Shown here piece after piece: positions 1 to 64,000 of a stretch of 64,000 bases of DNA. The translations under genes were made by a program, and so were the position numbers. Numbering within the stretch: the first letter of the stretch is position 1; every line of letters starts with the position of its first letter. The stretch is from an uncultured Candidatus Binatia bacterium (GTDB lineage Bacteria; Desulfobacterota; Binatia; Bin18): NCBI GenBank assembly GCA_965220195.1, contig CBDCPK010000002.1, positions 42,435 to 106,434 on the forward strand, in the 5' to 3' direction. The notes below the pieces were generated by a model. That model saw only the letters and a list, made by a program, of their open reading frames with translations. It did no database searches and was not told where the DNA came from.

Positions 1-1
1 G

Positions 2-2542
2 GTGGTTGGCCTGTGGCTGGCCGGTGGCGGCCCGGGCTACGGCCAGGCCCCGAACGGCAACGGGCCGGAAATCGTGCCGATTGTAACACGCGCCGGGGCG
101 CATGAGGGCTATGGCCGCCTGGTGTTCGATTGGCCGTGGGCCGTGGCCTATGGCGCGCAAATGGAGGGGACCACGCTGACCGTCATGTTCGACCGCCGTC
201 TGCATACCACCTTTCGGCAGGTGCCGCGCTATCTGGAGGCGTATATCAGCGATATCGCCCTCGGGCCGGATGGTCAGAGCGTGGTGGCGACCCTGACCGA
301 CGAATACCGGCTGCGGACGTTTCTGCTCAATGGCGAGGACGGCGGTGTCAAGGTTGTGGTTGATTTGCTGGCCGACGGAGAGGCAGGCCCTTCGACCGGG
401 CTCAGGACAGGCCCGGTGCTTGCCCAGGCTCCAATGCTTCCCCCAGTGGAGCCGTCTCCCGAGGCCGTCCCCGGAGATTCTCCCTCCCCCCCCGTCTCCG
501 GGGACTCCCCCTTTCTATCCGCAGAGGCCGCGCCCGAAGCGCCGCCTGCTGACCTTCCTCCCAGCCTCCCTTTCGCGGCTGAGGCTGACCCAGAGCCCGA
601 GGCCGTCCCCGAATCATCCCCTCCTATAGGAGTGCGGGCTTCCAGCCCGCAAGCGGCCAAGATGGCCGCTCTCCCAGGCAGCGGGAGGGGAGAAGAGGAG
701 GTTACCCCGCCTGTGAAAGCAGACGAGGATACGCCTCCGACAGAACCCGACTCGTCACCTGAATCCGTCCCGACCGCCGAAGCAACGTCTCCGGTTGAGG
801 AAGCCACAGCACCCGAGAGTGGGGAAAACCCACCCCGGCCCGTTGGGCCACCCCTCCAGGGAGGGGATGAAGAAGGGGCCGTGGACATGCCTGCGGCGGA
901 ACCGACAGATGCGGCCTCCGCAGAGGCACCCCCGGCAGAGACCGGGGCAACGCCCGAGGCCGAAGCGAAACCCGAAGAGACTGCTGCGGCTGAGTCGGAC
1001 CCAGCTTCCGAGCCGGTTGCAGACCCAGCGCCCGAAGCACCACCGACTCCAGAACCCGCCTCCGCAGAGGCACCCCCGGTAGAAGCCGCAGCACCATCCG
1101 AAGCGGACACCTCATCCCCTCCTGGGAGGGGTGCTGCGGAGCAGCGGGGTGGGTCTGCGGACACCTCGCCTTCACCCTCCGCCCCGAGTGGGGAGGAGAC
1201 CAGCAGCGGGGAGGCCGAGCAAGCGGCGGCTTCTCCATTGGAAACGACTCCTGAGCCGGCGGGGGAGGCACCCACCCCAACCCCCAACCCCCAACCCCCA
1301 ACCCCTGATCCCCCCCCCCTCCCCGCCTCGGTGCGGATTCCGGTTTCGCAGAGCCGCCTCTTCCGGCTCGATACGCCGGCAGCCTCGGTCTTTGTGGCCG
1401 ACCCGGCCATTGCGGATGTGCAGCTTGTCTCGTCCGGGGTGCTGTTTGTGATGGCCAAGGCGGTGGGCCGCACGTCGGTGGCGGCGCTCGATGCGGATAG
1501 CGCGTTGATTGGCGAGTGGACCATCAAGACGGTGCTGGACCTCCAGCCGGTCCGGGCCGCGCTGGAAGGCGTGCCGGCGCTCGGCAATGTGACGGTCCGG
1601 CAGCTTAACAGAGGCGTGGAACTCAGCGGCGCGGTGGCCGCTATTGCCGAGGCTGACCAGGCCCTGCGCCTGACGACCACCGCCCTGCCGGAAGAGACGC
1701 CGGTGGAAAACCGTATCCGCGTGACCGGCAAACAGCAGGTCAATCTGGAAGTGCAGATTGCCGAAGTGCAGCGCAGCGTCAGCGAAACCCTGGGCTTCAA
1801 CTGGGAAGTGCTGCCGGATATCGGCGACGGGCGCCACCTGGGCATGCGGGTCGGGCGGTTCTTTTTTGATGAAGCGCTGGGCGGATACCTGGTGCAGGAA
1901 TTGGCCGAAGGACGCGCCGCGGCCCTGTCCGGCAGTACCGGATTTGCCGCCGGTAGAACCACGGTGCGGGGGATGATCGACGCCTTGGCCTCCGCGGGTC
2001 TGGCCACGGTGCTGGCGCGGCCCAATGTGACCGCGGTCTCGGGCGAGACGGCCAGCTTTTTTTCCGGTGGGGAATATCCCCTGCCGTCGGGCTTTGAGGA
2101 CGGGGCGATTATTTTCGAGTACAAGAAATACGGCGTGCTGCTGGACTTTGTGCCCACGATTATTGATAGTGGGCGCATTATGCTGACCGTGCGCCCGGAA
2201 GTGTCGCAGCGCTCGGATACGGACTCGCTGACCGTGACCGGGATCGATATCCCGGTCATCAATGTGCGCCGGGCCGAGACCACGGTGGAGGTCGGCGATG
2301 GCGAGTCCATCGTGATTGCCGGGCTGTACCGCGACCAGAGCGAGGCGATTGAATCCGGCCTGCCGGTCGTCAAGGATATTCCGCTGCTGGGCATGCTGTT
2401 CGGCACGCAGTCGGTCCGCTCGAACGCCACCGAACTGATTGTCGTGGTCACGGCGCGGCTGACCACCGCCACTGTCATGCCCCGCATGACCGACCGGGAC
2501 CGCCAACTGCCGGGGCGGCGTGTGCGGGGATATCATTACTGA
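2..2542 (+). CDS. cpaC: Tad/Flp pilus secretin CpaC/RcpA with extra N-terminal domain and long Pro/Glu/Ala-rich linker; possibly 5' partial
   Basis: 846-aa ORF. The C-terminal part carries pilus-N/BON-like and secretin motifs (GLPVVKDIPLLGMLFG, ELIVVVTARL). Residues about 130-440 are P/E/A/S low complexity. It lies upstream of cpaE-cpaF-tadBC. Confidence 0.85.
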   Translation: MVGLWLAGGGPGYGQAPNGNGPEIVPIVTRAGAHEGYGRLVFDWPWAVAYGAQMEGTTLTVMFDRRLHTTFRQVPRYLEAYISDIALGPDGQSVVATLTDEYRLRTFLLNGEDGGVKVVVDLLADGEAGPSTGLRTGPVLAQAPMLPPVEPSPEAVPGDSPSPPVSGDSPFLSAEAAPEAPPADLPPSLPFAAEADPEPEAVPESSPPIGVRASSPQAAKMAALPGSGRGEEEVTPPVKADEDTPPTEPDSSPESVPTAEATSPVEEATAPESGENPPRPVGPPLQGGDEEGAVDMPAAEPTDAASAEAPPAETGATPEAEAKPEETAAAESDPASEPVADPAPEAPPTPEPASAEAPPVEAAAPSEADTSSPPGRGAAEQRGGSADTSPSPSAPSGEETSSGEAEQAAASPLETTPEPAGEAPTPTPNPQPPTPDPPPLPASVRIPVSQSRLFRLDTPAASVFVADPAIADVQLVSSGVLFVMAKAVGRTSVAALDADSALIGEWTIKTVLDLQPVRAALEGVPALGNVTVRQLNRGVELSGAVAAIAEADQALRLTTTALPEETPVENRIRVTGKQQVNLEVQIAEVQRSVSETLGFNWEVLPDIGDGRHLGMRVGRFFFDEALGGYLVQELAEGRAAALSGSTGFAAGRTTVRGMIDALASAGLATVLARPNVTAVSGETASFFSGGEYPLPSGFEDGAIIFEYKKYGVLLDFVPTIIDSGRIMLTVRPEVSQRSDTDSLTVTGIDIPVINVRRAETTVEVGDGESIVIAGLYRDQSEAIESGLPVVKDIPLLGMLFGTQSVRSNATELIVVVTARLTTATVMPRMTDRDRQLPGRRVRGYHY

Positions 2543-2695
2543 GGCGATACTGAGGCGATGAAACGGAAGCGCACCGATAAGCCCCTCCTGGGAGGGATGG
2601 TTCCATTCATGGGCCGCGTCTCCAGCGTCATTCCGGATCAGGTCCGGCATGACGGAAAACAGGAGGAACGGGGTCGAAGCGGCGGGGGGGATGCT

Positions 2696-2926
2696 CTAGG
2701 CGCTGCGCTTCAGAAGCTCACGGAGACCCGCACTCTGCTCACGGAGACCCGCACTCTGCTCACGGAGACCCACACCCATGTCCTCAAGGGCTTTGGCCTG
2801 CTGGATCATCAAGGCGGTACTGGCCTCCCGGCTCGTATTACTTTTCCGCATCTCCCAAATGCCCCAGGCAATGATGCCGAGTTGCGCTATATAATAGCTG
2901 ATGGAGGCCCATTCGAATGCCGTCAT
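2696..2926 (-). CDS. small single-pass membrane coiled-coil protein, family member S1
   Basis: 76 aa with one N-terminal TM helix (IAQLGIIAWGIW), a basic patch and a coiled-coil tail ending LRELLKRSA. Contains a GLREQSA tandem repeat. Paralogous to S3-S6. Confidence 0.6.
   Translation of the reverse strand: MTAFEWASISYYIAQLGIIAWGIWEMRKSNTSREASTALMIQQAKALEDMGVGLREQSAGLREQSAGLRELLKRSA
2719..2772. repeat. 21-bp tandem repeat, about 2.6 copies (one heptad, GLREQSA) inside S1
   Basis: The unit cacggagacccgcactctgct is repeated head to tail. Confidence 0.9.
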
Positions 2927-3005
2927 ATTCTTTCTCTTGTCAGTGTTTGTTGACCACTCCTGAAAGTAGAGAACACCCTACGTCCTGTCAACGAGGAGAA
3001 CGCCT

Positions 3006-3329
3006 ATGCCCCCCAACCCCCAACCCCTCCGCCTGCTGCCCGTGTTGCTGGCCGTCGTCATGACCTGCGCCGGCTGTAGCGTGGTGCCGCTGTCGCTGTA
3101 TCAGACCCTGCCGTCCACCCGCATGGCGCTGGACGGTCTCGAAGAGGCGCAACGCAGCCTGGATGATACCAGAGCGGAGTATGCGGACAGTCTGGAAACG
3201 GCTCCGGCCGAGCGGTCGGTTGCCGCTCACGGCGCAACCCATAACGCCTATCAGCGCTGGGCGACGGACGAGGTGCGCGAGCTGCCGGACGTGTCGCAAA
3301 CCATCGCGATCGGAGGTGGGGACACCTAA
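3006..3329 (+). CDS. putative lipoprotein
   Basis: 107 aa. Hydrophobic N-terminus LLPVLLAVVMTCAGC with a lipobox-like AGC. Sits inside the Tad locus. Confidence 0.5.
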   Translation: MPPNPQPLRLLPVLLAVVMTCAGCSVVPLSLYQTLPSTRMALDGLEEAQRSLDDTRAEYADSLETAPAERSVAAHGATHNAYQRWATDEVRELPDVSQTIAIGGGDT

Positions 3330-3363
3330 AGGACGAGACGGTCTGACTGAGGAAACCAGGCAT

Positions 3364-3681
3364 ATGACAGAGTACGAAACCGCCAGCCTCGCGCTCCAAA
3401 CCGCCAGCCTCGCGCTTCAGCGCTATGCCGTTATCGCACGAGTGCTGATTGGCGCGGTTCAATGCGTGCTGATTGGCGGCGGGCTGTGGCTCATGAAAAA
3501 GGCGGCCAGCGCCCGGGACGCGCAACACCAGGAGGCGAAAGACCAGCATCGAGAAACCATGGTCGCCCTCCAACAGCAGGGTGAAGCCTTGCGTGCCCTG
3601 ACCCAAGGAGCGAACGACCGCCATCAGGAGAGCATGGCTGCCCTGCATGCCCTGATAGAGCGCACGGCTCCGCCGGCATGA
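3364..3681 (+). CDS. small single-pass membrane coiled-coil protein, divergent family member S2
   Basis: ATG at 3364 follows gaggaaacc. TM helix VLIGAVQCVLIGGGLWLM, then KK and a Gln/Glu-rich coiled coil ending ALIERTA. ASLALQ(T/R) is duplicated (21 bp x2 at 3379-3420). Confidence 0.5.
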   Translation: MTEYETASLALQTASLALQRYAVIARVLIGAVQCVLIGGGLWLMKKAASARDAQHQEAKDQHRETMVALQQQGEALRALTQGANDRHQESMAALHALIERTAPPA

Positions 3682-3751
3682 ATGGCGGCCACCGTCAAAG
3701 GTCAATCCGACACGGAGCAATCGGAACGCCGGGAGATTGAGAGCGCCGTCC

Positions 3752-4897
3752 ATGGAAGCGACCGATACCAGCAGTATCCTGGCCTTTGCAGCTGATGCCG
3801 AAACCGAACGGATGCTGAAAGGGGCGCTGGCCGGGCGCGAGGCCCAGGTACAGCGGGGGGATATGACCGCGGCCATTGAAACGCTGAGTTCCGTGGCCTC
3901 GCCCCAATTGCTGTTCGTTGACCTGGACGGCACCGAGTTTCCGACCGGACGGATTCACGAGCTGGCCGCGGTGTGCGAGTTCGGCACCGCGGTCATTGCC
4001 GTCAGCTCGAATGACACGGCCCGCTTCACCCGCGAACTGCTGGCCTGCGGGGTCAGCGACTATCTGCCCAAACCCCTGACGGTCAGCGATATTCATGACG
4101 CAGTGACCACGGCGCTCAGGGACGAGGAGGACGGGGCCTCTCGCCTGTACGCCGGACGGGTGATCGCGTTTGCCGGCTGCGGCGGCAGCGGGGCCACCAC
4201 CTTGGCGGCACTGACCGCCCTGACCGCGGCGACCCAGGGCAGCTATGTGTCGGTGCTGGACCTGGAGCGAACCGCCGGGGCCCTGCCGCTGATGCTGGAT
4301 GTGGAGCCCGCGGCGGGGTTTGAAGAACTGCTGGACCTGGCGGCCAAACCCGACCCGGACCCGAGCCTGATTGACGGGGTGCAAACGCGGATGGCCCCAA
4401 GAATCTCGGTCTATGGCTATCGGGTGAGCGACAGCCTGCCGGCCCCGCCCGAGGCTGAAGCCGTCCGCTGGCTGATGGAGCAGTTGGCCAACCGTTCCCA
4501 CCTAGTGATCGTGGACGGCCTGACAGATACCGACCTGCTGTTTTCCGTGCTGACCAACGCGGACGAACGGGTGCAGGTCTTTGAACCGACCATGGTCAGC
4601 CTCAACCGGGTCATCCGCCGTATGGCGCTGCTCGGCAGGGACAACTGGGGACTGCTGGTCGAAAACCACACGCGGGCGCGCAAGAGTACGCTGTCTGCGG
4701 AGGATATTCGCTATACCCTGGCCGGGCACGAGCCGGACGTGACCATACCCTTTGAGCCGGGTCTGCCCGCGGCAACCAATTACGGACTACCGGAACGGGA
4801 GTTCAGCAAAAAATACCGCAAAGCCCTGGAGACCCTGACCGGCCGGCTGCTGCGCCCGGCCATCTCGCTGGCCGATGCGGGACAGCCCGGCCCTTGA
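3752..4897 (+). CDS. cpaE: CpaE/TadZ-like pilus assembly protein (receiver-like N-domain plus ParA/MinD-like domain with degenerate Walker A)
   Basis: The position between cpaC and cpaF fits. The P-loop region AGCGGSGATT lacks the Lys. An alternative TTG start lies at 3737. Confidence 0.75.
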   Translation: MEATDTSSILAFAADAETERMLKGALAGREAQVQRGDMTAAIETLSSVASPQLLFVDLDGTEFPTGRIHELAAVCEFGTAVIAVSSNDTARFTRELLACGVSDYLPKPLTVSDIHDAVTTALRDEEDGASRLYAGRVIAFAGCGGSGATTLAALTALTAATQGSYVSVLDLERTAGALPLMLDVEPAAGFEELLDLAAKPDPDPSLIDGVQTRMAPRISVYGYRVSDSLPAPPEAEAVRWLMEQLANRSHLVIVDGLTDTDLLFSVLTNADERVQVFEPTMVSLNRVIRRMALLGRDNWGLLVENHTRARKSTLSAEDIRYTLAGHEPDVTIPFEPGLPAATNYGLPEREFSKKYRKALETLTGRLLRPAISLADAGQPGP

Positions 4898-4919
4898 AGC
4901 GCAGTGAAAGGGGACTTAT

Positions 4920-6362
4920 ATGCCACGCAATGCCTTCGGGCGCCGTCCCAAACCCATTGTCCAACCGCCCGCCCCAACACAGCCTGCCCCCAATTCGCCC
5001 GCTCAGGAGGGCCCGGTGCTCCAGGAGCAAGCCTCTGGGGCTGCTGGAGCCGACGCCTCTGAGCCCACTGTATCAGCGCGCCGCCGCACCTCGGACCGGC
5101 TGGTCGCCGAGATGGCGGCAAAAATACACCCGACGGTTGTGCAGTCGCTCGATATGTCCAAGGCCGCCGATCTGAGCCGGGACGAACTCGCGGTGCAACT
5201 CCAGTCCTTTCTGGACACCGAAGAGTCGGTTGCTTCGGACCTGACGCCGCTGGACCGCCGGCGCGTAGTACAGCGGCTGGTGGACGACATCAAGGGCCTC
5301 GGCCCGCTGGAGCCGTTGTTCAACGACCCGGCTGTCTCCGATATTCTGGTCAATGGGCTCGCCTCGACCTATGTCGAACGCAAGGGCAAGCTGGAGAAGG
5401 TGGACATCCGCTTTCGGGACGCGCAGCACTTGCTGAATATCGCCCAGCGGATCGCCAGTTGGGTCGGACGACGGGTGGACGAGGCCAGCCCCATGGTGGA
5501 TGCCCGGCTGCCCGACGGCAGCCGCGTCAACATCATTATTCCGCCGCTGGCGATTGACGGCGCGGCGTTCTCCATTCGGCGTTTTGTGGCCCGTGGTATC
5601 AGCCTGGCCGAGTTGGCCGAGCGCAACGCCTTTACGCCGGCCATGGGCCAACTGCTTCAGATCTGTGCCAAAGCCCGGCTGAACATTCTGGTTTCCGGCG
5701 GTACGGGCGCCGGGAAAACCACCTTTCTGAACGCCTTGTCGCGTGAGATCAACAACACCGAGCGGCTGGTGACCATCGAAGATTCCGCGGAATTGCAGTT
5801 GCAGCAGCCGCATGTGGTCCGGCTGGAAACGCGCACGAAGAGCGTGGAGGGGACAGGCGAGGTCAGCATTCGTGATTTGCTGATTAACGCCCTGCGGATG
5901 CGGCCCGACCGGATCATCGTGGGTGAGGTGCGTGGCGGCGAGGCCAACGAGATGCTCCAGGCCATGAATACCGGGCATCCGGGCTCGATGTGTACGCTCC
6001 ACGCCAATAATCCGCGCGACGCGCTGATGCGGGTCGAAAACATGCTGATGCAGACCTCGGGTGACATGCCGCTGCCGGCCCTGCGTCGCCAGATCGTGTC
6101 GGCCGTTGACCTGGTCGTACAATTGGCCCGCCTGCGTTCCGGCCACCGCTGTGTGACCAGCATTACCGATGTGGTCGGGATGGAGGGCGATATTATCACC
6201 ACCGAGGAAATGTGGCGGCGCTTGCCGGGTGAGGCGCATAATTTTGAGAGTAGCGGCCGTCAGCCATCCTGGATGGCCTCGGTCGACGCTGCGGGGCTGC
6301 GCGCCGAGTTTCTGGAGGTGCTCCAGATGGGTCAGGCGCACAACGTGGAGGCCGCAGCATGA
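4920..6362 (+). CDS. cpaF: CpaF/TadA secretion ATPase
   Basis: Walker A GGTGAGKTT, plus TIEDSAELQL and RMRPDRIIVGEVRGGEA motifs typical of the VirB11/CpaF family. Confidence 0.95.
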   Translation: MPRNAFGRRPKPIVQPPAPTQPAPNSPAQEGPVLQEQASGAAGADASEPTVSARRRTSDRLVAEMAAKIHPTVVQSLDMSKAADLSRDELAVQLQSFLDTEESVASDLTPLDRRRVVQRLVDDIKGLGPLEPLFNDPAVSDILVNGLASTYVERKGKLEKVDIRFRDAQHLLNIAQRIASWVGRRVDEASPMVDARLPDGSRVNIIIPPLAIDGAAFSIRRFVARGISLAELAERNAFTPAMGQLLQICAKARLNILVSGGTGAGKTTFLNALSREINNTERLVTIEDSAELQLQQPHVVRLETRTKSVEGTGEVSIRDLLINALRMRPDRIIVGEVRGGEANEMLQAMNTGHPGSMCTLHANNPRDALMRVENMLMQTSGDMPLPALRRQIVSAVDLVVQLARLRSGHRCVTSITDVVGMEGDIITTEEMWRRLPGEAHNFESSGRQPSWMASVDAAGLRAEFLEVLQMGQAHNVEAAA

Positions 6363-7393
6363 ATATCACGCTGACAGTGCTGGTCTGCGTGGCGGGGGTG
6401 ATTCTCCCCGGCCTGCTGGCCCTGCTCATTCTCGGCAACCCGCTGCTGAGCATGGTGATTGCCGGGGTGGCGTTTCTGATTGAGATTCCCTGCGTGTATC
6501 TGGTGGCTGTGTTCTGGCCGCAGCAGCGAGAGTTGAAACGCCGGCTGACGCGGGTCGCGGCGACGCTCAAGGGGGGCGCGCTGCCGGACGCCACCCCTGG
6601 CGGTCGGGTCAGCGTTTTCCGTAAGCAACGCAGCAAGTCGCGGCTGGTTGAGAGGCTGGAGCGTCAATTCCCCCTGATTGATGTCCCGCGGATGCTGCCT
6701 CGGGCGGTCGGGCTGGGCGTACTGGGCATGGTGGGGACAGGGTCGGCTGCGGCATGGATGGGCTTCGGGCCGCTCGCGCTGTTGCTGCTGGTGCCGTTTG
6801 GCGGGCTGGGATGCGGTTGGGTTGTGCTGGCCAGGCAGGACGGCGGCCAGCGCAACGAGTTCACCAAGATATTTCCTGAAACCACCGACCAGGTGGTGCG
6901 CCTGGTGCGGGCAGGCGTTCCGTCACTGGAGGCCATCTCGATTGTGGCTCAGGAGGCCCCGCCGCCGGTCGGGGGGATCTTGCGTGACATTGCCTCGGCG
7001 GTGGCCGCGGGGCTGGACCCGGAAACGGCCATTCGCAATGTTGCGGCGCGCGTCCGTATCCCGGCGTTTTCCCTGTTCTCTGCCGCGGTCTGTTTGCAGA
7101 TGACGACCGGGGGCGGTATCTCCGGTGCGCTTGGCAATCTTTCCGCGACTTTGCGCGCGCGCCAGGATGTGGCGCTCAAGGCCCAGGGTTCGACGGCCCA
7201 GACCCGGCTGACCCTGGCGATTATTTCGCTGGTGCCGGTCGTGGTGCTGATGACCCAGAACTTCACCAATCCGCAGGCGGTTGAGACCCTGTTCCATACC
7301 GAGTCGGGCAGCACCCTGCTCCGCTACGGGGTCGGCCTGATTCTGAGCGGGCTGCTGGTCGCCCGCAGCTTGTCGGCCCGGATTGGACGGTAG
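6359..7393 (+). CDS. tadB: TadB (type II secretion system F-family inner membrane protein)
   Basis: ATGA overlap with the cpaF stop. Polytopic membrane protein with a T2SS-F-like cytoplasmic domain. Confidence 0.85.
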   Translation: MNITLTVLVCVAGVILPGLLALLILGNPLLSMVIAGVAFLIEIPCVYLVAVFWPQQRELKRRLTRVAATLKGGALPDATPGGRVSVFRKQRSKSRLVERLERQFPLIDVPRMLPRAVGLGVLGMVGTGSAAAWMGFGPLALLLLVPFGGLGCGWVVLARQDGGQRNEFTKIFPETTDQVVRLVRAGVPSLEAISIVAQEAPPPVGGILRDIASAVAAGLDPETAIRNVAARVRIPAFSLFSAAVCLQMTTGGGISGALGNLSATLRARQDVALKAQGSTAQTRLTLAIISLVPVVVLMTQNFTNPQAVETLFHTESGSTLLRYGVGLILSGLLVARSLSARIGR

Positions 7394-7551
7394 GTGATGT
7401 CGCGGCATGTCCTATCCTATTCTATCCCCTCTCGGGAGGGGTGGATTTTTCGGACGGGCGTTCCGGGTACCCACCCCGGCCCTTCGGGCCACTCCTCCTT
7501 GGAGGGGAAGTTTTTCTGTTCGCCTGAGGTGATGCAATAAGGAGAATCCCC

Positions 7552-8517
7552 ATGATGTTCTGGCTCATCGCCATTATCGTAGTCGTCTGTCTGGCCGGGG
7601 TGGGGGCGCTGGTCTTTCGCAGCAGTCGGAATGCCCAGGTTCTGGACCGCCGGCTTGCCAGGGTGCGAACATGGGCTGTGGCCGTCTATGGCGAACCGCA
7701 GAAACGACGCAAACAGCAGGGCGGGAGTGTGTCCCTGCGTCTGGTGTCGCCCGCTCTGTTGAATATCTCGTCCCGGCTGGTGCCGGTCGGGGCAGCCGAG
7801 CGGGCCAAGCTGAAAGATGCGGTCACAAAGGCAGGGTTTCACCGGCCCGACGCCTTGTCGATATTCATGACAGCCAAGCTTGTGGTCATGCTGGCTGGCG
7901 GTGTCCTGCTGGGCTGGCAGCTCTCGGCAGGCCAGTGGCTCGGGGAATATACCTCAACGCCATTCATTCTGATGGCGGGCCTGGGTGGGGCGGTGATAGG
8001 GGGAATTCTGCCTGAGATGTGTTTGGACCGCCTCGGCGCCCGCCGGCAAAGCCGGATGGCTACGGCGCTGCCGGATGCCCTGGACCTGATGACGCTCTGC
8101 CTGGAATCCGGGTTGACTTTTGATCGGACCCTGGCTCGGGTAGCGCGGGAGTTGGAGTCTATGGCGCCCGCCCTGGCCCGTGAGTTCACGCTGTCCGAGG
8201 CGGAACTGCGGCTCGGCGCTGACCGCAAGAATGTGCTGCACGACCTGCACGTGCGGACCGGGGTGGAGGGGCTGCGCGACCTATCCACAACCATTGCCCA
8301 AGGCGAGCGCTACGGGACGCCGTTGTCCCAGTCCATGCGAAATATCGCCCACAGCGAGCGGCAGCAGCGGGCCGCCCGGATTGAGGTCCAGGTGGCGCGG
8401 CTGCCGGTGCTGATGAGCATGCCGATGTTGCTGCTGGTGACGCCGGGGACGCTGCTGCTGGTGGCGGGTCCGGCCTTTGTCTCGACCATGGAGATACTGG
8501 GCAATCTGGGCCAATGA
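7552..8517 (+). CDS. tadC: TadC (type II secretion system F-family inner membrane protein)
   Basis: Second GspF-like membrane protein after tadB. RBS aaggagaat precedes the ATG. Confidence 0.85.
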   Translation: MMFWLIAIIVVVCLAGVGALVFRSSRNAQVLDRRLARVRTWAVAVYGEPQKRRKQQGGSVSLRLVSPALLNISSRLVPVGAAERAKLKDAVTKAGFHRPDALSIFMTAKLVVMLAGGVLLGWQLSAGQWLGEYTSTPFILMAGLGGAVIGGILPEMCLDRLGARRQSRMATALPDALDLMTLCLESGLTFDRTLARVARELESMAPALAREFTLSEAELRLGADRKNVLHDLHVRTGVEGLRDLSTTIAQGERYGTPLSQSMRNIAHSERQQRAARIEVQVARLPVLMSMPMLLLVTPGTLLLVAGPAFVSTMEILGNLGQ

Positions 8518-8677
8518 CGGGTGCTACATATTGTATTATCTGGTGGCCTGAGGGTATAACCCACCCCGCCGCTCCGCGGCACCCCTCCGAGGACGTGTGA
8601 TGCATATTAGGGGGGACTTTATAGGGAGCGTGTCGAGGATAGCCGAAGCTCACATTCCCCACCACAGGAGGTGAGCC

Positions 8678-9010
8678 ATGGCCATCGATCTCGACACGTT
8701 CCTGGTCGCACTCTATACCATCGTGGACGATTTGTCCCAGCAGCAGGCGGTGGCGCGGCAGCCGGGCCGCCCGGGGCCCCGGCCCGTAGTGTCGGACAGT
8801 GAGGTACTCACCCTGGCGTTGTGTGCGCAGTGGTGGGGCCGCTCGGAGCGGGCCTTTCTGCGCTATGCGCGGGCGCACTGGCGGGCGTATTTCCCGCGTT
8901 TCCTGAGCCAGAGTGCGTATAACCGGCGCTGTCGGGCCTTGGCGGGGGTGCTGGTGGCCTTGATCCCGCGCGTGGCGCGGGAGTTGCGGGCGGCGGGGCG
9001 GGTTCCCCGC
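8678..9010 (+). pseudogene. IS982-like (IS4/IS5 superfamily) transposase N-terminal fragment
   Basis: The N-terminus LVALYTIVDDL...SDSEVLTLALCAQWWG...RAFLRY resembles IS982-type transposase starts. The reading frame is lost after about 110 aa, where the S3 cassette begins. Confidence 0.55.
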
Positions 9011-9048
9011 GCATTGACACCCCTGTGGGGGCTATTTATAGGAAAGGC

Positions 9049-9336
9049 ATGGAGGCAGAACTTTTACCGTTAGCGCGGGAGGCTGTAGCCGCGTTGCAAT
9101 TGCAGGCCGCTGCCGCCAGTCAACCGAACTGGGCGGAGGTCGCGGGCCTGTTCGTGAGTACCGTGGTCGGTTTTGGGCAGATCGGCTTGATTGCGTGGGG
9201 CTTGCGGCGGATGGGCAAAGCCTCTGAGGAGCGCAATCGCCAGCTTGACCAGCAAGCGGAAACCTTGGGCAAGATCGGTCAGGCGCTAGAACGCCAGGGT
9301 GAGGTGTTGGCCGAACTGTTACGGCGCACGGCGTAG
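9049..9336 (+). CDS. small single-pass membrane coiled-coil protein, family member S3
   Basis: Start chosen by alignment with S5 (MEAELLPLAREAVAALQ vs MDTEFLQLARETAAALQ). TM helix GFGQIGLIAWGL, then ERNRQLD and the tail ALERQGEVLAELLRRTA. Confidence 0.65.
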   Translation: MEAELLPLAREAVAALQLQAAAASQPNWAEVAGLFVSTVVGFGQIGLIAWGLRRMGKASEERNRQLDQQAETLGKIGQALERQGEVLAELLRRTA

Positions 9337-9480
9337 TGGCCCTTCGACTTCGCTCCGCCCTTCGGCTCTGCTCTGGACAGGATCAGGGTGAACGGGGGGT
9401 CTGGATTCCTGCCCCTGGCTTGACCAGGGGAATGACAGGCGGCTCCATGGTATCGTTATTTGTTTCAGATCGAAGGTCCG

Positions 9481-10956
9481 ATGTCCTCCTCTCAGTCTCA
9501 TAGCTCGGCCTTCTCGATTTTCTGCCTGCTGTGGGCTATTGCCGCGCTGCTGCACATTATCTGGGACACCGTCCTGCTCCACAATGCGCCATTCACAACG
9601 GTGGGGCCGCTGTCGGAGATAGTTCTTGCTCTGTCTGCTGCGGCCGTCATCCATCGTCCATCCTCGGTCCGGCGCCTCCTCATCCTGGCGGTCGTTCAGG
9701 TCCTGCAAGTCGGCTATCAGTTGCCGTATACCCCTAATCACTGGCTGCTGACGGGGTGCGTCAATCTGACGATCCTGTGTGCGGCTCTCGGCCTGAAAGC
9801 CCGTGCTTGGGCGTCTCCCCTCCGCTCCGCGGAACTCTACCGGACGTTTGCGCCCTCTGTCCGGCTTACGGTGATTATCTTTTACTTTTTTACCTTTTTT
9901 CATAAACTCAACGCGGATTTTCTCGACCCATCATCCAGTTGCGCCGTGACCTTTATCGGCCATATCACCGACTTTTTCTCATTGCCGTCCCTGCCCACTC
10001 TGGCCTCTCTCGCCATCTTTGTCACCTTGGGGGTTGAGGGCCTGCTGCCCATCGGACTGGCTCTCCCCCGGCTGCGGCTGCCGGCGGTGCTGTTGGGAGC
10101 CGGGTTTCACTTTCTGCTCGCCCTGGACATCGTGAAGATGTTCTACAATTTCTCTTCTGTGATGGTTGCGCTGTTGTGGGTGTTTGTCCCTCCGGCGGCC
10201 GCGGCTTCGCTGGCCCGGGTGCACCGCTGCCTTCCCAGGATTGTGCGGGGCACGCCGGTCTGGCGCAGCGTGGTGCGGCTCTTTTTCAATCGGTTTCACT
10301 TTCTGGCCGGGTATGTGTTGACGCTGGGGCTGTGCTGGTCGCAGCCTGACCTCAGCCTGGGGTTGAATATCGTGGGCTTCAGCCTGTTGTGGCTGGCGCT
10401 GGCCGGGACGCTGTTCGTGGCGGTGGGCTACGCCTGGAAGGCGGTCCGGAGGTCGGAGCGCAAAGAAGACACCCACCCCGGCCCCCGTATCAAGTACGGG
10501 GCAGGCTCTGCGGGCCACCCCTCCCTGCTGCTGCTCATTCCCCTGCTGGTCCTGCTGAACGGACTCGGCCCGTACCTGGGTCTGAAGCTGCGTTCGGCCT
10601 GGCAGATGTATAGCAACTTGAGCGTTGATGATGCCGGCTCAAACCACTTGCTCATTCCCCGCAGCCTGGATATTGGCGGGTTTCTGGCGGATTCGGTCGT
10701 CATTGTCTCGACCTCCGACCGTCTGCTGGACGCGCAGTATGTGCAAACGGGAGCGCGTATGCCGTATTTTGCCCTGCATACCTACCTCGCTGAGCACCCC
10801 GAGGTGGAACTTGCCTATATCCGGGCGGGGCAGTATCGAGAGATAGCCCGCGTCGGGGACAGTCCCGAGTTCAGCACCCGGCCTCATCCCCTGCTGCGGA
10901 AGGTGCTGACCTTCCGTCCTTTAGGGGAGCAGGCCGGGAAAATTTGTGACTGGTAG
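9481..10956 (+). CDS. polytopic membrane protein, possibly HTTM-like
   Basis: 491 aa with many TM helices, an NHWLL motif and a C-terminal MYSNL...SNHLL region reminiscent of HTTM/gamma-carboxylase-like proteins. Carries an in-frame palindromic repeat at 10471-10501. Confidence 0.55.
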   Translation: MSSSQSHSSAFSIFCLLWAIAALLHIIWDTVLLHNAPFTTVGPLSEIVLALSAAAVIHRPSSVRRLLILAVVQVLQVGYQLPYTPNHWLLTGCVNLTILCAALGLKARAWASPLRSAELYRTFAPSVRLTVIIFYFFTFFHKLNADFLDPSSSCAVTFIGHITDFFSLPSLPTLASLAIFVTLGVEGLLPIGLALPRLRLPAVLLGAGFHFLLALDIVKMFYNFSSVMVALLWVFVPPAAAASLARVHRCLPRIVRGTPVWRSVVRLFFNRFHFLAGYVLTLGLCWSQPDLSLGLNIVGFSLLWLALAGTLFVAVGYAWKAVRRSERKEDTHPGPRIKYGAGSAGHPSLLLLIPLLVLLNGLGPYLGLKLRSAWQMYSNLSVDDAGSNHLLIPRSLDIGGFLADSVVIVSTSDRLLDAQYVQTGARMPYFALHTYLAEHPEVELAYIRAGQYREIARVGDSPEFSTRPHPLLRKVLTFRPLGEQAGKICDW

Positions 10957-11024
10957 TCGGTGGATTGCTCGGGTGTCTCTCCTTGCCGGGCTTCACTCCG
11001 CCCGGCTGAGGACTGGCGGGCGAC

Positions 11025-11237
11025 TTACGCGCTGCGGCGTAACAGTTCCTCCAGGGCGCGGCCCTGGCGCTCGGCCTGCTCTCGCTGAGCAGCTTCCATC
11101 AAGTCAAGCTGGCGGTCACGCCGTTCTCCGCTCAGCTTCATCATCCACAAGCCTCCAGCAATCAACGCGCATTGCAGAAGGCCAACGCCAGCGGTCACCC
11201 AGACCTGCGCCCACATAGGGGAGATTTGCTGTTCCAT
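11025..11237 (-). CDS. small single-pass membrane coiled-coil protein, family member S4
   Basis: 70 aa. MWAQVWVTAGVGLLQCALIAGGLWMM, then ERRDRQLD and the tail ALEELLRRSA. Confidence 0.65.
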   Translation of the reverse strand: MEQQISPMWAQVWVTAGVGLLQCALIAGGLWMMKLSGERRDRQLDLMEAAQREQAERQGRALEELLRRSA

Positions 11238-11295
11238 ACCGCCCTCCTTCCAGATAAAGTCGACTCACCCGGCCAGCAAAAAAGAGACTCTGAAG

Positions 11296-12333
11296 TCAGG
11301 GTAAGAATACATTTTTCAACTGTGAGAGGCTGTTCTTCAGCGGTAAAAAATACAGGTCAAAACAACTGCGGTAGACCGTCTCTTGTCCGTCGCCCAGCCC
11401 AATTTGCAGCTTGCTGTTATCGTTGGGCAGACAGAATGTCCCGAAGACAACATCCCAAACCGGAAATATGAAGGCAAAATTCTTGTCGATGTGGTCGGGA
11501 TGGAAGCTGTGGTGGATTTGGTGATGAGCGGGACACCCGAACACATAAATCCATTTTCCGGGCCATCTGAGCCAAATATGAGAGTGACGCAGATTATATC
11601 CCAAGGAGTTGAACAGGAAAGAAAAAAGAGCGATGCCACAGATCGTCGGCGTTTCAGGGACATACCCGAACCACCACGAAATACACGCTCCTGAGAGCCC
11701 GACTGCGGCTCCATGGCCCAGGGCGTAGAAGATGTTATCTACCGGATGTTCTCTATAGTTTGTCAACGGATGCATGACGGGCGGAGAGTGATGAATTTTG
11801 TGAAATTCCCACAGGAACGGATTTTTATGTTGATACGCGTGTATGGCGTACGCAACAAAGTCGATGAGGAGAACGGCAAAGAGGGCGTAGATAAATTCCA
11901 GCACCCATGGAAATTCGGAGGCCGCCGGGGGTTTCTGGCCGCCTGCGCTCATCAGCCATGCGGAACTTTTCTGAAAGACCATGGTTGAGACGGCTGCCAG
12001 GAGCGCCCCCTCGTACAGAAGCACTCTGAAGGTCTGGTGAAAGAAAAAGTAGCGGACATCAAGCCACGCCGAGGCATGACTCCACACCTCTTTCGGGAAG
12101 AGAAAATGCCAGAGAGCGCTCAGCACGCTGGTGTTCTTGTCTCTTATCCTGGGGAGAGATCGAGAGAAGACAAACAGCGCGAACAGGAGAGACGTGAAAA
12201 GCCAGAGCACAAAAACTCTTTGTTCGGGATTAAACGGATAAATAAGGACGATAACAAACCGTTCAAGGAAAATTTCCCCCAGCGCTGCGATGACGTTAAA
12301 AACGCCGGATAGTGTCTCGTTCACACCGAACAT
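11296..12333 (-). CDS. fatty acid hydroxylase / sterol desaturase superfamily membrane enzyme
   Basis: Histidine boxes HAYQH, HKIHH and HHQIHH in a polytopic protein. GC is clearly lower than in the flanks. Confidence 0.85.
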   Translation of the reverse strand: MFGVNETLSGVFNVIAALGEIFLERFVIVLIYPFNPEQRVFVLWLFTSLLFALFVFSRSLPRIRDKNTSVLSALWHFLFPKEVWSHASAWLDVRYFFFHQTFRVLLYEGALLAAVSTMVFQKSSAWLMSAGGQKPPAASEFPWVLEFIYALFAVLLIDFVAYAIHAYQHKNPFLWEFHKIHHSPPVMHPLTNYREHPVDNIFYALGHGAAVGLSGACISWWFGYVPETPTICGIALFSFLFNSLGYNLRHSHIWLRWPGKWIYVFGCPAHHQIHHSFHPDHIDKNFAFIFPVWDVVFGTFCLPNDNSKLQIGLGDGQETVYRSCFDLYFLPLKNSLSQLKNVFLP

Positions 12334-12376
12334 GAGCTTCCTTGATTGAGTGCCAGGCTGGGGTATTCAATCGGCT

Positions 12377-12982
12377 TCAGCCGGCCAGGGAGCGAGCCAG
12401 CGCCGAGACAAGCGCCGCAATGGCCGCGGTGTAGGCGGTCATGAGCGTCACCATCCACTTGATGAGGCTGGTCCTGGCCGCTGCCAGGTCGGTCTTGAGA
12501 TTGGCTTCGACTTGGGCAATGCGCTCGTTCGTTGCCGCCAGTTCGGTCTTGAGGGTGGCTTCGACTTGGGCAATGCGCTCGTTGGTGGTGGCCAGTTCGG
12601 TCTTGAGATTGGCCTCGACCTGTGTGATGCGCTCGTTGGTGGTGGCCAGTTCGGTCTTGAGATTGGCCTCGACCTGTGTGATGCGCTCGTTGGTGGTGGC
12701 CAGTTCGGTCTTGAGATTGGCCTCGACCTGTGTGATGCGCTCGTTGGTGGTGGCCAGTTCGGTCTTGAGATTGGCCTCGACCTGTGTGATGCGCTCGTTG
12801 ATGGTGGCCAGCTCAATGCGCAGGTTGGCCTCGACCTGCGCCAACCCCATCCGGGTGGCCAAGTCGCCGCTGAGCATCTCGACCTGCTTCTCGGCCAGCC
12901 GCTCCGCAATAGGCTCGGCCATACCCACCGCCACCATGTCGCGCACGAACCGATGGGTGTCAAATACCAGCCGCTCGCTCAT
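12377..12982 (-). CDS. DUF1640-like coiled-coil protein with C-terminal TM anchor and 18-aa tandem repeats
   Basis: The N-terminus MSERLVFDTHRFVRDM is typical of DUF1640. Has a repeated ELATTNERITQVEANLKT unit and a C-terminal hydrophobic helix. An alternative ATG lies at 12994. Confidence 0.7.
   Translation of the reverse strand: MSERLVFDTHRFVRDMVAVGMAEPIAERLAEKQVEMLSGDLATRMGLAQVEANLRIELATINERITQVEANLKTELATTNERITQVEANLKTELATTNERITQVEANLKTELATTNERITQVEANLKTELATTNERIAQVEATLKTELAATNERIAQVEANLKTDLAAARTSLIKWMVTLMTAYTAAIAALVSALARSLAG
12484..12838. repeat. 54-bp tandem repeat, about 6.5 copies, central copies near identical
   Basis: The unit ggccagttcggtcttgagattggcctcgacctgtgtgatgcgctcgttggtggt is reiterated in the DUF1640-like gene. 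Confidence 0.9.
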
Positions 12983-13034
12983 ATGCCCCAGCATAAACGC
13001 TGGCCCGCCGGCGGACAAGAGCGCTCGGGACGGG

Positions 13035-13934
13035 TTATCGCGGCAGCAGCACTTCTTCGCGGTTCTCCCCACGAAAAATCTGCACCCGTACCGGGTTGGG
13101 GGTCGGGGGTATCGTTGCCGGTGGCGGCAGCAGGCGGTTGAGGCCGACTGGCGTGCGCCAGCCGGTGTCTGCGGCCTGGCCGAGGGGGCGCAGGGCGAGG
13201 GCCAGACTGCCTCGGGTGCTGGCCAGCACAAGCTGGTCGGCCTCCGGGGGGCGGACCTCAAGGGTCACGGTCGTGCCACCGTCCTGGGGGGGAGGGTCGG
13301 CCTCTAGCTCCGTATAGTTGACGTTCTCGATGCGACGGCCGACGGCGACCACGCGGAGGTCCTCAAGCACGGTTCTGCTGAAGGAGTTGAGCTGGCTGGG
13401 GTCATCTGATGAAACCTGCATGGTGAAAATGACATCGACCCGGTCTCCCGGCGCAATCATCCCGGCGTGGCTCGTCTCCTGGTCGACCGTGATGGTGATG
13501 GCCCGGTGGTCGGGCAGCAGAACCGCGGCCAGGAATCCGTCTTGCCCAAGGCGGATGAGCCCCGTGTCCGTCAGGGGCATCCCGGCCAGAAACGGGATGC
13601 GGGTCACGGCACCGATGACTGAAGGCGGCTCCTGTTCCTGGTCCGTGTCGGCCGGTGCTTTGCGGATATGCCCGGACAGGACGTTCTGGGCCTCCAGTGG
13701 CACATAGGTGAGGTCGCCCGCCGTGAGAAGCGTTCCGGCCGGTACGTTGCGCACGACGGCGAGCACCTCTACCGGGGGGATGACCGGCTCTGGGGGCTCC
13801 TCCACGATGGGCTCCAGCACCACGGTCTCCTCTTCTTCCGGGCCGAAATACAGCCACATGCTGACCGAGAGGGCAATGGCCGCAGGGATAATCCCCAGCA
13901 GCACAACGAGGATGAGGGTTCGATATCTGCGCAT
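13035..13934 (-). CDS. cpaB: Flp pilus assembly protein CpaB (SAF/RcpC domain)
   Basis: N-terminal TM anchor, then VLAVVRNVPAGTLLTAGDL, a SAF-like motif. Located next to the prepilin peptidase. Confidence 0.85.
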   Translation of the reverse strand: MRRYRTLILVVLLGIIPAAIALSVSMWLYFGPEEEETVVLEPIVEEPPEPVIPPVEVLAVVRNVPAGTLLTAGDLTYVPLEAQNVLSGHIRKAPADTDQEQEPPSVIGAVTRIPFLAGMPLTDTGLIRLGQDGFLAAVLLPDHRAITITVDQETSHAGMIAPGDRVDVIFTMQVSSDDPSQLNSFSRTVLEDLRVVAVGRRIENVNYTELEADPPPQDGGTTVTLEVRPPEADQLVLASTRGSLALALRPLGQAADTGWRTPVGLNRLLPPPATIPPTPNPVRVQIFRGENREEVLLPR

Positions 13935-13948
13935 CTGTGCTCACTTCC

Positions 13949-14395
13949 TCATATGGAAAAAGCCCGCAGTGCCAGAAGCGCGATAGCCGGCGGGGCAATC
14001 GCAACCGCAAAAGGCAGGTTGGAGCGCAGCCGGCGGGTCTGCTCGAAGGGCAGCAGGGCAAACAGCGCGAGGCAAAGGCTGAGCAAGCCCAGACCGACCA
14101 GAAAGGGTGTCAGGTCGTGCGGGCCGACCCACAAACCGGCAACGGCCATGAGCTTGCCGTCGCCCCCGCCGAACCCGCCGAAGGCGAAGAGGGTAAACCC
14201 CACCAGCAGCAGAACCGCCCCGATGGCGATATGGGTCCACACCGACGCCAGATGACCGATGGTCAGCGTGTAGAGGACGAACAGGAGCAGCAGGGCGAGT
14301 GGAATAGTATCCGGAATCCAGCGGCCGGTCAGGTCGGAAATGACGGCCACCCCGAAGAGCACACAACCCAGAAGCAAGAGGCAGGATTCGAGCAT
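13949..14395 (-). CDS. cpaA: A24-family prepilin peptidase CpaA
   Basis: Small polytopic protein with GGGDGKLMAVAGLW. The ATG at 14395 avoids overlap with tetR. Confidence 0.8.
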   Translation of the reverse strand: MLESCLLLLGCVLFGVAVISDLTGRWIPDTIPLALLLLFVLYTLTIGHLASVWTHIAIGAVLLLVGFTLFAFGGFGGGDGKLMAVAGLWVGPHDLTPFLVGLGLLSLCLALFALLPFEQTRRLRSNLPFAVAIAPPAIALLALRAFSI

Positions 14396-14417
14396 GGTGC
14401 TGTGCTCCACCGGCATT

Positions 14418-15059
14418 CTACAAGTGTGCAAGACGCGCTCGCTCCGAGGCCTCTTGCTGAGGCGCAGGCCGCAGTCCGGAGAATACCCGCAGTAGCACCT
14501 CAGTCACTTCTTCTTGGGTCCGGGCTGTGTCATCAGGGTCAGCCTGAGCGATATACATGCCTGCTTCGAATACTCCCGCCCATAGGATCGCGCTCAATGG
14601 GCCAACTGGCATCTGTTCGATCTCGCCAGTATCCATAAACTGTGTGAGTGTATTACGCATGAATACCAGGCCAGGCGCATTATCTCGCACGGCATCCAAG
14701 CCCAGCACGGCCGGGCCATCAACAAATACGATCCTCTGTGTGACCGGGTCCTGCATGTTCTCTATAAAAGCTGCGAGACCTGTCAGCACAAACTTCTGCC
14801 ATATGCCTCCCTCATTTGCCTGTATGTTCTCCATAATGAATTGAACACGCTCCATCCTGACTTCCTCAAAGACCGCCCTGAAGATATCAGCCTTATCGCG
14901 ATAGTGATAATACAACGCGCCTCGGGTCATGTTTGCTTGCTGCACGATCTCCTCGGTCGAGGTGCCGGCATATCCGCTCTCGGCAAAGAGTCTTCGCGCG
15001 GTATCCAGTAAAACTCTTCGGGTTCTTTGGGACTGCTCAATTTTCGATACTCCTGGCAT
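14418..15059 (-). CDS. TetR/AcrR family transcriptional regulator
   Basis: N-terminal HTH: LLDTARRLFAESGYAGTSTEEIVQQANMTRGALYYHY. Confidence 0.9.
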   Translation of the reverse strand: MPGVSKIEQSQRTRRVLLDTARRLFAESGYAGTSTEEIVQQANMTRGALYYHYRDKADIFRAVFEEVRMERVQFIMENIQANEGGIWQKFVLTGLAAFIENMQDPVTQRIVFVDGPAVLGLDAVRDNAPGLVFMRNTLTQFMDTGEIEQMPVGPLSAILWAGVFEAGMYIAQADPDDTARTQEEVTEVLLRVFSGLRPAPQQEASERARLAHL

Positions 15060-15212
15060 GGTGAACCCCCTCCAACACTATATGCTGCCAGACCATAAGG
15101 ATAACAAATAGCATACAACCAAGCTGTATACCAACGGGAAATCCGCACGGACATGATGTATCCTATCACTGCCGGGTCACGTCCAATATGATGAGAGCGG
15201 AACGGGAGGGCT

Positions 15213-16793
15213 ATGATATTCAGCATTGATCTCCGCTCATTGGCCGTTTTTCGTATGGCTCTTGGCGGACTGTTGCTTGTCGACCTAGCCTCCCGCGCCC
15301 GAGACCTGGGTGCGCATTACACGGACTGGGGGGTGCTGCCGCGCAATGTCCTCATTCCGCATCTGTCGGACCCCTTGCCGTTCTCGGTGCATCTTGTCAG
15401 CGGTTCCGCCTTCGGCCAAGCCCTCATTTTCCTCATCGCCGGCGTCTTTGCGCTGGCACTGCTGGTCGGTTTCCGTACGCCGCTGGTAACGGTGGTCTCA
15501 TGGCTGTTGCTGCTCTCGGTTCAGGCCAGAAATCCCAGGGTGTTGCACGACAGCGACGTGCTGCTGCGGCTCCTCTTGTTCTGGGGGATGTTTGTTCCCT
15601 TAGGGGGGCGCTACTCGCTCGATAGTCTGATCGGGCGGGCCGGGAATGGCGAGTCTCCGCTGCCGACCAGCGTATGTTCGGTGGGGACGGCGGCGCTGCT
15701 GATCCAGGTCTGTCTGGTGTACTGGTGTACGGCGGCCCTGAAATCGTGGGAGGTGTGGTGGGTCGAGGGCAGTGCGGTGTACTATGCTCTCAGTATTGAC
15801 CAAGTTGTCACTCCCTTCGGTCTGTGGGTGCTGGGGTTTCCTGACCTGCTGGTCCTGTTGAGTCGAGCTGTTATCGTACTGGAGTTCCTCGGCTCCTGTC
15901 TGGTATTTGTGCCTTTTTGTACGCCTTGGCTCCGGCTTTTTGTGGTTGGAGCGTTTTTCTGTTTTCACTTCGGGCTGACACTCTGTATGAGCATTGGCCT
16001 TTTTCCGTATATCAGCATGGTCAGTTGGCTCGTGTTCGTACCGGGTCTGGTGTGGGAGCGTGGATTATCCCTGCTTCCGGGAACGGTACGGCGACGCCTC
16101 GTTGCTGCGTCACATGCGAGCAGTGCCGGTCGCGCTTGCCCCTCACTCACAGGCGCGATGCAAGAATGCACCCACCCCGGCCCTTCGGACTACCGAGGGG
16201 ATGGGGTGGGTGCTCTACGCTCGGTGCCGCCGCTTCGGTCTTCTCGTTTGGCTCAGGTGTTGGCGGTGGTTTTCCTGGTCTGCGTTGTGTTGTGGAATCT
16301 GTGTGGTTTTGCGGCGGTGACGCCCTATGTTCGCCCCATTTTTCCGTCTTCCGCCGCCCTTGTTGTCCATCTCCTGCGCCTCGATCAGTACTGGAATATG
16401 TTTTCTCCCTATCCGCCCAAGAAGGATGGCTGGTTTGTCATGCCCGGAACGTTTCAGGATAGAAGCCAGGTCGATCTGTGGACAGGCCAGCGCGTGGTGC
16501 GGTGGGAGAAGCCCCTCAGTATAGCCGCCCAGTATCCCAACGACCGGTGGTGGAAATTCATGGAAAGTATCTATCCGGTAGAACGGGAGCGAGAAGTCGC
16601 GCTTGCCGCCTATGCCGGCTATGTGTGTCGGGATTGGAACGCCCGTCACGATGGCCCGGAGCAACTTGAGATCTTCCAGGTTTTTTATATGGAGGAAACA
16701 ACCCTGCCCGATTATCAATATGTTCCGCCCGAGAAGAAGCTGCTGGGGGAGTATGCCTGCGGCGAGCATTTCAGGACGAACGATGAGAGCTGA
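15213..16793 (+). CDS. HTTM domain (SdpB / vitamin K-dependent gamma-carboxylase-like) membrane protein
   Basis: The N-terminus DLRSLAVFRMALGGLLLVDL plus multiple TM helices match HTTM. Divergent from tetR. Carries an in-frame inverted-repeat insertion at 16168-16213. Confidence 0.8.
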   Translation: MIFSIDLRSLAVFRMALGGLLLVDLASRARDLGAHYTDWGVLPRNVLIPHLSDPLPFSVHLVSGSAFGQALIFLIAGVFALALLVGFRTPLVTVVSWLLLLSVQARNPRVLHDSDVLLRLLLFWGMFVPLGGRYSLDSLIGRAGNGESPLPTSVCSVGTAALLIQVCLVYWCTAALKSWEVWWVEGSAVYYALSIDQVVTPFGLWVLGFPDLLVLLSRAVIVLEFLGSCLVFVPFCTPWLRLFVVGAFFCFHFGLTLCMSIGLFPYISMVSWLVFVPGLVWERGLSLLPGTVRRRLVAASHASSAGRACPSLTGAMQECTHPGPSDYRGDGVGALRSVPPLRSSRLAQVLAVVFLVCVVLWNLCGFAAVTPYVRPIFPSSAALVVHLLRLDQYWNMFSPYPPKKDGWFVMPGTFQDRSQVDLWTGQRVVRWEKPLSIAAQYPNDRWWKFMESIYPVEREREVALAAYAGYVCRDWNARHDGPEQLEIFQVFYMEETTLPDYQYVPPEKKLLGEYACGEHFRTNDES

Positions 16794-16939
16794 CGTGTGC
16801 GCTCGTATTTCCGGGAAGTCCCAACGGCTCGCTTGCGCGACGCCTGAAACATGATACGTTGATGTGGGAGGGGAACTGACGCCGAGCAGAATGGTCGGGG
16901 TTGAAACCACAGCAGCCGACAAGGATTCGGGGAGCGAAG

Positions 16940-17176
16940 ATGGGGTTCATGGCAAGCGAAGTGTACGACGCCCTGATTGAGGCGGGTGCCTCGGAGGCCA
17001 AGGCCAGGGCTGCGGCCGAGGTCATTCCGATCAGCCACGAGTTGGCGACCAAGGCGGACATCGCTGAAATCAAGGCGGACATCGCTGAAATCAAGGTTTT
17101 CGTGATGAAGGTCGGAATCACGATTGCCGGCCTTGCGGTTCTGCTGAACAGGTTCCTGGATTGGGTGATCCGCTAG
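16940..17176 (+). CDS. small DUF1640-like coiled-coil protein with C-terminal TM helix
   Basis: MGFMASEVYDALIEAGASEAKARAAAE, then ADIAEIK x2 (21-bp duplication at 17054-17095), then VGITIAGLAVLL. GGAG lies 5 nt upstream of the ATG. Confidence 0.55.
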   Translation: MGFMASEVYDALIEAGASEAKARAAAEVIPISHELATKADIAEIKADIAEIKVFVMKVGITIAGLAVLLNRFLDWVIR

Positions 17177-17197
17177 GCATTCTGCGCTCCCGTAGTC

Positions 17198-17917
17198 TCA
17201 CGCCAATTCACGCTTATAGACGCTGATCGCCCGCTTTCGTTCGGGGGCATAGGCATGCCATTTTGTTGCCGGGACTGCGTCCGGCGTGACCTGAAGAAAC
17301 TCAAACCGCTCAAAAAGCCTTCGTGCGCCCTCCTGGTTGGTACAGGCAAAGAGATAGGCAAGGCCGCGTGCCTGCCCTTCAGTGATCGCCTTCCCGACCA
17401 GACGGCTGCCAATTCCTTCGCCGTGGAATCGCCTGAGGGTGTAGAGTCCGGCTATTTCTCCTGCATTATCATCGGCGTACGGCAAGAGAGCGCACAACCC
17501 AACGAGGTCGCGCTCTGTACCAAGCCGCGCACCATAACCGTGCAACAACAACTGGCTGATCTCGGAGGGGGTTCGTTTTTTAAGCGCGCCTTCCTGTTCG
17601 CCCCGCTGTATGAGCCGCTCGGCCTCAGGGAAATCGTCGAGGGCTAATCGTTCCGCCTGACAGTAGTCTGTCAGCGTAAAAAACGTCCCACACCCCTCGT
17701 AGGTAAAGAGTTCCTTTGCCAGGCTCGCCGGCGAGCACAGCGAGACTGAAGCAACGCCACCCTCCAAGGCTAAACGCGCGGTCTCAAGCTGCCGGTGCCG
17801 CTCGTGAGGTATCTCCCCACGCGCGCCGTGCGTCTGCAACTCTTCCAAGTGGGAACCGTTCAGAAAGGATAACGGTGCTCCGCTGGTCGTTAATCCACCC
17901 TGCGGGTCCAGGATCAC
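17198..17917 (-). pseudogene. N-acetylglutamate synthase-like gene (kinase-domain C-terminus plus GNAT), 5' truncated
   Basis: The C-terminal GNAT region (GEIAGLYTLRRFHGEGIGSRLV) is preceded by only the tail of an amino-acid-kinase fold. The frame runs open into the integrase fragment without a plausible start. Confidence 0.6.
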
Positions 17918-17984
17918 CAGCTTATAGACGGTGAGGCGATTGGCGAGTTGTCGCGCGTTCTGAAGAGCTGGCAGGCGGGCCTGG

Positions 17985-18607
17985 GCTGGCCACCGTGAAG
18001 CAGAATCTAGCCGCCTTGCGCCAGCTCTTTGACTGGCTCGTCGTGGGCCAGGTGCTCCCCAGCAATCCGGCCGCGGCGGTGCGCGGACCGAAACAGGTGG
18101 TGAAAACGGGCAAGACCCCCCGTGTTGACGGCGGAAGAAGCGCGGGGCCTGCTCGACAGTATCGACTCGTCAACGCTCATCGGGCTGCGGGACCGGGCGT
18201 TGCTGGGGCTGATGGTGTACGGCTTCGCGCGTATCAGCGCGGCGCTGGCGATGCGGGTGGAGGACTATTACACCCAGGGCAAGCGGTCTTTTTTTCGGTT
18301 GCACGAGAAGGGCGGCAAGTATCTGGTCATTCCCGCGCACCATAGGGCGCAGGCCTGGACGGATGCATACATCGCCCGGGCCGACGCGTTGGCGATGATA
18401 AAGCGACGGGCGGGCCGCGCGGGGTTGCCGGCGAAGATCTGCGCCCACAGCTTCCGGGGGACGGGCATTACGGAATATCTGCGGGCGGGCGGGACGCTGG
18501 AGACGGCGGCGCGGATTGCCGGGCATGAATCGACGCGCACGACGCAGCTCTACAACCGCTTAGAGGATGAAGTCTCTTTAGACGAGATCGAGCGGATACA
18601 TATCTAA
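17985..18607 (+). pseudogene. tyrosine recombinase pseudogene (5' truncated, frameshifted, internal deletion); paralog of int at 47759
   Basis: Aligns with int 47759..48751 from PATVKQNLAALRQLFDWLVVGQVL onward. An extra C near 18120 shifts the frame. About 30 codons are missing after TDAYI. Confidence 0.8.
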
Positions 18608-18628
18608 CGGATTGCGGGAGAGAGCGGG

Positions 18629-19520
18629 ATGACAGCAATGTCGGAGTGGAACCGCTATGCCTGCACCATTCCAAAGAGCGAGGGAAGCCGCGCGGACGGG
18701 CGCTCCCTGTCAACCGTCTATCATGTTGCCCATCTGCCTGAGGCACGGCGCCTCCTTGAGGATGGACGGCTACGAGCCGGCTTGGTCTCCGATGAGAGCA
18801 AGCTGAAGCGTTCCCGAACCTGTGTGACTTGGTTATCAGCCAATATATGGGCCCACGGATCGATTTACGGCAACGTGGAGTTCGCTTTTGATTGGACAAA
18901 GATCATCGAAAACCGACAGGTCTATTGGGTCGAAGCCATGCCCAACTACAGGCCCGCTGCCTATCGTTTCCTACTCACTGATCGCGATATGAGCGGATCG
19001 AAGTACGTCGTGCCGTACGATCCTGAAAAGGACAAGGGGCCACTGCGAAAGCGAGAGGACAAGTGGTACCGGAACGGTGAATACACGTCCGAGTTCATGC
19101 TCGAAGATGACGTTTTTCTCAGAGACTGTACGAACATGAGCACTATCTCCCATCACCCACGTTCCTGCGCTCTAAACGACCAGGGATGTCCGTACAAGGG
19201 GAAGAACTTGTCCGAAATGGCTGGCCGAGTGCTTGCATTCCTCCTCGCCTCCAATCTTCATACCGTCGATCATGCTCTTGAGATTCAGAGTGAGGTCATG
19301 GGTATCTTGGGGGCGCTCAGTGGCTATGGCAAGGGATGGGCTCAAGAACCCCGCCTCGGGGCAATCCGTCCTTCGCGGCGCGCTCGCCCTTTACGGCACC
19401 GAGCAAGTCCAAGCTGCAAAAGATTTGACTTTGCTGCTTCACGATCAGGAAGACCTTAAGAAAGCCCTCAACGAGATCATTAGAGAGCATTTTGGTCCTG
19501 ATAGCTACCAACTGCCTTGA
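18629..19520 (+). CDS. hypothetical protein, apparent frameshift near 19335
   Basis: Low-GC ORF with an RBS. The protein-like sequence continues in another frame after ALSGYGKG, as ...GQSVLRGALALYGTEQVQAAKDL...GPDSYQLP. Confidence 0.45.
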
Positions 19521-19547
19521 ATTAGGGGGGCAGCCACAGAGGTTATT

Positions 19548-19637
19548 GTCGGACACGAATCGACCCGGACGCCGCAGCTCTCCAGTCGGTTGTACAGCGA
19601 GGTGTCTCTTGGCGAAATCGAGCGGATACATATTTAA
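19548..19637 (+). repeat. third, diverged copy of the last ~90 bp of the integrase gene
   Basis: ggacacgaatcgacccggacgccgcagctc...atcgagcggatacatatttaa aligns with 18521-18607 and 48665-48751. Confidence 0.75.
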
Positions 19638-19681
19638 CGCGGGCCGGAGAGCCGCCCCCAGATAAGCAATGAGGAGAAACC

Positions 19682-20026
19682 ATGCTGATTAGTCCCGCCG
19701 GCTTCCTCATCCCGGATGCCGTGCTTCCCTACCCTCATGCATTGGAAATCTTGCAGAAGGGCCTCAACACAGACCAAACAGACCAAGTAGAGCGTTATAT
19801 CAATGAGTTGATCGACCAGGCTGGCGGGGAATTTATCACGTCGGAGTGGCTTCCACAGAACAACAACTGGCAGGGGACGCCCCTTCAGCTCATCAACGAT
19901 ATCGCGGCGAACGATGTTTCAGCCGGCCGGATGTTCGCGATGATGGTCTGGGTCACGGTCAGAAACCGGCCCGAGCGGTTTCATTTTAGAGGAGAGAGGG
20001 GGGGGGTATCCTCCTCGAACGCCTGA
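19682..20026 (+). CDS. hypothetical protein
   Basis: 114 aa. Strong RBS gaggagaaacc before the ATG. Located in the low-GC cargo region. Confidence 0.5.
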   Translation: MLISPAGFLIPDAVLPYPHALEILQKGLNTDQTDQVERYINELIDQAGGEFITSEWLPQNNNWQGTPLQLINDIAANDVSAGRMFAMMVWVTVRNRPERFHFRGERGGVSSSNA

Positions 20027-20100
20027 TCTATTCTCAACAAGAGACCTGAAACGAGGAAAATCCGTTGATGAAAGACGCCTCCTGCATTGCGTAGCCGATG

Positions 20101-20184
20101 GTAGCAAACAGAATCCCACGTCACGGGAAACGCCGCTCCGCTGTGCCGCGCTGCGGCCCGTGACTGCGGCGCCGCTTTTTTTGC
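20101..20184 (+). promoter_or_regulatory. leader element copy L3 (GTAGCAAAMAGAATCC box, long hairpin, U-run)
   Basis: Aligns with 48824-48904 and 21305-21378. The stem GTCACGGG/CCCGTGAC covaries with GTCAAGGG/CCCTGGAC in the other copies. Confidence 0.5.
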
Positions 20185-20239
20185 GGGGCGCGAGCGGAGC
20201 TGGCGCCGGTACTAACTGGAGATTTCACGAGGGAATAGG

Positions 20240-21184
20240 ATGACAGCAGAATTTCGCGTTGAGTACGATGGGCCTGGGTTGGTCGGGCACTCGATGGACA
20301 TACAGGTGCTCGGCCAATCGCTGATAGCGCTCGGCACCCTCTGTCGTGAGGCAAACAAGGTGTTGAATCCTGGGCGCGGGGTTGAGGTCAGGCTGGAACT
20401 GAAAGCCACGTCCCCGGGGTCGTTTGATCTTCTTTTACAGCTCAACGAAGTAGTACGGGGGCTTGCCCCGCTTGTTCCGCCACCGGATGTCCTGAAAGCA
20501 CTCGGGCTTCTCGGTGGAGGCGGTGGGCTTATTTGGCTGCTGAAGAAACAGATGGGGCGGAAGATTACGAATATTTCGGGGTTCAACAGAGAGTCCACGT
20601 CTCAGATGAAATTAAGCGTGAGGGGGAGAGGGAATATCCTATCTCCCTCAAACACGCAAATACCCATGCGTTTCGAGGGAGATAGTCGCCCCACCTTCGT
20701 CATAGGGAATGTGGTACATCTTCATAGGCATTTTCACGTGCGAAAGGCGCAACAGTCTTTTCTCGACCCTTTGAAAAAAGCGGGCATTGAGGAAATGCGC
20801 GTGGGAACCAAAGAGGGCGACACTACGGAAAATATCTCCAAGGAAGAGGTGGAGAAGGGATACTTCGAGGTACGCTCCGAGGAGATCAACACGGGGCTCC
20901 TGGGCCAACCAGTCTCAGAGGAGGAGGTCGTATTGCAGTTGCGTACCGCGGTGTTTGAGAAAGAGAAAAAATGGCGATTCTTTGATGAAAGAAGACGGAT
21001 CTCCGCGCTGATTACCGACAGCAAATTTTGGGACCGCGTATATCAGGGCAAGGAGCAGTTTGGGATAGGGGATCTCTTTCATGTGGTCTTGCAAACAACA
21101 CAAGGGCTATCTCGGAGTGGAAGGATACAAAACCAGTACGAGATTACCCACGTTCTGAACATAGAGCACCTTGGGGATGAGTGA
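20240..21184 (+). CDS. hypothetical protein (314 aa)
   Basis: Long low-GC ORF downstream of L3. No recognisable domain. Confidence 0.6.
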   Translation: MTAEFRVEYDGPGLVGHSMDIQVLGQSLIALGTLCREANKVLNPGRGVEVRLELKATSPGSFDLLLQLNEVVRGLAPLVPPPDVLKALGLLGGGGGLIWLLKKQMGRKITNISGFNRESTSQMKLSVRGRGNILSPSNTQIPMRFEGDSRPTFVIGNVVHLHRHFHVRKAQQSFLDPLKKAGIEEMRVGTKEGDTTENISKEEVEKGYFEVRSEEINTGLLGQPVSEEEVVLQLRTAVFEKEKKWRFFDERRRISALITDSKFWDRVYQGKEQFGIGDLFHVVLQTTQGLSRSGRIQNQYEITHVLNIEHLGDE

Positions 21185-21242
21185 TGGGGGCGATAGCCGG
21201 TGGCCTTCGGCCGTTTTTTACTCCCAGGTGGCGCGCGAGGGG

Positions 21243-21417
21243 GGGAAGGTGGCGGGCAAGGCCCCGCGCTCTTTTTTTCTGCCTTCCTGCCTGGCTCTTG
21301 CCAGCGTAGCAAAAAGAATCCACAGTCAAGGGTCAAATGCACGGCTTCGCCGCCCTGGACTGCGGAGCCGCTTTTTTGCTTTCCGGGTGCGCACATTTTG
21401 TCCGGAAGGAGGACGGT
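21243..21417 (+). promoter_or_regulatory. leader element copy L2, upstream of S5
   Basis: About 90% identical to 48762-48944, including the hairpin, the U-run and the stem covering the RBS. Confidence 0.55.
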
Positions 21418-21651
21418 ATGGACACTGAATTTTTACAGTTGGCGCGGGAAACGGCCGCCGCGCTGCAGGGGCCGAGCTGGGTAGAGATCGCCCAGCTTCT
21501 CGTCAGCGGCGTCGGCTTGGGCTGCATTGTCTGGGGGTTATTCCAGATGCAAGCGGCTGGCGAACGTCGCAACAAGGAAATTGACGTGCTGGGTAAGGCG
21601 CTCGAACGGCAGGGCGAAGTGTTAGCCGAGCTGTTACGCCGCACCGCCTAG
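21418..21651 (+). CDS. small single-pass membrane coiled-coil protein, family member S5
   Basis: 77 aa. TM helix SGVGLGCIVWGL, then ERRNKEID and the tail ALERQGEVLAELLRRTA. GGAGG RBS. Confidence 0.7.
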   Translation: MDTEFLQLARETAAALQGPSWVEIAQLLVSGVGLGCIVWGLFQMQAAGERRNKEIDVLGKALERQGEVLAELLRRTA

Positions 21652-21970
21652 CCCCTCCAATTCCCCAGCCGGGCGGGGCCACGCCCGGCACAGCCGGTTC
21701 CTGATGGACCCGCGCCCACCCGAGCGGGGCGCTTCGCAAGATCGCCAGGGGCGCTTCACCGTTTGCTTTCTCCAAGCACTTCCAATTTCTCCCGGAAGCA
21801 CCGTATGTTTTCTAGAACTTCTTGTCCTTCTGCTATGATCTCGTTGACAGTGGGCTCTTTCTCAAATGCCGATCTAGGGCGTGTCATCAGTTAGGGAGCC
21901 CTCCTAGTCGGCTTTTCGGTCTGGTCTCGGTATACTTCCCTGGTCTGCAAGAGGAAGGAGATCGTCCCCA

Positions 21971-22600
21971 ATGGCGAGACGGTATGCGTGACGCGAGGAT
22001 CAGTGGGAGCGGATTCAGGGGCTGTTGCCGGGCCGGGAGGGGCACGGAGGGGGCGCGGCGCGGGATAACCGGTTGTTTGTGGAAGCGGTCTTATACCGCT
22101 CTCGCGCGGGGATTCCCTGGCGCGATTTACCGCCCCGGTTTGGGGATTTTCGCGTGATCCATACGCGCCCCATGCGCTGGAGTAAGAGCGGGGTGTGGGA
22201 GCAGGTGTTTCGGCCTCTCGCCGCCGATGCGGATAACGCATAGGCCAGGATCGACGCCCCGATTATCCGCGTCCCCCCACATGGGGCGGGGGCAAAAGGG
22301 GGGACCCCGCCGCCGACGGCAGCGGCCGCTCCCGCGGGGGCTTGAGCACGAAACTCCCTGCGCCGAGCGATGCGCTCGGGAATCCGACTGGCTGCCATCT
22401 CACGCCCGGCCCCGCCGCCGACCTGGCCGGAGTGGAGGCCCTCTTGCCCCCGCGGCTGAAGCACCTGCACGCCTTGCTCGCCGATAAAGCCTCTGACGCT
22501 CAAGAGCGGGTCATTGAACGCGTAGAGCAGGCGGAGGTGACGGGGGTCATTCCCCCGAAAGCCCATCGGCGCCACCCTCGCCCGTCAGCACGCCGCGGCC
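21971..22600 (+). pseudogene. IS5-family (IS427-like) transposase pseudogene
   Basis: MARRYA, then an in-frame TGA, then QWERIQGLLPGREGHGGGAARDNRLFVEAVLYR..GIPWRDLP. Homology continues in another frame (ALGNPTGCHLTPG...LLADKA.DA). The 3' end is missing. Confidence 0.8.
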
Positions 22601-22965
22601 TCCAGGGAGGGACTTATATACGAGGGTTGACCGCCCGTATCTGGTTCTGGTTGTGATACCGCAGGCCAGAGCCCCCGCCCTCATCCGTGCAGATTGGCCG
22701 GGCAAAACCGCTCCCGGCTCCTTTGCATGGCTCCAGGTTGTCTGCTTTCTGGATGGTTCTTCCCCGTGGGGAAGTCCCCTCAACCTAAATATATAATCCC
22801 CTCCTGGGAAGGAGGGGGGCGATCACCGCCCATTGTTCATCTGGCCACTCTTCACGTCGTGCCACCATTCCCCCCGGAGCTTAATTGGGATATACTTCTT
22901 TCATATCAGAGGCTTATTGGCGGTTTTTGAGACCGCCTCTAGGGACAAACGGTAGGGAGCCGTGT

Positions 22966-23825
22966 TAGGCTCAGGACCTATAAATAATTATTTCTGTAGT
23001 GTATGGCGGTGTGTGCTGGCCGGCTAGTCCCTATTGGAACAGGAGTTTTGTCATGTCAGGCCCTCATCTTTGGCTCACCGAGGAACAATTCGCCCGCCTG
23101 CAGCCGCTTTTACCCAATAAGCCTCGGGGCGTCCCGCGGGTTGATGACCGGCGGGTGATCTCCGGGATCCTTCATGTGCTTCGCCACGGCTTGATGTGGC
23201 GCGATGCCCCCGTTTGCTATGGCCCGTACAAGACGCTCTACAACCGCTTCGTGCGCTGGAGCGAGGCGGGCGTGTTCGCCCACCTCTTCAGGGCGCTGGC
23301 CGCCGAGCGTGACGAGACCGGCATGGTCATGATTGACGCCACGCATATCCCCGCGCATCGCACGGCGGCCAGCCTCCAAAAAAAAGGGCACTTCCCCGCG
23401 CTATCGGCCGGACCCGTGGTGGCCTCACCTCCAAGCTCCACGCCGTCTGTGACGGAGAGGGTAAGCCCGTGAATTTCCTGCTCACTGCGGGCCAAGTCAG
23501 CGACATTCGGGGGGCCGAGCGCCTGCTACCGACGCTACCCGCGGCTGAGACCCTCATCGCGGATAAGGGCTACGACAGTGACCGGTTTCGGGCCGCCCTG
23601 ACGCGCCGGGCCATCCTCCCCTGCATCCCTGGACGCGTCCACCGCAAGAAACCGATTGCCTACGACCCAGCACTGTACAAGCACCGCAACCGTATTGAAC
23701 GCATGTTCGGGCGCCTCAAGGACTGGCGCCGCATCGCCACCCGCTATGACCGTTGCGCCCATACCTTCTTCAGTGCCATCTGCCTGGCAGCTACGGTCCT
23801 CTTCTGGTTATGAGTCCTGAGCCTA
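22966..23825 (+). mobile_element. IS5-family insertion sequence (IS427-like group), about 860 bp, apparently intact
   Basis: 12-bp terminal inverted repeats: taggctcaggac at 22966-22977 and gtcctgagccta at 23814-23825. Two overlapping transposase frames lie between them. Confidence 0.85.
23053..23813 (+). CDS. IS5-family DDE transposase, two frames joined by probable -1 frameshift at A8G (23378-23386)
   Basis: orfA reads MSGPHLWLTEEQFARLQPLLP.... The -1 frame continues IGRTRGGLTSKLHAVCDGEGKPVNFLLTAGQ...ADKGYDSD...RNRIERMFGRLKDWRRIATRYDR. Confidence 0.85.
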
Positions 23826-23965
23826 GTGAGCGAACGGCCCCCCGGACATGCGTCCGCGCGGGGTCCGGAAGCCGAGAGGAGAACACGGTGGCTGAGAGCG
23901 CTCGGGAGAGGGCGGACTGCCCCGTTCGTCCTGGTCAGCAGTTTCAGAGTGAGATACTACCAAAA

Positions 23966-26900
23966 ATGTCTACCCTCACGCTTATCCTCAAACGCTTCCG
24001 GCTTGCCCCATTCCTCCTTTGCGCCGGCATCAGTCTGGCGTTGAATCTGTGGCCGGCCCTGAGTCAGGCCCAGACCGTCACCCTCTCGGTAGACCCGTGC
24101 TTCGTGCACTATTCCAACCCCTCCAGTAATGTAACCGTCACTGCCGAGTTGAGTGCCCCTCGGACACAACAAGACACCGAGATTACCCTGAGCCTGGGCG
24201 GCACAGCGATGAAGGACACCCATTACACCACCGATTATACCACCGACAACCCCCTGCCGACTATCACCATTGACGCCGGGGAGACCAGCGGCAGTGTTAC
24301 GCTGTCTATTGGTCCGCCGGACGTGACTGACCAAGACCCCGAGACCATCGCCGTCAGGGGCCGTGCCCCCAGCGTGTCCGTCACTCCGGCCACCATCACC
24401 TTGGTCAAGGACGATGAGGCACAAGACCGGACCGTGCTAAAAGCCTTGTACCAGGCCACGAACGGGAGGGGGTGGACGACCAACACGAACTGGGGTTCCT
24501 CTGATGACCCCCTCGACACGTGGCATGGCGTGATCACCAACAACGCCGGGCGGGTGACCGAACTCGATCTCAAAAATAACCGACTGAGCGGGAGGCTTCC
24601 CCCCGTATGCGTATTGGGCAGCCTGCCCTTCCTTACCCTCGATCTCAGCCACAATAATCTCAGCGGGAACATCCCCAATGAGTTAGGCGACTTGGACAAC
24701 CTCACGGAGCTGCATCTCAATAATAACCGCCTCAGCGGGAACATCCCTGCCGAATTAGGCGACTTGGATGACCTCACGGAGCTGCATCTCAATAATAACC
24801 GCCTCAGCGGGAACATCCCTGCCGAATTAGGCGACTTGGACGATCTTACCGCCCTCAATCTCAGCCACAACAATCTCAGCGGGCCCATCCCCGATGAGTT
24901 AGGTAGCTTGAGCCGCCTCACGGAGCTGCATCTTAATAATAATCGCCTCAGCGGATTCATCCCGGCCGAGTTAGGCGTCTTGGACGATCTTACCGCCCTC
25001 AATCTCAGCCACAACAATCTCAGCGGGCCCATCCCCGATGAGTTAGGCGACTTGGATAACCTCACGGAGCTGCATCTCAATAATAACCGCCTCAGCGGGA
25101 ACATCCCTGCCGAATTAGGCGACTTGGACGATCTTACCGCCCTCAATCTCAGCCACAACAATCTCAGCGGGCCCATCCCCGCCGAGTTAGGTAGCTTGAG
25201 CCGCCTCACGGAGCTGCATCTCAATAATAACCGCCTCAGCGGGCCCATCCCCCCCGAGTTAAGTAACCTGGACGACCGCGTTGTGTTGACGCTTGACTCC
25301 GATACGGGCCTGTGCGAGCAGGTGCCAGAGGTGCAGGCACTGAAGAATAAGTTGATTGTCTGGGGCATCACCCTGCCCTTATGTGGACCCCGGGAGGACG
25401 AGGCCAGACTGCGAGCCTTGTACCGGGCCACAAACGGGACGGAGTGGGCGACAAGCACGAACTGGAACACCTCCGCCGCCCTCAACACGTGGGATGGCGT
25501 GACCACCAACAACGCCGGGCGGGTGACCGAACTCGATCTCAGCAACAACAACCTCAGCGGGAACATCCCCCCCGAGTTGAGCGACCTGACCGAGCTCCAC
25601 ACTCTGGACCTCAGCAACAACAACCTCGGCGGGCGTATCCCCCCCGAGTTAGACAAATTGTCCGATCTCCGGGTTCTCCGGCTTGACGGGAATCGATTGC
25701 GCGGCCCGTTGCCCGATAGCCTGCTCACCCTCGATGCGTTGACGCTTGACACCGATACGGGCCTGTGCCAAGCGGCGGCACAGGCGGAGCGGTTGCGACG
25801 CTTGGGCATCACCCTGCCCCCATGTGGGGACGGGGAGACCGGGGGGGACCGGGCCGTGCTGCAGGCCTTGTACCGGGCCACAAACGGGACGGAGTGGGAG
25901 GACCCGGACGGGGTGCCGAGGAACCAGAACTGGACCACGCCCGCCACCCTCAACACGTGGTATGGCGTGACCACCAACGACGTCGGGCGGGTGACCGCCC
26001 TGCATCTCGACAACAACAACCTCCACGGATTCATCCCCCCCGAGTTGGGCGACCTGGCCAGCCTCCGGATTCTGGACCTCAGCGACAACAACCTCAGCGG
26101 GCTCATCCCCCCCGAGTTGGGCGACCTGCCCGACCTCCAGGTTCTCCGGCTTGACGGGAATCGATTGCGCGGCCCGTTGCCCGATAGCCTGCTCACCCTC
26201 GATGCGTTGACGCTTGACACCGATACGGGCCTGTGCCAGATGGTTGCACAGGTGGAGCGGTTGCGACGATTGGGCATCACCCTGCCCCTATGCGGGCCCC
26301 AGGGTGCCGAGAGGGACTGGGCTGTGCTGCAAGCCTTGTACCAGGCCACGAACGGGACGGGGTGGGCGGCAAACATAAACTGGAACACCTCCGCCGCCCT
26401 CAACACGTGGCATGGTGTGACCACCAACAGCGCCGGGCGGGTGACCGCTCTGCATCTCGACAACAACGGCCTCAGCGGACTCATCCCTGCCGAGTTGAGC
26501 GACCTGACCGATCTCACATATCTCAATCTCAGCAACAACACCCTCAGCGGGCGCATCCCACCCGAGTTGAGCGACCTGACCGATCTCACATATCTCAATC
26601 TCAGCAACAACACCCTCAGCGGGCGCATCCCACCCGAGTTGGGCGACCTGACCAGCCTCCAGGTTCTGGATCTCAGCAGCAACGACCTCAGCGGGCGCAT
26701 CCCTGCCGAGTTAGGCGATCTGCCCGACCTCCAGGCTCTCTATCTCGCCGGGAATCGATTGCGCGGCGCGTTGCCCGATAGTCTGCTCAACCTCGGTACG
26801 TTGACACTTGACGGCGACGATATGGACCTGTGCCGGACGGCGACACAGGCGGAGTGGTTGCGACGATTGGGTATCACCCTGCCCCCCTGTGGGGCCGGGG

Positions 26901-28150
26901 GGACCACCCTCGGCACGGCGACCCCTCTGCTCCTCACCTCCGCGGCGCCCACCACCTCCGTCCCCAGCCAACTCGTGGCCGCCGATGATGTGCACTACTT
27001 CCGGCTCGACATCCCCCGTCGCGGCATCCTGATCGTCGAGACCACCGGCGACACCGATACCTTTGGCCGCCTGACCCAGGAGGGGACACGGGCCGTCATT
27101 ACAGACGAGGATAGCGGGGCGGACCATAACTTCCGAATCGCCCAGCCTGTCATTGGGGACACGTATTTCGTCGAAGTCAGCGGTGGGGGGGAAATCGGGG
27201 AATACACCCTGGCTGTCGAGTACCGCCCCGGAATGTTGGAGAACCCCCAACCCGGCTCATTCCAGAGTGGCATTGGGGTGATTTCGGGTTGGGTGTGCGA
27301 GGCTGACCAGGTCGTCATCGAATTCGAGCGGCCAGGGGGCACAGTCTGGCGCGAGCCGGCCGCCTATGGCACCCGCCGCACCGACACAGTAGGCGCAGGT
27401 GCGTGTGCGTATCCCGATAGCGGCTTTGGGCTGTTGTGGAACTGGAACAAGCTCGGCCCAGGCAAGCATACCGTCCGGGCGATGGTGGATGGGGTCATAT
27501 TAGCCGAACACACTCTGATTGTCACCACATTAGGTTTGGGTGAATTCCCGAGGGGGTTGCATGGCGACTACGAGTTAATGGACTTCCCCAACATGGGCGA
27601 CACCACCCGGCTCCTCTGGCAGGAAGCCCTGCAGAACTTTGTTATCGCCCCCGAGCCCGGTGGCGACGAGACCGGCGGTGGCCACCACCAGAACCCCAGA
27701 CAAGCTCAATTAGCCGGACAAGCTCAATTAGAGAACCCCCAACCCGGTTCGTTCCAGAGTGGTATTGGGGTGATTTCGGGTTGGGTGTGCGAGGCCGACG
27801 AAGTCATCATCCAATTCAAGCGTCCGGAGGACACCGACTGGAGTGAGCCGGAGCCGACCGGCTATGGCACCAGCCGCCCCGACACCAGCGGAAAGTGTGG
27901 GGATGCCGCGAACGGTTTCGGGTTGTTGTGGAACTGGAACAAGCTCGGCCCAGGGCAGCATACGATACGCGCCCTGGCCGATGGGTTCGAGTTTGCCCGG
28001 AGTACGTTTACGGTGACGACCTTGGGTGAGGAGTTTGCGAAGGGGTTAGATGCCGAATACGAGTTAGAGGACTTCCCCGAGGTCGGCACGACGGTGACAG
28101 TCCAGTGGCAGGAGGCATTGCAGAACTTCACCATCACCGGGGTGGAGTAA
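23966..28150 (+). CDS. secreted multi-domain protein: Calx-beta-like domain, four plant-type LRR blocks, PPC-like domain, two copies of an unnamed GVISGWVCEA domain
   Basis: Signal peptide MSTLTLILKRFRLAPFLLCAGISLALNLWPALSQA. 24-residue LxxLxLxxNxLSGxIPxELGxL repeats. Each block is headed by LxALYxATNGxxW...W.GVTTN..GRVT.L.L and closed by GLC...LPxCG. Confidence 0.85.
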   Translation: MSTLTLILKRFRLAPFLLCAGISLALNLWPALSQAQTVTLSVDPCFVHYSNPSSNVTVTAELSAPRTQQDTEITLSLGGTAMKDTHYTTDYTTDNPLPTITIDAGETSGSVTLSIGPPDVTDQDPETIAVRGRAPSVSVTPATITLVKDDEAQDRTVLKALYQATNGRGWTTNTNWGSSDDPLDTWHGVITNNAGRVTELDLKNNRLSGRLPPVCVLGSLPFLTLDLSHNNLSGNIPNELGDLDNLTELHLNNNRLSGNIPAELGDLDDLTELHLNNNRLSGNIPAELGDLDDLTALNLSHNNLSGPIPDELGSLSRLTELHLNNNRLSGFIPAELGVLDDLTALNLSHNNLSGPIPDELGDLDNLTELHLNNNRLSGNIPAELGDLDDLTALNLSHNNLSGPIPAELGSLSRLTELHLNNNRLSGPIPPELSNLDDRVVLTLDSDTGLCEQVPEVQALKNKLIVWGITLPLCGPREDEARLRALYRATNGTEWATSTNWNTSAALNTWDGVTTNNAGRVTELDLSNNNLSGNIPPELSDLTELHTLDLSNNNLGGRIPPELDKLSDLRVLRLDGNRLRGPLPDSLLTLDALTLDTDTGLCQAAAQAERLRRLGITLPPCGDGETGGDRAVLQALYRATNGTEWEDPDGVPRNQNWTTPATLNTWYGVTTNDVGRVTALHLDNNNLHGFIPPELGDLASLRILDLSDNNLSGLIPPELGDLPDLQVLRLDGNRLRGPLPDSLLTLDALTLDTDTGLCQMVAQVERLRRLGITLPLCGPQGAERDWAVLQALYQATNGTGWAANINWNTSAALNTWHGVTTNSAGRVTALHLDNNGLSGLIPAELSDLTDLTYLNLSNNTLSGRIPPELSDLTDLTYLNLSNNTLSGRIPPELGDLTSLQVLDLSSNDLSGRIPAELGDLPDLQALYLAGNRLRGALPDSLLNLGTLTLDGDDMDLCRTATQAEWLRRLGITLPPCGAGGTTLGTATPLLLTSAAPTTSVPSQLVAADDVHYFRLDIPRRGILIVETTGDTDTFGRLTQEGTRAVITDEDSGADHNFRIAQPVIGDTYFVEVSGGGEIGEYTLAVEYRPGMLENPQPGSFQSGIGVISGWVCEADQVVIEFERPGGTVWREPAAYGTRRTDTVGAGACAYPDSGFGLLWNWNKLGPGKHTVRAMVDGVILAEHTLIVTTLGLGEFPRGLHGDYELMDFPNMGDTTRLLWQEALQNFVIAPEPGGDETGGGHHQNPRQAQLAGQAQLENPQPGSFQSGIGVISGWVCEADEVIIQFKRPEDTDWSEPEPTGYGTSRPDTSGKCGDAANGFGLLWNWNKLGPGQHTIRALADGFEFARSTFTVTTLGEEFAKGLDAEYELEDFPEVGTTVTVQWQEALQNFTITGVE
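26501..26644. repeat. 72-bp (one LRR) tandem duplication, 71/72 identical
   Basis: gacctgaccgatctcacatatctcaatctcagcaacaacaccctcagcgggcgcatcccacccgagttgagc occurs twice. A separate 99-bp perfect repeat lies at 25672-25770 and 26140-26238. Confidence 0.9.
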
Positions 28151-28205
28151 GCGACGGCTGGCAATCCACTCTCGCTTGGGGATCAATCCGGGAAAGGTAC
28201 GGAGT

Positions 28206-29189
28206 ATGCTGTCTGAAAACGATTGTCCTGGGAGAAAATTCTTTATGCTTCGTCTCTGCTATGGTATCGGTATCGTTTTCCTGGTCCCAGCTCTGGCTTA
28301 CTCCGCAGTGCTGGGCATTCCCGGCAATGGCTCCCACCTGTCGGGTATTGGCGTCATTTCGGGCTGGAAATGCCAGGTCAATGGACGGATCACCATCCGC
28401 TTCGACGAGGGGGACCCGATTCCCCTGGCATACCCCACTGAGCGACCCGATACTGCCGGGGTATGCGGGGATACGAATAATGGCTTTGTGGCCATCTGGA
28501 ACTGGGCGGAACTCGGCAGGGGCCGTCACACTGCGGTCGCCTACGATGATGACGTGGAGTTTGGCCGGAGTACCTTTACGGTGGAAACGTTCGGGTTGGA
28601 GAGAAAGTTTGTGCGCAATGCGAGCACCTCTTTCTGCGCCGCTGATTTCCCCGAAGAAGGAGAAACCGCCCTCTTTGTCTGGCACGATGCGACGCAACAC
28701 ATGGAACTCCAAGCGGGCCCGGTCGCGGGAGAGTACGTTTACGATGACCTGGAGGGGAGAGCGTCCAGCGTAGACAACTGGGGGAACTGGTGGGCTCGGA
28801 CAAACGAGGGCAACATCACCGGTTCGACCACCATACAGGAAGTGGCCGACGATGTCTGGCATTTTACCCTCTACTATGAGGATAGTGGGGGGACGAGGCA
28901 TAACGAGTATTATGATGATCTCGTCGATGTAGGCTTTGACAAATGGAGAATGAATTTCGGAGAGGTCCAATTGGAATGGGACCTTGTGTCAGCCTCCAAG
29001 AGGACTCTTGAGCCTGAGCCCGGAGCGCCGTCGCGCGAGGTCTTGTCTGTCAACGTCAGACCGGGGGCGATAGTGCAGAGGTTAGACGGCTCGTCCGCTT
29101 GGCCGTCTGACCTGACCCCGACTATGCGTGAGTTACGTGGCCACATGGCTGTGGTCCGGGTGATCAATCCGTGTGACCCTGAACAATAA
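28206..29189 (+). CDS. secreted protein with one GVISGW-type domain plus unknown C-terminal domain
   Basis: Signal-like LRLCYGIGIVFLVPALAYSA, then GIGVISGWKCQVNGRITIRF...GFVAIWNWAELGRGRHTAVA, homologous to the LRR protein C-terminus. Start is uncertain (28176, 28206 or 28245). Confidence 0.65.
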   Translation: MLSENDCPGRKFFMLRLCYGIGIVFLVPALAYSAVLGIPGNGSHLSGIGVISGWKCQVNGRITIRFDEGDPIPLAYPTERPDTAGVCGDTNNGFVAIWNWAELGRGRHTAVAYDDDVEFGRSTFTVETFGLERKFVRNASTSFCAADFPEEGETALFVWHDATQHMELQAGPVAGEYVYDDLEGRASSVDNWGNWWARTNEGNITGSTTIQEVADDVWHFTLYYEDSGGTRHNEYYDDLVDVGFDKWRMNFGEVQLEWDLVSASKRTLEPEPGAPSREVLSVNVRPGAIVQRLDGSSAWPSDLTPTMRELRGHMAVVRVINPCDPEQ

Positions 29190-29465
29190 GGGAGGAACTG
29201 GCCCACCCAACGCAGTGAGTTCGCCCGGTTGTCCCGTCACTTGCGGGTCATGGCCGCCAGTATCGTCGGTCTGACGGTGACGTTGGTAAAACTGTAGGCC
29301 ACGGCGGGGTGGGTTTGCCCCGGTCCCTATGTCCGGCAAGCCCTGGACCCTAGGAGCAGGCATCACACGTCCAAGAGAGGGTGGAGTAACGGCTCCAGTG
29401 CTGACGGGTCCCGGCTAAAATGGCCGCGACTCGTTCCTCTGTCCGGCCCGAGGATTCTTTGACTT

Positions 29466-29972
29466 TCAGTAAAATTTGCCCCATTTCCCGCAACTTGGAT
29501 AGGCGATACGTGGCGCCGGCGGAACGATCACGTCGCCAAAGCCGATATCAACCTGAACGAACAGCCGTGCTCCGGCAATCCGGGCTTCCAGCGTGACGCG
29601 GACGCCCTGGTAGGCGTCGTGCTCCCGCACTTGATCTGCCCGGACCGTGTCGGCCAGGAACTCGACACCATCGGGCGGAACGATTGTCTCACAAACCGCT
29701 TTGAATATCTCGACAAGTCGGGCGGCCGTACTGTCGCCGACACCCAGCAGATCGAGATCGCCGGTCGCGCGATACGGCACGGTCGCCCACACACTAAAGA
29801 GCATAGCCCCTTTGAGAACGAAGCGGTCAGCATAGGCAGACTGGGAGAGCCGATAGAGCAACCGTTCAATGGCGTAGCGCAGCAGCACGAACTGGACCGT
29901 CTCCCCCTGCGCCTTCGCGTGGTTGGTGAGGCGAGCCCGGACGGACGCAGCCAGGTGACGCGGGCTGGTCAT
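29466..29972 (-). CDS. AbiEii/AbiGii-family nucleotidyltransferase toxin (DUF1814), probably C-terminally truncated
   Basis: RARLTNHAKAQGETVQFVLLRYAIERLLYRL...FVLKGAMLF...TGDLDLLG is typical. At 168 aa it is much shorter than usual family members. Confidence 0.7.
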   Translation of the reverse strand: MTSPRHLAASVRARLTNHAKAQGETVQFVLLRYAIERLLYRLSQSAYADRFVLKGAMLFSVWATVPYRATGDLDLLGVGDSTAARLVEIFKAVCETIVPPDGVEFLADTVRADQVREHDAYQGVRVTLEARIAGARLFVQVDIGFGDVIVPPAPRIAYPSCGKWGKFY

Positions 29973-30130
29973 AGCAGGGCCTCAAGATACGGCCGCATCA
30001 CGTTCCGGACACGGCATACCTGCGCGTAGTGCCAGAGGTCATCGACCGGGCATATCTGCTGACGCAGGCAGTCCCGCAGCGCCTCGACCGCGACGTCAAT
30101 ACCCAGCTTGTTGCGATGCTTGAGCCGGGG
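29969..30130 (-). pseudogene. AbiEi-type antitoxin C-terminal remnant
   Basis: ...KLGIDVAVEALRDCLRQQ...LWHYAQVCRVRNVMRPYLEALL resembles the C-terminus of AbiEi partners. There is no N-terminal wHTH, and the remnant runs into the DUF3800 gene. Confidence 0.4.
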
Positions 30131-30146
30131 GCAGGGTAGGTGCCCG

Positions 30147-30890
30147 TCAACTCCTGATCCCACTCCGACGACAGACGTGGTTGAGCCGCTGCTCAAAATA
30201 TTTGCGAAAGGCGTCGTTTTCGGTATAGGCCGCCGGCTCTGCCCAGATCGCTCCTAAACGTCCGACCAACCCGGCAATCCAGTCTGCTGCCTGGATTGTT
30301 TGATAGCGATGGCTTTCCAAGTGGAAAGGCATCTCGATGAGGTGACGCCGTTGCTCGGTTTGTCCGTACATACTTTGGGCGGCGCGGGTGATGAGATTCT
30401 CGCGCTGTGTATGTTCGTCGAGGATCAAAAGGAAATTGTTTGGCGGCCAACAGTCTGCGGCGCAGAACTCATCAATCCGCTTGATCGCTTCGAGAAACAC
30501 CCGCTCGTAGAGCCTGTTAGGATAGTGCGCGGCGGGGGGTGCGGTCTTTTTGATTCCCACATAGAAGATGAAGCCGCCCAGGCGTTCAATTTTATTGAAG
30601 AGCCGATGCGTGAAGTGCCTCAGTTCTGGATACCTCAGGACGTTTCTCACCGTGTAGAGGCTGCTCCCCTTCTTCTCCCAGAAGGCGGGGTGTTTCCCTG
30701 ACCGCTGGATTTCTGCATCAAGGAGCTGGCATTTGCGTTGGAAGAACCACGTCCCGAAGCCGCGGACTTCCTCCGCAGGGAGGACGAATCCGGCGAATCC
30801 GAAAACCGGGCTGGTACGGTGCTTCGGGTCATCTTTGCTGACGTACGGCCCGATATGCCCAAATTCATCCAGATAGGCGAGATACGTCAC
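30147..30890 (-). CDS. DUF3800 domain protein
   Basis: N-terminal YLDEFGH motif and C-terminal QTIQAADWIAG motif, characteristic of DUF3800. Confidence 0.8.
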   Translation of the reverse strand: MTYLAYLDEFGHIGPYVSKDDPKHRTSPVFGFAGFVLPAEEVRGFGTWFFQRKCQLLDAEIQRSGKHPAFWEKKGSSLYTVRNVLRYPELRHFTHRLFNKIERLGGFIFYVGIKKTAPPAAHYPNRLYERVFLEAIKRIDEFCAADCWPPNNFLLILDEHTQRENLITRAAQSMYGQTEQRRHLIEMPFHLESHRYQTIQAADWIAGLVGRLGAIWAEPAAYTENDAFRKYFEQRLNHVCRRSGIRS

Positions 30891-31172
30891 CGCTCAACCT
30901 CCAGATACACGAAAGCCCACACCAAAAGCGTGGGCCTCGGAAGGAGAGCAAGACAAGCCTGCGTCTCACCAGGGAATATAAATAAGAGACCTGCTAGTGT
31001 CAAGAGCCTATCCGAGCACCACCCTAAAGCGAGCGAAGACCTCCCTCGCCGCGGCCACGCGCCCCGGCGAGATCAAGCGCGGTGTCGCATGAGCCGTGGT
31101 TCATATGGCGAATGGCAAGGCACCCGCTATCCCTGTGGGGGGCTGGCAAACCGGTCATAACAACCTTCAACA

Positions 31173-31520
31173 CTACTCCCATGCCTCCAGAGGGGAAAGA
31201 CACCGTAGCCTCTCACAGGCGGGCTGTGAGAGCTGCCCAATCGGCAATCCGAAGAGGGTGTAGAGGGTGAGGTGGACCTCATATTTCTCCATCGTCGAGC
31301 AGAACGCTGGCTCCGGCCCGACCCACACATGCCAGTGGCGGGTCATGAGGGCGGCGGCGGGGGCATCACAGAACTTGGGCGCCCACTCGACGAACTCCTC
31401 TGCGACGGCCCGCCGCTCGCCCCCCAACCCCTCTAGGCCATCCCCCATCCACCATACGAACGTATAGTCCCACAAGAGGGCGGCGCAGACGACCGCAAGT
31501 AGGGTGGTGATGATTTTCAC
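31173..31520 (-). CDS. hypothetical membrane-anchored protein
   Basis: 115 aa with an N-terminal hydrophobic helix MKIITTLLAVVCAALLW. No recognisable domain. Confidence 0.4.
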   Translation of the reverse strand: MKIITTLLAVVCAALLWDYTFVWWMGDGLEGLGGERRAVAEEFVEWAPKFCDAPAAALMTRHWHVWVGPEPAFCSTMEKYEVHLTLYTLFGLPIGQLSQPACERLRCLSPLEAWE

Positions 31521-31597
31521 GGGATATTCCAGGGGCCGCTGCTCCAGAGCCCACCCACCGGCAACCGCGCACGCAGCGTGGGCACCGGCGCAGCGGC

Positions 31598-31930
31598 CTA
31601 CGTGATGATGGCGGCGAGGCGGGCCAGCACCTCATCCATGATCGGCTCCGGGACGGTTTCGAGGCGTTTCCCATGCCGGGCAGCGAGGTCGAGGACGCGC
31701 GGCTGGTCGCAGCGGATCACGCCCCTCGTGCGGGTGCCCGCGGCTTCGAGGGACACCGCGAACCCGCGCCGGCGCGCGAAGCTCCCACCGGTGGTGATGG
31801 GCAGGACCACGGGCGTCCCGGTCAATGCGTTGAACGCGGCCGGGGACACGATCACGACCGGCCGGGTCCCTTGTTGTTCATGGCCGGCCGTGGGATCGAG
31901 GCTGACGAGCCAGATGTCGCCCTGCTGCAT
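31598..31930 (-). CDS. mazF: MazF/PemK-family type II toxin endoribonuclease
   Basis: GDIWLVSLDPTAGHEQQGTRPVVIVS...PITT... is the canonical PemK fold signature. Its start overlaps the antitoxin stop. Confidence 0.9.
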   Translation of the reverse strand: MQQGDIWLVSLDPTAGHEQQGTRPVVIVSPAAFNALTGTPVVLPITTGGSFARRRGFAVSLEAAGTRTRGVIRCDQPRVLDLAARHGKRLETVPEPIMDEVLARLAAIIT

Positions 31931-32193
31931 TACAACAGTTCGTGGCCGACCGGCTTCGCATCAAGCCAAGCGCGATCTTCGGCCGCCGCGGGGGCGGTCT
32001 CGTCGCACTGGGCCAGCAACTCATCAAGCGAGTACCGTGGCCGGGGCCTGGGCGTCACCACCAAGCGGCCGTCCTCAATGCGGATCTCCACTCTGGCCCC
32101 GACCCCGAGCTGCAGGAGCTTCAGCAGGGCCGGGGGCACGGCGAGCATGACGGACCCGCCCACCTTGCGCAGATTCGTGGTATGCATGAACAC
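31930..32193 (-). CDS. mazE: MazE/PemI AbrB-type antitoxin
   Basis: The SpoVT/AbrB-like N-terminus LRKVGGSVMLAVPPALLKLLQL lies immediately upstream of mazF. Confidence 0.85.
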   Translation of the reverse strand: MFMHTTNLRKVGGSVMLAVPPALLKLLQLGVGARVEIRIEDGRLVVTPRPRPRYSLDELLAQCDETAPAAAEDRAWLDAKPVGHELL

Positions 32194-32345
32194 CTCTCAC
32201 ATTCTATTGAAATATAATAAAGGGTGACTCGCAGCGCAAGGTTGGGTCCTGTCCTCATGAGGACAAACCGACTCTGAAATGAGGACAAATCCCTGAAACG
32301 AGGACAACCCTACTCAAATTAGGACAGGACCCCTGTGTTCGTTTC

Positions 32346-33434
32346 CTATCCATGACCATGATCGTCGTCATCATCATGGCCATGGTCGTGGTCATGCCCG
32401 TCATCCCCATCATGGCCGACAAAACCGGAGGGAACGAGCGCTCCGTCGAGCACCCAATTTCGAATGGTCTCCATCTCCTCATCGGACAACGGCGGCATAC
32501 CCCGAGGCATGCGCCTGCCACGGGTGGGTTCGTCCACGGCTATTTTCTCGACAAGATAGCTCTCATCCGGACGACCCGGATTGATCAGCAGGGTGCCATC
32601 AGAGAGCTGCCCACTTCTGGCGGCGATGGTAGTGCGTGGCATATGCCCTTCGGCCAAATCCAGGTTCGCGACGGGATGGCCCTCCTCGTTCTCGCTCGAA
32701 TGGCAGGGAAGACAACGCGCGTTGAAAATTGCCTGCACCGCGTCCAGGGTGGCTCCAGTTGTTGCGTCCTCGTTATATGCCTCGACGATACCGGTGTTTT
32801 GGGTGGGCAGGGCATAATCCACCCGCAGATTGGTTGTGCCCCCCACTCTTGTAAGCAGCACCTTCGAGGATTCGTCTGTCTCAGTCCTTGTCATGGTCCT
32901 CCCGACCCGGAACAGCGACCACGGATGCTTAACCCCAGTTGTTGCGTTCACAATGAGTATCTGGTCGTTGTGCACATCTACGCCCGTCCAGGAATCCTCG
33001 AAGCTGAAGGCTTCGTTAAATTCGACGTTCCCAGGCGTGGCAACCGTAACGGTATGCTCAAGAATAACCGGTTCGCAGCCTTCAGCCTGAATCTCGACGC
33101 CAACGATATGCTCCCCAGCACCCAGGTGGGCATAGTTGATCACGCCGGAATAACTTGTATTGAGGGGAGCGCCCTCTACTCCCTGCTGCACGTCTTCCCG
33201 TGGACCACAGCACGGCAGGGGGTAGTCGTGTTGAGTGGTCCCATCTACCCGGAGATAAACTGATACGGGCGCATCATTGGTCGCAAAGGCCCAGCCATGG
33301 ATCGTTTCGATCCCAGCGACACCGGTCTTGTCGGCCGGGCTGTCCAAAAACGCCGTAATGGTGTCTGCACGCCCTGCCGATGCGGTCAAAATAAGCATAG
33401 CGAGGACGACTGTCAGGATTTGGTATTTTTTCAT
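32346..33434 (-). CDS. secreted protein: divergent GWxF domain, cytochrome-c-type (CxxCH, planctomycete cytochrome C-like) domain, His/Asp-rich tail
   Basis: ATG at 33434 follows aaggaggg. Signal peptide MKKYQILTVVLAMLILTASAGRA. Heme motif CLPCH with RMPRGMPPLSDEEMETIRNWV. C-terminus HDGDDGHDHDHGHDDDDDHGHG. Confidence 0.75.
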   Translation of the reverse strand: MKKYQILTVVLAMLILTASAGRADTITAFLDSPADKTGVAGIETIHGWAFATNDAPVSVYLRVDGTTQHDYPLPCCGPREDVQQGVEGAPLNTSYSGVINYAHLGAGEHIVGVEIQAEGCEPVILEHTVTVATPGNVEFNEAFSFEDSWTGVDVHNDQILIVNATTGVKHPWSLFRVGRTMTRTETDESSKVLLTRVGGTTNLRVDYALPTQNTGIVEAYNEDATTGATLDAVQAIFNARCLPCHSSENEEGHPVANLDLAEGHMPRTTIAARSGQLSDGTLLINPGRPDESYLVEKIAVDEPTRGRRMPRGMPPLSDEEMETIRNWVLDGALVPSGFVGHDGDDGHDHDHGHDDDDDHGHG

Positions 33435-33833
33435 CGTTCCCCCCTCCTTGCGTAGGCAGCCCGTTCTCGCGAACTTGTCATTTAGAGAAATTATTGGGAT
33501 TATATACCAAAATGCCTTCCTACCTCCCCTGCCATGCAATAAACAATAGCAGGCCCATAGCCATGCAGGATAGGACAATGCAGAGACCAGCCAGGATAAG
33601 CAGGATCGTCACACGGTCTTCTCTTGAGAGTCTTCCTCTTCTTTTAGATAACGTTGGATGAGCCGTTCAATGTGGGCGGCTGTAATAGCGACTCGTCTGT
33701 CCTGCTGTTGGTGGGCTGCTTGCGTAAAGTACTCCAGCGCTCGTTGCACTAGATCATCTTCATCTTCACAAACGCGGGGAAGGTGAGCGGAGGTTCCTGC
33801 ATTTTCTTCATGTGATTTTACATACTCTTCGTT

Positions 33834-36485
33834 TCAGAACGAGTACGACGCCCGGAAGTAGTAGAAGCCGCCGTTGTATCCATACGGCGAGGCCACCGGA
33901 TACTTCTGGCCGGCATCATATTCATTCCGATGCACCCGTTTGACCTTGGTCGGATACGTGTCTAACAGGTTGTCCACACCGGCCGCTACGACGAGCCCGA
34001 AATCGAACAGGTATGACGCTTCCAGGTCGAGCAACGCACGGGCACGGGCATAGATAGGCGGGTTGATCTTGTAGTCCTGGTACGGCTCGGTGAAACCGTC
34101 GTAGTAATGCAGCCGGGAGAGGAACCGCCACGGTCCCCAAGTGTGGTCCGCCATCAGCGAGAAGCGGAACTCCGGCTCGATATCTTCGACCTGCACTTTG
34201 CGCACCGAGTTGATGACCTGCGAGTTGATGGAATCGAGATTGAGGTTGGTGTCGTTCCAGTTGCCGGCAAACGTCAACATGGTCCTGCCGATGCTGCCGC
34301 CGAACAACTCCAGCGGATAGGTCGCCACGAGGTCAATGCCTTGCGTATACGTTTCGAACGCATTGGTGAAAAACCGCACGCTTCGCACGCGACTCGCATC
34401 GACATTCATAGCGGCCAGGGCGGCGATGTCTTCAGGGGTAATCCCTTGGGCGCTGGTCAACCCGATCCGGTTTCTCACTTCTATATTGTAATAGTCCAGG
34501 GTGACGGTCAGGGCATCAAGGGTGAGCACTGTCCCGACTGAAAAAGACATGGAAGTCTCCGGTGTCAGCGGCTTGGCCCCCTTCCGGAGCGCAATCGGGT
34601 GGCTGCCTGGAAGCGTTGGTGTTTCGACCAGTTGGTTTGTTTCAGGGTCGAAGTTGTAGGTCGTGTCCCGGTAGTTTGCCTGTCCCACGGTCGGGGCACG
34701 AAATCCGGTCCCGATTGACCCGCGTAGCGCCAGATATTCCTCAAGCAGGCTCCAGCGGGCAGCGAGCTTGCCGTCCAGGGACTCGCCGATGCCTTCATGG
34801 TGCTCGAAGCGGCCCGCGGCGGTGACCAGTACGTTCTCAATGACGTCGGCTTCGAGGTCGAGATACGCGCCGAAGCTGCCCCGTTCGGCCTCCACCGCAT
34901 TCTCCGGGCGGATAGCCGGATACGCTTGGCCGCCTACGCTGAACCCCTGTGCGGCGAGGCCACGCGCTTTCCGTTGCCCATCACATTCTCCGTTGTCATC
35001 AGAACACCAGCCGTCCTTATCACCGGATTCGATCTCATACTCTTCCTCGCGGTACTCCAGTCCGAAGGCGATGTTCAGCGGGGAGTAGAAGACACCAATG
35101 TCGAACAGCCTGGAGAAATCCAGATTGAATATCTTGTCCCGCTGCTCGTAGGCACGGCCGAAGTATCCCGTCGGCATGGCGTCTTTGAGGCGGAGCAGTT
35201 GCGGGTTGACGGTGTTCCATATGTAGTACGTGGTTCTGTGCTGGCCGAACGCGGCACTCATGTCGTAGTTCCAGCCGTCGAGCAGCGCGGAAGCGCTCTG
35301 CAACGTCCCGCGCAGGCCGAAGGTGATGCCCCAGTCTTCCACGCCGCCGCGCATCCGCGGCGTGAACCCGCCCGGAAGATTCTGGGCCAACGCGTAACAG
35401 TCCGGGTTGCCCTCCAGCGGGGCCAGTGCGGCCCGGCCGTTTTGCGTATAATCGCGCGCCAGGATTGTCGGGCAGTTGCCTGTGCCGTCGGGTGTCAGGT
35501 CGGCGACCTTGAGCCGTTCGCCGTCCAGATAGACCCCGGTCGTACCGGTCGGCGCGGACGGATGCGGGCCTCGGAAATACCACGAGTCCAGAATCTGGCG
35601 TTCCGCCCAGTTGCCGAAGGCATAGGCATGGTGAGAGTCGCTGAGGTCGAGGCCGAAGTTACCGAAAAATTTATAGTCGTACGGCACATCCGGTGCGCCC
35701 CACACCATGGCACGATGCTTGACGGGAAGCCCGGCGTTTCTCAACGGCTTTTCGATATCGAGTTCAGAGCTGCGGTCGGTCGAGTCGGCGTTGGTGAACT
35801 CGAAGCTGAGGTTAGCGAAGCCGGCGTCAGTCAGCGGCAGGCCGATGTTGGCCGCGGTGCTCACCTGGTCGCCGTCACCCTGATAATACTGGCCCCAGCG
35901 GGCTTCGACCGTACCGCCCTCGGGCGCATCGCGCAGCACGAAGTTCATGACCCCGGCCACCGCGTCGGAGCCGTACTGGGCACCCGCCCCGTCGCGCAGT
36001 ACCTCAACCCGTTTGAGGGCAATGGACGGGATGGAGCGGATATCAACCCCGTGCGCCCCTTGGGCCTGCCCAAAGGTGAAGATGCTGATCGCTGACGAGC
36101 GGTGGCGGCGTTTGCCATTGACCAGCACCAGGGTCGAGTCCGGCGGCAGGCCGCGCAGCTTGGCCGGGCGGACCAGCGCGTTAGCGTCGCCGATGGCGTG
36201 CTGAGAGATATTATAGGACGGAACGGTGGCGGCCAGCAGGTTGTTCAGGTCGCGGACGCCGTAATGCTGGAAGTTTTCGCCGTCAATGACGTCCACCGGC
36301 ACGGGCGAATCCGCGGCCGAGCGGCCGGGTGCCCGGGAGCCGACCACGCGGAGGTCTTCAAGCCCGAAGATGGATTCTTCCGGCGTCCCTTCCTGACCGG
36401 CCTCCTGCGCGCCGGCTGGCAGTGCGCCTATCAAGACCAGGAACGCCACCAGGAGAGCACATTGGCACTGTATCAATTGCTTCAT
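33834..36485 (-). CDS. TonB-dependent receptor
   Basis: Signal peptide from the ATG at 36485. Plug-domain motifs (VLVNGKR, RVEVLRDGAGAQYGSDAVAGVMNFVL). Beta-barrel ending YYFRASYSF. Confidence 0.9.
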   Translation of the reverse strand: MKQLIQCQCALLVAFLVLIGALPAGAQEAGQEGTPEESIFGLEDLRVVGSRAPGRSAADSPVPVDVIDGENFQHYGVRDLNNLLAATVPSYNISQHAIGDANALVRPAKLRGLPPDSTLVLVNGKRRHRSSAISIFTFGQAQGAHGVDIRSIPSIALKRVEVLRDGAGAQYGSDAVAGVMNFVLRDAPEGGTVEARWGQYYQGDGDQVSTAANIGLPLTDAGFANLSFEFTNADSTDRSSELDIEKPLRNAGLPVKHRAMVWGAPDVPYDYKFFGNFGLDLSDSHHAYAFGNWAERQILDSWYFRGPHPSAPTGTTGVYLDGERLKVADLTPDGTGNCPTILARDYTQNGRAALAPLEGNPDCYALAQNLPGGFTPRMRGGVEDWGITFGLRGTLQSASALLDGWNYDMSAAFGQHRTTYYIWNTVNPQLLRLKDAMPTGYFGRAYEQRDKIFNLDFSRLFDIGVFYSPLNIAFGLEYREEEYEIESGDKDGWCSDDNGECDGQRKARGLAAQGFSVGGQAYPAIRPENAVEAERGSFGAYLDLEADVIENVLVTAAGRFEHHEGIGESLDGKLAARWSLLEEYLALRGSIGTGFRAPTVGQANYRDTTYNFDPETNQLVETPTLPGSHPIALRKGAKPLTPETSMSFSVGTVLTLDALTVTLDYYNIEVRNRIGLTSAQGITPEDIAALAAMNVDASRVRSVRFFTNAFETYTQGIDLVATYPLELFGGSIGRTMLTFAGNWNDTNLNLDSINSQVINSVRKVQVEDIEPEFRFSLMADHTWGPWRFLSRLHYYDGFTEPYQDYKINPPIYARARALLDLEASYLFDFGLVVAAGVDNLLDTYPTKVKRVHRNEYDAGQKYPVASPYGYNGGFYYFRASYSF

Positions 36486-36677
36486 TTTGCTTTCCCTTTT
36501 TGTCGTGTCATGCAGAGGGCCTTCTCGGGCAGCTTGGGCTTGGAGCCGCATCCCCTTGGCCAAATGCTCCACACACCGTCCTATTGCTCTCTGGGCCACG
36601 GCCTGATCCTCGGTGCGGGCGATGTATAACGCCGCTCCGGCGTAGGCCCCAAACCACAACCGGCTTCCCACCCAAAC

Positions 36678-37022
36678 TCAGCACGTCAGGGAGAAGCTCA
36701 ACTCACCCGCGTTCGCTCCGGCCGTCACTGTGACCTCTGTCGGACCGCCGTAGCACTGTTGGGAGATATTGTAGAGCGACTGGGTAGCGCCCGCCACCCG
36801 CACTGCGAGGTTCCCGCTACACGTGAAACTTTGTGTCGTGCCATTCGCCACATTGCTATATGAGCTGTCCCCGGTACACTTGGCCTCGATTGTACCGCCG
36901 GAAGAGTTAATGAGATCGTAAACCGCATCCGAAGATGCATCCGATGCCAAGGCGTACGCCGCGACCAGGCACAGGCCCAGGGTCAGGGCGGCTATCGTGC
37001 CATAGCTGTTCTGCTGCTTCAT
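36678..37022 (-). CDS. small secreted Cys-containing protein P1 (tandem paralog family)
   Basis: Signal peptide ending ALA. Mature region of about 88 aa: DLINSSGGTIEAKCTG...ANGTTQSFTCSG...TVTAG...C. An ~85-bp stretch is identical to P2. Confidence 0.7.
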   Translation of the reverse strand: MKQQNSYGTIAALTLGLCLVAAYALASDASSDAVYDLINSSGGTIEAKCTGDSSYSNVANGTTQSFTCSGNLAVRVAGATQSLYNISQQCYGGPTEVTVTAGANAGELSFSLTC

Positions 37023-37116
37023 TCCTTTGCTCCCTTCGCGGATGTGAGGTGAGAAGGCAAGCCTTCCACCATGCCGGTCCCATTGCCAGGCCAATGTCAA
37101 GGCTTCCCGCCCGAAC

Positions 37117-37443
37117 TCAGCACATCAGGGAGAAGCTCAACTCGCCAGCGCTCTCCCCAGCCGTCACTGTGATCTCGATTGGACCGCCGCGGCACTGTCG
37201 GGAGATGTTGTAGGGCGACTCGCTAGAGCCCGCCACCCGCACTACGAGGTTCCCGCTACACGTGAAACTTTGTGTCGTGCCATTCGCCACATTGCTATAT
37301 GAGCTGTCCCCGGTACACTTGGCCTCGATTGCACCGCCGGAGGAGTTAATGAGATCATAATCCGCTGCCAAGGCGGGCGTAGCGACCAGGCACAGGCCCA
37401 GGGTCAGGGCGGCTATCGTGCCATACCTGTTTTGCTGCTTCAT
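37117..37443 (-). CDS. small secreted Cys-containing protein P2
   Basis: Near-duplicate of P1, with signal peptide MKQQNRYGTIAALTLGLCLVATPALA. Confidence 0.7.
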   Translation of the reverse strand: MKQQNRYGTIAALTLGLCLVATPALAADYDLINSSGGAIEAKCTGDSSYSNVANGTTQSFTCSGNLVVRVAGSSESPYNISRQCRGGPIEITVTAGESAGELSFSLMC

Positions 37444-37530
37444 GTTCTTGCCTCCTTATACCGGTCTGTGAATTGCCGACTCCCCTTCCGGGCTGATTTC
37501 AAGGGAAGATCGACACAGCGGCAGGTCAGC

Positions 37531-37869
37531 TTACGATGATACACATTGGTGAGCCAGGCTCAGCGTGTCGGCGCTATCTCCCGCCGTCACCGTGGTCGCC
37601 TTTATTTCATTGCTTCCGCAATCATTCGGAATTTCATATTCAGGGTTGCCTCCCGGTCGCTGTACAAAGGCCGTGCCACCGCTGCACGAGTAATCTTTCG
37701 TCTCGCCGTTCGCCGGCCAGTCGGTGATATTCGTCGTGGAACAATTCACCTTGACGCTATCGCCGGAAGAGTTGATGATGCGGAAGTCCCAGGCCAGCGC
37801 GTGCGCCGCGACCAGACACAGGCCAACGGTCAGGCCGGTTATGGTGAAGGAACCACTTCGCTTACGCAT
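37531..37869 (-). CDS. small secreted Cys-containing protein P3
   Basis: Same architecture: WDFRIINSSGDSVKVNCS...ANGETKDYSCSG...TVTAGDSADTLSLAHQC. Confidence 0.65.
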   Translation of the reverse strand: MRKRSGSFTITGLTVGLCLVAAHALAWDFRIINSSGDSVKVNCSTTNITDWPANGETKDYSCSGGTAFVQRPGGNPEYEIPNDCGSNEIKATTVTAGDSADTLSLAHQCVSS

Positions 37870-37924
37870 AACGTTTCTCCTTTCGTCTCTGGACGTTGAA
37901 GGCTGAGGTCACACATCTCCCCGC

Positions 37925-38245
37925 TCAAAATGTAGACTCCTCTGATATGCATTGGTGAGCTAGGTTCAGTGTGTCGGCGCTATCTCCCGCTGTCACCGTG
38001 GTCGCTGGAATGTCATATTGAGAGCTGCTTCCCGGCCGCTGTACGGAGGCCGTACCGCTACATGAGTAAAGTTGTGTCGTGCCATTCGCCTGCGAGGTGG
38101 TGATAGTCGCCGTCGAACAATTCACCTTGACGGTATCGCCGGAAGAGTTGGTGACGCGGAGGTCCCATGCCAAGGCGTGCGTCGCGACCAGACACAGGCT
38201 CACGGTCAGGAGGGCTATCGTTCTCCTCTTGGTCTGCCTCTTCAT
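37925..38245 (-). CDS. small secreted Cys-containing protein P4
   Basis: WDLRVTNSSGDTVKVNCS...ANGTTQLYSCSG...TVTAGDSADTLNLAHQC. First gene of the minus-strand cluster. Confidence 0.65.
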   Translation of the reverse strand: MKRQTKRRTIALLTVSLCLVATHALAWDLRVTNSSGDTVKVNCSTATITTSQANGTTQLYSCSGTASVQRPGSSSQYDIPATTVTAGDSADTLNLAHQCISEESTF

Positions 38246-38450
38246 TCCTTTATTCCTTTGCTCCTTTCGTGGATGTGGGGTGAGAAGGATATCTGCCCCG
38301 CCATATCAACCCCATTCCAGGCTAATGTCAAGGCTCAAAGTGGCCCGGTAGCGTGGCCGAACGGTCGCCCACCTTTTTCCGGGTGAGGCTTATACCGCCA
38401 CAGGAAAAAAGATATAATAGTTGTCAAACACCTCCTGTCCTTCGAACGTT

Positions 38451-39923
38451 ATGAGGATTGTGTGCATTTTTCTGGTTGGCTTGATGGCTGTCTTGACGGC
38501 GCCGGCAACGCGTAGCGACCAATCCGCCGCCCCACGTCTGGAACTGACCCTGGCCGAGAGTGTCGCCCTGGCCCTGCAGAACAACCGCCACCTTTCTCAG
38601 GTGCGCCTTGACCGCGTTGTGCAGAAGTTCGACCTCAGAGTTGCCGAGGACGAGTTCTGGCCGGACATCGATATCGGTTCCGCCCTGGATTACGGCATCG
38701 CCTGGGAGGCTGACCAGAGAAGACTGGAGTATGATGAAAGCGCCTTCCTCTTCCCCGTGCTGACGGTCCGCCTGCCCACGGGCGGTGCTTTCGCTGTCGG
38801 CTTGAACAGTGCTTTCCGGGACTTTGGCACGCAAGACGCCTACACGGCCTCGCCGTCACTCCATTTTGTCCAGCCCTTGCTGAAAGGCGGCGGCGTCGAG
38901 GTTGCAACCGCCAACTTGCGGAACGCCCGTCGCCAGGAAGAAATTCATGTCCTGTCGTTCAAGGCGGCGGTTATTGGCATCGTCAACTCGGTCGTCTCCG
39001 CCTACCGGAGCTTTATCCAGGCGCAACGGCAGGTTGAGATCAGCGCCCGCTCTTTGCAGCGGGCGCGGGAGCAACTGGACGTGAATCGACTCCTGATTCA
39101 GACCGGCAGAATGGCCGAGAATGACGCGGTGCAGACCGAGGCCGATATCGCCACTCGGGAACTGAATCTGACGGAAACCCAAAACCGCCTGGATACCGCC
39201 CGGCTCAGCCTGATCAACGTCCTGGACATTGATAGTCGGACGCAGATCGAACCAACGGAAGCCTTGACCATCGCTCCGGTGTCGCCCGACCTGTCCCACA
39301 GCCTGGACACCGCGTTTGCCCGTCGCCCGGACTATCTCCAAGCGCTGCTGTTTCTCGAAAACATCAAGACGAATGTCATGGTGGCGGAGAACAACCGCTT
39401 GTGGGACTTGTCTCTTGGCGCTTCTGCCTCTGCCAGCGGCAGCCAGCAATCATTTCGGGGGACGCTGGGGAGCGCGCTGGGCGATGTCGTTAATAGAGGG
39501 GTCTATGGAGTCGGGTTGGAGCTGAGTATTCCCTTTTATGGGGATTTGACCCGGCAGCAGCGCTATGTCAGGGCCCACACCGCCCTGCAGCAGGCCGAAC
39601 ACAGTCTGGCAGAACTCCGTCAGAACATCGACATTGAGGTGCGCAACGCGGTGCGGGATGTCGAAGTCCGCCTGCGCCAAGTCGAGTTGGCGCAACGGGC
39701 GCGGGAGCTGGCCGAGCAGAAGATTGGCATCGAACGGGAAAAGCTGACCGTGGGCTTGTCCACGAATTTTCAACTGGTCGTCTTTGAGGATGACCTGGTC
39801 AATGCCCAGAATCGCGAAGTGCGCGCCATCATTACCTATCTCAACGCGCTGACGGTGTTCGACCGGACACTGGGTACAACCCTGGAGACGTGGAAGATCG
39901 ACATCACCAGGCTGGAACAATAA
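38451..39923 (+). CDS. TolC-family outer membrane efflux protein
   Basis: Signal peptide, then LTLAESVALALQNNRHL and two repeated OEP halves. Confidence 0.85.
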   Translation: MRIVCIFLVGLMAVLTAPATRSDQSAAPRLELTLAESVALALQNNRHLSQVRLDRVVQKFDLRVAEDEFWPDIDIGSALDYGIAWEADQRRLEYDESAFLFPVLTVRLPTGGAFAVGLNSAFRDFGTQDAYTASPSLHFVQPLLKGGGVEVATANLRNARRQEEIHVLSFKAAVIGIVNSVVSAYRSFIQAQRQVEISARSLQRAREQLDVNRLLIQTGRMAENDAVQTEADIATRELNLTETQNRLDTARLSLINVLDIDSRTQIEPTEALTIAPVSPDLSHSLDTAFARRPDYLQALLFLENIKTNVMVAENNRLWDLSLGASASASGSQQSFRGTLGSALGDVVNRGVYGVGLELSIPFYGDLTRQQRYVRAHTALQQAEHSLAELRQNIDIEVRNAVRDVEVRLRQVELAQRARELAEQKIGIEREKLTVGLSTNFQLVVFEDDLVNAQNREVRAIITYLNALTVFDRTLGTTLETWKIDITRLEQ

Positions 39924-41695
39924 TGGACCGGGATGCCGTCATCTATAAAAATGTCCTGGACAATATGAGTGGCGGAGTCATGACGGTCGGCCTGGACGGA
40001 CGCATCCTGACCTTCAACCCGGCGGCCGCCCGGATACTGGGACTCGCCCGGGACGAGGTTCTCGACCACGTCTTGGCCGAAGTCTTGATGGCCATTGAGG
40101 GCCTGGACGCGTTCTTTCAGGCCCTCATGGATGCCGTCTATGAGGCCGATGTTGAACACCAGCGCGTGGTCGAAGTGCAGCACGGCGGCAAGACCGTTTC
40201 CCTGGCAATGACCTCCTCCTATCTCCAATCGGTCCGGGACGGTGAGGTCCAGCGCATCGGCGTCATTGCCATATTTAACGATATTACGGAACTCAAGGAC
40301 TTGCGCGAGGCCGAGCTGCGAATGGCGGAAACGGCCAAGGCACAACACGCCGAACTCCAGGATGCCTACCGCCGGATTGAAGAAAACAACCAGGCCCTCC
40401 GTACGGCCACACAGCGGGAACGCGTCGCTGCATTGGGTGTCGTCGTCCTGTTTCTGGCAGTTGGGCTGTACGTCTGGCAAACGGACCCTGGGCCGGACTT
40501 CAGCGAGCCGTCGTTGCCGGTGTCGCCCGAGACGGTGGTTCCCGCGGACCTGCGGACCGTGGTGGTGACACCGCAACGGCTGACCTCCACGGTCATCCTG
40601 TCCGGCCATCTGGTCCCGCGCCGGGAAGTTCAGGTGACCAGCCCGCTGACCGGCACGGTGGCGGCCCTGCATTTTCAGTACGGGGAGCGAGTCACCCATG
40701 GGCAACGCCTGGTCGAGCTGGATACGACTGAGGCCGAGAAAAAGTATCGCGAGGCCCAAGCCGCGTATATTAAAGCCCGGCTGCGTTTTCACGAGCTTGA
40801 AAATTGGGAAAACAGCGTGGAGGTCGTCCGCGCTCGTCGAACGCTCAATCGGACCAGGCGGCAGCTCGAAACCCACCAGAACAAGCGGGACGAAACCGCC
40901 TTCCTGTTGGAAAAAGGCATTATCCCGGCCTCGGAACACGAGGCTGCGGAACAGCAGCTCTATAATATGCGTTTGGACTATGAGGCCGTTCAGCAAGACC
41001 TCGAAGCCGTATTGGCCAGGGGCGGAGCCCAGGAAAAGCAGGTCGCCCGGTTGGAGCTCGACAATGCCCGTATCCAGATGCAGTTGATGGAGGACATCCT
41101 GCAAAAATCGCGCGTCAATGCGCCCGTGACCGGAGTCATCCTCCCGCCGCGACAGTCGGAGCAAGACGGACAACGCCTCGTCATCGGCGGAGAGACGCAG
41201 CAGGGAGCCTTGTTGCTGACGGTCGGCGACCTGGATGGCCTGTCGGTTGTGGGAGAGGTGGACGAGGTGGATGTGGCCAAAGTCCGTCTGGGGCAACAGG
41301 TTGCGATCAGCGGCGATGCCTTTCCCGGTGTCGAACTGCGGGGGAGCATTGTCCATGTGTCTTCACAAGCCAGTCAGCCAGAGCAGGGCAGAGAGAACGT
41401 GCCCGTGTTCGAGGTCAGGGCGGTCATCGAGAACCTGAGCGCGGCGCAGCGCCAACAGGTGCGTCTGGGGATGTCGGCCAATCTCGAGGTCGTGGTCCAT
41501 GACAAACCGGACTCGCTGCTCGTTCCCTTGAGTGCGGTACAGGTGCGCAACGGCAAAACGTGGCTGCGCGTCAAGGACCGGGAGACCGGCGCGGTGAAAC
41601 AGATTGAAGTCGATACCGGCGTGACCACCCTGGACGCGGTGGAAATCGTCAACGGACTGCAAGCCGGCGATGAGGTGATGCTGTCCGAGACATGA
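39923..41695 (+). CDS. PAS domain fused to a MacA/HlyD-type periplasmic adaptor
   Basis: TAATG overlap with the tolC-like gene. The N-terminal ~130 aa are PAS-like (LDNMSGGVMTVGLDGRILTFNPAAARILG). TM helix VAALGVVVLFLAVGLYVW. Then an HlyD/biotinyl-lipoyl/beta-barrel adaptor. Confidence 0.8.
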   Translation: MDRDAVIYKNVLDNMSGGVMTVGLDGRILTFNPAAARILGLARDEVLDHVLAEVLMAIEGLDAFFQALMDAVYEADVEHQRVVEVQHGGKTVSLAMTSSYLQSVRDGEVQRIGVIAIFNDITELKDLREAELRMAETAKAQHAELQDAYRRIEENNQALRTATQRERVAALGVVVLFLAVGLYVWQTDPGPDFSEPSLPVSPETVVPADLRTVVVTPQRLTSTVILSGHLVPRREVQVTSPLTGTVAALHFQYGERVTHGQRLVELDTTEAEKKYREAQAAYIKARLRFHELENWENSVEVVRARRTLNRTRRQLETHQNKRDETAFLLEKGIIPASEHEAAEQQLYNMRLDYEAVQQDLEAVLARGGAQEKQVARLELDNARIQMQLMEDILQKSRVNAPVTGVILPPRQSEQDGQRLVIGGETQQGALLLTVGDLDGLSVVGEVDEVDVAKVRLGQQVAISGDAFPGVELRGSIVHVSSQASQPEQGRENVPVFEVRAVIENLSAAQRQQVRLGMSANLEVVVHDKPDSLLVPLSAVQVRNGKTWLRVKDRETGAVKQIEVDTGVTTLDAVEIVNGLQAGDEVMLSET

Positions 41696-41709
41696 GGTGA
41701 GACGACCGG

Positions 41710-42393
41710 ATGTTGCGTCTGGTGGACATTTGCAAGAATTATCGGATCGGCCCGATCAGCGTAGACGTCTTACGGGGCGTCCGTCTTGAGGTGAACCGGG
41801 GCGACCTGCTGTCGATCATGGGGGCTTCGGGCTGCGGCAAATCGACCCTGATGCATATCATCGGTCTGTTGGACCGCCCCACCAGCGGCTCCTACCTGCT
41901 GGAGGGACGCGAGGTCTCGGCGATGGGCGATAACGAACTGTCCACCCTCCGCAACGCCAGCATGGGCTTCGTGTTTCAGTCCTTTCACCTGTTACCGCGC
42001 CTGACGACCCAGGAGAACGTCGGTCTGCCCCTGGTCTACCGGGGGCTGGGAGACACAGAGATCCGGCAGCGCTCGCAAGAGATACTGGAAAAGGTTGGGA
42101 TGCAGGACCGGACCGACCACAAGCCGAGTCAACTCTCCGGTGGACAACAACAGCGGGTGGCCATTGCCCGAGCGCTGGTCGGAGCGCCCCGCCTCCTGCT
42201 GGCCGATGAACCGACCGGAGCCCTGGACCCCCGCACCGGCCGGGAGATCATGCAGATTTTTTCCCGCCTGAACGCCGAGGACGGGCTGACGGTCATTATC
42301 ATCACCCACGACCAGGCGATTGCGCGCCACTGTATGCGGCACACTCGTCTGTCTGACGGGATACTGCATGAGGATGTTCCCCGGCCGGGCTGA
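41710..42393 (+). CDS. ABC transporter ATP-binding protein (MacB/LolD type)
   Basis: Walker A GASGCGKST, signature LSGGQQQRVAIARAL, Walker B LLLADEPTGALD. Confidence 0.95.
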   Translation: MLRLVDICKNYRIGPISVDVLRGVRLEVNRGDLLSIMGASGCGKSTLMHIIGLLDRPTSGSYLLEGREVSAMGDNELSTLRNASMGFVFQSFHLLPRLTTQENVGLPLVYRGLGDTEIRQRSQEILEKVGMQDRTDHKPSQLSGGQQQRVAIARALVGAPRLLLADEPTGALDPRTGREIMQIFSRLNAEDGLTVIIITHDQAIARHCMRHTRLSDGILHEDVPRPG

Positions 42394-42411
42394 CTCGCGA
42401 GGCTCTCTGCC

Positions 42412-43602
42412 ATGCTCCTCAAGACCAATATCAAGGAGGCTGTCAGCAGCCTGTATGCTACGAGACAACGCAGCCTCCTGGCCCTGATCGGCATTATTAT
42501 CGGTATCGGTTCGGTGATTGCGCTGGTCTCGGTCGGCTCGATTGCCAAATTCGAATCGCTCAAGCAATATCGGGAACTGGGGACCGATATCCTGACGATT
42601 CGGAGACTGCACAACAGTGGCCGGGTGCGCCGCCAAGTGTATATCCGCCTGGCAGACGCCCTTGACCTGGCGGACCGGACGCCCTCTATTGTCGCTGCCG
42701 CCCCGTGGACCCAGATATACGGGCCGTTCGTATATGCCGGACAGGAGATATCCCACGGCGAGGTGCTCGGGGTGCGAGCGTCTTTTGCCGACCTGACCAA
42801 GCTGAGCGTCAGCGCCGGTCGGTTTATCTCGGATCTGGACTTCCGACGCTACTACTGCGTCGTTGGCCACGAGGTCGCTCAGGCCATGCGGCAGGCCGGC
42901 GCTACGCGCGTCGTGGGCGACCTTATCAAGCTAGGCGGGCATCCGTACACCGTAGTTGGGGTGCTGCGGCCAACACAGGTGAAGGACGCTCGTTCGTTTA
43001 ATGCGGACCGCGGGGCGTTTGTGCCCATGAGCACGGCGCAGCGCGCGTTTGACAACGCGAACATTGCCTTGGTCATTGCGCGTATGCGACCCGATGTCCA
43101 CCATACGGTGGCCACACGGGAGGTGGAAAGCTATTTCCGTCAGCGGTCAAAAGACTTGGCAATTGAGGTGATCAGCGCCAGACAACTGATCCAGCAGATG
43201 GAAAAGCAGAGTCAACTCTTTACGCTGCTGTTAGGCGTGGTCGGGAGTATTTCGCTCATCGTTGGCGGCATTGGGGTGATGAATGTCATGCTGGTCTCCG
43301 TGACCGAGCGCCGAAAGGAGATCGGTATCCGACGGGCTCTGGGAGCGAAACGCAAGGACATTCAGAGTCAATTTCTGATCGAATCCATCCTGCTGTCCTT
43401 GCTCGGCGGCCTGTTCGGCCTGGGCCTCGGCCTGGGCAGCGCCTATGTCATTTGTCAATTTTCGGGCTGGACCTTCATGCTCTCGGTCCCGGCCATGTTG
43501 CTCGGGGTGGGCGTAGCCTCGGGTGTTGGCATCTTCTTTGGTTTCTACCCAGCCTACCAGGCCGCTCAGCTCAATCCCGTCACCGCTCTACGTGCCCCAT
43601 AG
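42412..43602 (+). CDS. ABC transporter permease (MacB periplasmic domain plus FtsX)
   Basis: N-terminal TM, a large periplasmic domain, and a C-terminal FtsX-like bundle with GGIGVMNVMLVSVTERRKEIGIRRALGA. Confidence 0.9.
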   Translation: MLLKTNIKEAVSSLYATRQRSLLALIGIIIGIGSVIALVSVGSIAKFESLKQYRELGTDILTIRRLHNSGRVRRQVYIRLADALDLADRTPSIVAAAPWTQIYGPFVYAGQEISHGEVLGVRASFADLTKLSVSAGRFISDLDFRRYYCVVGHEVAQAMRQAGATRVVGDLIKLGGHPYTVVGVLRPTQVKDARSFNADRGAFVPMSTAQRAFDNANIALVIARMRPDVHHTVATREVESYFRQRSKDLAIEVISARQLIQQMEKQSQLFTLLLGVVGSISLIVGGIGVMNVMLVSVTERRKEIGIRRALGAKRKDIQSQFLIESILLSLLGGLFGLGLGLGSAYVICQFSGWTFMLSVPAMLLGVGVASGVGIFFGFYPAYQAAQLNPVTALRAP

Positions 43603-43731
43603 CCGAATGCTCAGCTCGAATGGGAGTCAAAGCAATGGATACCGGACCCGTATCAAGTACGGGGTGACGTTATCAGGTCCGGCATGACGGCAAACAGGTG
43701 GAACGGAGACGAAGGGGGGTCGCTTGAAGGG

Positions 43732-43992
43732 CGGGGGCCGGCCGTGGTGGGCGATCCACGTCCGTACCCCAGGCGAGATCCACCCCATTACTTCAAGAAT
43801 CTGCGCATGATACGCGGTCAGATTCCGCGCAAAAATCGGCGCATGATGGGCGATCCGATTGCGCAATATCCGGAGGTCGTTCAGCGGCCCGTGTGCCTGC
43901 CCGCGGGTCAACGTTGCGCAATGCGCAAACACCTGGCGCAACGCGGGCCGCCACAGGGTCATCTCGTAGTTCGCCTTGCGGCCGGACTCCAG
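43732..43992 (-). pseudogene. Abi-like (Abi_2 family) C-terminal fragment
   Basis: Only ...LNDLRILRNRIAHHAPIFARNL...ILEVMGWISP... is protein-like. The rest of the 230-aa ORF is Arg/Pro/Gly junk. Confidence 0.45.
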
Positions 43993-44259
43993 CCGGCCAC
44001 CGGAGCCGCGGCGATGAATTCTGGTGGCCGCAGGGGCTCTTGGCCGCCGGTCTTGGCGTGTCGCGCCGGACGGGCGGCCGGTGGCTCCAGCAGTTCGAAC
44101 GCGAGGGGATCGTGGAGAGAAGATTGGCCAGCCATGGCCGGGCTCGTTTTCACTATGGGATTCGTCCGTATTTCCGCAAGCGGCCCGTCCCGCTCCGGAT
44201 GAATAATGGACACCAGTCGGCGCTTCGATGCCCCTTGAACTCAGAGCGGGCCTGGCAGG

Positions 44260-44660
44260 ATGAAACACTATATTTTTTTGGCGCTCCTGACCTTCACCGT
44301 TAGCCCGGCTTTCGTTCACCCCGGCCGCTCACGTGATCGAGCAGCCCCCGGCCGCTCCTGCTGCGGGCCTGAGCGGTGTCCCCCGCATCATAGATGCGGG
44401 GGACACCCTGGAAGTCGCTGGGCAGAAAGTGCGGTTACAGGGGATTGACGCACCCGAATCCGCACAAACCTGCCGCCACCCCGGCGGGCAGGGTGAACGT
44501 AAACGCCTGGCTCGTGCGCCACGGCTACGCGCTCGCCTATCGGCGCTATTCAACCAAGTATATCCCCGAGGAAGACCAGGCCAAGGCCGCCCCGGCCGGT
44601 ATCTGGGCCGGGGAGTTTGTGCCGCCGTGGGATTGGCGGCGGGGAAAACGGCTGCCCTAG
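44260..44660 (+). pseudogene. staphylococcal-nuclease-like (thermonuclease) gene, frameshifted with internal deletion
   Basis: Signal peptide in frame 1. IIDAGDTLEV.GQKVRLQGIDAPES in frame 2. VNAWLVRHGYALAYRRYS...GIWAGEFVPPWDWRR in frame 3. Confidence 0.7.
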
Positions 44661-44872
44661 GCGGGTGAACAGGACTTGCCGGAGTGGAACGGGAACACCT
44701 GGGCAAGGACAAGAAGAATCCTGTCAGCGATGCACCTCTGCCGAGTCGGGCGGGTGACTCACTCCCGCCAAAACCTCCGTCCCGCCTCCGGTTTTGTCAG
44801 TCGTTCAAACAACCAGTGCGGGGGCCTTTCTCCTCTACGGGGGAACCGGGCGCGGGGCGGGGCGGAGCAATG

Positions 44873-44922
44873 TTTTTTGCCCTGAAGGGCCGGGCTCTGG
44901 TGAGCCCTTCAGGCTCAAAAAA
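44873..44922 (+). repeat. AT-stem hairpin H2, copy 6
   Basis: ttttttgccctgaaggg / loop ..ctGGTGAG / cccttcaggctcaaaaaa, located 25 nt upstream of the 44947 pseudogene. Confidence 0.7.
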
Positions 44923-44946
44923 CGATGTTGGAGGAGGGAGAGCCCC

Positions 44947-45114
44947 ATGAGACAGCAGGAAGAACCGAACATCCAGGGCGGGGACCGAATGCGGCAAATG
45001 GAGCTGTCCGCGCAGACCCGGGACGCTGAATAGCAACGCAAATGGCTGATGGAGAAGCGCAAGCCAGCAAAGGGCCGGCGCAAGCGCGGGCCGGAAAGCC
45101 TGAAACTCTTCTAA
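44947..45114 (+). pseudogene. paralog of the small basic protein at 59863, with an in-frame TAG
   Basis: MRQQEEPNIQGGDRMRQMELSAQTRDAE, stop, QRKWLMEKRKPAKGRRKRGPESLKLF. CAG in the 59863 copy is TAG here. It is followed by a remnant of the 60465 gene start (MPSTVIGVYAD), cut off by the kef 3' end. Confidence 0.6.
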
Positions 45115-45205
45115 GAGCACACCGCATGGATGGAGGCGGGAGAGCCATGCCCTCTACCGTCATCGGCGTGTACGCAGACCATAGTGAGCCACCTGTGCGC
45201 CCGGT

Positions 45206-46843
45206 TCAATCTGGATGGCGCTCGCCGCCCGTCTGGGGCGGGCCGCGTCGCGCCGTCCGCGCGGCCACATCGGCGGCAAATCCCGCCCCCGCCTCCGCCA
45301 AGACATTGAAGACGATGGAGGCCCCGGCCTGTTCCAGCGCCTCCCCCTCATCGGGAAACCGGACGGCCGCCGCGATCTGCCCGTCGAACGCGGCGGCCGT
45401 GATCTGGGCGAGCACGGCATGGGTGGCGGTGAGATGCGGCAGCGCCAGCAGCACGAGCGTGAGGGTGTGGGTGGTCTGCACGCGCTCCCAGAAGTCCGCC
45501 TCGCCGGGATCGCCCAGCACCACGTGGCGGCCGGCGGCCCGCTGGCGGTGCACCGTGTCCGGGTCGTGGTCTATGCCGATGACGGTCCCGCCGTGCAGCG
45601 GCTGCAGATGGTCGTAGGCGGCGGTGCCGAGGCGGCCCATGCCGATGATGGCGATGGTCGCGCCGCCGATATCGAGCGGTTGGTCGTCGGGGAGGCGGGC
45701 GGGGCGTTCCAGGCCCGTCCACGTCGGGCGGTGCCGGTCATAGAGGCGTTGGGCGGCGTCGTTCAGCACGGCGGCAAGGGTAAACGACAGTGCCAGCGCG
45801 ATGGCGAACACGATCAGCCAGTGGGCCTCAAGCCAGCCGCCCGCCACCCCGGCGGCCCCCACGATGAGCCCGAACTCGCTGTAGTTGGTCAGGTTGAGCG
45901 ACGCGAACAAGGCGGTTCGCGCCCGCAGCTTGAATCCGACGAACAGCCCGAAGAAGAGCGCCGCCTTCACCAGGACGAACGGGGTCAGGGCCACGCCGGC
46001 CAGCACCGCCTCCAGCGTGAGCGGGCCGGACAGCCCGATGGACAGGAAGAAGCCGAGCAGGAACAGGTCCTTGAACCCGAGCATCGTCTTGGCCAGCTCG
46101 TCCGCCTTCTCGTGGCTGGCGACGAGCACGCCGAGGATGAGCGCGCCCACGTCGCCCTTCAGCCCGACCAGCTCGAAGAGCTCTGCCCCACCCAGGGCGA
46201 GGAGCAGGGCATATAAGACCAGGAGTTCTCCGTGGCCCACCCACGCAAGGACGCGGGTCAGCAGCGGGCGCACCGGCAGGAGCAGCACCACCAGCAGCGC
46301 CCACGGGCTGGGCCACTGGCCCACTGAGGCCGCGAGAAAGAGGACCGCGACCACATCCTGCACGACGAGAATGCCGACCGCGATGCGCCCATGCAGCGCC
46401 GCGGTCTCCCCTTTCTCCTCCAGCACTTTCACGACGAAGACCGTGCTGGAAAAGCTCAAGGCGAAGGCGATCAACAGGGAGCGGGACAGGTCGAGACCAG
46501 AGAGCAAGGGGGTGCCCAGGAGCGCCAGCAGAGAGAGGGCGGGGCCGAAGAGCCCGACGACCAGCGCCATATGGAGGCCCGTGACGGCCCACACCTGCGG
46601 GCGGGCGAAGGTGCGCGGACTGAGCTTGAGGCCGACGGTGAACAGCAGCAGGGTGATGCCGAGGTCCGCCAGTTTTCGCAGCACGTCCCCACTGGTGACG
46701 CCCCAGAGGTTGAGCGCGAACCCGGCGGCGAGGAAGCCGACCAAGGGCGGCAGCCCGACGGTCCGGGCGACCAGGCCCAGGCCGAACGCCACGGCGATCC
46801 AGGTCACGTCTCCCAGGGCGATGGCGAGTAGCGTGAAGTCCAT
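45206..46843 (-). CDS. Kef-type cation:proton antiporter (CPA2) with C-terminal TrkA-N/RCK domain
   Basis: About 12 TM helices, then the Rossmann motif IAIIGMGRLGTAAYDHL. Confidence 0.9.
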   Translation of the reverse strand: MDFTLLAIALGDVTWIAVAFGLGLVARTVGLPPLVGFLAAGFALNLWGVTSGDVLRKLADLGITLLLFTVGLKLSPRTFARPQVWAVTGLHMALVVGLFGPALSLLALLGTPLLSGLDLSRSLLIAFALSFSSTVFVVKVLEEKGETAALHGRIAVGILVVQDVVAVLFLAASVGQWPSPWALLVVLLLPVRPLLTRVLAWVGHGELLVLYALLLALGGAELFELVGLKGDVGALILGVLVASHEKADELAKTMLGFKDLFLLGFFLSIGLSGPLTLEAVLAGVALTPFVLVKAALFFGLFVGFKLRARTALFASLNLTNYSEFGLIVGAAGVAGGWLEAHWLIVFAIALALSFTLAAVLNDAAQRLYDRHRPTWTGLERPARLPDDQPLDIGGATIAIIGMGRLGTAAYDHLQPLHGGTVIGIDHDPDTVHRQRAAGRHVVLGDPGEADFWERVQTTHTLTLVLLALPHLTATHAVLAQITAAAFDGQIAAAVRFPDEGEALEQAGASIVFNVLAEAGAGFAADVAARTARRGPPQTGGERHPD

Positions 46844-47014
46844 GGCGTGGTTGGGAGGCAGGACGGGCGCGTCATTTGACGGAAGCGGAAGATGCAGGCT
46901 GGACGGTTGTCTTCCTCCGGCATCCGACTCTGTCCATCAACTAGAGGATGACAGGGAAGCAATCAAGAGGGGGGTTGCCCTCTTCCGCCTCAATCCAGGC
47001 CAATTGACCTGGGC

Positions 47015-47030
47015 GTTAATTATAATTAAC
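47015..47030. promoter_or_regulatory. perfect 16-bp palindrome GTTAATTATAATTAAC with embedded TATAAT, 9 nt upstream of the toxin GTG
   Basis: Read directly from the sequence. This is the typical position for a TA autoregulatory operator/promoter. Confidence 0.5.
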
Positions 47031-47038
47031 CTATCCAG

Positions 47039-47356
47039 GTGGAATATGGGACCCGCACGCTTGAATTGGCTGACGGCAGAGTTCCCTTTGAAGAATGGCT
47101 GAACGGCCTTCGCAACCCGAGCACGAAGGCGCGCATCCTTGCCGCGGTCAGCAAGATGTCGGGCGGGAACTTCGGCGGCGCAAAGTCTCTTAAAGGAGTC
47201 CCGGCATTGTTTGAGTATCGCATCGACGTCGGTCCCGGGTACCGGATATATTACCGTGTCCGTGGTCGAACGGTCGTCTTACTGTGGGGCGGGACCAAGC
47301 GCACCCAAACGCGCGACATTGAACGAGCGCGCACTTTGGCACGGCTGCTGGACTAA
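47039..47356 (+). CDS. RelE/ParE-superfamily addiction module killer protein (HigB-like)
   Basis: ...ARILAAVSKMSGGNFGGAKSLKGV..LFEYRIDVGPGYRIYY......VVLLWGGTKRTQTRDIERA matches the killer-protein family pattern. GTG start. Confidence 0.85.
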   Translation: MEYGTRTLELADGRVPFEEWLNGLRNPSTKARILAAVSKMSGGNFGGAKSLKGVPALFEYRIDVGPGYRIYYRVRGRTVVLLWGGTKRTQTRDIERARTLARLLD

Positions 47357-47368
47357 GGAGGAGATAGA

Positions 47369-47668
47369 ATGGCAGGTGCAACGACGAGAGCATTTGATGT
47401 CGCCGCCCACCTCGGCAGCCCCGAGGAGATCGCCGCGTACTTGGACGCCGTTCTGGAAGAAGGAGATGACAAGCTCTTGCTGGTGGCGCTGCGCACTGTT
47501 GTCAAATCCAAGGGGTTTACCACGGTCGCCCAAGGAGCGGGGTTACGCCGCGAGACCTTGTACCAGTCCTTCTCGGCAGACGGGAATCCCCGGCTGTCCA
47601 CCTTGAGCGGGGTGCTCGGGCAGTTGGGCATGCGGCTCAGCGTGACCCCACAGGCGAAAAGCGCCTGA
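47369..47668 (+). CDS. addiction module antidote protein (HigA family)
   Basis: FDVAAHLGSPEEIAAYLDAVLEEGD...GFTTVAQGAGLRRETLYQSFS.DGNPRLSTL is the typical antidote HTH. Confidence 0.85.
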   Translation: MAGATTRAFDVAAHLGSPEEIAAYLDAVLEEGDDKLLLVALRTVVKSKGFTTVAQGAGLRRETLYQSFSADGNPRLSTLSGVLGQLGMRLSVTPQAKSA

Positions 47669-47758
47669 GCGGGTCCTGCTCCTTTTGGGGGTCTAGTGTG
47701 GGGGCTGGCCCACGGCACATAAACGCTGTTATGAGTCATAGGAAGCGGGGAGGGCAGG

Positions 47759-48751
47759 ATGGACACAGCGATAGCGAAAGCCGCCCCGGCCGGGGGGACA
47801 GTCCCGGCCCGGATTGCGGCCGGCGTGACGCCGGCGCTCTTTGCCGAGACGCGCCAGGGCGCACAGCGGTTTTGGGAGTTCTTTGGGGCCAATATCCGCA
47901 ATGCCAATACCCGGATGGCCTATGTCACGGCGGCCTACCGCTTCGCGGACTGGTGCGAGGGGCGGGCTCTCGCCTTGGGGCAGGTCGAGCCCCTGCATGT
48001 CGCCCGCTACATCGAGCAGCTCGGGCGGGCGTATGCGCCGGCCACGGTGAAGCAAAATCTGGCCGCCTTGCGCCAGCTCTTTGACTGGCTCGTCGTGGGC
48101 CAGGTCCTGCGCAGTAATCCGGCGGCCGCGGTGCGCGGGCCGAAACAGGTGGTGAAAACGGGGAAGACCCCCGTGTTGACGGCCGCCGAGACGCGCCGCT
48201 TGCTCGACAGTATCGACCCATCCACGTGCATAGGGTTGCGAGATCGCGCGCTGCTGAGCCTGATGGTGTACGGCTTTGCGCGGGTGAGCGCGGCGCTGGC
48301 GATGCGGGTGGCGGACTATTACACCCAGGGCAAGCGGTCCTACTTCCGGCTGCACGAGAAGGGCGGCAAGTATCTGGTCATTCCCGCGCATCATAGGGCG
48401 CAGGCCTGGACGGATGCATATATCGACCGGGCGGGGCTGGCGACCGACCCGAAAGGGCCGTTGTTTCCGTCGGCCGGCCGCCGGCGGGGGAGCGACCGCC
48501 TCACCAGGCGGGCGATGGACCGGACCGATGCGTTGAAGATGATTAAGCGGCGCGCGCAGCGGGCGGGCTTGCCGGCGGAGGTGTGCGCGCACAGCTTCCG
48601 GGGGACGGGCATTACCGAATATCTGCGGGCCGGGGGTACGCTGGAGACGGCGGCGCGGATTGCCGGGCATGAATCGACCCGCACGACGCAGCTCTACAAC
48701 CGCCTGCCGGACGAGGTCTCGCTGGATGAGATCGAGCGGATTCATATCTAG
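47759..48751 (+). CDS. tyrosine-type site-specific recombinase/integrase
   Basis: 330 aa. SAM-like N-domain, catalytic region with GLRDRALL, HSFRGTGIT and HESTRTTQLY. Full-length relative of the fragments at 17985 and 19548. Confidence 0.9.
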   Translation: MDTAIAKAAPAGGTVPARIAAGVTPALFAETRQGAQRFWEFFGANIRNANTRMAYVTAAYRFADWCEGRALALGQVEPLHVARYIEQLGRAYAPATVKQNLAALRQLFDWLVVGQVLRSNPAAAVRGPKQVVKTGKTPVLTAAETRRLLDSIDPSTCIGLRDRALLSLMVYGFARVSAALAMRVADYYTQGKRSYFRLHEKGGKYLVIPAHHRAQAWTDAYIDRAGLATDPKGPLFPSAGRRRGSDRLTRRAMDRTDALKMIKRRAQRAGLPAEVCAHSFRGTGITEYLRAGGTLETAARIAGHESTRTTQLYNRLPDEVSLDEIERIHI

Positions 48752-48761
48752 GGCGGGGAGC

Positions 48762-48944
48762 GGGAAGGTGGCGGGCAAGGCCCCGCGCCCTTTTTTTTCT
48801 GCCTGCCTGGCTCTTGCCAGTCTAGCAAAAAGAATCCACAGTCAAGGGTACACTCCGCTGCGCTCCGCCGCTTCGCGGCCCTGGACTGCGGAGCCGCTTT
48901 TTTTGCTTTCCGGGTGAGCACATTTCGGCCGGAAGGAGGACCGT
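48762..48944 (+). promoter_or_regulatory. leader element copy L1 between int and S6
   Basis: Hairpin GTCAAGGG(48841-48)/CCCTGGAC(48879-86). Competing stem GCTCCGC(48862-68)/GCGGAGC(48888-94) followed by T7 (48898-904). Stem CTTTCCGG(48906-13)/CCGGAAGG(48929-36) covers the SD. Confidence 0.55.
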
Positions 48945-49199
48945 ATGGAAACTGAAATCATCGCTATGTGGGCGCAGGTCTTCGCAACGCTCGTCGTGGG
49001 CTTGGTGCAATGCGGCCTCATTGCCTGGGGCTTGCGGCGCATGGGCATAGCTTCGGCCGAGCGCAACCGGCAACTGGACGCGATGGAGGCCACCCAACGC
49101 GAGCAGAGCCGTACGCAGGCGGAAGCGTTGGGCAAAATTGGGCAGGCCCTTGACCGGCAGGGCGAAGTCTTAGCCGAGCTGCTTCGGCGTACCGCCTAG
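48945..49199 (+). CDS. small single-pass membrane coiled-coil protein, family member S6
   Basis: 84 aa. MWAQVFATLVVGLVQCGLIAWGLRRMG, then ERNRQLD and the tail ALDRQGEVLAELLRRTA. Confidence 0.7.
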   Translation: METEIIAMWAQVFATLVVGLVQCGLIAWGLRRMGIASAERNRQLDAMEATQREQSRTQAEALGKIGQALDRQGEVLAELLRRTA

Positions 49200-49798
49200 C
49201 CCCTATCCCCAGCCGGGCGGGGTCGAGCCCGGCACAACCGTTTCCTGATAGCCCCGCGCGTAACCGAGCGGGGCGTTTAGCAAGGTCGGCGGAGCCGATT
49301 CTTTTACCCTCCAAACCTCCCTTGAGGGAGCGTTCAAGGGAGTCACTCTTTACCGATCTCCCCGGATTGCCCTGGCTACGACGCCAGCGCCCCCGGCTCA
49401 GTGGGACGAACCCACAGAGCCACCCAAGCCAGGAGCAGCGCCGGGAACCCCCCCCAGGACATGCCGCGCGGGTGGGCGGCTGGTGCCCAGGTCCGGCGGC
49501 CATCACGCCTGCCCCCGCCACCCCCGGCTTCGTGTCCAAAGCGACACCAAGCCACCCCCACGGGATACGTCCGCCCCCGCCCCCACCCACCAATGGACGG
49601 CGCGTCTCTCTCCGCTGGCGTGAGGTTGGACCCGCCAACCGCGTCAGGCAGAGCCTGTTACGGCTGCGAAATCAGGCGTCCGCCCGGACGAAGACCACGC
49701 CTCCCTGGCAACCCGCGCCAGGCAGAGCCTGTCACGCGTTGCACTGTCGGTCGGCCCGCAGACCGCCGCCGGCGCACGCGCCGTTCGGATGATTCCGA

Positions 49799-49839
49799 TT
49801 TTTTCCCGACTCCAGAGATGGGTGAGAGTCGGGAAAAAA
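49799..49839 (+). repeat. AT-stem hairpin H2, copy 1 (upstream of ssb)
   Basis: ttttttcccgact / ccagagatGGGTGAG / agtcgggaaaaaa. Confidence 0.75.
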
Positions 49840-49952
49840 TCTTGTGTTTTTGCTAGGGAAAGGAGGTGCAAGACAGCAGAAGTATTATCGAATCCTGGTC
49901 TTTGGTTTTGTCTCATCAACGGGCGTAAGCCCCCCAACAGAGGAGGTACGAC

Positions 49953-50336
49953 ATGGCAGCGCTGAATAAAGCGATGATTCTCGGGAATGTGGGCAACGAG
50001 CCGGAGGTCCGCCAGACACAGAGCGGACGGGCGGTGGCCAACTTTTCGGTAGCAACGACGGACGCGTGGGGTGAGGGAGAAGACCGCCAGGAGCGGACCG
50101 AATGGCATCAGGTGGTGGTGTGGGGGAAGCTGGCCGAGACCTGCGGACAGTATCTCACCAAGGGCCGCCAGGTCATGGTGGAAGGCCGGCTCCAGACGCG
50201 GAGCTATGAGGATCGAGACGGCAACAAACGGTCCGTGACCGAGATTATTGCCCAGCAGGTGCAGTTTCTCGGGGGGCGGAAGGAGAACGGTGCGGACGCC
50301 GGCGCCGGTACCCCGGCTGCCGATCTGGACTCCTAG
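49953..50336 (+). CDS. ssb: single-stranded DNA-binding protein
   Basis: LNKAMILGNVGNEPEVRQTQSGRAVANFSVAT...TEWHQVVVWGKLAE is the canonical OB fold. The short tail ends AADLDS, not the usual acidic DDDIPF-type tip. Confidence 0.95.
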   Translation: MAALNKAMILGNVGNEPEVRQTQSGRAVANFSVATTDAWGEGEDRQERTEWHQVVVWGKLAETCGQYLTKGRQVMVEGRLQTRSYEDRDGNKRSVTEIIAQQVQFLGGRKENGADAGAGTPAADLDS

Positions 50337-50418
50337 GACCAATAGGCAGGGCGCTGGCCCTGCCACCCCAGGCAGCGGCCAGGCCCACGACCTGGCCGCA
50401 TCGTCAAAGGAGGACGGT

Positions 50419-50781
50419 ATGAGCAACGTTGATCTCAAAGCTTTGGAAACCAGATGCCTACGGCGGGTGCAGGAGCAGGCGGCGCAGATCGAGATGAAGA
50501 CTCTTGAGGAACGGTGCGGGGCGATCTATGCCATCGCGCGCGACTGCGTCCCCGAGGAGGACGCCGAGCTGGTCTGGATTTTCGCCAATAACCTCATCGA
50601 ACTGGACACGACCGATTATGACGCACGGGAGGCCATGGAGGAGGACGACGGGATTCACCTGTCCCGCGGCATCCGCTACGCGCTCACCATGTACCTGTTC
50701 CACATCGCGGATGGCTGGATGACAAGCAGCCGTAGCGATAAATCTACCCTGGGCAGCCAGGCCCGCGCTTGGTCGCCCTGA
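50419..50781 (+). CDS. hypothetical protein
   Basis: 120 aa with RBS aaaggagga, directly downstream of ssb. Confidence 0.5.
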   Translation: MSNVDLKALETRCLRRVQEQAAQIEMKTLEERCGAIYAIARDCVPEEDAELVWIFANNLIELDTTDYDAREAMEEDDGIHLSRGIRYALTMYLFHIADGWMTSSRSDKSTLGSQARAWSP

Positions 50782-51007
50782 GCGAGCGCCCCACCACCCC
50801 GCCAGTGGGGCGCGTTGCCAGGGTCGGTAGCTCTTACTACTGCATCCCGCCGGCCCCACCCTCCCAGACCGAGAAACCAGGCCAAAACCGCCGGTTTTGG
50901 CCTTCACCCGCAAAAACCGACCTCTATACGGGGCCGTAGCGGCCCGTAATCGGCGCGGTCCATACTAAGGCCCTCACCAAAGAATAGGCACTTGCAGGCC
51001 TGCCTGA

Positions 51008-51265
51008 TGTCGTTTTTGCGAAATCGGCCGCAACCTGAACCAACTCAGCCGGACTGCCAACCAAGGCGGGGTGGTCAACGGGGCCGACGTGCGGCGGGTG
51101 ATTAACGCGGGCCTCGTGCAGATGGAGGCCGTCAAAGGGCGGTATGACCAGGCGCTCGAAACGATAGTCAAGCGCGCCGTGGTGCCGTTATCCCAAGAGG
51201 CAGGACTGACCCGGCGCGGGCCGGCTGGCCCGCGTGAGATCCCCGCGCCGAAAAAATCAGCCTGA
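51008..51265 (+). pseudogene. mobC: MobC-like relaxosome accessory protein, N-terminally truncated
   Basis: EIGRNLNQLSRTANQGG is the hallmark MobC motif. The open frame begins just after a TGA, has no start codon, and lacks the N-terminal half. Confidence 0.6.
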
Positions 51266-51584
51266 ATCCGAGACCAGGATGCGGTACGCCTATCAGCAAG
51301 ACAGTCTCGCCGGCTTAGAGGACGCCCGGCAGACCCTCTACCATGCCGGGGTGAAGGCATACCGGGCGGCGGAGCGGGAGGAAGGGGCGGAACGGGAGCG
51401 CTGAGGGACGGCGGCCAGAAGCTGACAGGGACCACCCGCTGTCAGTACGCCATCGGGCCGCAGGCGGGCAGGAAGATACCCTTCCGTGGTTCTTATCCCT
51501 CTGAGTTTCCTGGGTTGCAATTGAGAAGCTCTCGTAGGGGGATTGCTTATCGCTTCCTTTGACGTTACCTGATGCTTGACATCT

Positions 51585-51602
51585 TGTCTCAAATTTGAGA
51601 CA
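51585..51602. promoter_or_regulatory. perfect 18-bp palindrome TGTCTCAAATTTGAGACA next to TTGACA (51576-81), 10 nt upstream of the toxin ATG
   Basis: Read directly from the sequence. Likely the TA operator. Confidence 0.5.
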
Positions 51603-51611
51603 GTTCCAGCC

Positions 51612-51953
51612 ATGAAAGACGTGCGGTTCGTGGGCTCCTCTCTCGACGACCTGCGCGCCTTTCCAAAAGCCCCCAAACAGGACCTGGGCCGTCAGATCGA
51701 GCGGGTCCAGCGCGGACTCGACCCGCTGGACTGGAAGCCGATGACGCAGGTGGGCCGCGGGGTCCGTGAGATTCGGATTCGCGACAAGGACAACAATTAC
51801 CGTGGCATCTATGTGACAAACATCGGCGAGGCCGTCTACGTGCTGCATGTGTTTAGGAAACAATCGCAGAAGACGCCGGCGCGGGATATCGAGAAGGCGA
51901 AGTCCCGGCTGAAGGCGCTTCGAGCACAGTTACGCAAAGGAGAGCGTCCATGA
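51612..51953 (+). CDS. RelE/HigB-like toxin (phage Gp49-like family)
   Basis: VRFVGSSLDDLRAFP...REIRIRDKDNNYRGIYVTNIGEAVYVLHVFRKQSQKTPARDIEKA. Overlaps the downstream HTH gene by 4 nt. Confidence 0.8.
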   Translation: MKDVRFVGSSLDDLRAFPKAPKQDLGRQIERVQRGLDPLDWKPMTQVGRGVREIRIRDKDNNYRGIYVTNIGEAVYVLHVFRKQSQKTPARDIEKAKSRLKALRAQLRKGERP

Positions 51954-52309
51954 AGATTCGCAGCTACCGGAGCGTCTGGGATGCTATCGCGGACAGTCCT
52001 GAAGAGGCGGCTCACCTCAAGCTCCGCGCTCAGCTCATGGATGCCATCAAGGCATACCTCGATGACGAGGGCATTACGCAGGCGGAAGCGGCCCAAAGAC
52101 TTGGCATCCCCCGTTCTCGCGTGAGCGAGCTGGTCAACGACCGGATCAGTAAATTCACCATCGACAAGCTGGTGGATATGGCGGCACGGGTCGGGCTGCA
52201 CACGGAGATAACCGTCAGGGGAGAGCAGCATCGTTCCGTATCGGCGGCCAGGGCGGTCTGGCCTGAGCCCGTCGGCGATACGGATGATCCATCCCTTCTT
52301 GACCGTTAG
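51950..52309 (+). CDS. XRE-family HTH antitoxin (HigA-like)
   Basis: ITQAEAAQRLGIPRSRVSELVNDRISKFTIDKLVDMAARVG is the typical HTH_XRE. Confidence 0.85.
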   Translation: MKIRSYRSVWDAIADSPEEAAHLKLRAQLMDAIKAYLDDEGITQAEAAQRLGIPRSRVSELVNDRISKFTIDKLVDMAARVGLHTEITVRGEQHRSVSAARAVWPEPVGDTDDPSLLDR

Positions 52310-52408
52310 GCCCAGCGGGCGGCGGACGGTATTCGCGGGGACGATAGCGCAGCCGAGGAATAGAACTACGCCCTGCGTGAGCGGGGCAACCGAACAGGAG
52401 CAACGGCG

Positions 52409-52777
52409 ATGCTGTACGAGTTCCCAGGCTACCATCACTGCGACTCGAAATGTGACGTGGAAATCGTCCGCGGCACAGGGCTGACGACACTGGTCATCTG
52501 TACCGAGTTGGAGAACAACCCCGGCACCAGCGTGACAAATGCGGCCGAGATTATTGCGACGCGTCTCTGCCAGGAAGACCCGACCATCGACCCCGAGGGG
52601 CTGATATGGGTCGAGCACTACCCGGAGCGTTCGGCTGGCCGTGGGCAAAAGTCCTACCCCGAGACATGGGACATGGTCGTGTTCACCCACCGAGCCGGTC
52701 GGACCTTCCGTCGTCCGGCGTGGCGACGTGTCTCGGCCGAGGAAGTGCAGACCATCCGCCAGAAGATTACGAGTTGA
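52409..52777 (+). CDS. hypothetical protein
   Basis: 122-aa ORF of ordinary composition. No domain recognised. Confidence 0.5.
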   Translation: MLYEFPGYHHCDSKCDVEIVRGTGLTTLVICTELENNPGTSVTNAAEIIATRLCQEDPTIDPEGLIWVEHYPERSAGRGQKSYPETWDMVVFTHRAGRTFRRPAWRRVSAEEVQTIRQKITS

Positions 52778-52848
52778 CCCTCACAGCCCAGGAGCAGGCA
52801 AACCGACACAGAGACCGTACGGATTAGGAAAGGCAGGAAATCGTGGCT

Positions 52849-53025
52849 GAGCACAATATCGATCCGCTCGGCCTCACAGACCCAGCCGGAAATCACGCCG
52901 ACCCCACTCTGAAACGAACCCGGCGCCAGGTTCCCCAACGTGGCTTGGCCCCAGACGGGTGAGGCTGAGAAGGCCGACAGGACAAACAGGGCAGCCGCCA
53001 TGAACTTGGCGCTATGGCGGGGCAT
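52849..53025 (-). pseudogene. 5' remnant of a secreted GVISGWVCEA-domain protein
   Basis: Signal peptide MPRHSAKFMAAALFVLSAFSASPVWG plus LAPGSFQSGVGVISGWVCEAERIDIVL. Homology then stops abruptly. Confidence 0.6.
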
Positions 53026-53205
53026 TCTTCGAGCCCAGCCAGGGAGGGCCGCATGAATGGCTGTAAGGCGGGCGAATCCCAAGGGCAGGGATACCGCCCG
53101 CACCATGCCACGCCGCCGGCCCCCAGGCGGTGGTGGCCAGGGGCTTCCATGCTGTTTCGATGCCCATCCCCCCTCGTTCAAGGGTGTCCAGAGTGTCCTC
53201 CCGGC

Positions 53206-53310
53206 TTAGGGCAGGAAGAGCAGGACAAGGACCAGGGTGACGACCACAATGAGGAACGCGATGGCAATCGCGTCGGCCCCTTGGGGATATTCCTTGGGTG
53301 CGTCCTTCAT
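53206..53310 (-). CDS. possible 34-aa hydrophobic peptide
   Basis: MKDAPKEYPQGADAIAIAFLIVVVTLVLVLLFLP with GGAGGAC 7 nt upstream. Below the ORF-track cutoff, so only weak support. Confidence 0.3.
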   Translation of the reverse strand: MKDAPKEYPQGADAIAIAFLIVVVTLVLVLLFLP

Positions 53311-53655
53311 GCTGCGTAGTCCTCCGGGGACAGCGGCGCCCCCGACCCCCTCCGGCCTGCCTCCCTCCGTCTGCTTACTCCATAATGGCCCGCCTGTCCA
53401 CCTTCATTTGACTAGGGGGGAGGACATATCTCCGTGCCCTCCCAGCGGACGCGGGTCGGGCGGGTGCCGGACCATGCTCACATAGCCGCCCGCCCGGCAA
53501 AGCGCGCCAGAACCGCTCCGCGAACCTGGCACGTTTGCTGAGGGCCTCGGCTCCAGAAGGCCCCGCCTGCCGGCCGCATCTCGCGCCAGGAAACCTGTCA
53601 CGGATGCTAAGGCCGTTGGCGGACTCAGCAGTGCGCCCTCCGGGCTTCTCTCTGA

Positions 53656-53694
53656 TTTTTTTCGGTCCGAGCGGTTGGTGAGAACCGAAAAAAA
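53656..53694 (+). repeat. AT-stem hairpin H2, copy 2 (upstream of ardC)
   Basis: tttttttcggt / ccgagcggttGGTGAGa / accgaaaaaaa. Confidence 0.75.
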
Positions 53695-53730
53695 TCATCC
53701 TTTGTTTTTAAGGGGAGAAGGAGGCGAAAA

Positions 53731-54627
53731 ATGAGCCAGGACGTGTACGCGAAAATCACCGCCCGTATCGTATCAGCCCTCAGAGAAGGGGTAGTGCCGT
53801 GGCATCAACCGTGGAACGCCGCCCAGGGCCGTCCACGTAATCTTATCAGCGGCAAGCCGTATCGGGGCATCAATATCTGGCTGCTGTCGGGACAAGGAGG
53901 CTCCCCATTTTGGTTGACCTACCGGCAAGCCGTGCAGATCGGCGGGCACGTCAAAAAAGGGGCGAAAGGCCAGACCGTCATTTTCTGGAAATTCCTGGCC
54001 CGGAAGGGCGGTGAGCAGGACGGCCGAGAGGACGGCGAGCAGGACCACAAAAAGCAGGCCGGCTACGCCATGGCGCGCGCGTATACCGTGTTCAATGCCA
54101 CGCAGTGTGTATTGCCGGAGGCATGGGCGGAGAAAGCCCAGGTGGGAGGGCCTGAGATAGCCCCGGCTCAAACAATCGCCGCGTGCGAACAGATTGTGGC
54201 GGAGATGCCGGGGCGACCGCACATCACGCACGGCGGGAATGCTGCCTTTTACCAGCAGGGGATTGACCAGGTGACGATGCCGGAGCCGGGCAGCTTCGAG
54301 GCCCCGGAGCTGTACTATTCGATCCTTTTTCACGAGCTGACCCACTCGACCGGCCATGCGGGGCGGTTGAATCGGGCGACGCTGGTGGACGCGCTCCGCT
54401 TCGGGGATACCAACTACAGCAAAGAGGAGTTGGTAGCCGAGATGGGGGCGGCGTTTCTGTGTGGGGTAGCGGGCATTGAAAACCGCACGGCAGACACCAG
54501 CGCCGGCTACATCCACGGGTGGCTGAAGAAGTTGAGCAATGACACGCGGCTGCTTGTGCAGGCCGCTGCCCAGGCCCAGCGGGCCGCGGATTATATTCTC
54601 GGTCTGGAGAGTCAGGCCGGGGAATAG
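53731..54627 (+). CDS. ardC: ArdC-like antirestriction protein (N-terminal ssDNA-binding domain plus zincin metalloprotease domain)
   Basis: ITARIVSALREGVVPWHQPW...GKPYRGINIWLL (DUF1738-type) and the HEXXH motif LFHELTHSTGH. Confidence 0.9.
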   Translation: MSQDVYAKITARIVSALREGVVPWHQPWNAAQGRPRNLISGKPYRGINIWLLSGQGGSPFWLTYRQAVQIGGHVKKGAKGQTVIFWKFLARKGGEQDGREDGEQDHKKQAGYAMARAYTVFNATQCVLPEAWAEKAQVGGPEIAPAQTIAACEQIVAEMPGRPHITHGGNAAFYQQGIDQVTMPEPGSFEAPELYYSILFHELTHSTGHAGRLNRATLVDALRFGDTNYSKEELVAEMGAAFLCGVAGIENRTADTSAGYIHGWLKKLSNDTRLLVQAAAQAQRAADYILGLESQAGE

Positions 54628-54720
54628 CCGCCTGTAGGCGGGCGGCGCAGCCGGGTCCGAAGAAACCGCCCCGCACCACCACCCCATGAACCGGGCGCAG
54701 CAGCCCAGAAGGAGCATCCT

Positions 54721-54969
54721 ATGAGCGTCTTAGCCATTGCCCCCGAGACCCTGAAACGCATGGCGGCAGCCATTCCTGTGGCAACCTACACGTGCCAGGC
54801 GTGCGCCCTCGCCGAAGACACCGACCTGTGCTTGGACCCCAGAGGGGAAGTGTGGGTGTGTGAAGGGTGCTATAGCGAAGCGGCCGAGCTGCACGGCTAC
54901 CAGGGCGCGCCGATCTCTATCAGCGACCTGCCCCGGCTCCTCGCTGAGCAGCCGGCCCCCGTCCGCTAA
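54721..54969 (+). CDS. hypothetical zinc-ribbon protein
   Basis: 82 aa with CQAC...CEGC. RBS agaaggagc. Confidence 0.5.
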   Translation: MSVLAIAPETLKRMAAAIPVATYTCQACALAEDTDLCLDPRGEVWVCEGCYSEAAELHGYQGAPISISDLPRLLAEQPAPVR

Positions 54970-55662
54970 GCCCGTCCCGCCCGGCTGGGGATTCCGCTCA
55001 GGCGAGATCCCCAGCCGGGTCCCACCCTTCAATCCGAGCGGCCCCCCCAGCGCGCGCCGTGGCCCTGGTTGCCGGGCGTAGCGCCCGCTGTTTTTGTCCC
55101 GCCCCCCCTGGGCGCGCGCTTCACCCCCCCGAGAGACACCCGGACTCACGCTGCTTGACCACCCTTCCGGCCCCCGTGCGCCGTGGACGAACCACCGCGC
55201 CCCCCCAGGACCCAAGGCGTCGGGCTGTTTGCGCACGGCGGAGCCGGGAACCCTCGGCCGGGGCGCTCGTCCCGGCGCGGGGACCCTGAGCGCGTCGGGA
55301 ACCCTCGTGCGCCCCGGCTCGTCCCGTTCCGCCATCAGCAGTGGCCCGACCACTCTTTACCAGGAGACCCCCCAGAACCTGCCGCGGGGGCGCGTGTCGG
55401 CCTGCCCAGGTCCGCAGGCCGTCATCACGCCCACGCAGCCCCCGGCTTCGTGTCCAAAGCGCCACCAAGCCACCCCCACGGGACAGGTCCGCCCCCGGCC
55501 CCACCCATCAATGGGCGGCGCGTCTCTCTCCGCTGGCGTGAGGTTGGACCCGCAAACCGCGCCAGAACGCGGCCCAGGGCGGCCACAACCTGTCACGGTT
55601 TCCGGTTTTCCACGCGCCTCCGTGATCGAAGGAAAGGGGGCCTCTCGGCAGGCTTTTGCCTC

Positions 55663-55706
55663 TTTTTTTTCAAACGGGAACGGGGGGTGAGCCGTTTGAA
55701 AAAAAA
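55663..55706 (+). repeat. AT-stem hairpin H2, copy 3
   Basis: ttttttttcaaacgg / gaacgGGGGGTGAG / ccgtttgaaaaaaaa. Confidence 0.75.
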
Positions 55707-55785
55707 GTGTTCTTGCGACTGGAATTGACCAGGCCATCCCGTAGCCGCCCCCGCGGTGAATAGCCGAAGCGAGAGGAGTGCCACT

Positions 55786-56118
55786 ATGCAGGTCAAACTG
55801 ACCACTGAGGGACCGGGCGAAATCTCGGTGTATGCCCCAGACATCGCGCAGACCGTCCGGTGTGTCATCCAGCGCGTTGATGCCCGCCACTGGCGGCTGT
55901 CCGCCCAGGACTGGAAAGCGCGGGCCTGGCACCATCAAGCCCTGATCGACATTTTCCCTGCCCAGGGGATGGCCCTCGTCCATGCCGGCGCCTTCTTGGA
56001 TCACCTCCGCCTGGCGACCCAAACCCAGCCCGTGCCCCCGGCCTGTTCCGTGTGTGGCTGGCGCGGCCCGCAGACCGCCGCCGGCACGTGCTACCAGTGC
56101 GCGGACCCGGATGCGTAG
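55786..56118 (+). CDS. hypothetical protein with C-terminal CxxC...CxxC
   Basis: 110 aa from the ATG after gagaggag. Ends CSVCGW...CYQCADPDA. Confidence 0.5.
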   Translation: MQVKLTTEGPGEISVYAPDIAQTVRCVIQRVDARHWRLSAQDWKARAWHHQALIDIFPAQGMALVHAGAFLDHLRLATQTQPVPPACSVCGWRGPQTAAGTCYQCADPDA

Positions 56119-56335
56119 CGCTGGGACGCCGCCCGCCCCGCCTGAGTAAAGGCGGGCCGCCCGGCCCCCGCTGGGTCCCACTTTGCTGGCGTGTCATCGA
56201 GTATCTCCGACACAGATTCCTGAGACGGGTAAATAGAACAGCTTGACGCGGTTTCCGCCCCCAGCCTGACCCGTCTGTCCGGTGTGTCAGCAAACGCACG
56301 TTTTCCAAGACCGGGCCAGCCACCTTGCCCGCGAG

Positions 56336-57004
56336 TCATTCATGGAAGAGGGCCGCGCCGGTGTCCTCGAAGTCTCGCTCAAGCACACCACAGGCTGCGC
56401 GACCACCTCCTGCACATCCCGCTTCCTCGCCGTCAGGGCAATAGGAGTCTGGATTCGTATGAATGATGAGTGCGGCCCCGTCTTCATCGAATATGGACAG
56501 TGGCCCGGCCGATAGCGAGATACGGGTCGTGAGCGTTATCAACGTGCCGCCGCCAAGCGGCTCGCCGTCTCGGTTGAAATCGAATCCCGATATATCGTCG
56601 ATATTGATATTGGGTAATTCTCCTGCGTGGTATGGGTGATTGCCATCCGGAGTCGTATTGCCATGACCCCCTGGATCGAAGTGGCCGCCGGCGGCACTAC
56701 ACGGTTCGCAGGCTCCGGTTTCGTGAATGTGCACGCCATGTTTGCCCTCTGTTAAACCGCGCCGCACTTGGATCACCACGACAACAATCTTGACCAGTTC
56801 ATCTGACGGGCGCTCCCGCAGGATCGCCTGTCCAATCCGCTTCAGTGAACCACACGTCCGCAAAGTAGCTTTCGCGGTTTGCTCGTCGATCACGGGAGTT
56901 TCCTCTTCCTCATCGACTTGAGCACTCGCCTGAAAACCCAAAAGACACACGAGCGTCATTGCCAAGATGCCACTCGCTCGCCGTATAGATTGAAGATATT
57001 CCAT
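56336..57004 (-). CDS. sodC: periplasmic Cu/Zn superoxide dismutase family protein
   Basis: Signal peptide, then GKHGVHIHETGAC, GGHFDP, HAGELPNI and ALIIHTNPD. Lower GC, on the opposite strand to its neighbours. Confidence 0.8.
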   Translation of the reverse strand: MEYLQSIRRASGILAMTLVCLLGFQASAQVDEEEETPVIDEQTAKATLRTCGSLKRIGQAILRERPSDELVKIVVVVIQVRRGLTEGKHGVHIHETGACEPCSAAGGHFDPGGHGNTTPDGNHPYHAGELPNINIDDISGFDFNRDGEPLGGGTLITLTTRISLSAGPLSIFDEDGAALIIHTNPDSYCPDGEEAGCAGGGRAACGVLERDFEDTGAALFHE

Positions 57005-57579
57005 GATTCTCCCCACGCCCGTTCCTAGATAAGTATCATCGCGGCGAACTATACCGGGCGGAGTGGAAGTGCACCAGCATCGAGAAGAAGACCCGAGCCG
57101 TCGCCCGGCGCTGGCCCATGGCTCAGGCGCTGCTCCAACCCGGTCGCCAATCGAACGTCATGGACATCTTCCTGCTCGCTCTTCAGCGCGCCTCTTGCCC
57201 GCTCTATGACACCAGCCTGTCTTGCCAGGAGTGTCCCTACTTCAGGCTGCCACACGGCGGGCGGCCGCGCCCACCGTTACAAAAATCGGCGTCCGGCACG
57301 GGAGCCGGACCGGCGACCAGGCCCGGCTCCCGCCGTCCCAACTCGCCGGTAGGCAAGGCTTAGCCAGGCCGCCCACTGCACGCGAGGCCGTCCCGGCAAA
57401 GCCGGAAGGCGGCCACCTGCGCACCCGCGCCAGGCACAGCCTGGCACGGCGGCGAACCCAGGCGTCCGCTCAGACGAAGACACAGCCTCCCTGGCAACCC
57501 GCGCCAGGCAGAGCCTGTCACGCGTTGCGCTGTCAGTCGGCTGCCATATGCGAGAGGCGCTTGCGCGCCATCCTCTCGA

Positions 57580-57618
57580 TTTTTCCCGGTCCGAGTGGGG
57601 GGTGAGAACCGGGAAAAA
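57580..57618 (+). repeat. AT-stem hairpin H2, copy 4 (upstream of HNH)
   Basis: tttttcccggt / ccgagtGGGGGGTGAGa / accgggaaaaa. Confidence 0.75.
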
Positions 57619-57655
57619 TCTTCTTTCTTTTTTCTGCTGAGAGGAGCGCGGGGCG

Positions 57656-58057
57656 ATGGCAAAACGGACACAGGGAATGAATTGGATCAGACGCGAAAAG
57701 CGGCTTGCCATCTACCTGCGGGACGGTCTGGCCTGTGTGTATTGCGGGGAGAGTGTCGAGACAGCCGCTCCGCTGACCCTGGACCATCTGCGACCCTACA
57801 GCAAGGGCGGGACGAACACGGCGACGAACTTGGTCACCGCGTGCCACCGGTGCAACAGCAGCCGGGGCAGTCGGACGGTCCGGGGCTTCTGCCGGGCAGT
57901 TTCAGCCTATCTGAATCATCACATTGGGGCGCAGGAGATCGAGCGGCATGTGCGGCGGTGCGCGTCCCGGAGGATTGATGTCCAGGCCGCGCGGACGCTG
58001 ATTGCGCGCCGGGGGAGTTGGGCGCAATGCCTCAAAAAGCAGGAGGGGCTGACGTGA
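57656..58057 (+). CDS. HNH endonuclease
   Basis: CVYCG...LTLDHLRPYSKGGTNTATNLVTACHRCNSSRG. Confidence 0.9.
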   Translation: MAKRTQGMNWIRREKRLAIYLRDGLACVYCGESVETAAPLTLDHLRPYSKGGTNTATNLVTACHRCNSSRGSRTVRGFCRAVSAYLNHHIGAQEIERHVRRCASRRIDVQAARTLIARRGSWAQCLKKQEGLT

Positions 58058-58194
58058 AGCAACTCAGCTTTTTTGACACGACCAGGGACGAGCTGGCCGA
58101 GATTCGCCGCTACGCCGAGCTGGAACAGCGGCTCGGCTTCACCCTGAGCATGAGCAGGAAGACCCTGCCGGAGATTACCGGCGTGGCGGTCTAG
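58054..58194 (+). CDS. possible 46-aa coupled ORF
   Basis: The GTG overlaps the HNH stop (GTGA). AGGAGGGG lies 5 nt upstream. Below the track cutoff. Confidence 0.35.
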   Translation: MKQLSFFDTTRDELAEIRRYAELEQRLGFTLSMSRKTLPEITGVAV

Positions 58195-58215
58195 CCACAG
58201 GGAGGAAGAGGCAAC

Positions 58216-58437
58216 ATGACGTGTGCAGATTGTGGAGCGCCGACCGAGATCATCAGCCGCCGCATTGGCTTCTTTGGCAAGGTGGATACTTACAGCCGCT
58301 ATTGTCGGCCCTGCCTCCCCTCTCACGCCAGCGAGGGCGGCTATACGCCCGAGGAGGCGCTGGCCATCTATGACGCATGTGTTGACGCGGTGAAGCGTGC
58401 CCAGGCCGCCCGTGCGCAGAAAGGGAAAGCCTCATAG
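58216..58437 (+). CDS. hypothetical zinc-ribbon protein
   Basis: 73 aa with CADCG...CRPC. RBS ggaggaagagg. Confidence 0.5.
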   Translation: MTCADCGAPTEIISRRIGFFGKVDTYSRYCRPCLPSHASEGGYTPEEALAIYDACVDAVKRAQAARAQKGKAS

Positions 58438-58633
58438 CCCGGCAACGGAAGCAAGACGGGCCGCGCTCCGCGTTGCGACTGCGAGGGAGTTTGATATGGA
58501 CCTGAGCAATGGGCATCTGAAAGCGATAGCCCCACGGGTGTGCGAGATATTGCGGGAGGAGGAGGGGGACTAGGCTCTCCCGCTGGTTGAGCGGCGGTCT
58601 GGTGGTGATGACGGAGCCACCAGACCGCCGGCA

Positions 58634-58762
58634 TTAGGACCCTTTGGCAGGAGCGTTGCCACGCCCGCCGCCCGACGGATTGCCCGTGGTTGAGGGCCAG
58701 TTCCCGCCCTTACTACTCCCCTTACCGCCCCCGCCGCCTTTGCCTCCACCTGATTTTCCCAT
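58634..58762 (-). CDS. possible 42-aa glycine/lysine-rich peptide
   Basis: MGKSGGGKGGGGGKGSSKGGNWPSTTGNPSGGGRGNAPAKGS, preceded by agaggagaaaaaacg. KGG-repeat-like. Weak support. Confidence 0.35.
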   Translation of the reverse strand: MGKSGGGKGGGGGKGSSKGGNWPSTTGNPSGGGRGNAPAKGS

Positions 58763-59760
58763 CGTTTTTTCTCCTCTCTTGGGAAATTTTGAGAGGAGGC
58801 ATACCCGGAAACGCCGGGTGCTGTCAACGGGACGCTGACCGTCACCATCAGGAGCCGTGTCGGGTCCCGCTTTCCGGCTCTTTGACGAGGGCCGCAAGCG
58901 GATTTTTCGCCGGTCATGGAAAATCCCCGGAACGGCCGTTTCCGCGTCACCCCGCCCGCAAGACAGCAGACCCCCCCCCGTGCCCCGCCGTGACCCTCAA
59001 GGCGGGCTTCCGCTTCTTTCTCATGCTCCCCCCGCCCCGGCGGGGCGCTCCCCCTCGTTCCGCCTGGACGCACCAGGCCGAACGACCCCCCAGGAGGAAC
59101 AAGGCGGGTCGGGCTGTTTTCCGCCTCACGCCCGGCCCTCGTCCCAGCCGGGCAGGAGCCCGCGCCCGGCTGGGAACCCTCGTGGGCCTAAGCGCTCGGC
59201 AGAAGCGGCCCTCCATGAACTCTTCACCTTCAAACCCCCATCCCCAATCTTTGGGGCGCAACCCCCTCACTCCCCCACGCTTTGGGGGAGGTTCGGCCCC
59301 CCTTCCTACTTGTCCTTCCCCCCTGGCGCGGGGGGAAGGACTGAACCGCAGCGCCCCCCAGGACGTGCCGCGGGGGTGGGGTGTCGGCCTGCCCAGGTCC
59401 GCAGGCCGTCACCCCGCCCCCGCCGCCCCCGGCTTCGTGTCCCAGGCGACACCAAGCCACCCCCACCATTCTGGCCAAGCCCCCCAAGACATGCCGCGCG
59501 GGCCAGCACGCTGGTGCCCAGGTCCGCGGCCATCACGCCCGCCCGCGCCGCCCGCCGCTCCGTGTACAGGGCCACACCGAGCCACCCCGAGCAGGAGGCC
59601 CCCGGAAGCCGGACCCGTCTCACCGCAGGGTAAACCGACTCAACCCACCGGCTTCCCCGGCAAAGCGCGCCAGAACCGCGCCGCGAACCTGGCACGTTTG
59701 CACAATGAGCGAGGCGTCAGGGGAAAGATACTGCCCGCCTTCGGCGAGGCGGTTTCTCGC

Positions 59761-59806
59761 TTTTTCTTTTCCAGGAGACAGGGGGGTGAGTCCTGAAAAA
59801 GAAAAA
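59761..59806 (+). repeat. AT-stem hairpin H2, copy 5
   Basis: tttttcttttccagga / gacaGGGGGGTGAG / tcctgaaaaagaaaaa. Confidence 0.75.
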
Positions 59807-59862
59807 ATGTCGGGTTTTATAGGGAAGGTGCAACGCAATCACGCAGAAGGAGGGAGAGCCCA

Positions 59863-60030
59863 ATGAGACCGCAGCCAGACACGAACATCCAGGGTGGGGA
59901 CCGAATGCGGCAAATGGAGCTGTCAGCGCAGACCCAGGACGCTGAACAGCAACGCAAATGGCTGCTGGAGAAGCGCAAGCCGGCCAAGGTGCGGCGGAAG
60001 CGCGAGCCGGAAAGCCTGAAACTCTTCTAG
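59863..60030 (+). CDS. small basic hypothetical protein (55 aa)
   Basis: RBS ggagggagag. Coding is supported by a protein-level-conserved pseudogene paralog at 44947. Confidence 0.5.
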   Translation: MRPQPDTNIQGGDRMRQMELSAQTQDAEQQRKWLLEKRKPAKVRRKREPESLKLF

Positions 60031-60062
60031 GCACACACCGCACAGAGGGAGGAGGGAGAGAT

Positions 60063-60389
60063 ATGGATAAGACAAATATTCGGGCGAAGATTGAAGCCCT
60101 AGAAGAGCTGGAAGCGCTGGACATGGAGCGGATCATCAGCCGCGCAGGGGAAGAGGTCGCAGAGTTGGCCGGCCTCGACCGCGAGTATGCCGGGGACAGA
60201 GCGCTGGCCGTCAATCAGATCCGGGTGCTCCTGGAGGCCGCCTACGACGAGGGGCGCTTGCATGAGGTCGCCAACGCGGAGGCCGACCGGAAAACCCTCA
60301 TCATGACCCGCCTGGAGGAGCTGGGCACCATGGACCAGACCCCCGCGGTCTGCGCCGAAGAAGCAGCCCTTGTGGCCGAACTGCGCTAG
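60063..60389 (+). CDS. hypothetical acidic coiled-coil protein
   Basis: 108 aa. RBS gagggaggaggg. Confidence 0.5.
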   Translation: MDKTNIRAKIEALEELEALDMERIISRAGEEVAELAGLDREYAGDRALAVNQIRVLLEAAYDEGRLHEVANAEADRKTLIMTRLEELGTMDQTPAVCAEEAALVAELR

Positions 60390-60464
60390 TGCCGACATCG
60401 AGCCCCGCGCGCCGGGGTTCGGGTGTGGGCATTGGCCCACCACCACACAGGAGGAGGGAGAGAC

Positions 60465-60665
60465 ATGACCTATACCGTCATCGGCGTGTACGAAGACAAT
60501 TTACAGGGGGGGTGTTTCCATGTGGAGGCGAATAACTCCTCGGAGGCCGTGGCGGCGGTGGAGCGCCGCGACACACCAGAGACCGCCCACATCGCCTCTG
60601 ACTTCATCGTCCTGGTGACCCTGCCTGGTGCGCAGTTCAACGAGTACAGCGCGCCCGATGAATGA
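60465..60665 (+). CDS. hypothetical protein (66 aa)
   Basis: RBS gaggagggagag. The N-terminus MTYTVIGVYED is echoed by the remnant MPSTVIGVYAD at 45147. Confidence 0.5.
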   Translation: MTYTVIGVYEDNLQGGCFHVEANNSSEAVAAVERRDTPETAHIASDFIVLVTLPGAQFNEYSAPDE

Positions 60666-60847
60666 CCCCCGGTCGGGTAAACCTGCCTGTGATTCCTATC
60701 CTTTCTTGAGCGCAGCGGGGGCTGGTGTGAGCCGTCACCGGATCCGTCTCGTCAGCCAAATCGTGTGCGTTAAGCGTGGCTGTGGTAGCAGCGGCGCCAA
60801 ACGGCACCGGAATATCATGCTGCAAGACTCTTTTTCCCTATCCGTAT

Positions 60848-61665
60848 TCAGAGGCGAGCGCCGGTCTCGATGCGGTAACCTGTCGCCACTCTGCTCTTCG
60901 CAACGGTGATATTCCCGTCTCGTCGAGTCGTCAGCACATAGCGCATTCGGCCGTTGTCGAACCAAAGACCACGAGCGTGCTCCGCGTAGTCGGTCTCTTG
61001 GGTCTGGTATTGCTTGGATTCGTCAGAGATGATGACGATGTCAGGATGACAGAAGTCGAATATTTCTCTCAGATAGCCGCTTTCCCGCCCGTGATGAGAC
61101 GCAATGAATATGTTGACCTGTTCGAGATAGTGCCGAAAATCCGGCTTTCTCAGCAGTTCTGCCCAGCCTGGTTTTTCCAGATCGCCGGGAAAGATGATGC
61201 ACAGGCCGTAATAACGAACAAACGAAATGAGGCTCAGATTGTTGGTGTCTTGAAAGGCCGGATACGGATTGTGGAACGTGACAAGCTCGACTCCCGCGAA
61301 ATCTAGTGGGGAAAAATAGGCGCTGTATACCTCTCAAGCATATCGAGAAGCGTCTCCATGCTCGGGCTCAGAGGCCCACCCTGGAGCTTAAGTCTGTGAA
61401 GACTCTGAGGTGAGATGGAGCCGTTCCGACAAAGCGTTTGAATAGGAAGAATCCTTGCGAGGTGCTGAAGATCACTGATGTGATCCTCATCGTAGTTGCT
61501 GATGATGAGCTGCTCTATGGCGGTACAGCCGATCTCGCGGAGATGCCTCGAAGGTCGGAAGCCGATCCCGTCATCATGACCGCAGTCAAACAGCATGACG
61601 TTTCTATTGTCGGCAACAAGCAAAGCGCAGAAGCCATGACCGACGTTGAAAATACGGAATTCCAT
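60848..61665 (-). pseudogene. MBL-fold metallo-hydrolase (ComEC C-terminal-domain-like), apparent frameshift near 61305
   Basis: The N-part MEFRIFNVGHGFCALL...SNYDEDHISDL stops at 61303. The protein-like sequence continues in another frame (DFAGVELVTFHNP...IFPGDLEKPGW...IASHHGRESG...) to the TGA at 60848. Confidence 0.65.
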
Positions 61666-61755
61666 CTAGGCATGCCTTTCCAGTTGGCCGCAAGTTGTTA
61701 GAAGCTATCTCGACTGCTATCTGGTGGTATCGCTGGGTCAGGCGCTCTGATCCAC

Positions 61756-62826
61756 TCATTCTTCCATATCGAGAGGATATTGAAGCGGCGTTGATTCCGA
61801 CCAGCCCCTGCTAGGCGCATTCCGATGCATTCGGGTTATGCCGTTTGTCTGGACCACTTTTGCCCCACGGTGAATGAGTGCTCGGACCACGGCTTTTCTT
61901 GGATGATCCTCGTCGTTTCGATTTGCTGAAATAATCGCCGTATACGTCGGCGAGCTAGTCTCCTGATCCAGTTTTGGTCCCAACCATTTGTCGAGCACCT
62001 CCGAGGAGAGGTTCCTTCTTGATCCGTGATGAGGGACCTCAAATCGGTTAATGCCGGGGAGCGTTATTCCCAATGCAAGCGCATAATCATAAGCTTCAGC
62101 TAGCGCCTCGACCCCTGCATCCCCCGTGAGCAGAATTTTCTCACCACATAATTCGGCGAACTGCACGACGCTTGTTTCGTTCTCGCAACTTGTCCCTTCG
62201 GACTCCCCTTTCAGGTTTTCCTCCCCCCAAGCCGCAGCAACCTTTCTTATCCAGGCTATCGCTCGCTCAAAAATCCTTCCTTCTATGGCGGCTTGGCGCT
62301 CTGCTTCGGGTGTCTTCTCCGAATTGACGATGAGATCAATATACCTCGCAAAGCTTGGCGCGAGGACGGTGAAACTCTCAATCTGAGTGCCTTGGAATAC
62401 CTGTCGGATTTCAATATCCTGCTCTTCGGCAATCTCTTCCAATTCTGCAGTGTGAGGGAAGTCTTTCTTTAGACGACGAATGAGTCCGTTTTCTGTGTAA
62501 TTGTACTCGAAGCGTGGCAGCAGATCCCAGACGTGTTCCCACGGCCGGTTCATCCACAGAATGCCAATCCCAAATTCCTCTAAGACTTTTTTTAGTCCTG
62601 CCGCATGATCACCGTCTGGATGTGTCAGAACAACATGGTCGATGTAGTTAGGGTTGTCGTAATAACTGCGAATGTGTTCAACGAGCTTCTCACCATCGTC
62701 TGTGTAGCCGCCATCGACCACATGAATGTAGTCACAATCGTTATCCTCACGATAACGCAGTGCAATTGCGTCGCCGCTGCTTTTCTCGCCGGCTTCTAGA
62801 AAATCAATCTCGAAGAATTTTGTCAT
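61756..62826 (-). CDS. MBL-fold metallo-hydrolase
   Basis: VVLTHPDGDHAAGL (HxHxDH-type motif), ...LLTGDAG..., FEVPHHGSRRN. Low GC. Confidence 0.8.
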   Translation of the reverse strand: MTKFFEIDFLEAGEKSSGDAIALRYREDNDCDYIHVVDGGYTDDGEKLVEHIRSYYDNPNYIDHVVLTHPDGDHAAGLKKVLEEFGIGILWMNRPWEHVWDLLPRFEYNYTENGLIRRLKKDFPHTAELEEIAEEQDIEIRQVFQGTQIESFTVLAPSFARYIDLIVNSEKTPEAERQAAIEGRIFERAIAWIRKVAAAWGEENLKGESEGTSCENETSVVQFAELCGEKILLTGDAGVEALAEAYDYALALGITLPGINRFEVPHHGSRRNLSSEVLDKWLGPKLDQETSSPTYTAIISANRNDEDHPRKAVVRALIHRGAKVVQTNGITRMHRNAPSRGWSESTPLQYPLDMEE

Positions 62827-63300
62827 AGAGATTCTCTCCCCTGCTGATCACTTGATGCCTTGTACGCCAAAACTGAAGTAACAAGTCGAACACCGTGATT
62901 ACGCGCGGCCTGACGGACCAGGAGGTATTGCACTAAGAGAATAGAAAAATAGATGCCTGCGACCCCGACACTTGCCATCTGCCATAACGCCAGAGGACCG
63001 AAGCTGATTATTAGGACGAATGAAATGCCAGCATAATCCCGAGTAAACAGGTATTTACGATTTGCCTGCTTGACGGCAGGCGCATCCTCAAATTCTTTAT
63101 ACCACTTGTACCACAGGGCGTTCTGCTTATCCGGGTCAGTTGGCAATGGAGCTTGGTATTTTTGCAGGGCGTCTTTGTCAATACGCGAGTCCGTGTCCCA
63201 GTGTTCGGTGAACGCGCGACACCCAGGAAGCGGATGCGACCACTTCCAGAATACGAGCCGCTCCTTGTTGTTAGAGTTGATCTGTGCGTTAATAATGCCC
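62823..63300 (-). pseudogene. two-TM membrane protein, N-terminus apparently removed by the IS630 insertion
   Basis: Two C-terminal hydrophobic helices (GISFVLIISFGPLALW, VGVAGIYFSILLVQYLLV). The low-GC frame runs without a start codon into the GC-rich IS end at about 63310. Confidence 0.45.
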
Positions 63301-63328
63301 GTTAGAATAGAGCCGACTAGAGCCGTTT

Positions 63329-64000
63329 TCAGGGTGGTGTAGCGAGGCGATACCCGGCGTGGCGGACATAGTGGGCACACTCCGTAGGGGAGACGGCAGC
63401 CAGGGCCGGGCTCACCGCCGCCCACAAGCTCGCCACCGTACGCGGGGCGACCGCGCGCAGGCGGGCTTTGAGTTTGGCAAAGACCTGCTCGATGGGATTG
63501 AAGTCCGGGCTGTACGGGGGCAGATAGAGCAGGTGGGCGCCGACGGCTTCAATCGCTTGGCGGACCCCGGCCACTTTATGGCAGGCCAGATTGTCTAGGA
63601 CGACGCAGTCGCCCGGCTGGAGGGTGGGGGCGAGGACTTGTTCCACATACGCCACAAAGGCGGGGCCATCGACCGGACCGTCGAGGACGGCGGGGGCGGT
63701 GAGCTGGTGGGCGCGGAGCGCGGCAATGAGCGTCGTCGTTTGCCAATGGCCGTGGGGGACTTTCGCCACGAGCCGCGTCCCGCGCCGACTGCGGCCATAG
63801 CGCCGGGTCATCTTTGTCTGGAGCGCGGTCTCGTCTAGGAAGACGAGCCGCTGCCCGTCCCACTGCGAGGCCTGCCTCCGCCAGTGCTGCCGGGCCACCA
63901 GGACATCAGGCCGATCTTGTTCGGCGGCGTGCAGGACTTTTTTTTACGGTCAGGCCAAGACGCCGGACCGCCCGCCAGACCGTGGTGAGCCCCACGGACA
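63329..64000 (-). mobile_element. IS630-family DDE transposase, continues beyond the window; frame change at an A8 run (63943-63950)
   Basis: DDE region: [12 protein letters not shown]...[10 protein letters not shown]...[21 protein letters not shown]. The upstream part ([15 protein letters not shown]) is in another frame across the A8 homopolymer. Confidence 0.85.

Follow-up and report, generated by a model that had tools for sequence, protein, structure and literature searches.

Mosaic hairpin leaders in a decayed Candidatus Binatia leading region as possible single-strand start signals

In the F and IncI plasmids, the T-strand serves as template for the ssb and anti-restriction genes of the leading region, and single-stranded DNA (ssDNA) promoters drive their expression (PMC11541004, PMC12672017). 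These Frpo/ssi elements each consist of one long hairpin that reconstitutes a -35/-10 pair. The closest published analogue of the leaders described here is EGeRS1 of the pLS20-family plasmids, for which an ssDNA promoter was excluded and which stops read-through in its native orientation only; in plasmid p576, ardC/ssb-type genes are instead controlled by the global repressor Reg (PMC8708921). The leaders of the present locus could represent a new version of these poorly understood signals, which switch on leading-region genes upon DNA entry into a new cell.

The window, meaning the whole 64,000-nucleotide stretch analysed, belongs to an uncultured Binatia-type bacterium that carries a decayed piece of a conjugative element integrated in its chromosome. 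The part at 44.7–60.7 kb is well supported as a patchwork of leading-region fragments, integrated and decayed, whose source was conjugative elements of the MOBP type (RP4/Ti-like) in Candidatus Binatia; almost all of the ArdC loci closest to the window copy (identity up to 91%) come from MAGs labelled Binatia. Decay is evident from a truncated nikA, a relaxase gene reduced to 41 codons, a degenerate nick core and the lack of a type IV secretion system (T4SS). Pfam confirmed the ssb, ardC, HNH nuclease, tyrosine recombinase and two toxin–antitoxin (TA) pairs called in an earlier sequence-only reading of this DNA. Its description of the array as integrase-headed did not hold, since a TA pair precedes the integrase and the array begins further left than 47039, with a sixth hairpin copy at 44873–44922; here, 44932–45182 shows 88% homology to 59848–60065 plus 60450–60500. 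The right end is the small-ORF block at 59863–60665. That nearly all genes lie on one strand is correct for the array genes, the exception being a superoxide dismutase. The genes are as follows.

44947–45114 (+): pseudogene paralogue of the 59863 ORF with a premature TAG, preceded by the sixth hairpin
47039–47356 (+): TA pair 1, toxin, Gp49-like, weak Pfam match
47369–47668 (+): TA pair 1, antidote, HI1420-type (Pfam)
47759–48751 (+): tyrosine recombinase, XerC/D-like (Pfam); paralogous fragments at 17974–18606 and 19545–19643
48945–49199 (+): small membrane/coiled-coil protein without family match, with further copies in the window and in relatives, headed by its own, distinct conserved intergenic module (48762–48956)
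49953–50336 (+): ssb (Pfam), SSB 98% identical to that of relative L004
49953–50781 (+): ssb plus the conserved ORF behind it, which probably starts at 50416; syntenic with L004, where the ORF is 82% identical
51023–51211 (+): relic of a NikA/MobC-like accessory protein, C-terminal half
51279–51404 (+): relic of a MobA/VirD2-type relaxase, 41 codons, N-/C-terminal fusion
51576–51953 (+): TA pair 2, toxin, Gp49/HigB-like (Pfam)
51950–52309 (+): TA pair 2, antitoxin, HTH_37 (Pfam)
52409–52777 (+): conserved 122-aa ORF without family match, found after ardC in L002, L004 and L006 and before oriT in L110
52832–52841 (-): degenerate nick core ATTTCCTGCC, one mismatch from RTATCYTGCC, homologous to the L110 nick core
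53731–54627 (+): ardC, ArdcN and MPTase-PolyVal domains (Pfam)
54721–54969 (+): small zinc-ribbon-like ORF, Cys-x2-Cys (from the translation)
55786–56118 (+): ORF behind spacer S3; the spacer-gene unit recurs in L086, L101 and L103
56336–57016 (-): Cu/Zn superoxide dismutase, a cargo gene within the array (Pfam)
57656–58057 (+): HNH endonuclease (Pfam); homologues follow the matching module in L006, L033 and L074
To 58437 (+): two small ORFs behind the HNH gene, that at 58216–58437 zinc-ribbon-like, Cys-x2-Cys (from the translations)
59863–60030 (+), about 60060–60389 (+) and about 60465–60665 (+): three small ORFs without family match, the second and third acidic (from the translations)
62823–63898 (-): IS630-family transposase, beyond the right end of the array

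Behind the module-led cassettes of five relatives (L002/L030, L006, L086, L103 and L110) lie oriT, a NikA-like gene and a MobA/VirD2 relaxase gene, all in one direction, so that the cassettes adjoin oriT on the side away from nikA-relaxase; L002/L030 additionally encode a coupling protein and VirB5/6/8/9/10/11 of a VirB-type T4SS. The proposal that the locus is a plasmid/ICE remnant organised as a conjugative leading region thereby gained support, with the cassettes close to oriT, the spacers present in the intact relative as well, and modules preceding ssb, ardC and HNH both in the window and in related elements. A conserved nick core, RTATCYTG/CC (the slash marks the cut; RP4/Ti-like, MOBP-type), lies just upstream of nikA on the strand opposite the array genes and is preceded, on its own strand, by an inverted repeat. 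RP4 TraI and Ti VirD2 cut 5'-YATCCTG/Y, and entry begins with the strand 3' of the cut and ends with the relaxase gene. As the nick core lies opposite the array genes, the array would be first to enter and the transferred strand would be the template of its genes, the nicked strand being assigned from the consensus; a leading region is thus the probable, and well supported, identity of the array. In the window, homology to L110 ends inside the degenerate nick core. The suspected mobC remnant was borne out by its 66–68% identity to the C-terminal half of the relatives' NikA/MobC-like protein. T4SS genes are absent, as had been stated, but a relaxase is not wholly so, because the 41-codon relic joins the first 17 residues of the relaxase of relatives to about 19 from its C-terminus; judged by these matches, the relics at 51023–51404 are the remains of a transfer-initiation operon.

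The genes are arranged as autonomous cassettes of 1–3 genes each (ssb, ardC, HNH, small unknown ORFs), every one headed by a mosaic leader of 300–750 nt. Because elements differ in the order of their cassettes and a cargo gene on the opposite strand interrupts the array, each cassette must carry its own expression signal. The reiterated, structured and uniformly oriented spacers noticed earlier before ssb, ardC and other genes were recovered as five long spacers plus the sixth hairpin at 44.9 kb, with a common modular build and a single orientation that matches the genes. Read from its distal end towards the gene, a leader opens with the C-rich module A. Next come one or two box hairpins (relatives have up to three), which share the core CGCGCCAG…CCTGKCAC and an outer stem that covaries; these are followed by a small GC hairpin, an AT hairpin, a pyrimidine tract and a Shine–Dalgarno sequence (SD). 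The AT hairpin, a T-run/stem/A-run structure carrying an invariant GGTGAG, always lies about 20–130 nt upstream of the start codon. The leader features are as follows.

44873–44922 (+): sixth AT hairpin copy, with its own stem version CCTGAAGGGC/GCCCTTCAGG; included in the AT-hairpin alignment
49200–49952 (+): spacer S1, before ssb
49379–49650: S1 module A, C-rich, distal
About 49640–49661 (degenerate copy) and 49714–49735: S1 box hairpins
About 49771–49782: S1 small GC hairpin
49799–49839: S1 AT hairpin, then a T-rich tract
53320–53730 (+): spacer S2, before ardC; proximal part kept upstream of ardC in seven relatives
53503–53532 and 53582–53601: S2 box hairpins
About 53633–53645: S2 GC hairpin
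53653–53697: S2 AT hairpin, then a T-rich tract and SD
54970–55785 (+): spacer S3, before the 55786–56118 ORF
55345–55565: S3 module A
55558–55596: S3 box hairpin, 23-nt loop
55664–55705: S3 AT hairpin
57364–57655 (+): spacer S4, before the HNH gene
57426–57447 and 57500–57521: S4 box hairpins, in a 74-nt tandem unit common to S1 and S4
Between the S4 box and AT hairpins: S4 GC-rich hairpin
57579–57619: S4 AT hairpin
59250–59862 (+): spacer S5, before the 59863 ORF
59353–59468 and 59479–59593: S5 module A, two copies
59666–59695: S5 box hairpin, within a repeat (59656–59701) 98% identical to 53493–53538 in S2
59763–59804: S5 AT hairpin

These repeats are genuine and greatly exceed chance: the window contains eight copies of CCTGKCACG against 1.7 expected, with seven of the eight on the + strand within spacers; the T-run…GGTGAG…A-run pattern gives six matches (five distinct sites), all on the + strand, against 0.14 expected; and mosaic similarity detectable by BLAST (64–98%) links all five spacers. 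On both strands the spacers fold better than shuffled sequences (z between -2.8 and -5.4), each into several short hairpins of 8–17 bp. For the AT hairpin, paired cells make up 85.6% compared to 71.4% in shuffles, a value that none of 500 shuffles reached, and 11 of 15 pairs show compensatory changes; for the AT and GC hairpins together, pairing is 89.3% versus 76.8%, with 12 of 18 pairs compensatory. Box outer stems likewise vary among copies while keeping complementarity (GCATC/GATGC, GCAAC/GTTGC, GCAAA/TTTGC, GCGTGCCC/GGGCACGC). The hairpins are under selection for pairing. This covariation fits T-strand DNA and mRNA alike and does not discriminate between them: of 25 copies, only 15 have minimum free energies in favour of the - strand, and a comparison of wobble pairs between the strands gives 8 versus 11.

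A sigma-70-type promoter was found in none of the spacers on either strand, nor was a -35/-10 pair present or reconstituted in the folded spacers. Distant Binataceae ardC genes, on the other hand, possess textbook TTGACA-N17-TATAxx promoters with palindromes. The leaders share with Frpo their position, orientation and lack of a normal promoter, so that the logic of the earlier ssDNA-promoter proposal stands, while its anatomy does not, with several short hairpins and no such boxes in place of a long stem-loop.

Our best guess, to which we assign a probability of roughly 40%, is that the leaders are a new build of single-strand start signal. On transfer of an intact element, the array would be the first DNA to reach the recipient, as the template strand of its genes, and the leaders would act within this transferred single strand. 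Their hairpins would persist on SSB-coated DNA and mark, specifically at entry, where RNA synthesis starts, giving mRNA and possibly also complementary-strand primers, such that each cassette would be expressed or converted upon entry of its own leader. Once double-stranded, the leaders would lack a promoter and the genes would fall silent; the gene-proximal part (AT hairpin, U-rich tract and SD) would double as the transcript 5' end. The function would thus follow the Frpo/ssi principle with a different build: several short hairpins in which loop and mismatch features are conserved, without -35/-10 boxes. This proposal is supported by hairpins under pairing selection, the lack of a sigma-70 promoter and an array that enters first. 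It is weakened by the absence of the anatomy of known ssDNA promoters and by the exclusion of an ssDNA promoter for EGeRS1 (PMC8708921).

Also counting against single-strand start signals, the mRNA-strand succession of GGUGAG, U-rich tract and SD has the look of a purely RNA-level leader. The leaders could possibly act as 5' untranslated or intercistronic elements only, an explanation we consider somewhat doubtful, in which the AT hairpin would lend stability to the end of the mRNA, ribosome recruitment would fall to the GGUGAG loop and the U-rich tract, and the upstream hairpins would insulate against read-through, terminate it or be the target of an RNA-binding regulator, with transcription coming from ordinary upstream double-stranded DNA or a non-canonical promoter. 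The constant placement of the AT hairpin before the pyrimidine tract and SD agrees with this, and GGUGA is complementary to UCACC at the 16S rRNA 3' end. On the + strand, a terminator-like hairpin ends at the T-run in three of the five window leaders, and the GC hairpin tolerates several G-U pairs on that strand. The orientation-dependent read-through block of EGeRS1 offers a precedent (PMC8708921). However, no promoter was detectable in or between cassettes despite their shuffling and the opposite-strand interruption; over 25 copies, terminator strength ahead of the T-run does not exceed that of shuffles (-10.5 versus -11.1 kcal/mol); SD sequestration is not general (mean z -0.24); and the C·A and C·U mismatches of the box core on the RNA strand are G·T and A·G on the other strand.

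Far less probable are reiterated double-strand operators, at which a global repressor would bind the boxes and confine expression to a transient after entry, as by ArdK/KorA of IncW R388, which controls ardC/ssb-type genes. The strong conservation of the box core over 34 copies would suit such sites, as would the palindromes overlapping promoters at the distant Binataceae ardC loci and Reg control in p576 (PMC8708921). The operator proposal of the sequence-only reading is nevertheless disfavoured: half-sites are 4 to 23 nt apart, flanking stems covary rather than stay conserved, there is no canonical promoter to repress, and the arrays have no regulator gene in common except TA antitoxins.

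Slightly less credible still, the hairpins could be recombination sites, folded single strands of the attC or CTX attP kind at which the neighbouring tyrosine recombinase or the relaxase would shuffle cassettes. Cassette order does vary among relatives, the box hairpin is attC-like (conserved core, fixed mismatches, variable loop), several arrays are accompanied by integrase copies (also in L001, L003 and L100), and arrays are joined at the nick core in the window and perhaps in the L004/L033 contig, where a module and HNH gene without nikA/relaxase lie beyond the core. Yet the XerC/D-like recombinase was rejected as an integron integrase (42.7 bits against a model cut-off of 265), a search of the retrieved parts of L002, L004 and L006 found no homologue of it, the modules sit before genes, joined to their SD, where attC sites lie downstream, and plain homologous recombination between repeats can yield mosaic order.

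Least probable of all are selfish or neutral REP/MITE-kind repeats piled up in intergenic DNA without a role in expression, since the mosaic make-up and several copies per element that suggest them are set against chance-level matches only outside arrays (one genome each of 185,579 species), identical orientation in all copies, a constrained distance to the start codon, the invariant GGTGAG with compensatory stem changes, and stem versions that each travel with their own gene (ardC, ssb, HNH) across elements.

Five long spacers of the array (S1 to S5, preceding ssb, ardC, ORF 55786, the HNH gene and ORF 59863, respectively) were found to share a mosaic similarity of 64–98%, with every copy in gene orientation. 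In these spacers lie the leaders, the hairpin mosaics that head cassettes of one to three genes, and the order of their parts from 5' to 3' is module A, box hairpins, GC hairpin, AT hairpin, T-rich tract, SD and start codon.

Parts of the leaders
Module A: C-rich, about 115–270 nt; once in S1 and S3, twice in S5, absent in S2 and S4
Box hairpins: one or two per window spacer, up to three in relatives; spacing about 70 nt
GC hairpin: stem of 4–5 bp
AT hairpin: stem lengthened by a 5' T-run and a 3' A-run; loop end always GGTGAG

The box core consists of CGCGCCAG(G), a loop of 4–23 nt and (C)CTGKCAC(G), and it is enclosed by outer stems that vary from copy to copy and stay complementary (GCATC/GATGC, GCAAC/GTTGC, GCAAA/TTTGC, GCGTGCCC/GGGCACGC). 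Both elements are strongly enriched in the window, where CCTGKCACG occurs 8 times against 1.7 expected, and the AT-hairpin pattern is matched 6 times, at 5 distinct sites, where 0.14 matches are expected. A sixth AT-hairpin copy with its own stem version, at 44873-44922, stands before a pseudogene that is paralogous to ORF 59863 and extends the array to the left of the region originally delimited. A minus-strand coding remnant was considered as the source of module A and rejected, as the copies differ by single-base indels and did not pass the codon-position GC filter. No Rfam family was detected in the leaders at its gathering score; three chance-level matches had E up to 5.

Covariation was assessed on 26 distinct AT-hairpin copies from the window and its relatives, with column shuffles and slid alignments as controls. 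In the AT hairpin, 85.6% of cells were paired compared to 71.4% in column shuffles, a value reached in none of 500 shuffles and higher than in all slid controls, and 11 of the 15 pairs had changed on both sides; at least seven stem versions were present, with GGTGAG constant throughout. Taking the AT and GC hairpins together, pairing was 89.3% versus 76.8%, with compensatory changes in 12 of 18 pairs. Whole-spacer folding also beat dinucleotide shuffles on both strands (z −2.8 to −5.4). The covarying stems, the complementarity of the boxes and these z-scores together argue that the leaders work as folded single strands and not as double-strand operators, a reading to which we give a probability of roughly 0.7. 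Which strand folds could be read neither from minimum free energies (lower for the − strand in 15 of 25 copies) nor from wobble counts (8 versus 11).

Genes of the region were assigned to families with Pfam and NCBIfam, in a window of about 62% GC.

Genes and gene relics of the region
47039-47668, Gp49-like/HI1420 TA pair (Pfam/NCBIfam)
47759-48751, tyrosine recombinase, XerC/D-like (Pfam/NCBIfam)
49953-50336, SSB (Pfam/NCBIfam)
51023-51211, NikA/MobC-like protein, C-terminal half only
51279-51404, relaxase relic of 41 codons, after the NikA/MobC-like remnant
51576-52309, Gp49/HTH_37 TA pair (Pfam/NCBIfam)
53731-54627, ArdC (Pfam/NCBIfam)
56336-57016, strand opposite to the array, Cu/Zn superoxide dismutase
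57656-58057, HNH nuclease (Pfam/NCBIfam)

The searches bear out the sequence-only reading in its ssb, ardC, HNH nuclease, two TA pairs and integrase, and its mobC remnant is the NikA/MobC-like C-terminal half. The claim that nearly all genes share one strand holds for the array genes, but not for the superoxide dismutase, and the statement that a relaxase gene is missing has to be corrected. The relaxase relic joins in frame the first 17 residues, with 82% identity to the relaxase of the relative L002, to about 19 C-terminal residues (near position 504-522), indicating a clean internal deletion of about 1.45 kb. Small ORFs without a Pfam or NCBIfam match encode products with Cys-x2-Cys pairs or of acidic composition. 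By Pfam, the region holds what is expected of a leading region: ssb, anti-restriction genes, TA genes and many small ORFs of no assigned function. A tRNA integration site was not found, the window being devoid of tRNA genes. Two further candidates were discarded, namely a T4SS, whose virB11-like match at 5.3 kb is part of a Tad/Flp pilus cluster, and an oriT at the inverted repeat 50879-50903, which has no adjoining nick core.

The nearest ArdC relatives, nearly all labelled Candidatus Binatia MAGs, keep the proximal leader module upstream of ardC, and at their loci it also stands before ssb, HNH and other genes. The 42-kb contig CBDCTF010000003.1, which contains the loci L002 and L030, carries an intact conjugative element: on one strand, a small membrane-protein gene, ssb, ardC, a homologue of ORF 52409 and two more module-led genes are followed by an AT-rich stretch that contains iterons and an inverted repeat, and then by a NikA-like gene and a MobA/VirD2 relaxase, while the other strand encodes the coupling protein, VirB11, B10, B9, B8, B6 and B5. 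The order array, oriT, nikA, relaxase recurs at the loci L006, L086, L103 and L110, and in each of these elements the array adjoins oriT on the far side from the relaxase gene. Leader copies number 5–6 in the window and three to at least six in relatives. The relatives therefore place oriT and relaxase on the side predicted for a leading region, with the VirB set in L002/L030, and they retain both the position beside oriT and the leaders, whose loss would have spoken against the original proposal. We conclude that the region in the window is very probably the remnant of a conjugative leading region.

Beside the oriT of L002 we also observed two tandem units of about 120 nt each with GC-rich hairpins (14780-15060) and four GGAAAGTTTT iterons (15765-15805), which may be replication or partition sites. 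Neither a 1188-aa protein of L002 nor its oriT-adjacent 250-aa protein matched any solved structure; the latter had no Pfam match, and the former gave only a weak, below-cut-off match to a pPIWI-associating nuclease.

A nick-like core was found in six elements, on the strand opposite the array genes and directly, or within a few bases, 3' of an inverted repeat, with the consensus RTATCYTG|CC; in the five that show array, oriT, nikA and relaxase in order, it stands just upstream of nikA.

Nick-like cores of the relatives
L002: ATATCTTG|CC
L006: GTATCCTG|CC
L086: GTATCTTG|CC
L110 and L004: GTATCCTG|CC
L103: TTATCCTG|CC
L002, putative nick-site sequence for the relaxase and NikA-like protein: ATATCTTGCC

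We take this core to be YATCCTG|Y, the nick core used by RP4 TraI and by Ti VirD2; at the Ti border, the sequence is ATATCCTG|CCA. In RP4 and Ti cleavage, the DNA 3' of the nick is the first to enter the recipient. With the core on the opposite strand and the polarity of the RP4/Ti cleavage chemistry, the array would enter first, the cassette nearest oriT leading, and the transferred strand would be the template of the array genes. The relatives resemble these MOBP systems in the core beside an inverted repeat and in an accessory RHH-type gene followed by the relaxase gene, transcribed away from oriT; the likeness is confined to them, whereas the window has gene relics only and no origin.

Since the leaders have no ordinary promoter, the cassettes need signals of their own and the geometry would allow transcription of the incoming strand, a functional single-strand logic stays in place. 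In more distant Binataceae, by contrast, ardC has a classical TTGACA-N17-TATAxx promoter with palindromes. The reading we favour, at somewhat below even odds, has the leaders act as single-strand signals that start RNA synthesis on the incoming strand, which would be transcribable as the template of the cassette genes. A more specific form of this proposal, in which the leaders are entry-triggered start signals without sigma-factor boxes, is rather unlikely: short protein-recognised hairpins would position RNA polymerase or primase on the incoming single strand, and RNA synthesis would start at the invariant GGTGAG loop.

Alternatively, the leaders might act only as RNA. GGUGA of the mRNA strand complements the 3' end of 16S rRNA, and a U-rich tract and then the SD come after it; this makes an RNA-level role of the proximal part a serious rival or a complementary function. 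Single leaders do show matching features, terminator-like or SD-sequestering, in S3, S4 and S5, and in S1, S3 and S5 the + strand forms a terminator-like hairpin that ends at the T-run. However, an intrinsic terminator made of a GC-rich hairpin and T-run is present in some copies only and was no better than shuffles over 25 copies; sequestration of the SD by the pyrimidines that precede the hairpin is marked in S4 and one relative but not general (mean z −0.24). Translation of a leader peptide from the GTG of GGTGAG was also discarded, the frame to the start codon being spread about 7:6:4 over the three frames. A leader working at the RNA level alone seems rather unlikely.

The single-strand start signals favoured here share their logic with the Frpo/ssi-type promoters that the sequence-only reading proposed, and on which Masai and Arai reportedly worked in 1997. 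As in those systems, structured spacers are reiterated in the leading region upstream of ssb and anti-restriction genes, the gene orientation makes the T-strand the template, the double-stranded form is expected to be inactive, and a second role as priming sites is possible. The anatomy, however, differs. Known Frpo/ssi elements, carried by F, ColIb-P9 and pESBL, are single long imperfect hairpins that rebuild the −35 and −10 boxes TTGACA and TATAAT (PMC11541004; PMC12672017; PMC13478746). No dominant long stem-loop appeared in DNA folds of either strand of the Binatia leaders, which gave several short hairpins (8–17 bp), and a consensus fold of four S3-type spacers likewise contained short local hairpins and no dominant long stem. 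No sigma-70 −35/−10 pair with at least 9 of 12 matches was present in any spacer on either strand, a relaxed scan (at least 7 of 12) returned weak matches only, unconserved between copies, and no boxes were reconstituted in the folded + or − strands. Nor was any similarity to spacer S1 found among the 72,556 plasmids of PLSDB, which are expected to include F-like and IncI plasmids. The short hairpins, the missing boxes and the lack of PLSDB matches to S1 and of Rfam matches lead us to reject membership of the Frpo/ssi family, although its functional logic still fits. A sigma-54 or ECF reading of the CTGGCACG..TTGC and GAAC motifs, made by eye, failed as well, with a spacing 3–4 nt short and AAC unconserved.

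The other proposal of that reading, reiterated operators of a global repressor, has its counterparts in IncW R388 (ArdK, StbA, KorA) and p576 Reg, in which ardC and ssb likewise belong to a gene set with common repeated upstream sequences. Those sequences are short double-strand operators over normal promoters, unlike the covarying, promoter-less hairpins described here, and the proposal is disfavoured: the loop between half-sites varies from 4 to 23 nt, the stems covary, no promoter is present, and no shared cognate regulator gene was found in the arrays. A "promoter plus repressor" alternative to hairpin leaders is seen at distant Binataceae ardC loci (L012, L013, L015, L016 and L017, about 9880-9990), which have canonical TTGACA-N16-18-TAxxxx promoters overlapped by palindromes such as AGACTAACCGTTAGTCT. 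Finally, the array has some likeness to an integron: its small cassettes, TA pairs among them, all point one way, a tyrosine recombinase stands at one end, and the structured repeats keep their core and certain mismatches constant. An integron is nevertheless rejected, since the recombinase is XerC/D-like and not IntI (TIGR02249 42.7 bits versus a cut-off of 265), the repeats are much longer than attC and lie upstream of the genes, and the arrays are tied to oriT and relaxase instead of attI.

The closest published system to the Binatia leaders, compared by description only, is EGeRS1, the 'establishment gene regulatory sequence type 1' of pLS20-family plasmids and pBS72 in Bacillus, which measures 400–750 bp, contains multiple inverted repeats and occurs in 4–6 copies per plasmid, each preceding an establishment operon, ardC included (PMC8708921). 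EGeRS1 lacks a sigma-A promoter, as determined by reporter assays for EGeRS1-B, blocks read-through in an orientation-dependent manner and is modular, with a 5' part present or absent and an internal duplication (PMC8708921). The Binatia leaders are likewise 300–750 nt long, full of inverted repeats, reiterated before establishment genes including ardC and modular, with an optional 5' part and internal duplication, and they have no recognisable housekeeping-sigma promoter, here in silico and in EGeRS1-B by reporter. Even the ordinary promoter with repressor (EGeRS2) of sister plasmids in the pLS20 family (PMC8708921) has its parallel in the distant Binataceae ardC loci, with promoter and palindromes. 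Differences lie in the host, which belongs to another phylum and a GC-rich diderm lineage, and in the direction of transfer. The authors excluded a single-strand promoter for EGeRS1, partly since the transferred strand of pLS20 is the non-template strand (PMC8708921); the Binatia nick core would place the template strand first, so this geometric objection would not apply and a single-strand mechanism is allowed. Later papers mentioning EGeRS1 were not found in the literature searched.

Early expression of anti-defence genes and SSB decides whether a conjugative element survives in a new host. The Frpo/ssi hairpin promoter, demonstrated only in enterobacterial plasmids, is the sole understood mechanism, and EGeRS1 in Bacillus the sole other described system. 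The Binatia family, from a GC-rich lineage that is uncultured, adds a third example of establishment-gene leaders that are structured and reiterated; its spacer S1 has no similarity to PLSDB plasmids, and EGeRS1 was compared by description. The parts of its leaders are unusually well defined, with three covarying hairpins, an invariant hexamer and a conserved mismatched core, making the leaders concrete, mutable targets whose geometry allows transcription of the incoming strand. If the leaders are indeed entry-triggered start signals without sigma-factor boxes, box-free, structure-based control of establishment genes would, together with EGeRS1, be widespread, having arisen or been kept far outside Enterobacteria. 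The family also illustrates how repeats of this kind permit the shuffling of cassettes in leading regions, and what typical promoter-less remnants they leave behind in chromosomes.

Such remnants can be followed in the window. An exact nick core is absent from it, and one-mismatch matches are at chance level; one of these, at 52832-52841 on the − strand (ATTTCCTGCC), corresponds by homology to the core of L110, and the homology between the window and L110 stops within it. Within the window alone, the ssb-ORF is followed by truncated nikA and relaxase genes, and ORF 52409 by a degenerate nick core. Judging from the L110 core relic and the end of homology inside it, the region consists of three or more leading-region fragments, one after another and all oriented alike.

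Leading-region fragments in the window
Fragment 1: int ... S1-ssb-ORF, truncated nikA, truncated relaxase
Fragment 2: TA, ORF 52409, nick relic
Fragment 3: S2-ardC through ORF 60423

Joins at or inside nick cores may reflect relaxase-mediated recombination at oriT. The related metagenome contigs MKWU01000405.1 and MKWU01002123.1 hold the same cassettes in other orders, showing that the cassettes behave as autonomous units, and the repeated leaders are likely substrates for their rearrangement. On CBDEWE010000002.1, an intact core with inverted repeat (L004 20799-20808 / L033 7563-7572) stands without a following nikA or relaxase gene, and another module with an HNH gene lies about 4.7 kb beyond it.

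Integrase and small-membrane-protein fragments recur at 9–21 kb, and the window, taken as a whole, seems to be filled with the remains of related integrative elements. Pieces of two more paralogous tyrosine recombinases and a small membrane-protein gene (17974-18606, 18629-19643, 21337-21651 and 9173-9341) have 76–91% identity to the copies at 47.8–49.2 kb. At 44932-45182, the last cassette (59848-60065 and 60450-60500) is duplicated at 88% identity, with ORF 59863 and the start of ORF 60423, a missing middle ORF and a premature TAG; this duplicate is ended by an opposite-strand Na+/H+ exchanger/TrkA-N gene (45206-46843). Every copy of the 48945-type small membrane/coiled-coil protein gene is preceded by a second conserved intergenic module (48762-48956, 21243-21429, 20102-20184 and, on the − strand, 11145-11301), composed of a terminator-like hairpin with T-run and a hairpin that holds GGGTGAGC beside the SD; the relatives L002, L006, L025, L059 and L074 each have several copies of this module. 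Just to the right of the array, a transposase of the IS630 family (DDE_3; 62823-63898, − strand), which seems to be split over two overlapping ORFs, sits in a low-GC stretch (about 50% GC at 61–63 kb).

Elsewhere in the window, the Tad/Flp-type pilus cluster at 2-9073, with no tie to conjugation, encodes a secretin, a CpaF-type ATPase, which is the source of the misleading VirB11-like match, two TadB/C-type proteins and a weak response-regulator-like match, possibly CpaE-type. Tandem 54-nt units, in 8 periods with 72–91% identity to the reference copy, occupy 12429-12860 and are overlapped by long ORFs on both strands. A 1465-aa leucine-rich-repeat protein is encoded at 23753-28150, in a gene with long arrays of 72-nt repeats and repeats of 450–470 nt. 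At 36662-38259 (− strand), next to a TonB-dependent receptor gene (33834-36671), stand four paralogous units in tandem, which are about 420 nt long and each end in an apparent signal-peptide-encoding start.

Follow-up and report, generated by a model that had tools for sequence, protein, structure and literature searches.

The sso of rolling-circle plasmids and the ssi of the G4 and phiX type are orientation-specific, structured, non-coding signals in single-stranded DNA, with conserved stem and loop motifs that host RNA polymerase or the primosome recognises to start complementary-strand synthesis. A replicon has one or two of them, without a link to gene starts, whereas one of the modules described here, which are likened to them by description, precedes each gene or operon. 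The Frpo/ssi elements of F, ColIb-P9 and pESBL (classes 1-3) are repeated non-coding elements of the leading region, a few hundred nucleotides long, which lie directly 5' of ssb and of anti-restriction or anti-defence genes, fold strongly as single-stranded DNA and function as single-strand promoters whose orientation makes the transferred strand the template. Several classes unrelated in sequence are known, and 5' RACE has confirmed new ones that share no homology (PMC11541004, PMC12672017).

In the pLS20-family plasmids of Bacillus, EGeRS1 is a long (600-750 bp), relatively GC-rich element present in about five copies, with many inverted repeats, located 5' of ardC and other establishment operons; it lacks a recognisable housekeeping promoter, and its copies vary by internal duplications and deletions (PMC8708921). 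pLS20 transfers the non-template strand, which rules out a single-strand promoter there, so that elements of similar appearance need not have this function; the fold of the modules described here, in contrast, favours the template strand. CUP/ArdK (IncN plasmid pKM101) and Reg576 (p576) also have repeated conserved elements 5' of a number of leading-region or establishment genes, ardC among them, and give transient expression after transfer (PMC6294495, PMC6289460). Both rely on duplex promoters that have fixed operators and are paired with a cognate repressor gene.

Six structured non-coding modules were identified between 44.8 and 59.9 kb of a 64-kb window (the whole stretch of 64,000 nucleotides analysed) from Candidatus Binatia, all co-oriented and each located 5' of a + strand gene. 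They share with Frpo/ssi the repetition, the size, the position and orientation relative to ssb and anti-restriction genes and the strong single-stranded fold. With EGeRS1, likened by description, they share the length and GC content, the number of repeats, the inverted repeats, the position at ardC, the lack of a recognisable housekeeping promoter and the variation between copies, in a different host phylum; EGeRS1 closely matches the original prediction of abnormally long, GC-rich spacers built from shared repeat blocks. Our favoured reading, of middling confidence, places the module among leading-region elements that act as single-stranded DNA, as Frpo/ssi do, with a resemblance to EGeRS1 of pLS20. 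The best folding on the predicted entering strand and the position at establishment genes make it probably a new counterpart of the F plasmid single-strand promoters, unrelated to them in sequence.

The module-served genes in the window are ssb (49953-50336, + strand; Pfam SSB, E 3e-40), the anti-restriction gene ardC (53731-54627, +; Pfam ArdcN, E 2e-32; MPTase-PolyVal, E 9e-35), an HNH endonuclease gene (57656-58057, +; Pfam HNH, E 6e-13) and small genes without assigned function. The latter include an ORF of 110 aa with a ribosome-binding site (55786-56118, +), whose product gave no match in a Pfam search, and a gene of 55 aa (MRPQPDTNIQGG..., 59863-60030, +) with a homologue 3' of a module in locus L025. 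In the window and the related loci together, the genes served are ssb (3 loci), ardC (at least 10), HNH (2) and small genes of this kind. No function had been given for the repeats in the original prediction; the served genes are conjugative establishment genes. In gene orientation, a full copy comprises an optional two-hairpin unit of ~110 nt (present in three of the six modules), one or two H1 hairpins (upstream of H2 in five of the six), a short GC hairpin and the H2 hairpin, followed 3' by a T-rich tract, a ribosome-binding site and the start codon ATG. Without exception, the six H2 and eight H1 copies have the orientation of the genes and lie directly 5' of a start codon.

As predicted, the conservation of the spacers is not protein-coding: the spread of GC content among codon phases is 0.12 there, compared with 0.30 in the adjacent genes. 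A small Gly-rich ORF on the - strand (58634-58762) may be an exception, and a mobC remnant (51071-51265) is another. The spacers are C-rich on the + strand and GC-rich as claimed, but only moderately so (64-70% against 61.6% for the window). A spacer at 53320-53730 was absent from the earlier list, yet holds two of the H1 copies reported there. Covariance models of the two hairpins (R1 for H2, R2 for H1) found no copies in the window outside 44.8-59.9 kb and, in related loci, found copies only beside ssb, ardC, HNH or small genes. The module is thus not a genome-wide REP or MITE family. A search of Rfam with the module gave no match, nor did BLASTN of the Binatia module against 72,556 plasmids.

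The mosaic blocks, the cassette-like variation among loci in the gene order between modules and a tyrosine recombinase gene at 47759-48751 would all suit selfish or recombinogenic repeats (REP/BIME, MITE-like or attC-like cassette sites) without a role in expression. This explanation is nevertheless very improbable: neither the rest of the 64-kb window beyond the establishment segment nor the flanking sequence of related loci contains a copy, the modules keep a single orientation and a fixed place just 5' of the ribosome-binding site, and no GTTRRRY/RYYYAAC core sites were seen on reading the module sequences. The recombinase gene is co-oriented with the segment genes, whereas that of integrons is divergent, and plasmids of Ralstonia and Janthinobacterium each carry a single module in the stretch fetched, before a run of co-oriented genes.

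The H2 hairpin follows a common plan of a T-run, a stem of 13-16 bp with a loop ending in GGTGAG, and an A-run. All copies were recovered by R1 and are placed on the - strand: with the T-rich tract in the ssb module (49789-49866, 67.1 bits) and the ardC module (53646-53722, 90.4 bits, ending 9 nt 5' of the ardC ATG), and in the modules of the 110-aa gene (55654-55729, 49.2 bits, stem CAAACGG/CCGTTTG) and the HNH gene (57570-57646, 78.5 bits) and the rightmost module (59754-59830, 56.1 bits). The five copies predicted earlier were recovered; a sixth at 44.86 kb had been missed. This leftmost, decayed module (44864-44944, 26.7 bits, E 8e-4) retains the stem CCTGAAGGGC/GCCCTTCAGG and the loop end GGTGAG and reads + with the genes, while its pairing pattern favours the - strand. 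Both sides have changed in 10 of the 16 H2 pairs, a covariation score reached by none of 500 shuffles. Read on the + strand, the non-Watson-Crick pairs are C·A in 19 cases against G·T in 6, and standard pairs make up 83.5% on the + strand against 88.6% on the - strand.

Fixed mismatches mark the H1 core, CGCGCCAG/CTGKCACG. R2 recovered all eight copies listed earlier as conserved upstream of H2, in + orientation. They were assigned to the - strand at 49631-49673 (H1a, 45.2 bits) and 49705-49748 (H1b, 54.7 bits) in the ssb module, 53494-53544 (H1a, 46.7 bits) and 53573-53613 (H1b, 51.1 bits, outer stem GCATC/GATGC) in the ardC module, 55549-55608 (37.1 bits, with a long inner stem-loop) in the module of the 110-aa gene, 57417-57459 (H1a, 40.0 bits) and 57491-57534 (H1b, 55.6 bits) in the HNH module and 59657-59707 (45.9 bits) in the rightmost module. 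In alignment A1, H1b of the ssb module has the outer stem GCAAC/GTTGC and the core CGCGCCAGG/CCTGTCACG. Four matches to the exact pattern GCGCCAG-N3-30-CTGTCAC were found where chance would give 0.01. The H1 hairpin extends further than first described, and its outer stem covaries (GCATC/GATGC, GCAAA/TTTGC, GCAAC/GTTGC, GTGCCCC/GGGGCAC), with both-sides changes in 20 cells, matched by none of 500 shuffles. On the + strand its non-Watson-Crick pairs are C·A in 52 cases against G·T in 6, and 71.7% of the pairs are standard, compared with 82.2% on the - strand. The alternations C·A/T:A (at the fixed C·A pair) and G:C/A·C on the + strand correspond to G·T/A:T and C:G/T·G on the - strand.

The conserved core of H1, present once or twice per module, could also be an operator, the modules then being duplex promoters controlled by an element-encoded repressor, with expression rising on entry into a repressor-free cell as in CUP/ArdK or Reg576. 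Precedents exist for repressor-controlled establishment regulons whose upstream elements are repeated (PMC6294495, PMC6289460), and genes of the segment also encode HTH proteins. The spacing between the conserved H1 halves, however, runs from 3 to more than 24 nt around a self-complementary insert, which misfits a duplex operator of fixed geometry, the outer stem covaries though its sequence varies, and the mismatch asymmetry would be meaningless for duplex DNA. Moreover, the core occurs in two unrelated phyla, in elements without an obvious common regulator gene, and no sigma-70-like promoter was found at any module. The modules thus differ from CUP/ArdK and Reg576 in promoter, half-site spacing and a single-strand-specific pairing signature, and repressor control is regarded as improbable.

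The prevalence of C·A over G·T among the + strand mismatches indicates that the fold was selected on the - strand. DNA folding of the ardC module (53480-53730) gave -67.9 kcal/mol (z -5.2) on the - strand and -63.4 (z -4.4) on the + strand. Among whole modules, the - strand folded better in 15 of 16, with a mean difference of -6.8 kcal/mol, whereas dinucleotide shuffles gave -2.0 (Wilcoxon p = 0.001) and coding windows a mean of +3.3. As the module copies are related to one another, the statistics on them, including those on covariation, overstate independence. In the Betaproteobacteria modules described below, the - strand was favoured beyond composition in only three of five. The - strand is the template strand of the served genes and, we infer, the transferred strand; as the window contains no relaxase, oriT or T4SS, the latter is extrapolated from the relatives.

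A structure favouring the - strand could also arise if that strand were transcribed, the hairpins then being parts of antisense RNAs that overlap each ribosome-binding site and regulate the establishment genes at their 5' ends. Since no - strand promoter-like site was found downstream of any module, - strand terminator-like sites occur in two spacers only and six cis-antisense genes are less economical than a strand that is naturally single-stranded in transfer, this is judged decidedly improbable.

Alternatively, the module may act as + strand RNA in the mRNA leader, insulating each gene from upstream transcription, or attenuating it, through the short GC hairpin and T-run, and also masking the ribosome-binding site until a factor opens the structure, as reported for EGeRS1. 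A hairpin ends at most 4 nt from a T-run in 11 of 23 modules, several of these hairpins scoring as terminator-like on the + strand, and in several copies, by reading, CTTCTC and GCTGCTCTCC just 5' of H2 can pair with the ribosome-binding sites GAGAAG and GGAGAGCAG. EGeRS1-B stops read-through, in its native orientation only (PMC8708921), but the terminator-like arrangement is absent in the other 12 modules, and on neither strand does H2 form an intrinsic terminator, its T-run lying 5' and its A-run 3' of the GC stem. As + strand C·A far exceeds G·U and the - strand is more stable, a leader RNA is rather unlikely as the main account; one module could serve as both an insulator and a single-strand start site.

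A sigma-70-like promoter scan of 16 kb gave two sites against 2.3 expected, both away from the modules. No -35/-10 pair is rebuilt in any module stem, and by reading only a weak AANNAT-like hexamer is present at the H2 base. The module differs in this respect from Frpo/ssi, as well as in sequence, in being an array of short hairpins rather than one large stem-loop, in conserving a mismatch-bearing stem core and the loop motif GGTGAG, and in its hosts, an uncultured phylum and Betaproteobacteria. Under the single-strand element reading, a conjugative element would have integrated into a Candidatus Binatia chromosome; the 44.8-59.9 kb segment would be its leading (establishment) region, now decayed, and the long spacers would be copies of one structured cis-element. 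The - strand would enter the recipient cell as single-stranded DNA, its hairpins forming on the template of the served genes, and the module folded on this transferred DNA would have promoter or priming activity, recruiting RNA polymerase or the primosome of the recipient. RNA synthesis toward the adjacent gene would start before a complementary strand exists, and SSB, ArdC and others would therefore be made early and only transiently. The double-stranded module, lacking a recognisable promoter, would be silent, and about half of the copies may also stop upstream read-through.

The module recurs in Candidatus Binatia elements. Locus L002 has four modules with ssb, ardC and genes without assigned function, followed by a MobC-like gene, a MobA/VirD2 relaxase gene on the same strand and a coupling protein gene; no nic motif was found in this locus. 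A distant version with a ~55-bp hairpin is present in Betaproteobacteria plasmids with leading-region-like gene sets (antirestriction, ArdC, SSB, DUF932). It lies 5' of DUF932 in a Ralstonia plasmid, of ArdC in a Nitrosospira plasmid and, in a Diaphorobacter plasmid, of small genes without assigned function downstream of an N-6 DNA methylase gene. In a Janthinobacterium plasmid, one strand carries, in order, the module, an antirestriction gene, ParB and SSB, then T4CP and a MobF relaxase, an arrangement shared with the F plasmid.

The ~110-nt unit, which is without clear selection, was confirmed at all four sites proposed (repeat family D1, 65-89% identity to the reference copy; no strand assigned). 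Its structure is decayed in two of the four copies, and its strand bias is no greater than composition gives. Copy a (49452-49561, D1 match 49468-49561), with hairpins Ha and Hb of which Ha is decayed, folds no better than shuffles (z about 0), whereas in copy b (55369-55479, D1 match 55386-55479; z -2.6) Ha is well formed with the apical loop CCAGGTCC. Of the tandem copies c and d (59347-59600, D1 matches 59373-59466 and 59498-59591), c is well folded (z -4.1) and d is decayed (z +1.6). The extension shared by copies a and b also held (49511-49647 against 55429-55565, 92%; family D3). Other nucleotide-level blocks repeated across the spacers match at 88% (49636-49755 against 57422-57541, family D4) and 98% (53493-53538 against 59656-59701, family D8).

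The non-coding hairpin array at 44.8-59.9 kb is real and more coherent than a first reading could show. The window, with a GC content of 61.6% overall (56-68% in 2-kb windows), carries chromosomal-type genes over its first 44 kb, including those for efflux (MacB/HlyD/OEP), for a TonB-dependent receptor and for a large LRR protein; within this chromosomal part, 23753-28150 encodes a protein of 1465 aa with numerous leucine-rich repeats (Pfam LRR_1/LRR_8). Gene content of the mobile-element type extends from about 44.3 to 60.7 kb and includes, on the + strand, a SNase-like fragment, a toxin-antitoxin pair of Gp49-like (weak match) and HI1420-type antidote proteins, a tyrosine recombinase (47759-48751), a small membrane protein (48945-49199), ssb (49953-50336), a Gp49-like/HTH (Pfam HTH_37/HTH_3) toxin-antitoxin pair, ardC (53731-54627), an HNH endonuclease (57656-58057) and several small genes without assigned function. 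Metagenome-assembled genomes of Candidatus Binatia hold the nearest relatives of the ArdC protein, which makes the host very probably a member of this uncultured phylum; an exact look-up with the protein gave no contig.

No relaxase, oriT or T4SS was found in the 64-kb window. A 64-aa ORF at 51071-51265 (...DVRRVINAGLVQMEAVKGRYDQ...) matches the C-terminal part of a MobC-like relaxosome protein encoded ahead of the relaxase (16378-16842) in L002, a related Binatia-type contig, and by this similarity looks like a mobC remnant; the segment is therefore probably a decayed or rearranged conjugative element from which the relaxase has been lost. Truncated ardC genes (49-153 aa) lie behind modules in many chromosomal Binatia copies (locus L003, 1785-2246 and 10001-10336; L025, 10001-10294; L027, 10001-10150), which by appearance are decaying integrated elements in which the modules appear to outlive the genes they served.

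The proposal that the spacers are built from common repeat blocks was borne out, with the ~110-nt unit present in four copies and the pairwise blocks 49511-49647/55429-55565, 49636-49755/57422-57541 and 53493-53538/59656-59701 showing 88-98% identity. All eight positions named originally for the H1 hairpin were recovered by its covariance model (R2), and the exact H1 pattern occurs four times against 0.01 expected; the hairpin itself is longer than first described, an outer stem having gone unseen. The second hairpin, H2, is likewise present, in six copies, one above the number implied, the additional copy lying at 44864-44944. The spacers, described as GC-rich, are only moderately so (64-70% GC vs 61.6% for the window), have lengths of 0.4-1.4 kb and are C-rich on the + strand. 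Their non-coding nature is supported by a codon periodicity of 0.12 vs 0.30 in the adjoining genes. Within the longest spacer, the stretch 58634-58762 has some codon periodicity (0.26) and may hold, on the - strand, a glycine-rich ORF of 42 aa (MGKSGGGKGGGGGKGSSKGGNW...) whose ribosome-binding site is good.

Read in gene orientation, a module may begin with the ~110-nt unit, consisting of two hairpins, Ha with the apical loop CCAGGTCC and Hb with the form GGCTT.GTGTC...GACAC.AAGCC, which form well in copies b and c, those of copies a and d being decayed. One or two H1 hairpins are present per module, each with an outer stem of 4-8 bp that varies in sequence and keeps its pairing (GCATC/GATGC, GCAAA/TTTGC, GCAAC/GTTGC, GTGCCCC/GGGGCAC), a core inside it that is conserved in sequence (CGCGCCAGG/CCTGKCACG, with two fixed non-Watson-Crick positions) and a variable inner stem-loop of 3 to >24 nt. 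A short GC hairpin lies between H1 and H2. The 5' side of H2 is formed by a T-run and a GC stem, followed by a 13-17-nt loop with an invariant 3' end, GGTGAG, and then by the complementary stem and an A-run; changes on both sides are seen in 10 of its 16 pairs, a level of covariation matched by none of 500 shuffles, although the module copies are mutually related and shuffle statistics overstate their independence. Beyond the H2 model (R1) lie a T-rich tract, a GGAG-type ribosome-binding site and, at 9-120 nt, the start codon. The C-runs of the extension block (49571-49592 and 55490-55510) are G-quadruplex-type runs (GGGTGGGTGGGGGCGGGGGCGG) on the - strand, and similar runs occur in Betaproteobacteria modules (L150, Ralstonia plasmid pRP6297_1, 20340-20365).

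Several known signals were considered for the two hairpins. An intrinsic terminator was rejected for H2, since on both strands the GC stem is preceded by the T-run and followed by the A-run. For H1, a sigma-54 promoter was rejected because the TGGCAC..TTGC spacer is 2-3 nt and not 5, and GTGACA on its - strand was rejected as a -35 box, having no suitably spaced -10 and the wrong direction; a DnaA box, a LexA box and a MOBP/MOBQ nic motif gave no convincing match. Integron attC cores (RYYYAAC/GTTRRRY) were not seen on reading H1 and H2 by eye, and the tyrosine recombinase is co-oriented with the genes, whereas the IntI gene of integrons is divergent.

The most informative result of the analysis is the strand bias of the fold. 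Read on the + strand, the non-Watson-Crick pairs of H1 comprise 52 C·A and 6 G·T, and standard pairs amount to 82.2% on the - strand vs 71.7% on the +, as computed from the H1 alignment A1, the reverse-strand alignment A4 having set the outer stem in two registers. A fixed C·A position exchanges with T:A and the neighbouring G:C with A·C in the + strand reading; on the - strand the same exchanges become G·T/A:T and C:G/T·G, so that the pair is kept there and broken on the +. H2 follows the same trend (C·A 19 vs G·T 6). The - strand fold gave z scores of -5.2 and -5.5, and 15 of 16 whole modules are more stable on that strand, the mean strand difference being -6.8 kcal/mol vs -2.0 in dinucleotide shuffles (p = 0.001, computed on these related copies); coding windows of the same genome averaged +3.3 kcal/mol. 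The pairing and stability data together indicate that the selected structure is that of the strand antisense to the genes, their template strand, which counts against a structure in the mRNA leader. A duplex operator is likewise poorly served by these data, as strand-specific pairing would be meaningless for it.

Within the DNA scanned, the modules are confined to one genetic context. Scans with R1 and R2 detected no copies beyond 44.8-59.9 kb in the window and none outside the neighbourhood of establishment genes in the ~1.7 Mb of loci retrieved; thus they do not form a context-blind genome-wide REP/MITE family, the reading that had been set against the original prediction, and differ from REP/BIME and MITE elements in their dispersal. 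Matches in the fetched loci occur only beside ssb, ardC, HNH or small genes of Binatia-type elements (L001-L004, L006, L025, L027 and L078), each co-oriented with its downstream gene, and R1 and R2 found none in the more distant ArdC loci of other phyla (L007-L024, L026, L028 and L029). The array was not found in Rfam or in the plasmid literature searched: Rfam gave nothing at gathering thresholds over the window and only noise over 44-61 kb when E values up to 10 were admitted, and no curated model matched in the window, those for STAXI and other putative single-stranded-DNA motifs included. Megablast and blastn against PLSDB (72,556 plasmids) returned no match for the Binatia module. A metagenome scan with an H1-N-H1 pattern yielded listed matches that are mostly chance hits from GC-rich DNA; among them L078 alone holds true Binatia-type modules, and a distant Betaproteobacteria version of the module first surfaced there (L047, L050 and L142).

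Related elements provide a conjugative setting. The 42-kb contig L002 carries the same small membrane protein as the window and four modules serving ssb, ardC and genes without assigned function, followed by genes for a MobC-like protein, a relaxase of MobA/VirD2 type on the same strand and a coupling protein of VirD4 type; a nic site was not found in L002, its presumed oriT region giving only a weak AGCGCCCG. The distant version was placed by blastn on Betaproteobacteria plasmids, those of Ralstonia and Janthinobacterium being from cultured strains. In Ralstonia pickettii pRP6297_1 the module is followed by DUF932, a ParB-N protein, DUF4942 and a coupling protein; in the plasmid of Janthinobacterium sp. 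J1-1 by an antirestriction gene, ParB, SSB, T4CP and a MobF relaxase, on one strand throughout; in the Nitrosospira plasmid by ArdC and a thermonuclease, beside umuDC; and in the Diaphorobacter plasmid, where it lies downstream of an N-6 methylase, by a string of small genes. This version keeps the H1 core GCGCCAG...CTGTCAC, at times nested, and an H2-like tip (a loop ending YGAG ahead of a GGGGG stem) carried by an imperfect hairpin of ~55 bp; it is strongly structured, the - strand being favoured beyond composition in three of five cases. In L150 (20005-20130), L152 and L154 one H1 lies within the loop of another, in the layout CCGCGCCAGG[GCCAGAC-CCGCGCCAG..CTGTCACG-TGTCTGGC]..CCTGTCACGG. 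A possible pseudoknot pairing the H2 loop (GTGAG) with a CTCAC bulge of the Ralstonia hairpin was considered and set aside, the bulge not being conserved in the other Betaproteobacteria copies. A metagenome contig of 3129 nt (L148) is a perfect long palindrome from ~2826 to its end, centred on an H2-like hairpin; an assembly artefact brought about by that hairpin is the probable cause.

In these relatives the establishment genes face oriT, with the relaxase operon further along the same strand, a layout shared by the F plasmid. Anti-defence genes in such a layout lie on the transferred strand (Samuel et al., PMC11541004). From the gene arrangement in relatives we infer which strand is transferred, and on it the H1 stem core (CGCGCCAG/CTGKCACG in the + strand reading) has a G·T wobble that is fixed, most copies also showing an A·G mismatch.

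The modules are most likely a form of the leading-region single-strand promoters or of establishment regulatory sequences. With the Frpo/ssi single-strand promoters, of which three unrelated classes are documented so far (PMC12672017), they share a placement ahead of leading-region genes (here ssb, ardC, HNH and small genes, + strand throughout) in the same orientation as these genes, and a template strand that folds stably as single-stranded DNA beyond composition. The gene order of L002 and the Janthinobacterium plasmid is that expected for the oriT-proximal leading side with the transferred strand as template; the window itself has no relaxase or oriT. However, Frpo/ssi stems rebuild sigma-70 -35/-10 boxes and the modules do not, a consensus scan having given no promoter-like site at any of them; by eye, only a weak AANNAT is seen at the foot of H2, and TTGACG-N19-TCTCAC in the Ralstonia hairpin. 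Sequence homology to Frpo/ssi was likewise absent in the PLSDB searches, a negative to be read with PLSDB being a general plasmid collection of unconfirmed F/IncI content. As the boxes are not rebuilt, the module is filed as a ssDNA-promoter-like or priming signal and kept outside the Frpo family. That it is a single-strand promoter or priming element of incoming DNA is a reading by analogy that we hold with about even confidence. It would act while the element is single-stranded inside the recipient, where the folded transferred strand would recruit host RNA polymerase or primosome and RNA synthesis would run from the module into the adjoining gene, as with Frpo/ssi.

The element most like the module in appearance is EGeRS1, the establishment gene regulatory sequences of pLS20, which lie upstream of ardC, behave as insulators that block read-through in their native orientation, contain no promoter and are of unknown function (PMC8708921). 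Judged from descriptions, the PLSDB blastn of the Binatia module being without match, the likeness is considerable: both are long, GC-enriched and multiply repeated, with inverted repeats, lie upstream of establishment genes and have no housekeeping promoter. A terminator-like arrangement on the + strand, with the short GC hairpin directly against a T-run, is seen in 11 of 23 modules, and pairing of flanking sequence with the ribosome-binding site is feasible; the module may thus insulate the gene once the element is established and double-stranded, a role compatible with a start on the single strand. The transferred strand of pLS20 is the non-template strand (PMC8708921), and therefore look-alike elements may not be single-strand promoters.

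Returning to the single-strand start, a bolder form of it, which we advance tentatively and consider rather doubtful, is that H1 and H2 constitute a previously undescribed class of cis-element, acting on the transferred strand, spanning phyla and starting RNA without rebuilt -35/-10 boxes. Recognition would then be unlike that of Frpo, for example through a primosome or primase entry site or structure-specific binding of RNA polymerase, and because the H1 core is common to Candidatus Binatia and Betaproteobacteria elements, the reader would probably be a universal host factor and not an element-encoded protein. Early expression from the incoming single strand enables plasmids to beat restriction, CRISPR and SOS before becoming double-stranded; to our knowledge it has been demonstrated so far only in enterobacterial F and IncI plasmids. 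If the interpretation is true, a sequence-unrelated, structurally conserved element present both in Betaproteobacteria plasmids and in a soil phylum without cultured members would show this strategy to be widespread, and would offer a concrete case for host recognition of a folded strand without sigma-70 boxes. The two covariance models could help in searching metagenomes for leading regions and for new anti-defence genes, and the module may help explain the EGeRS1 elements.

Some further features of the segment were observed. A gene resembling Cu/Zn superoxide dismutase, its product having a signal-peptide-like N-terminus (56336-57016, - strand), lies between two modules and is the sole - strand gene within the array. 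A paralogue of the small membrane protein encoded ahead of the ssb module (9025-9336; C-terminus ...LGKIGQALERQGEVLAELLRRTA) is found 40 kb away with no module alongside, adjoining a 131-aa ORF (8678-9073) that is a putative transposase fragment. The leftmost unit (44932-45182) is a decayed partial duplicate of the rightmost (59848-60500); in the leftmost the small gene after H2 has an in-frame TAG (GAATAG vs GAACAG), the middle gene (~385 bp) is deleted and the third is truncated by a KefB-like antiporter gene (45206-46843, - strand).
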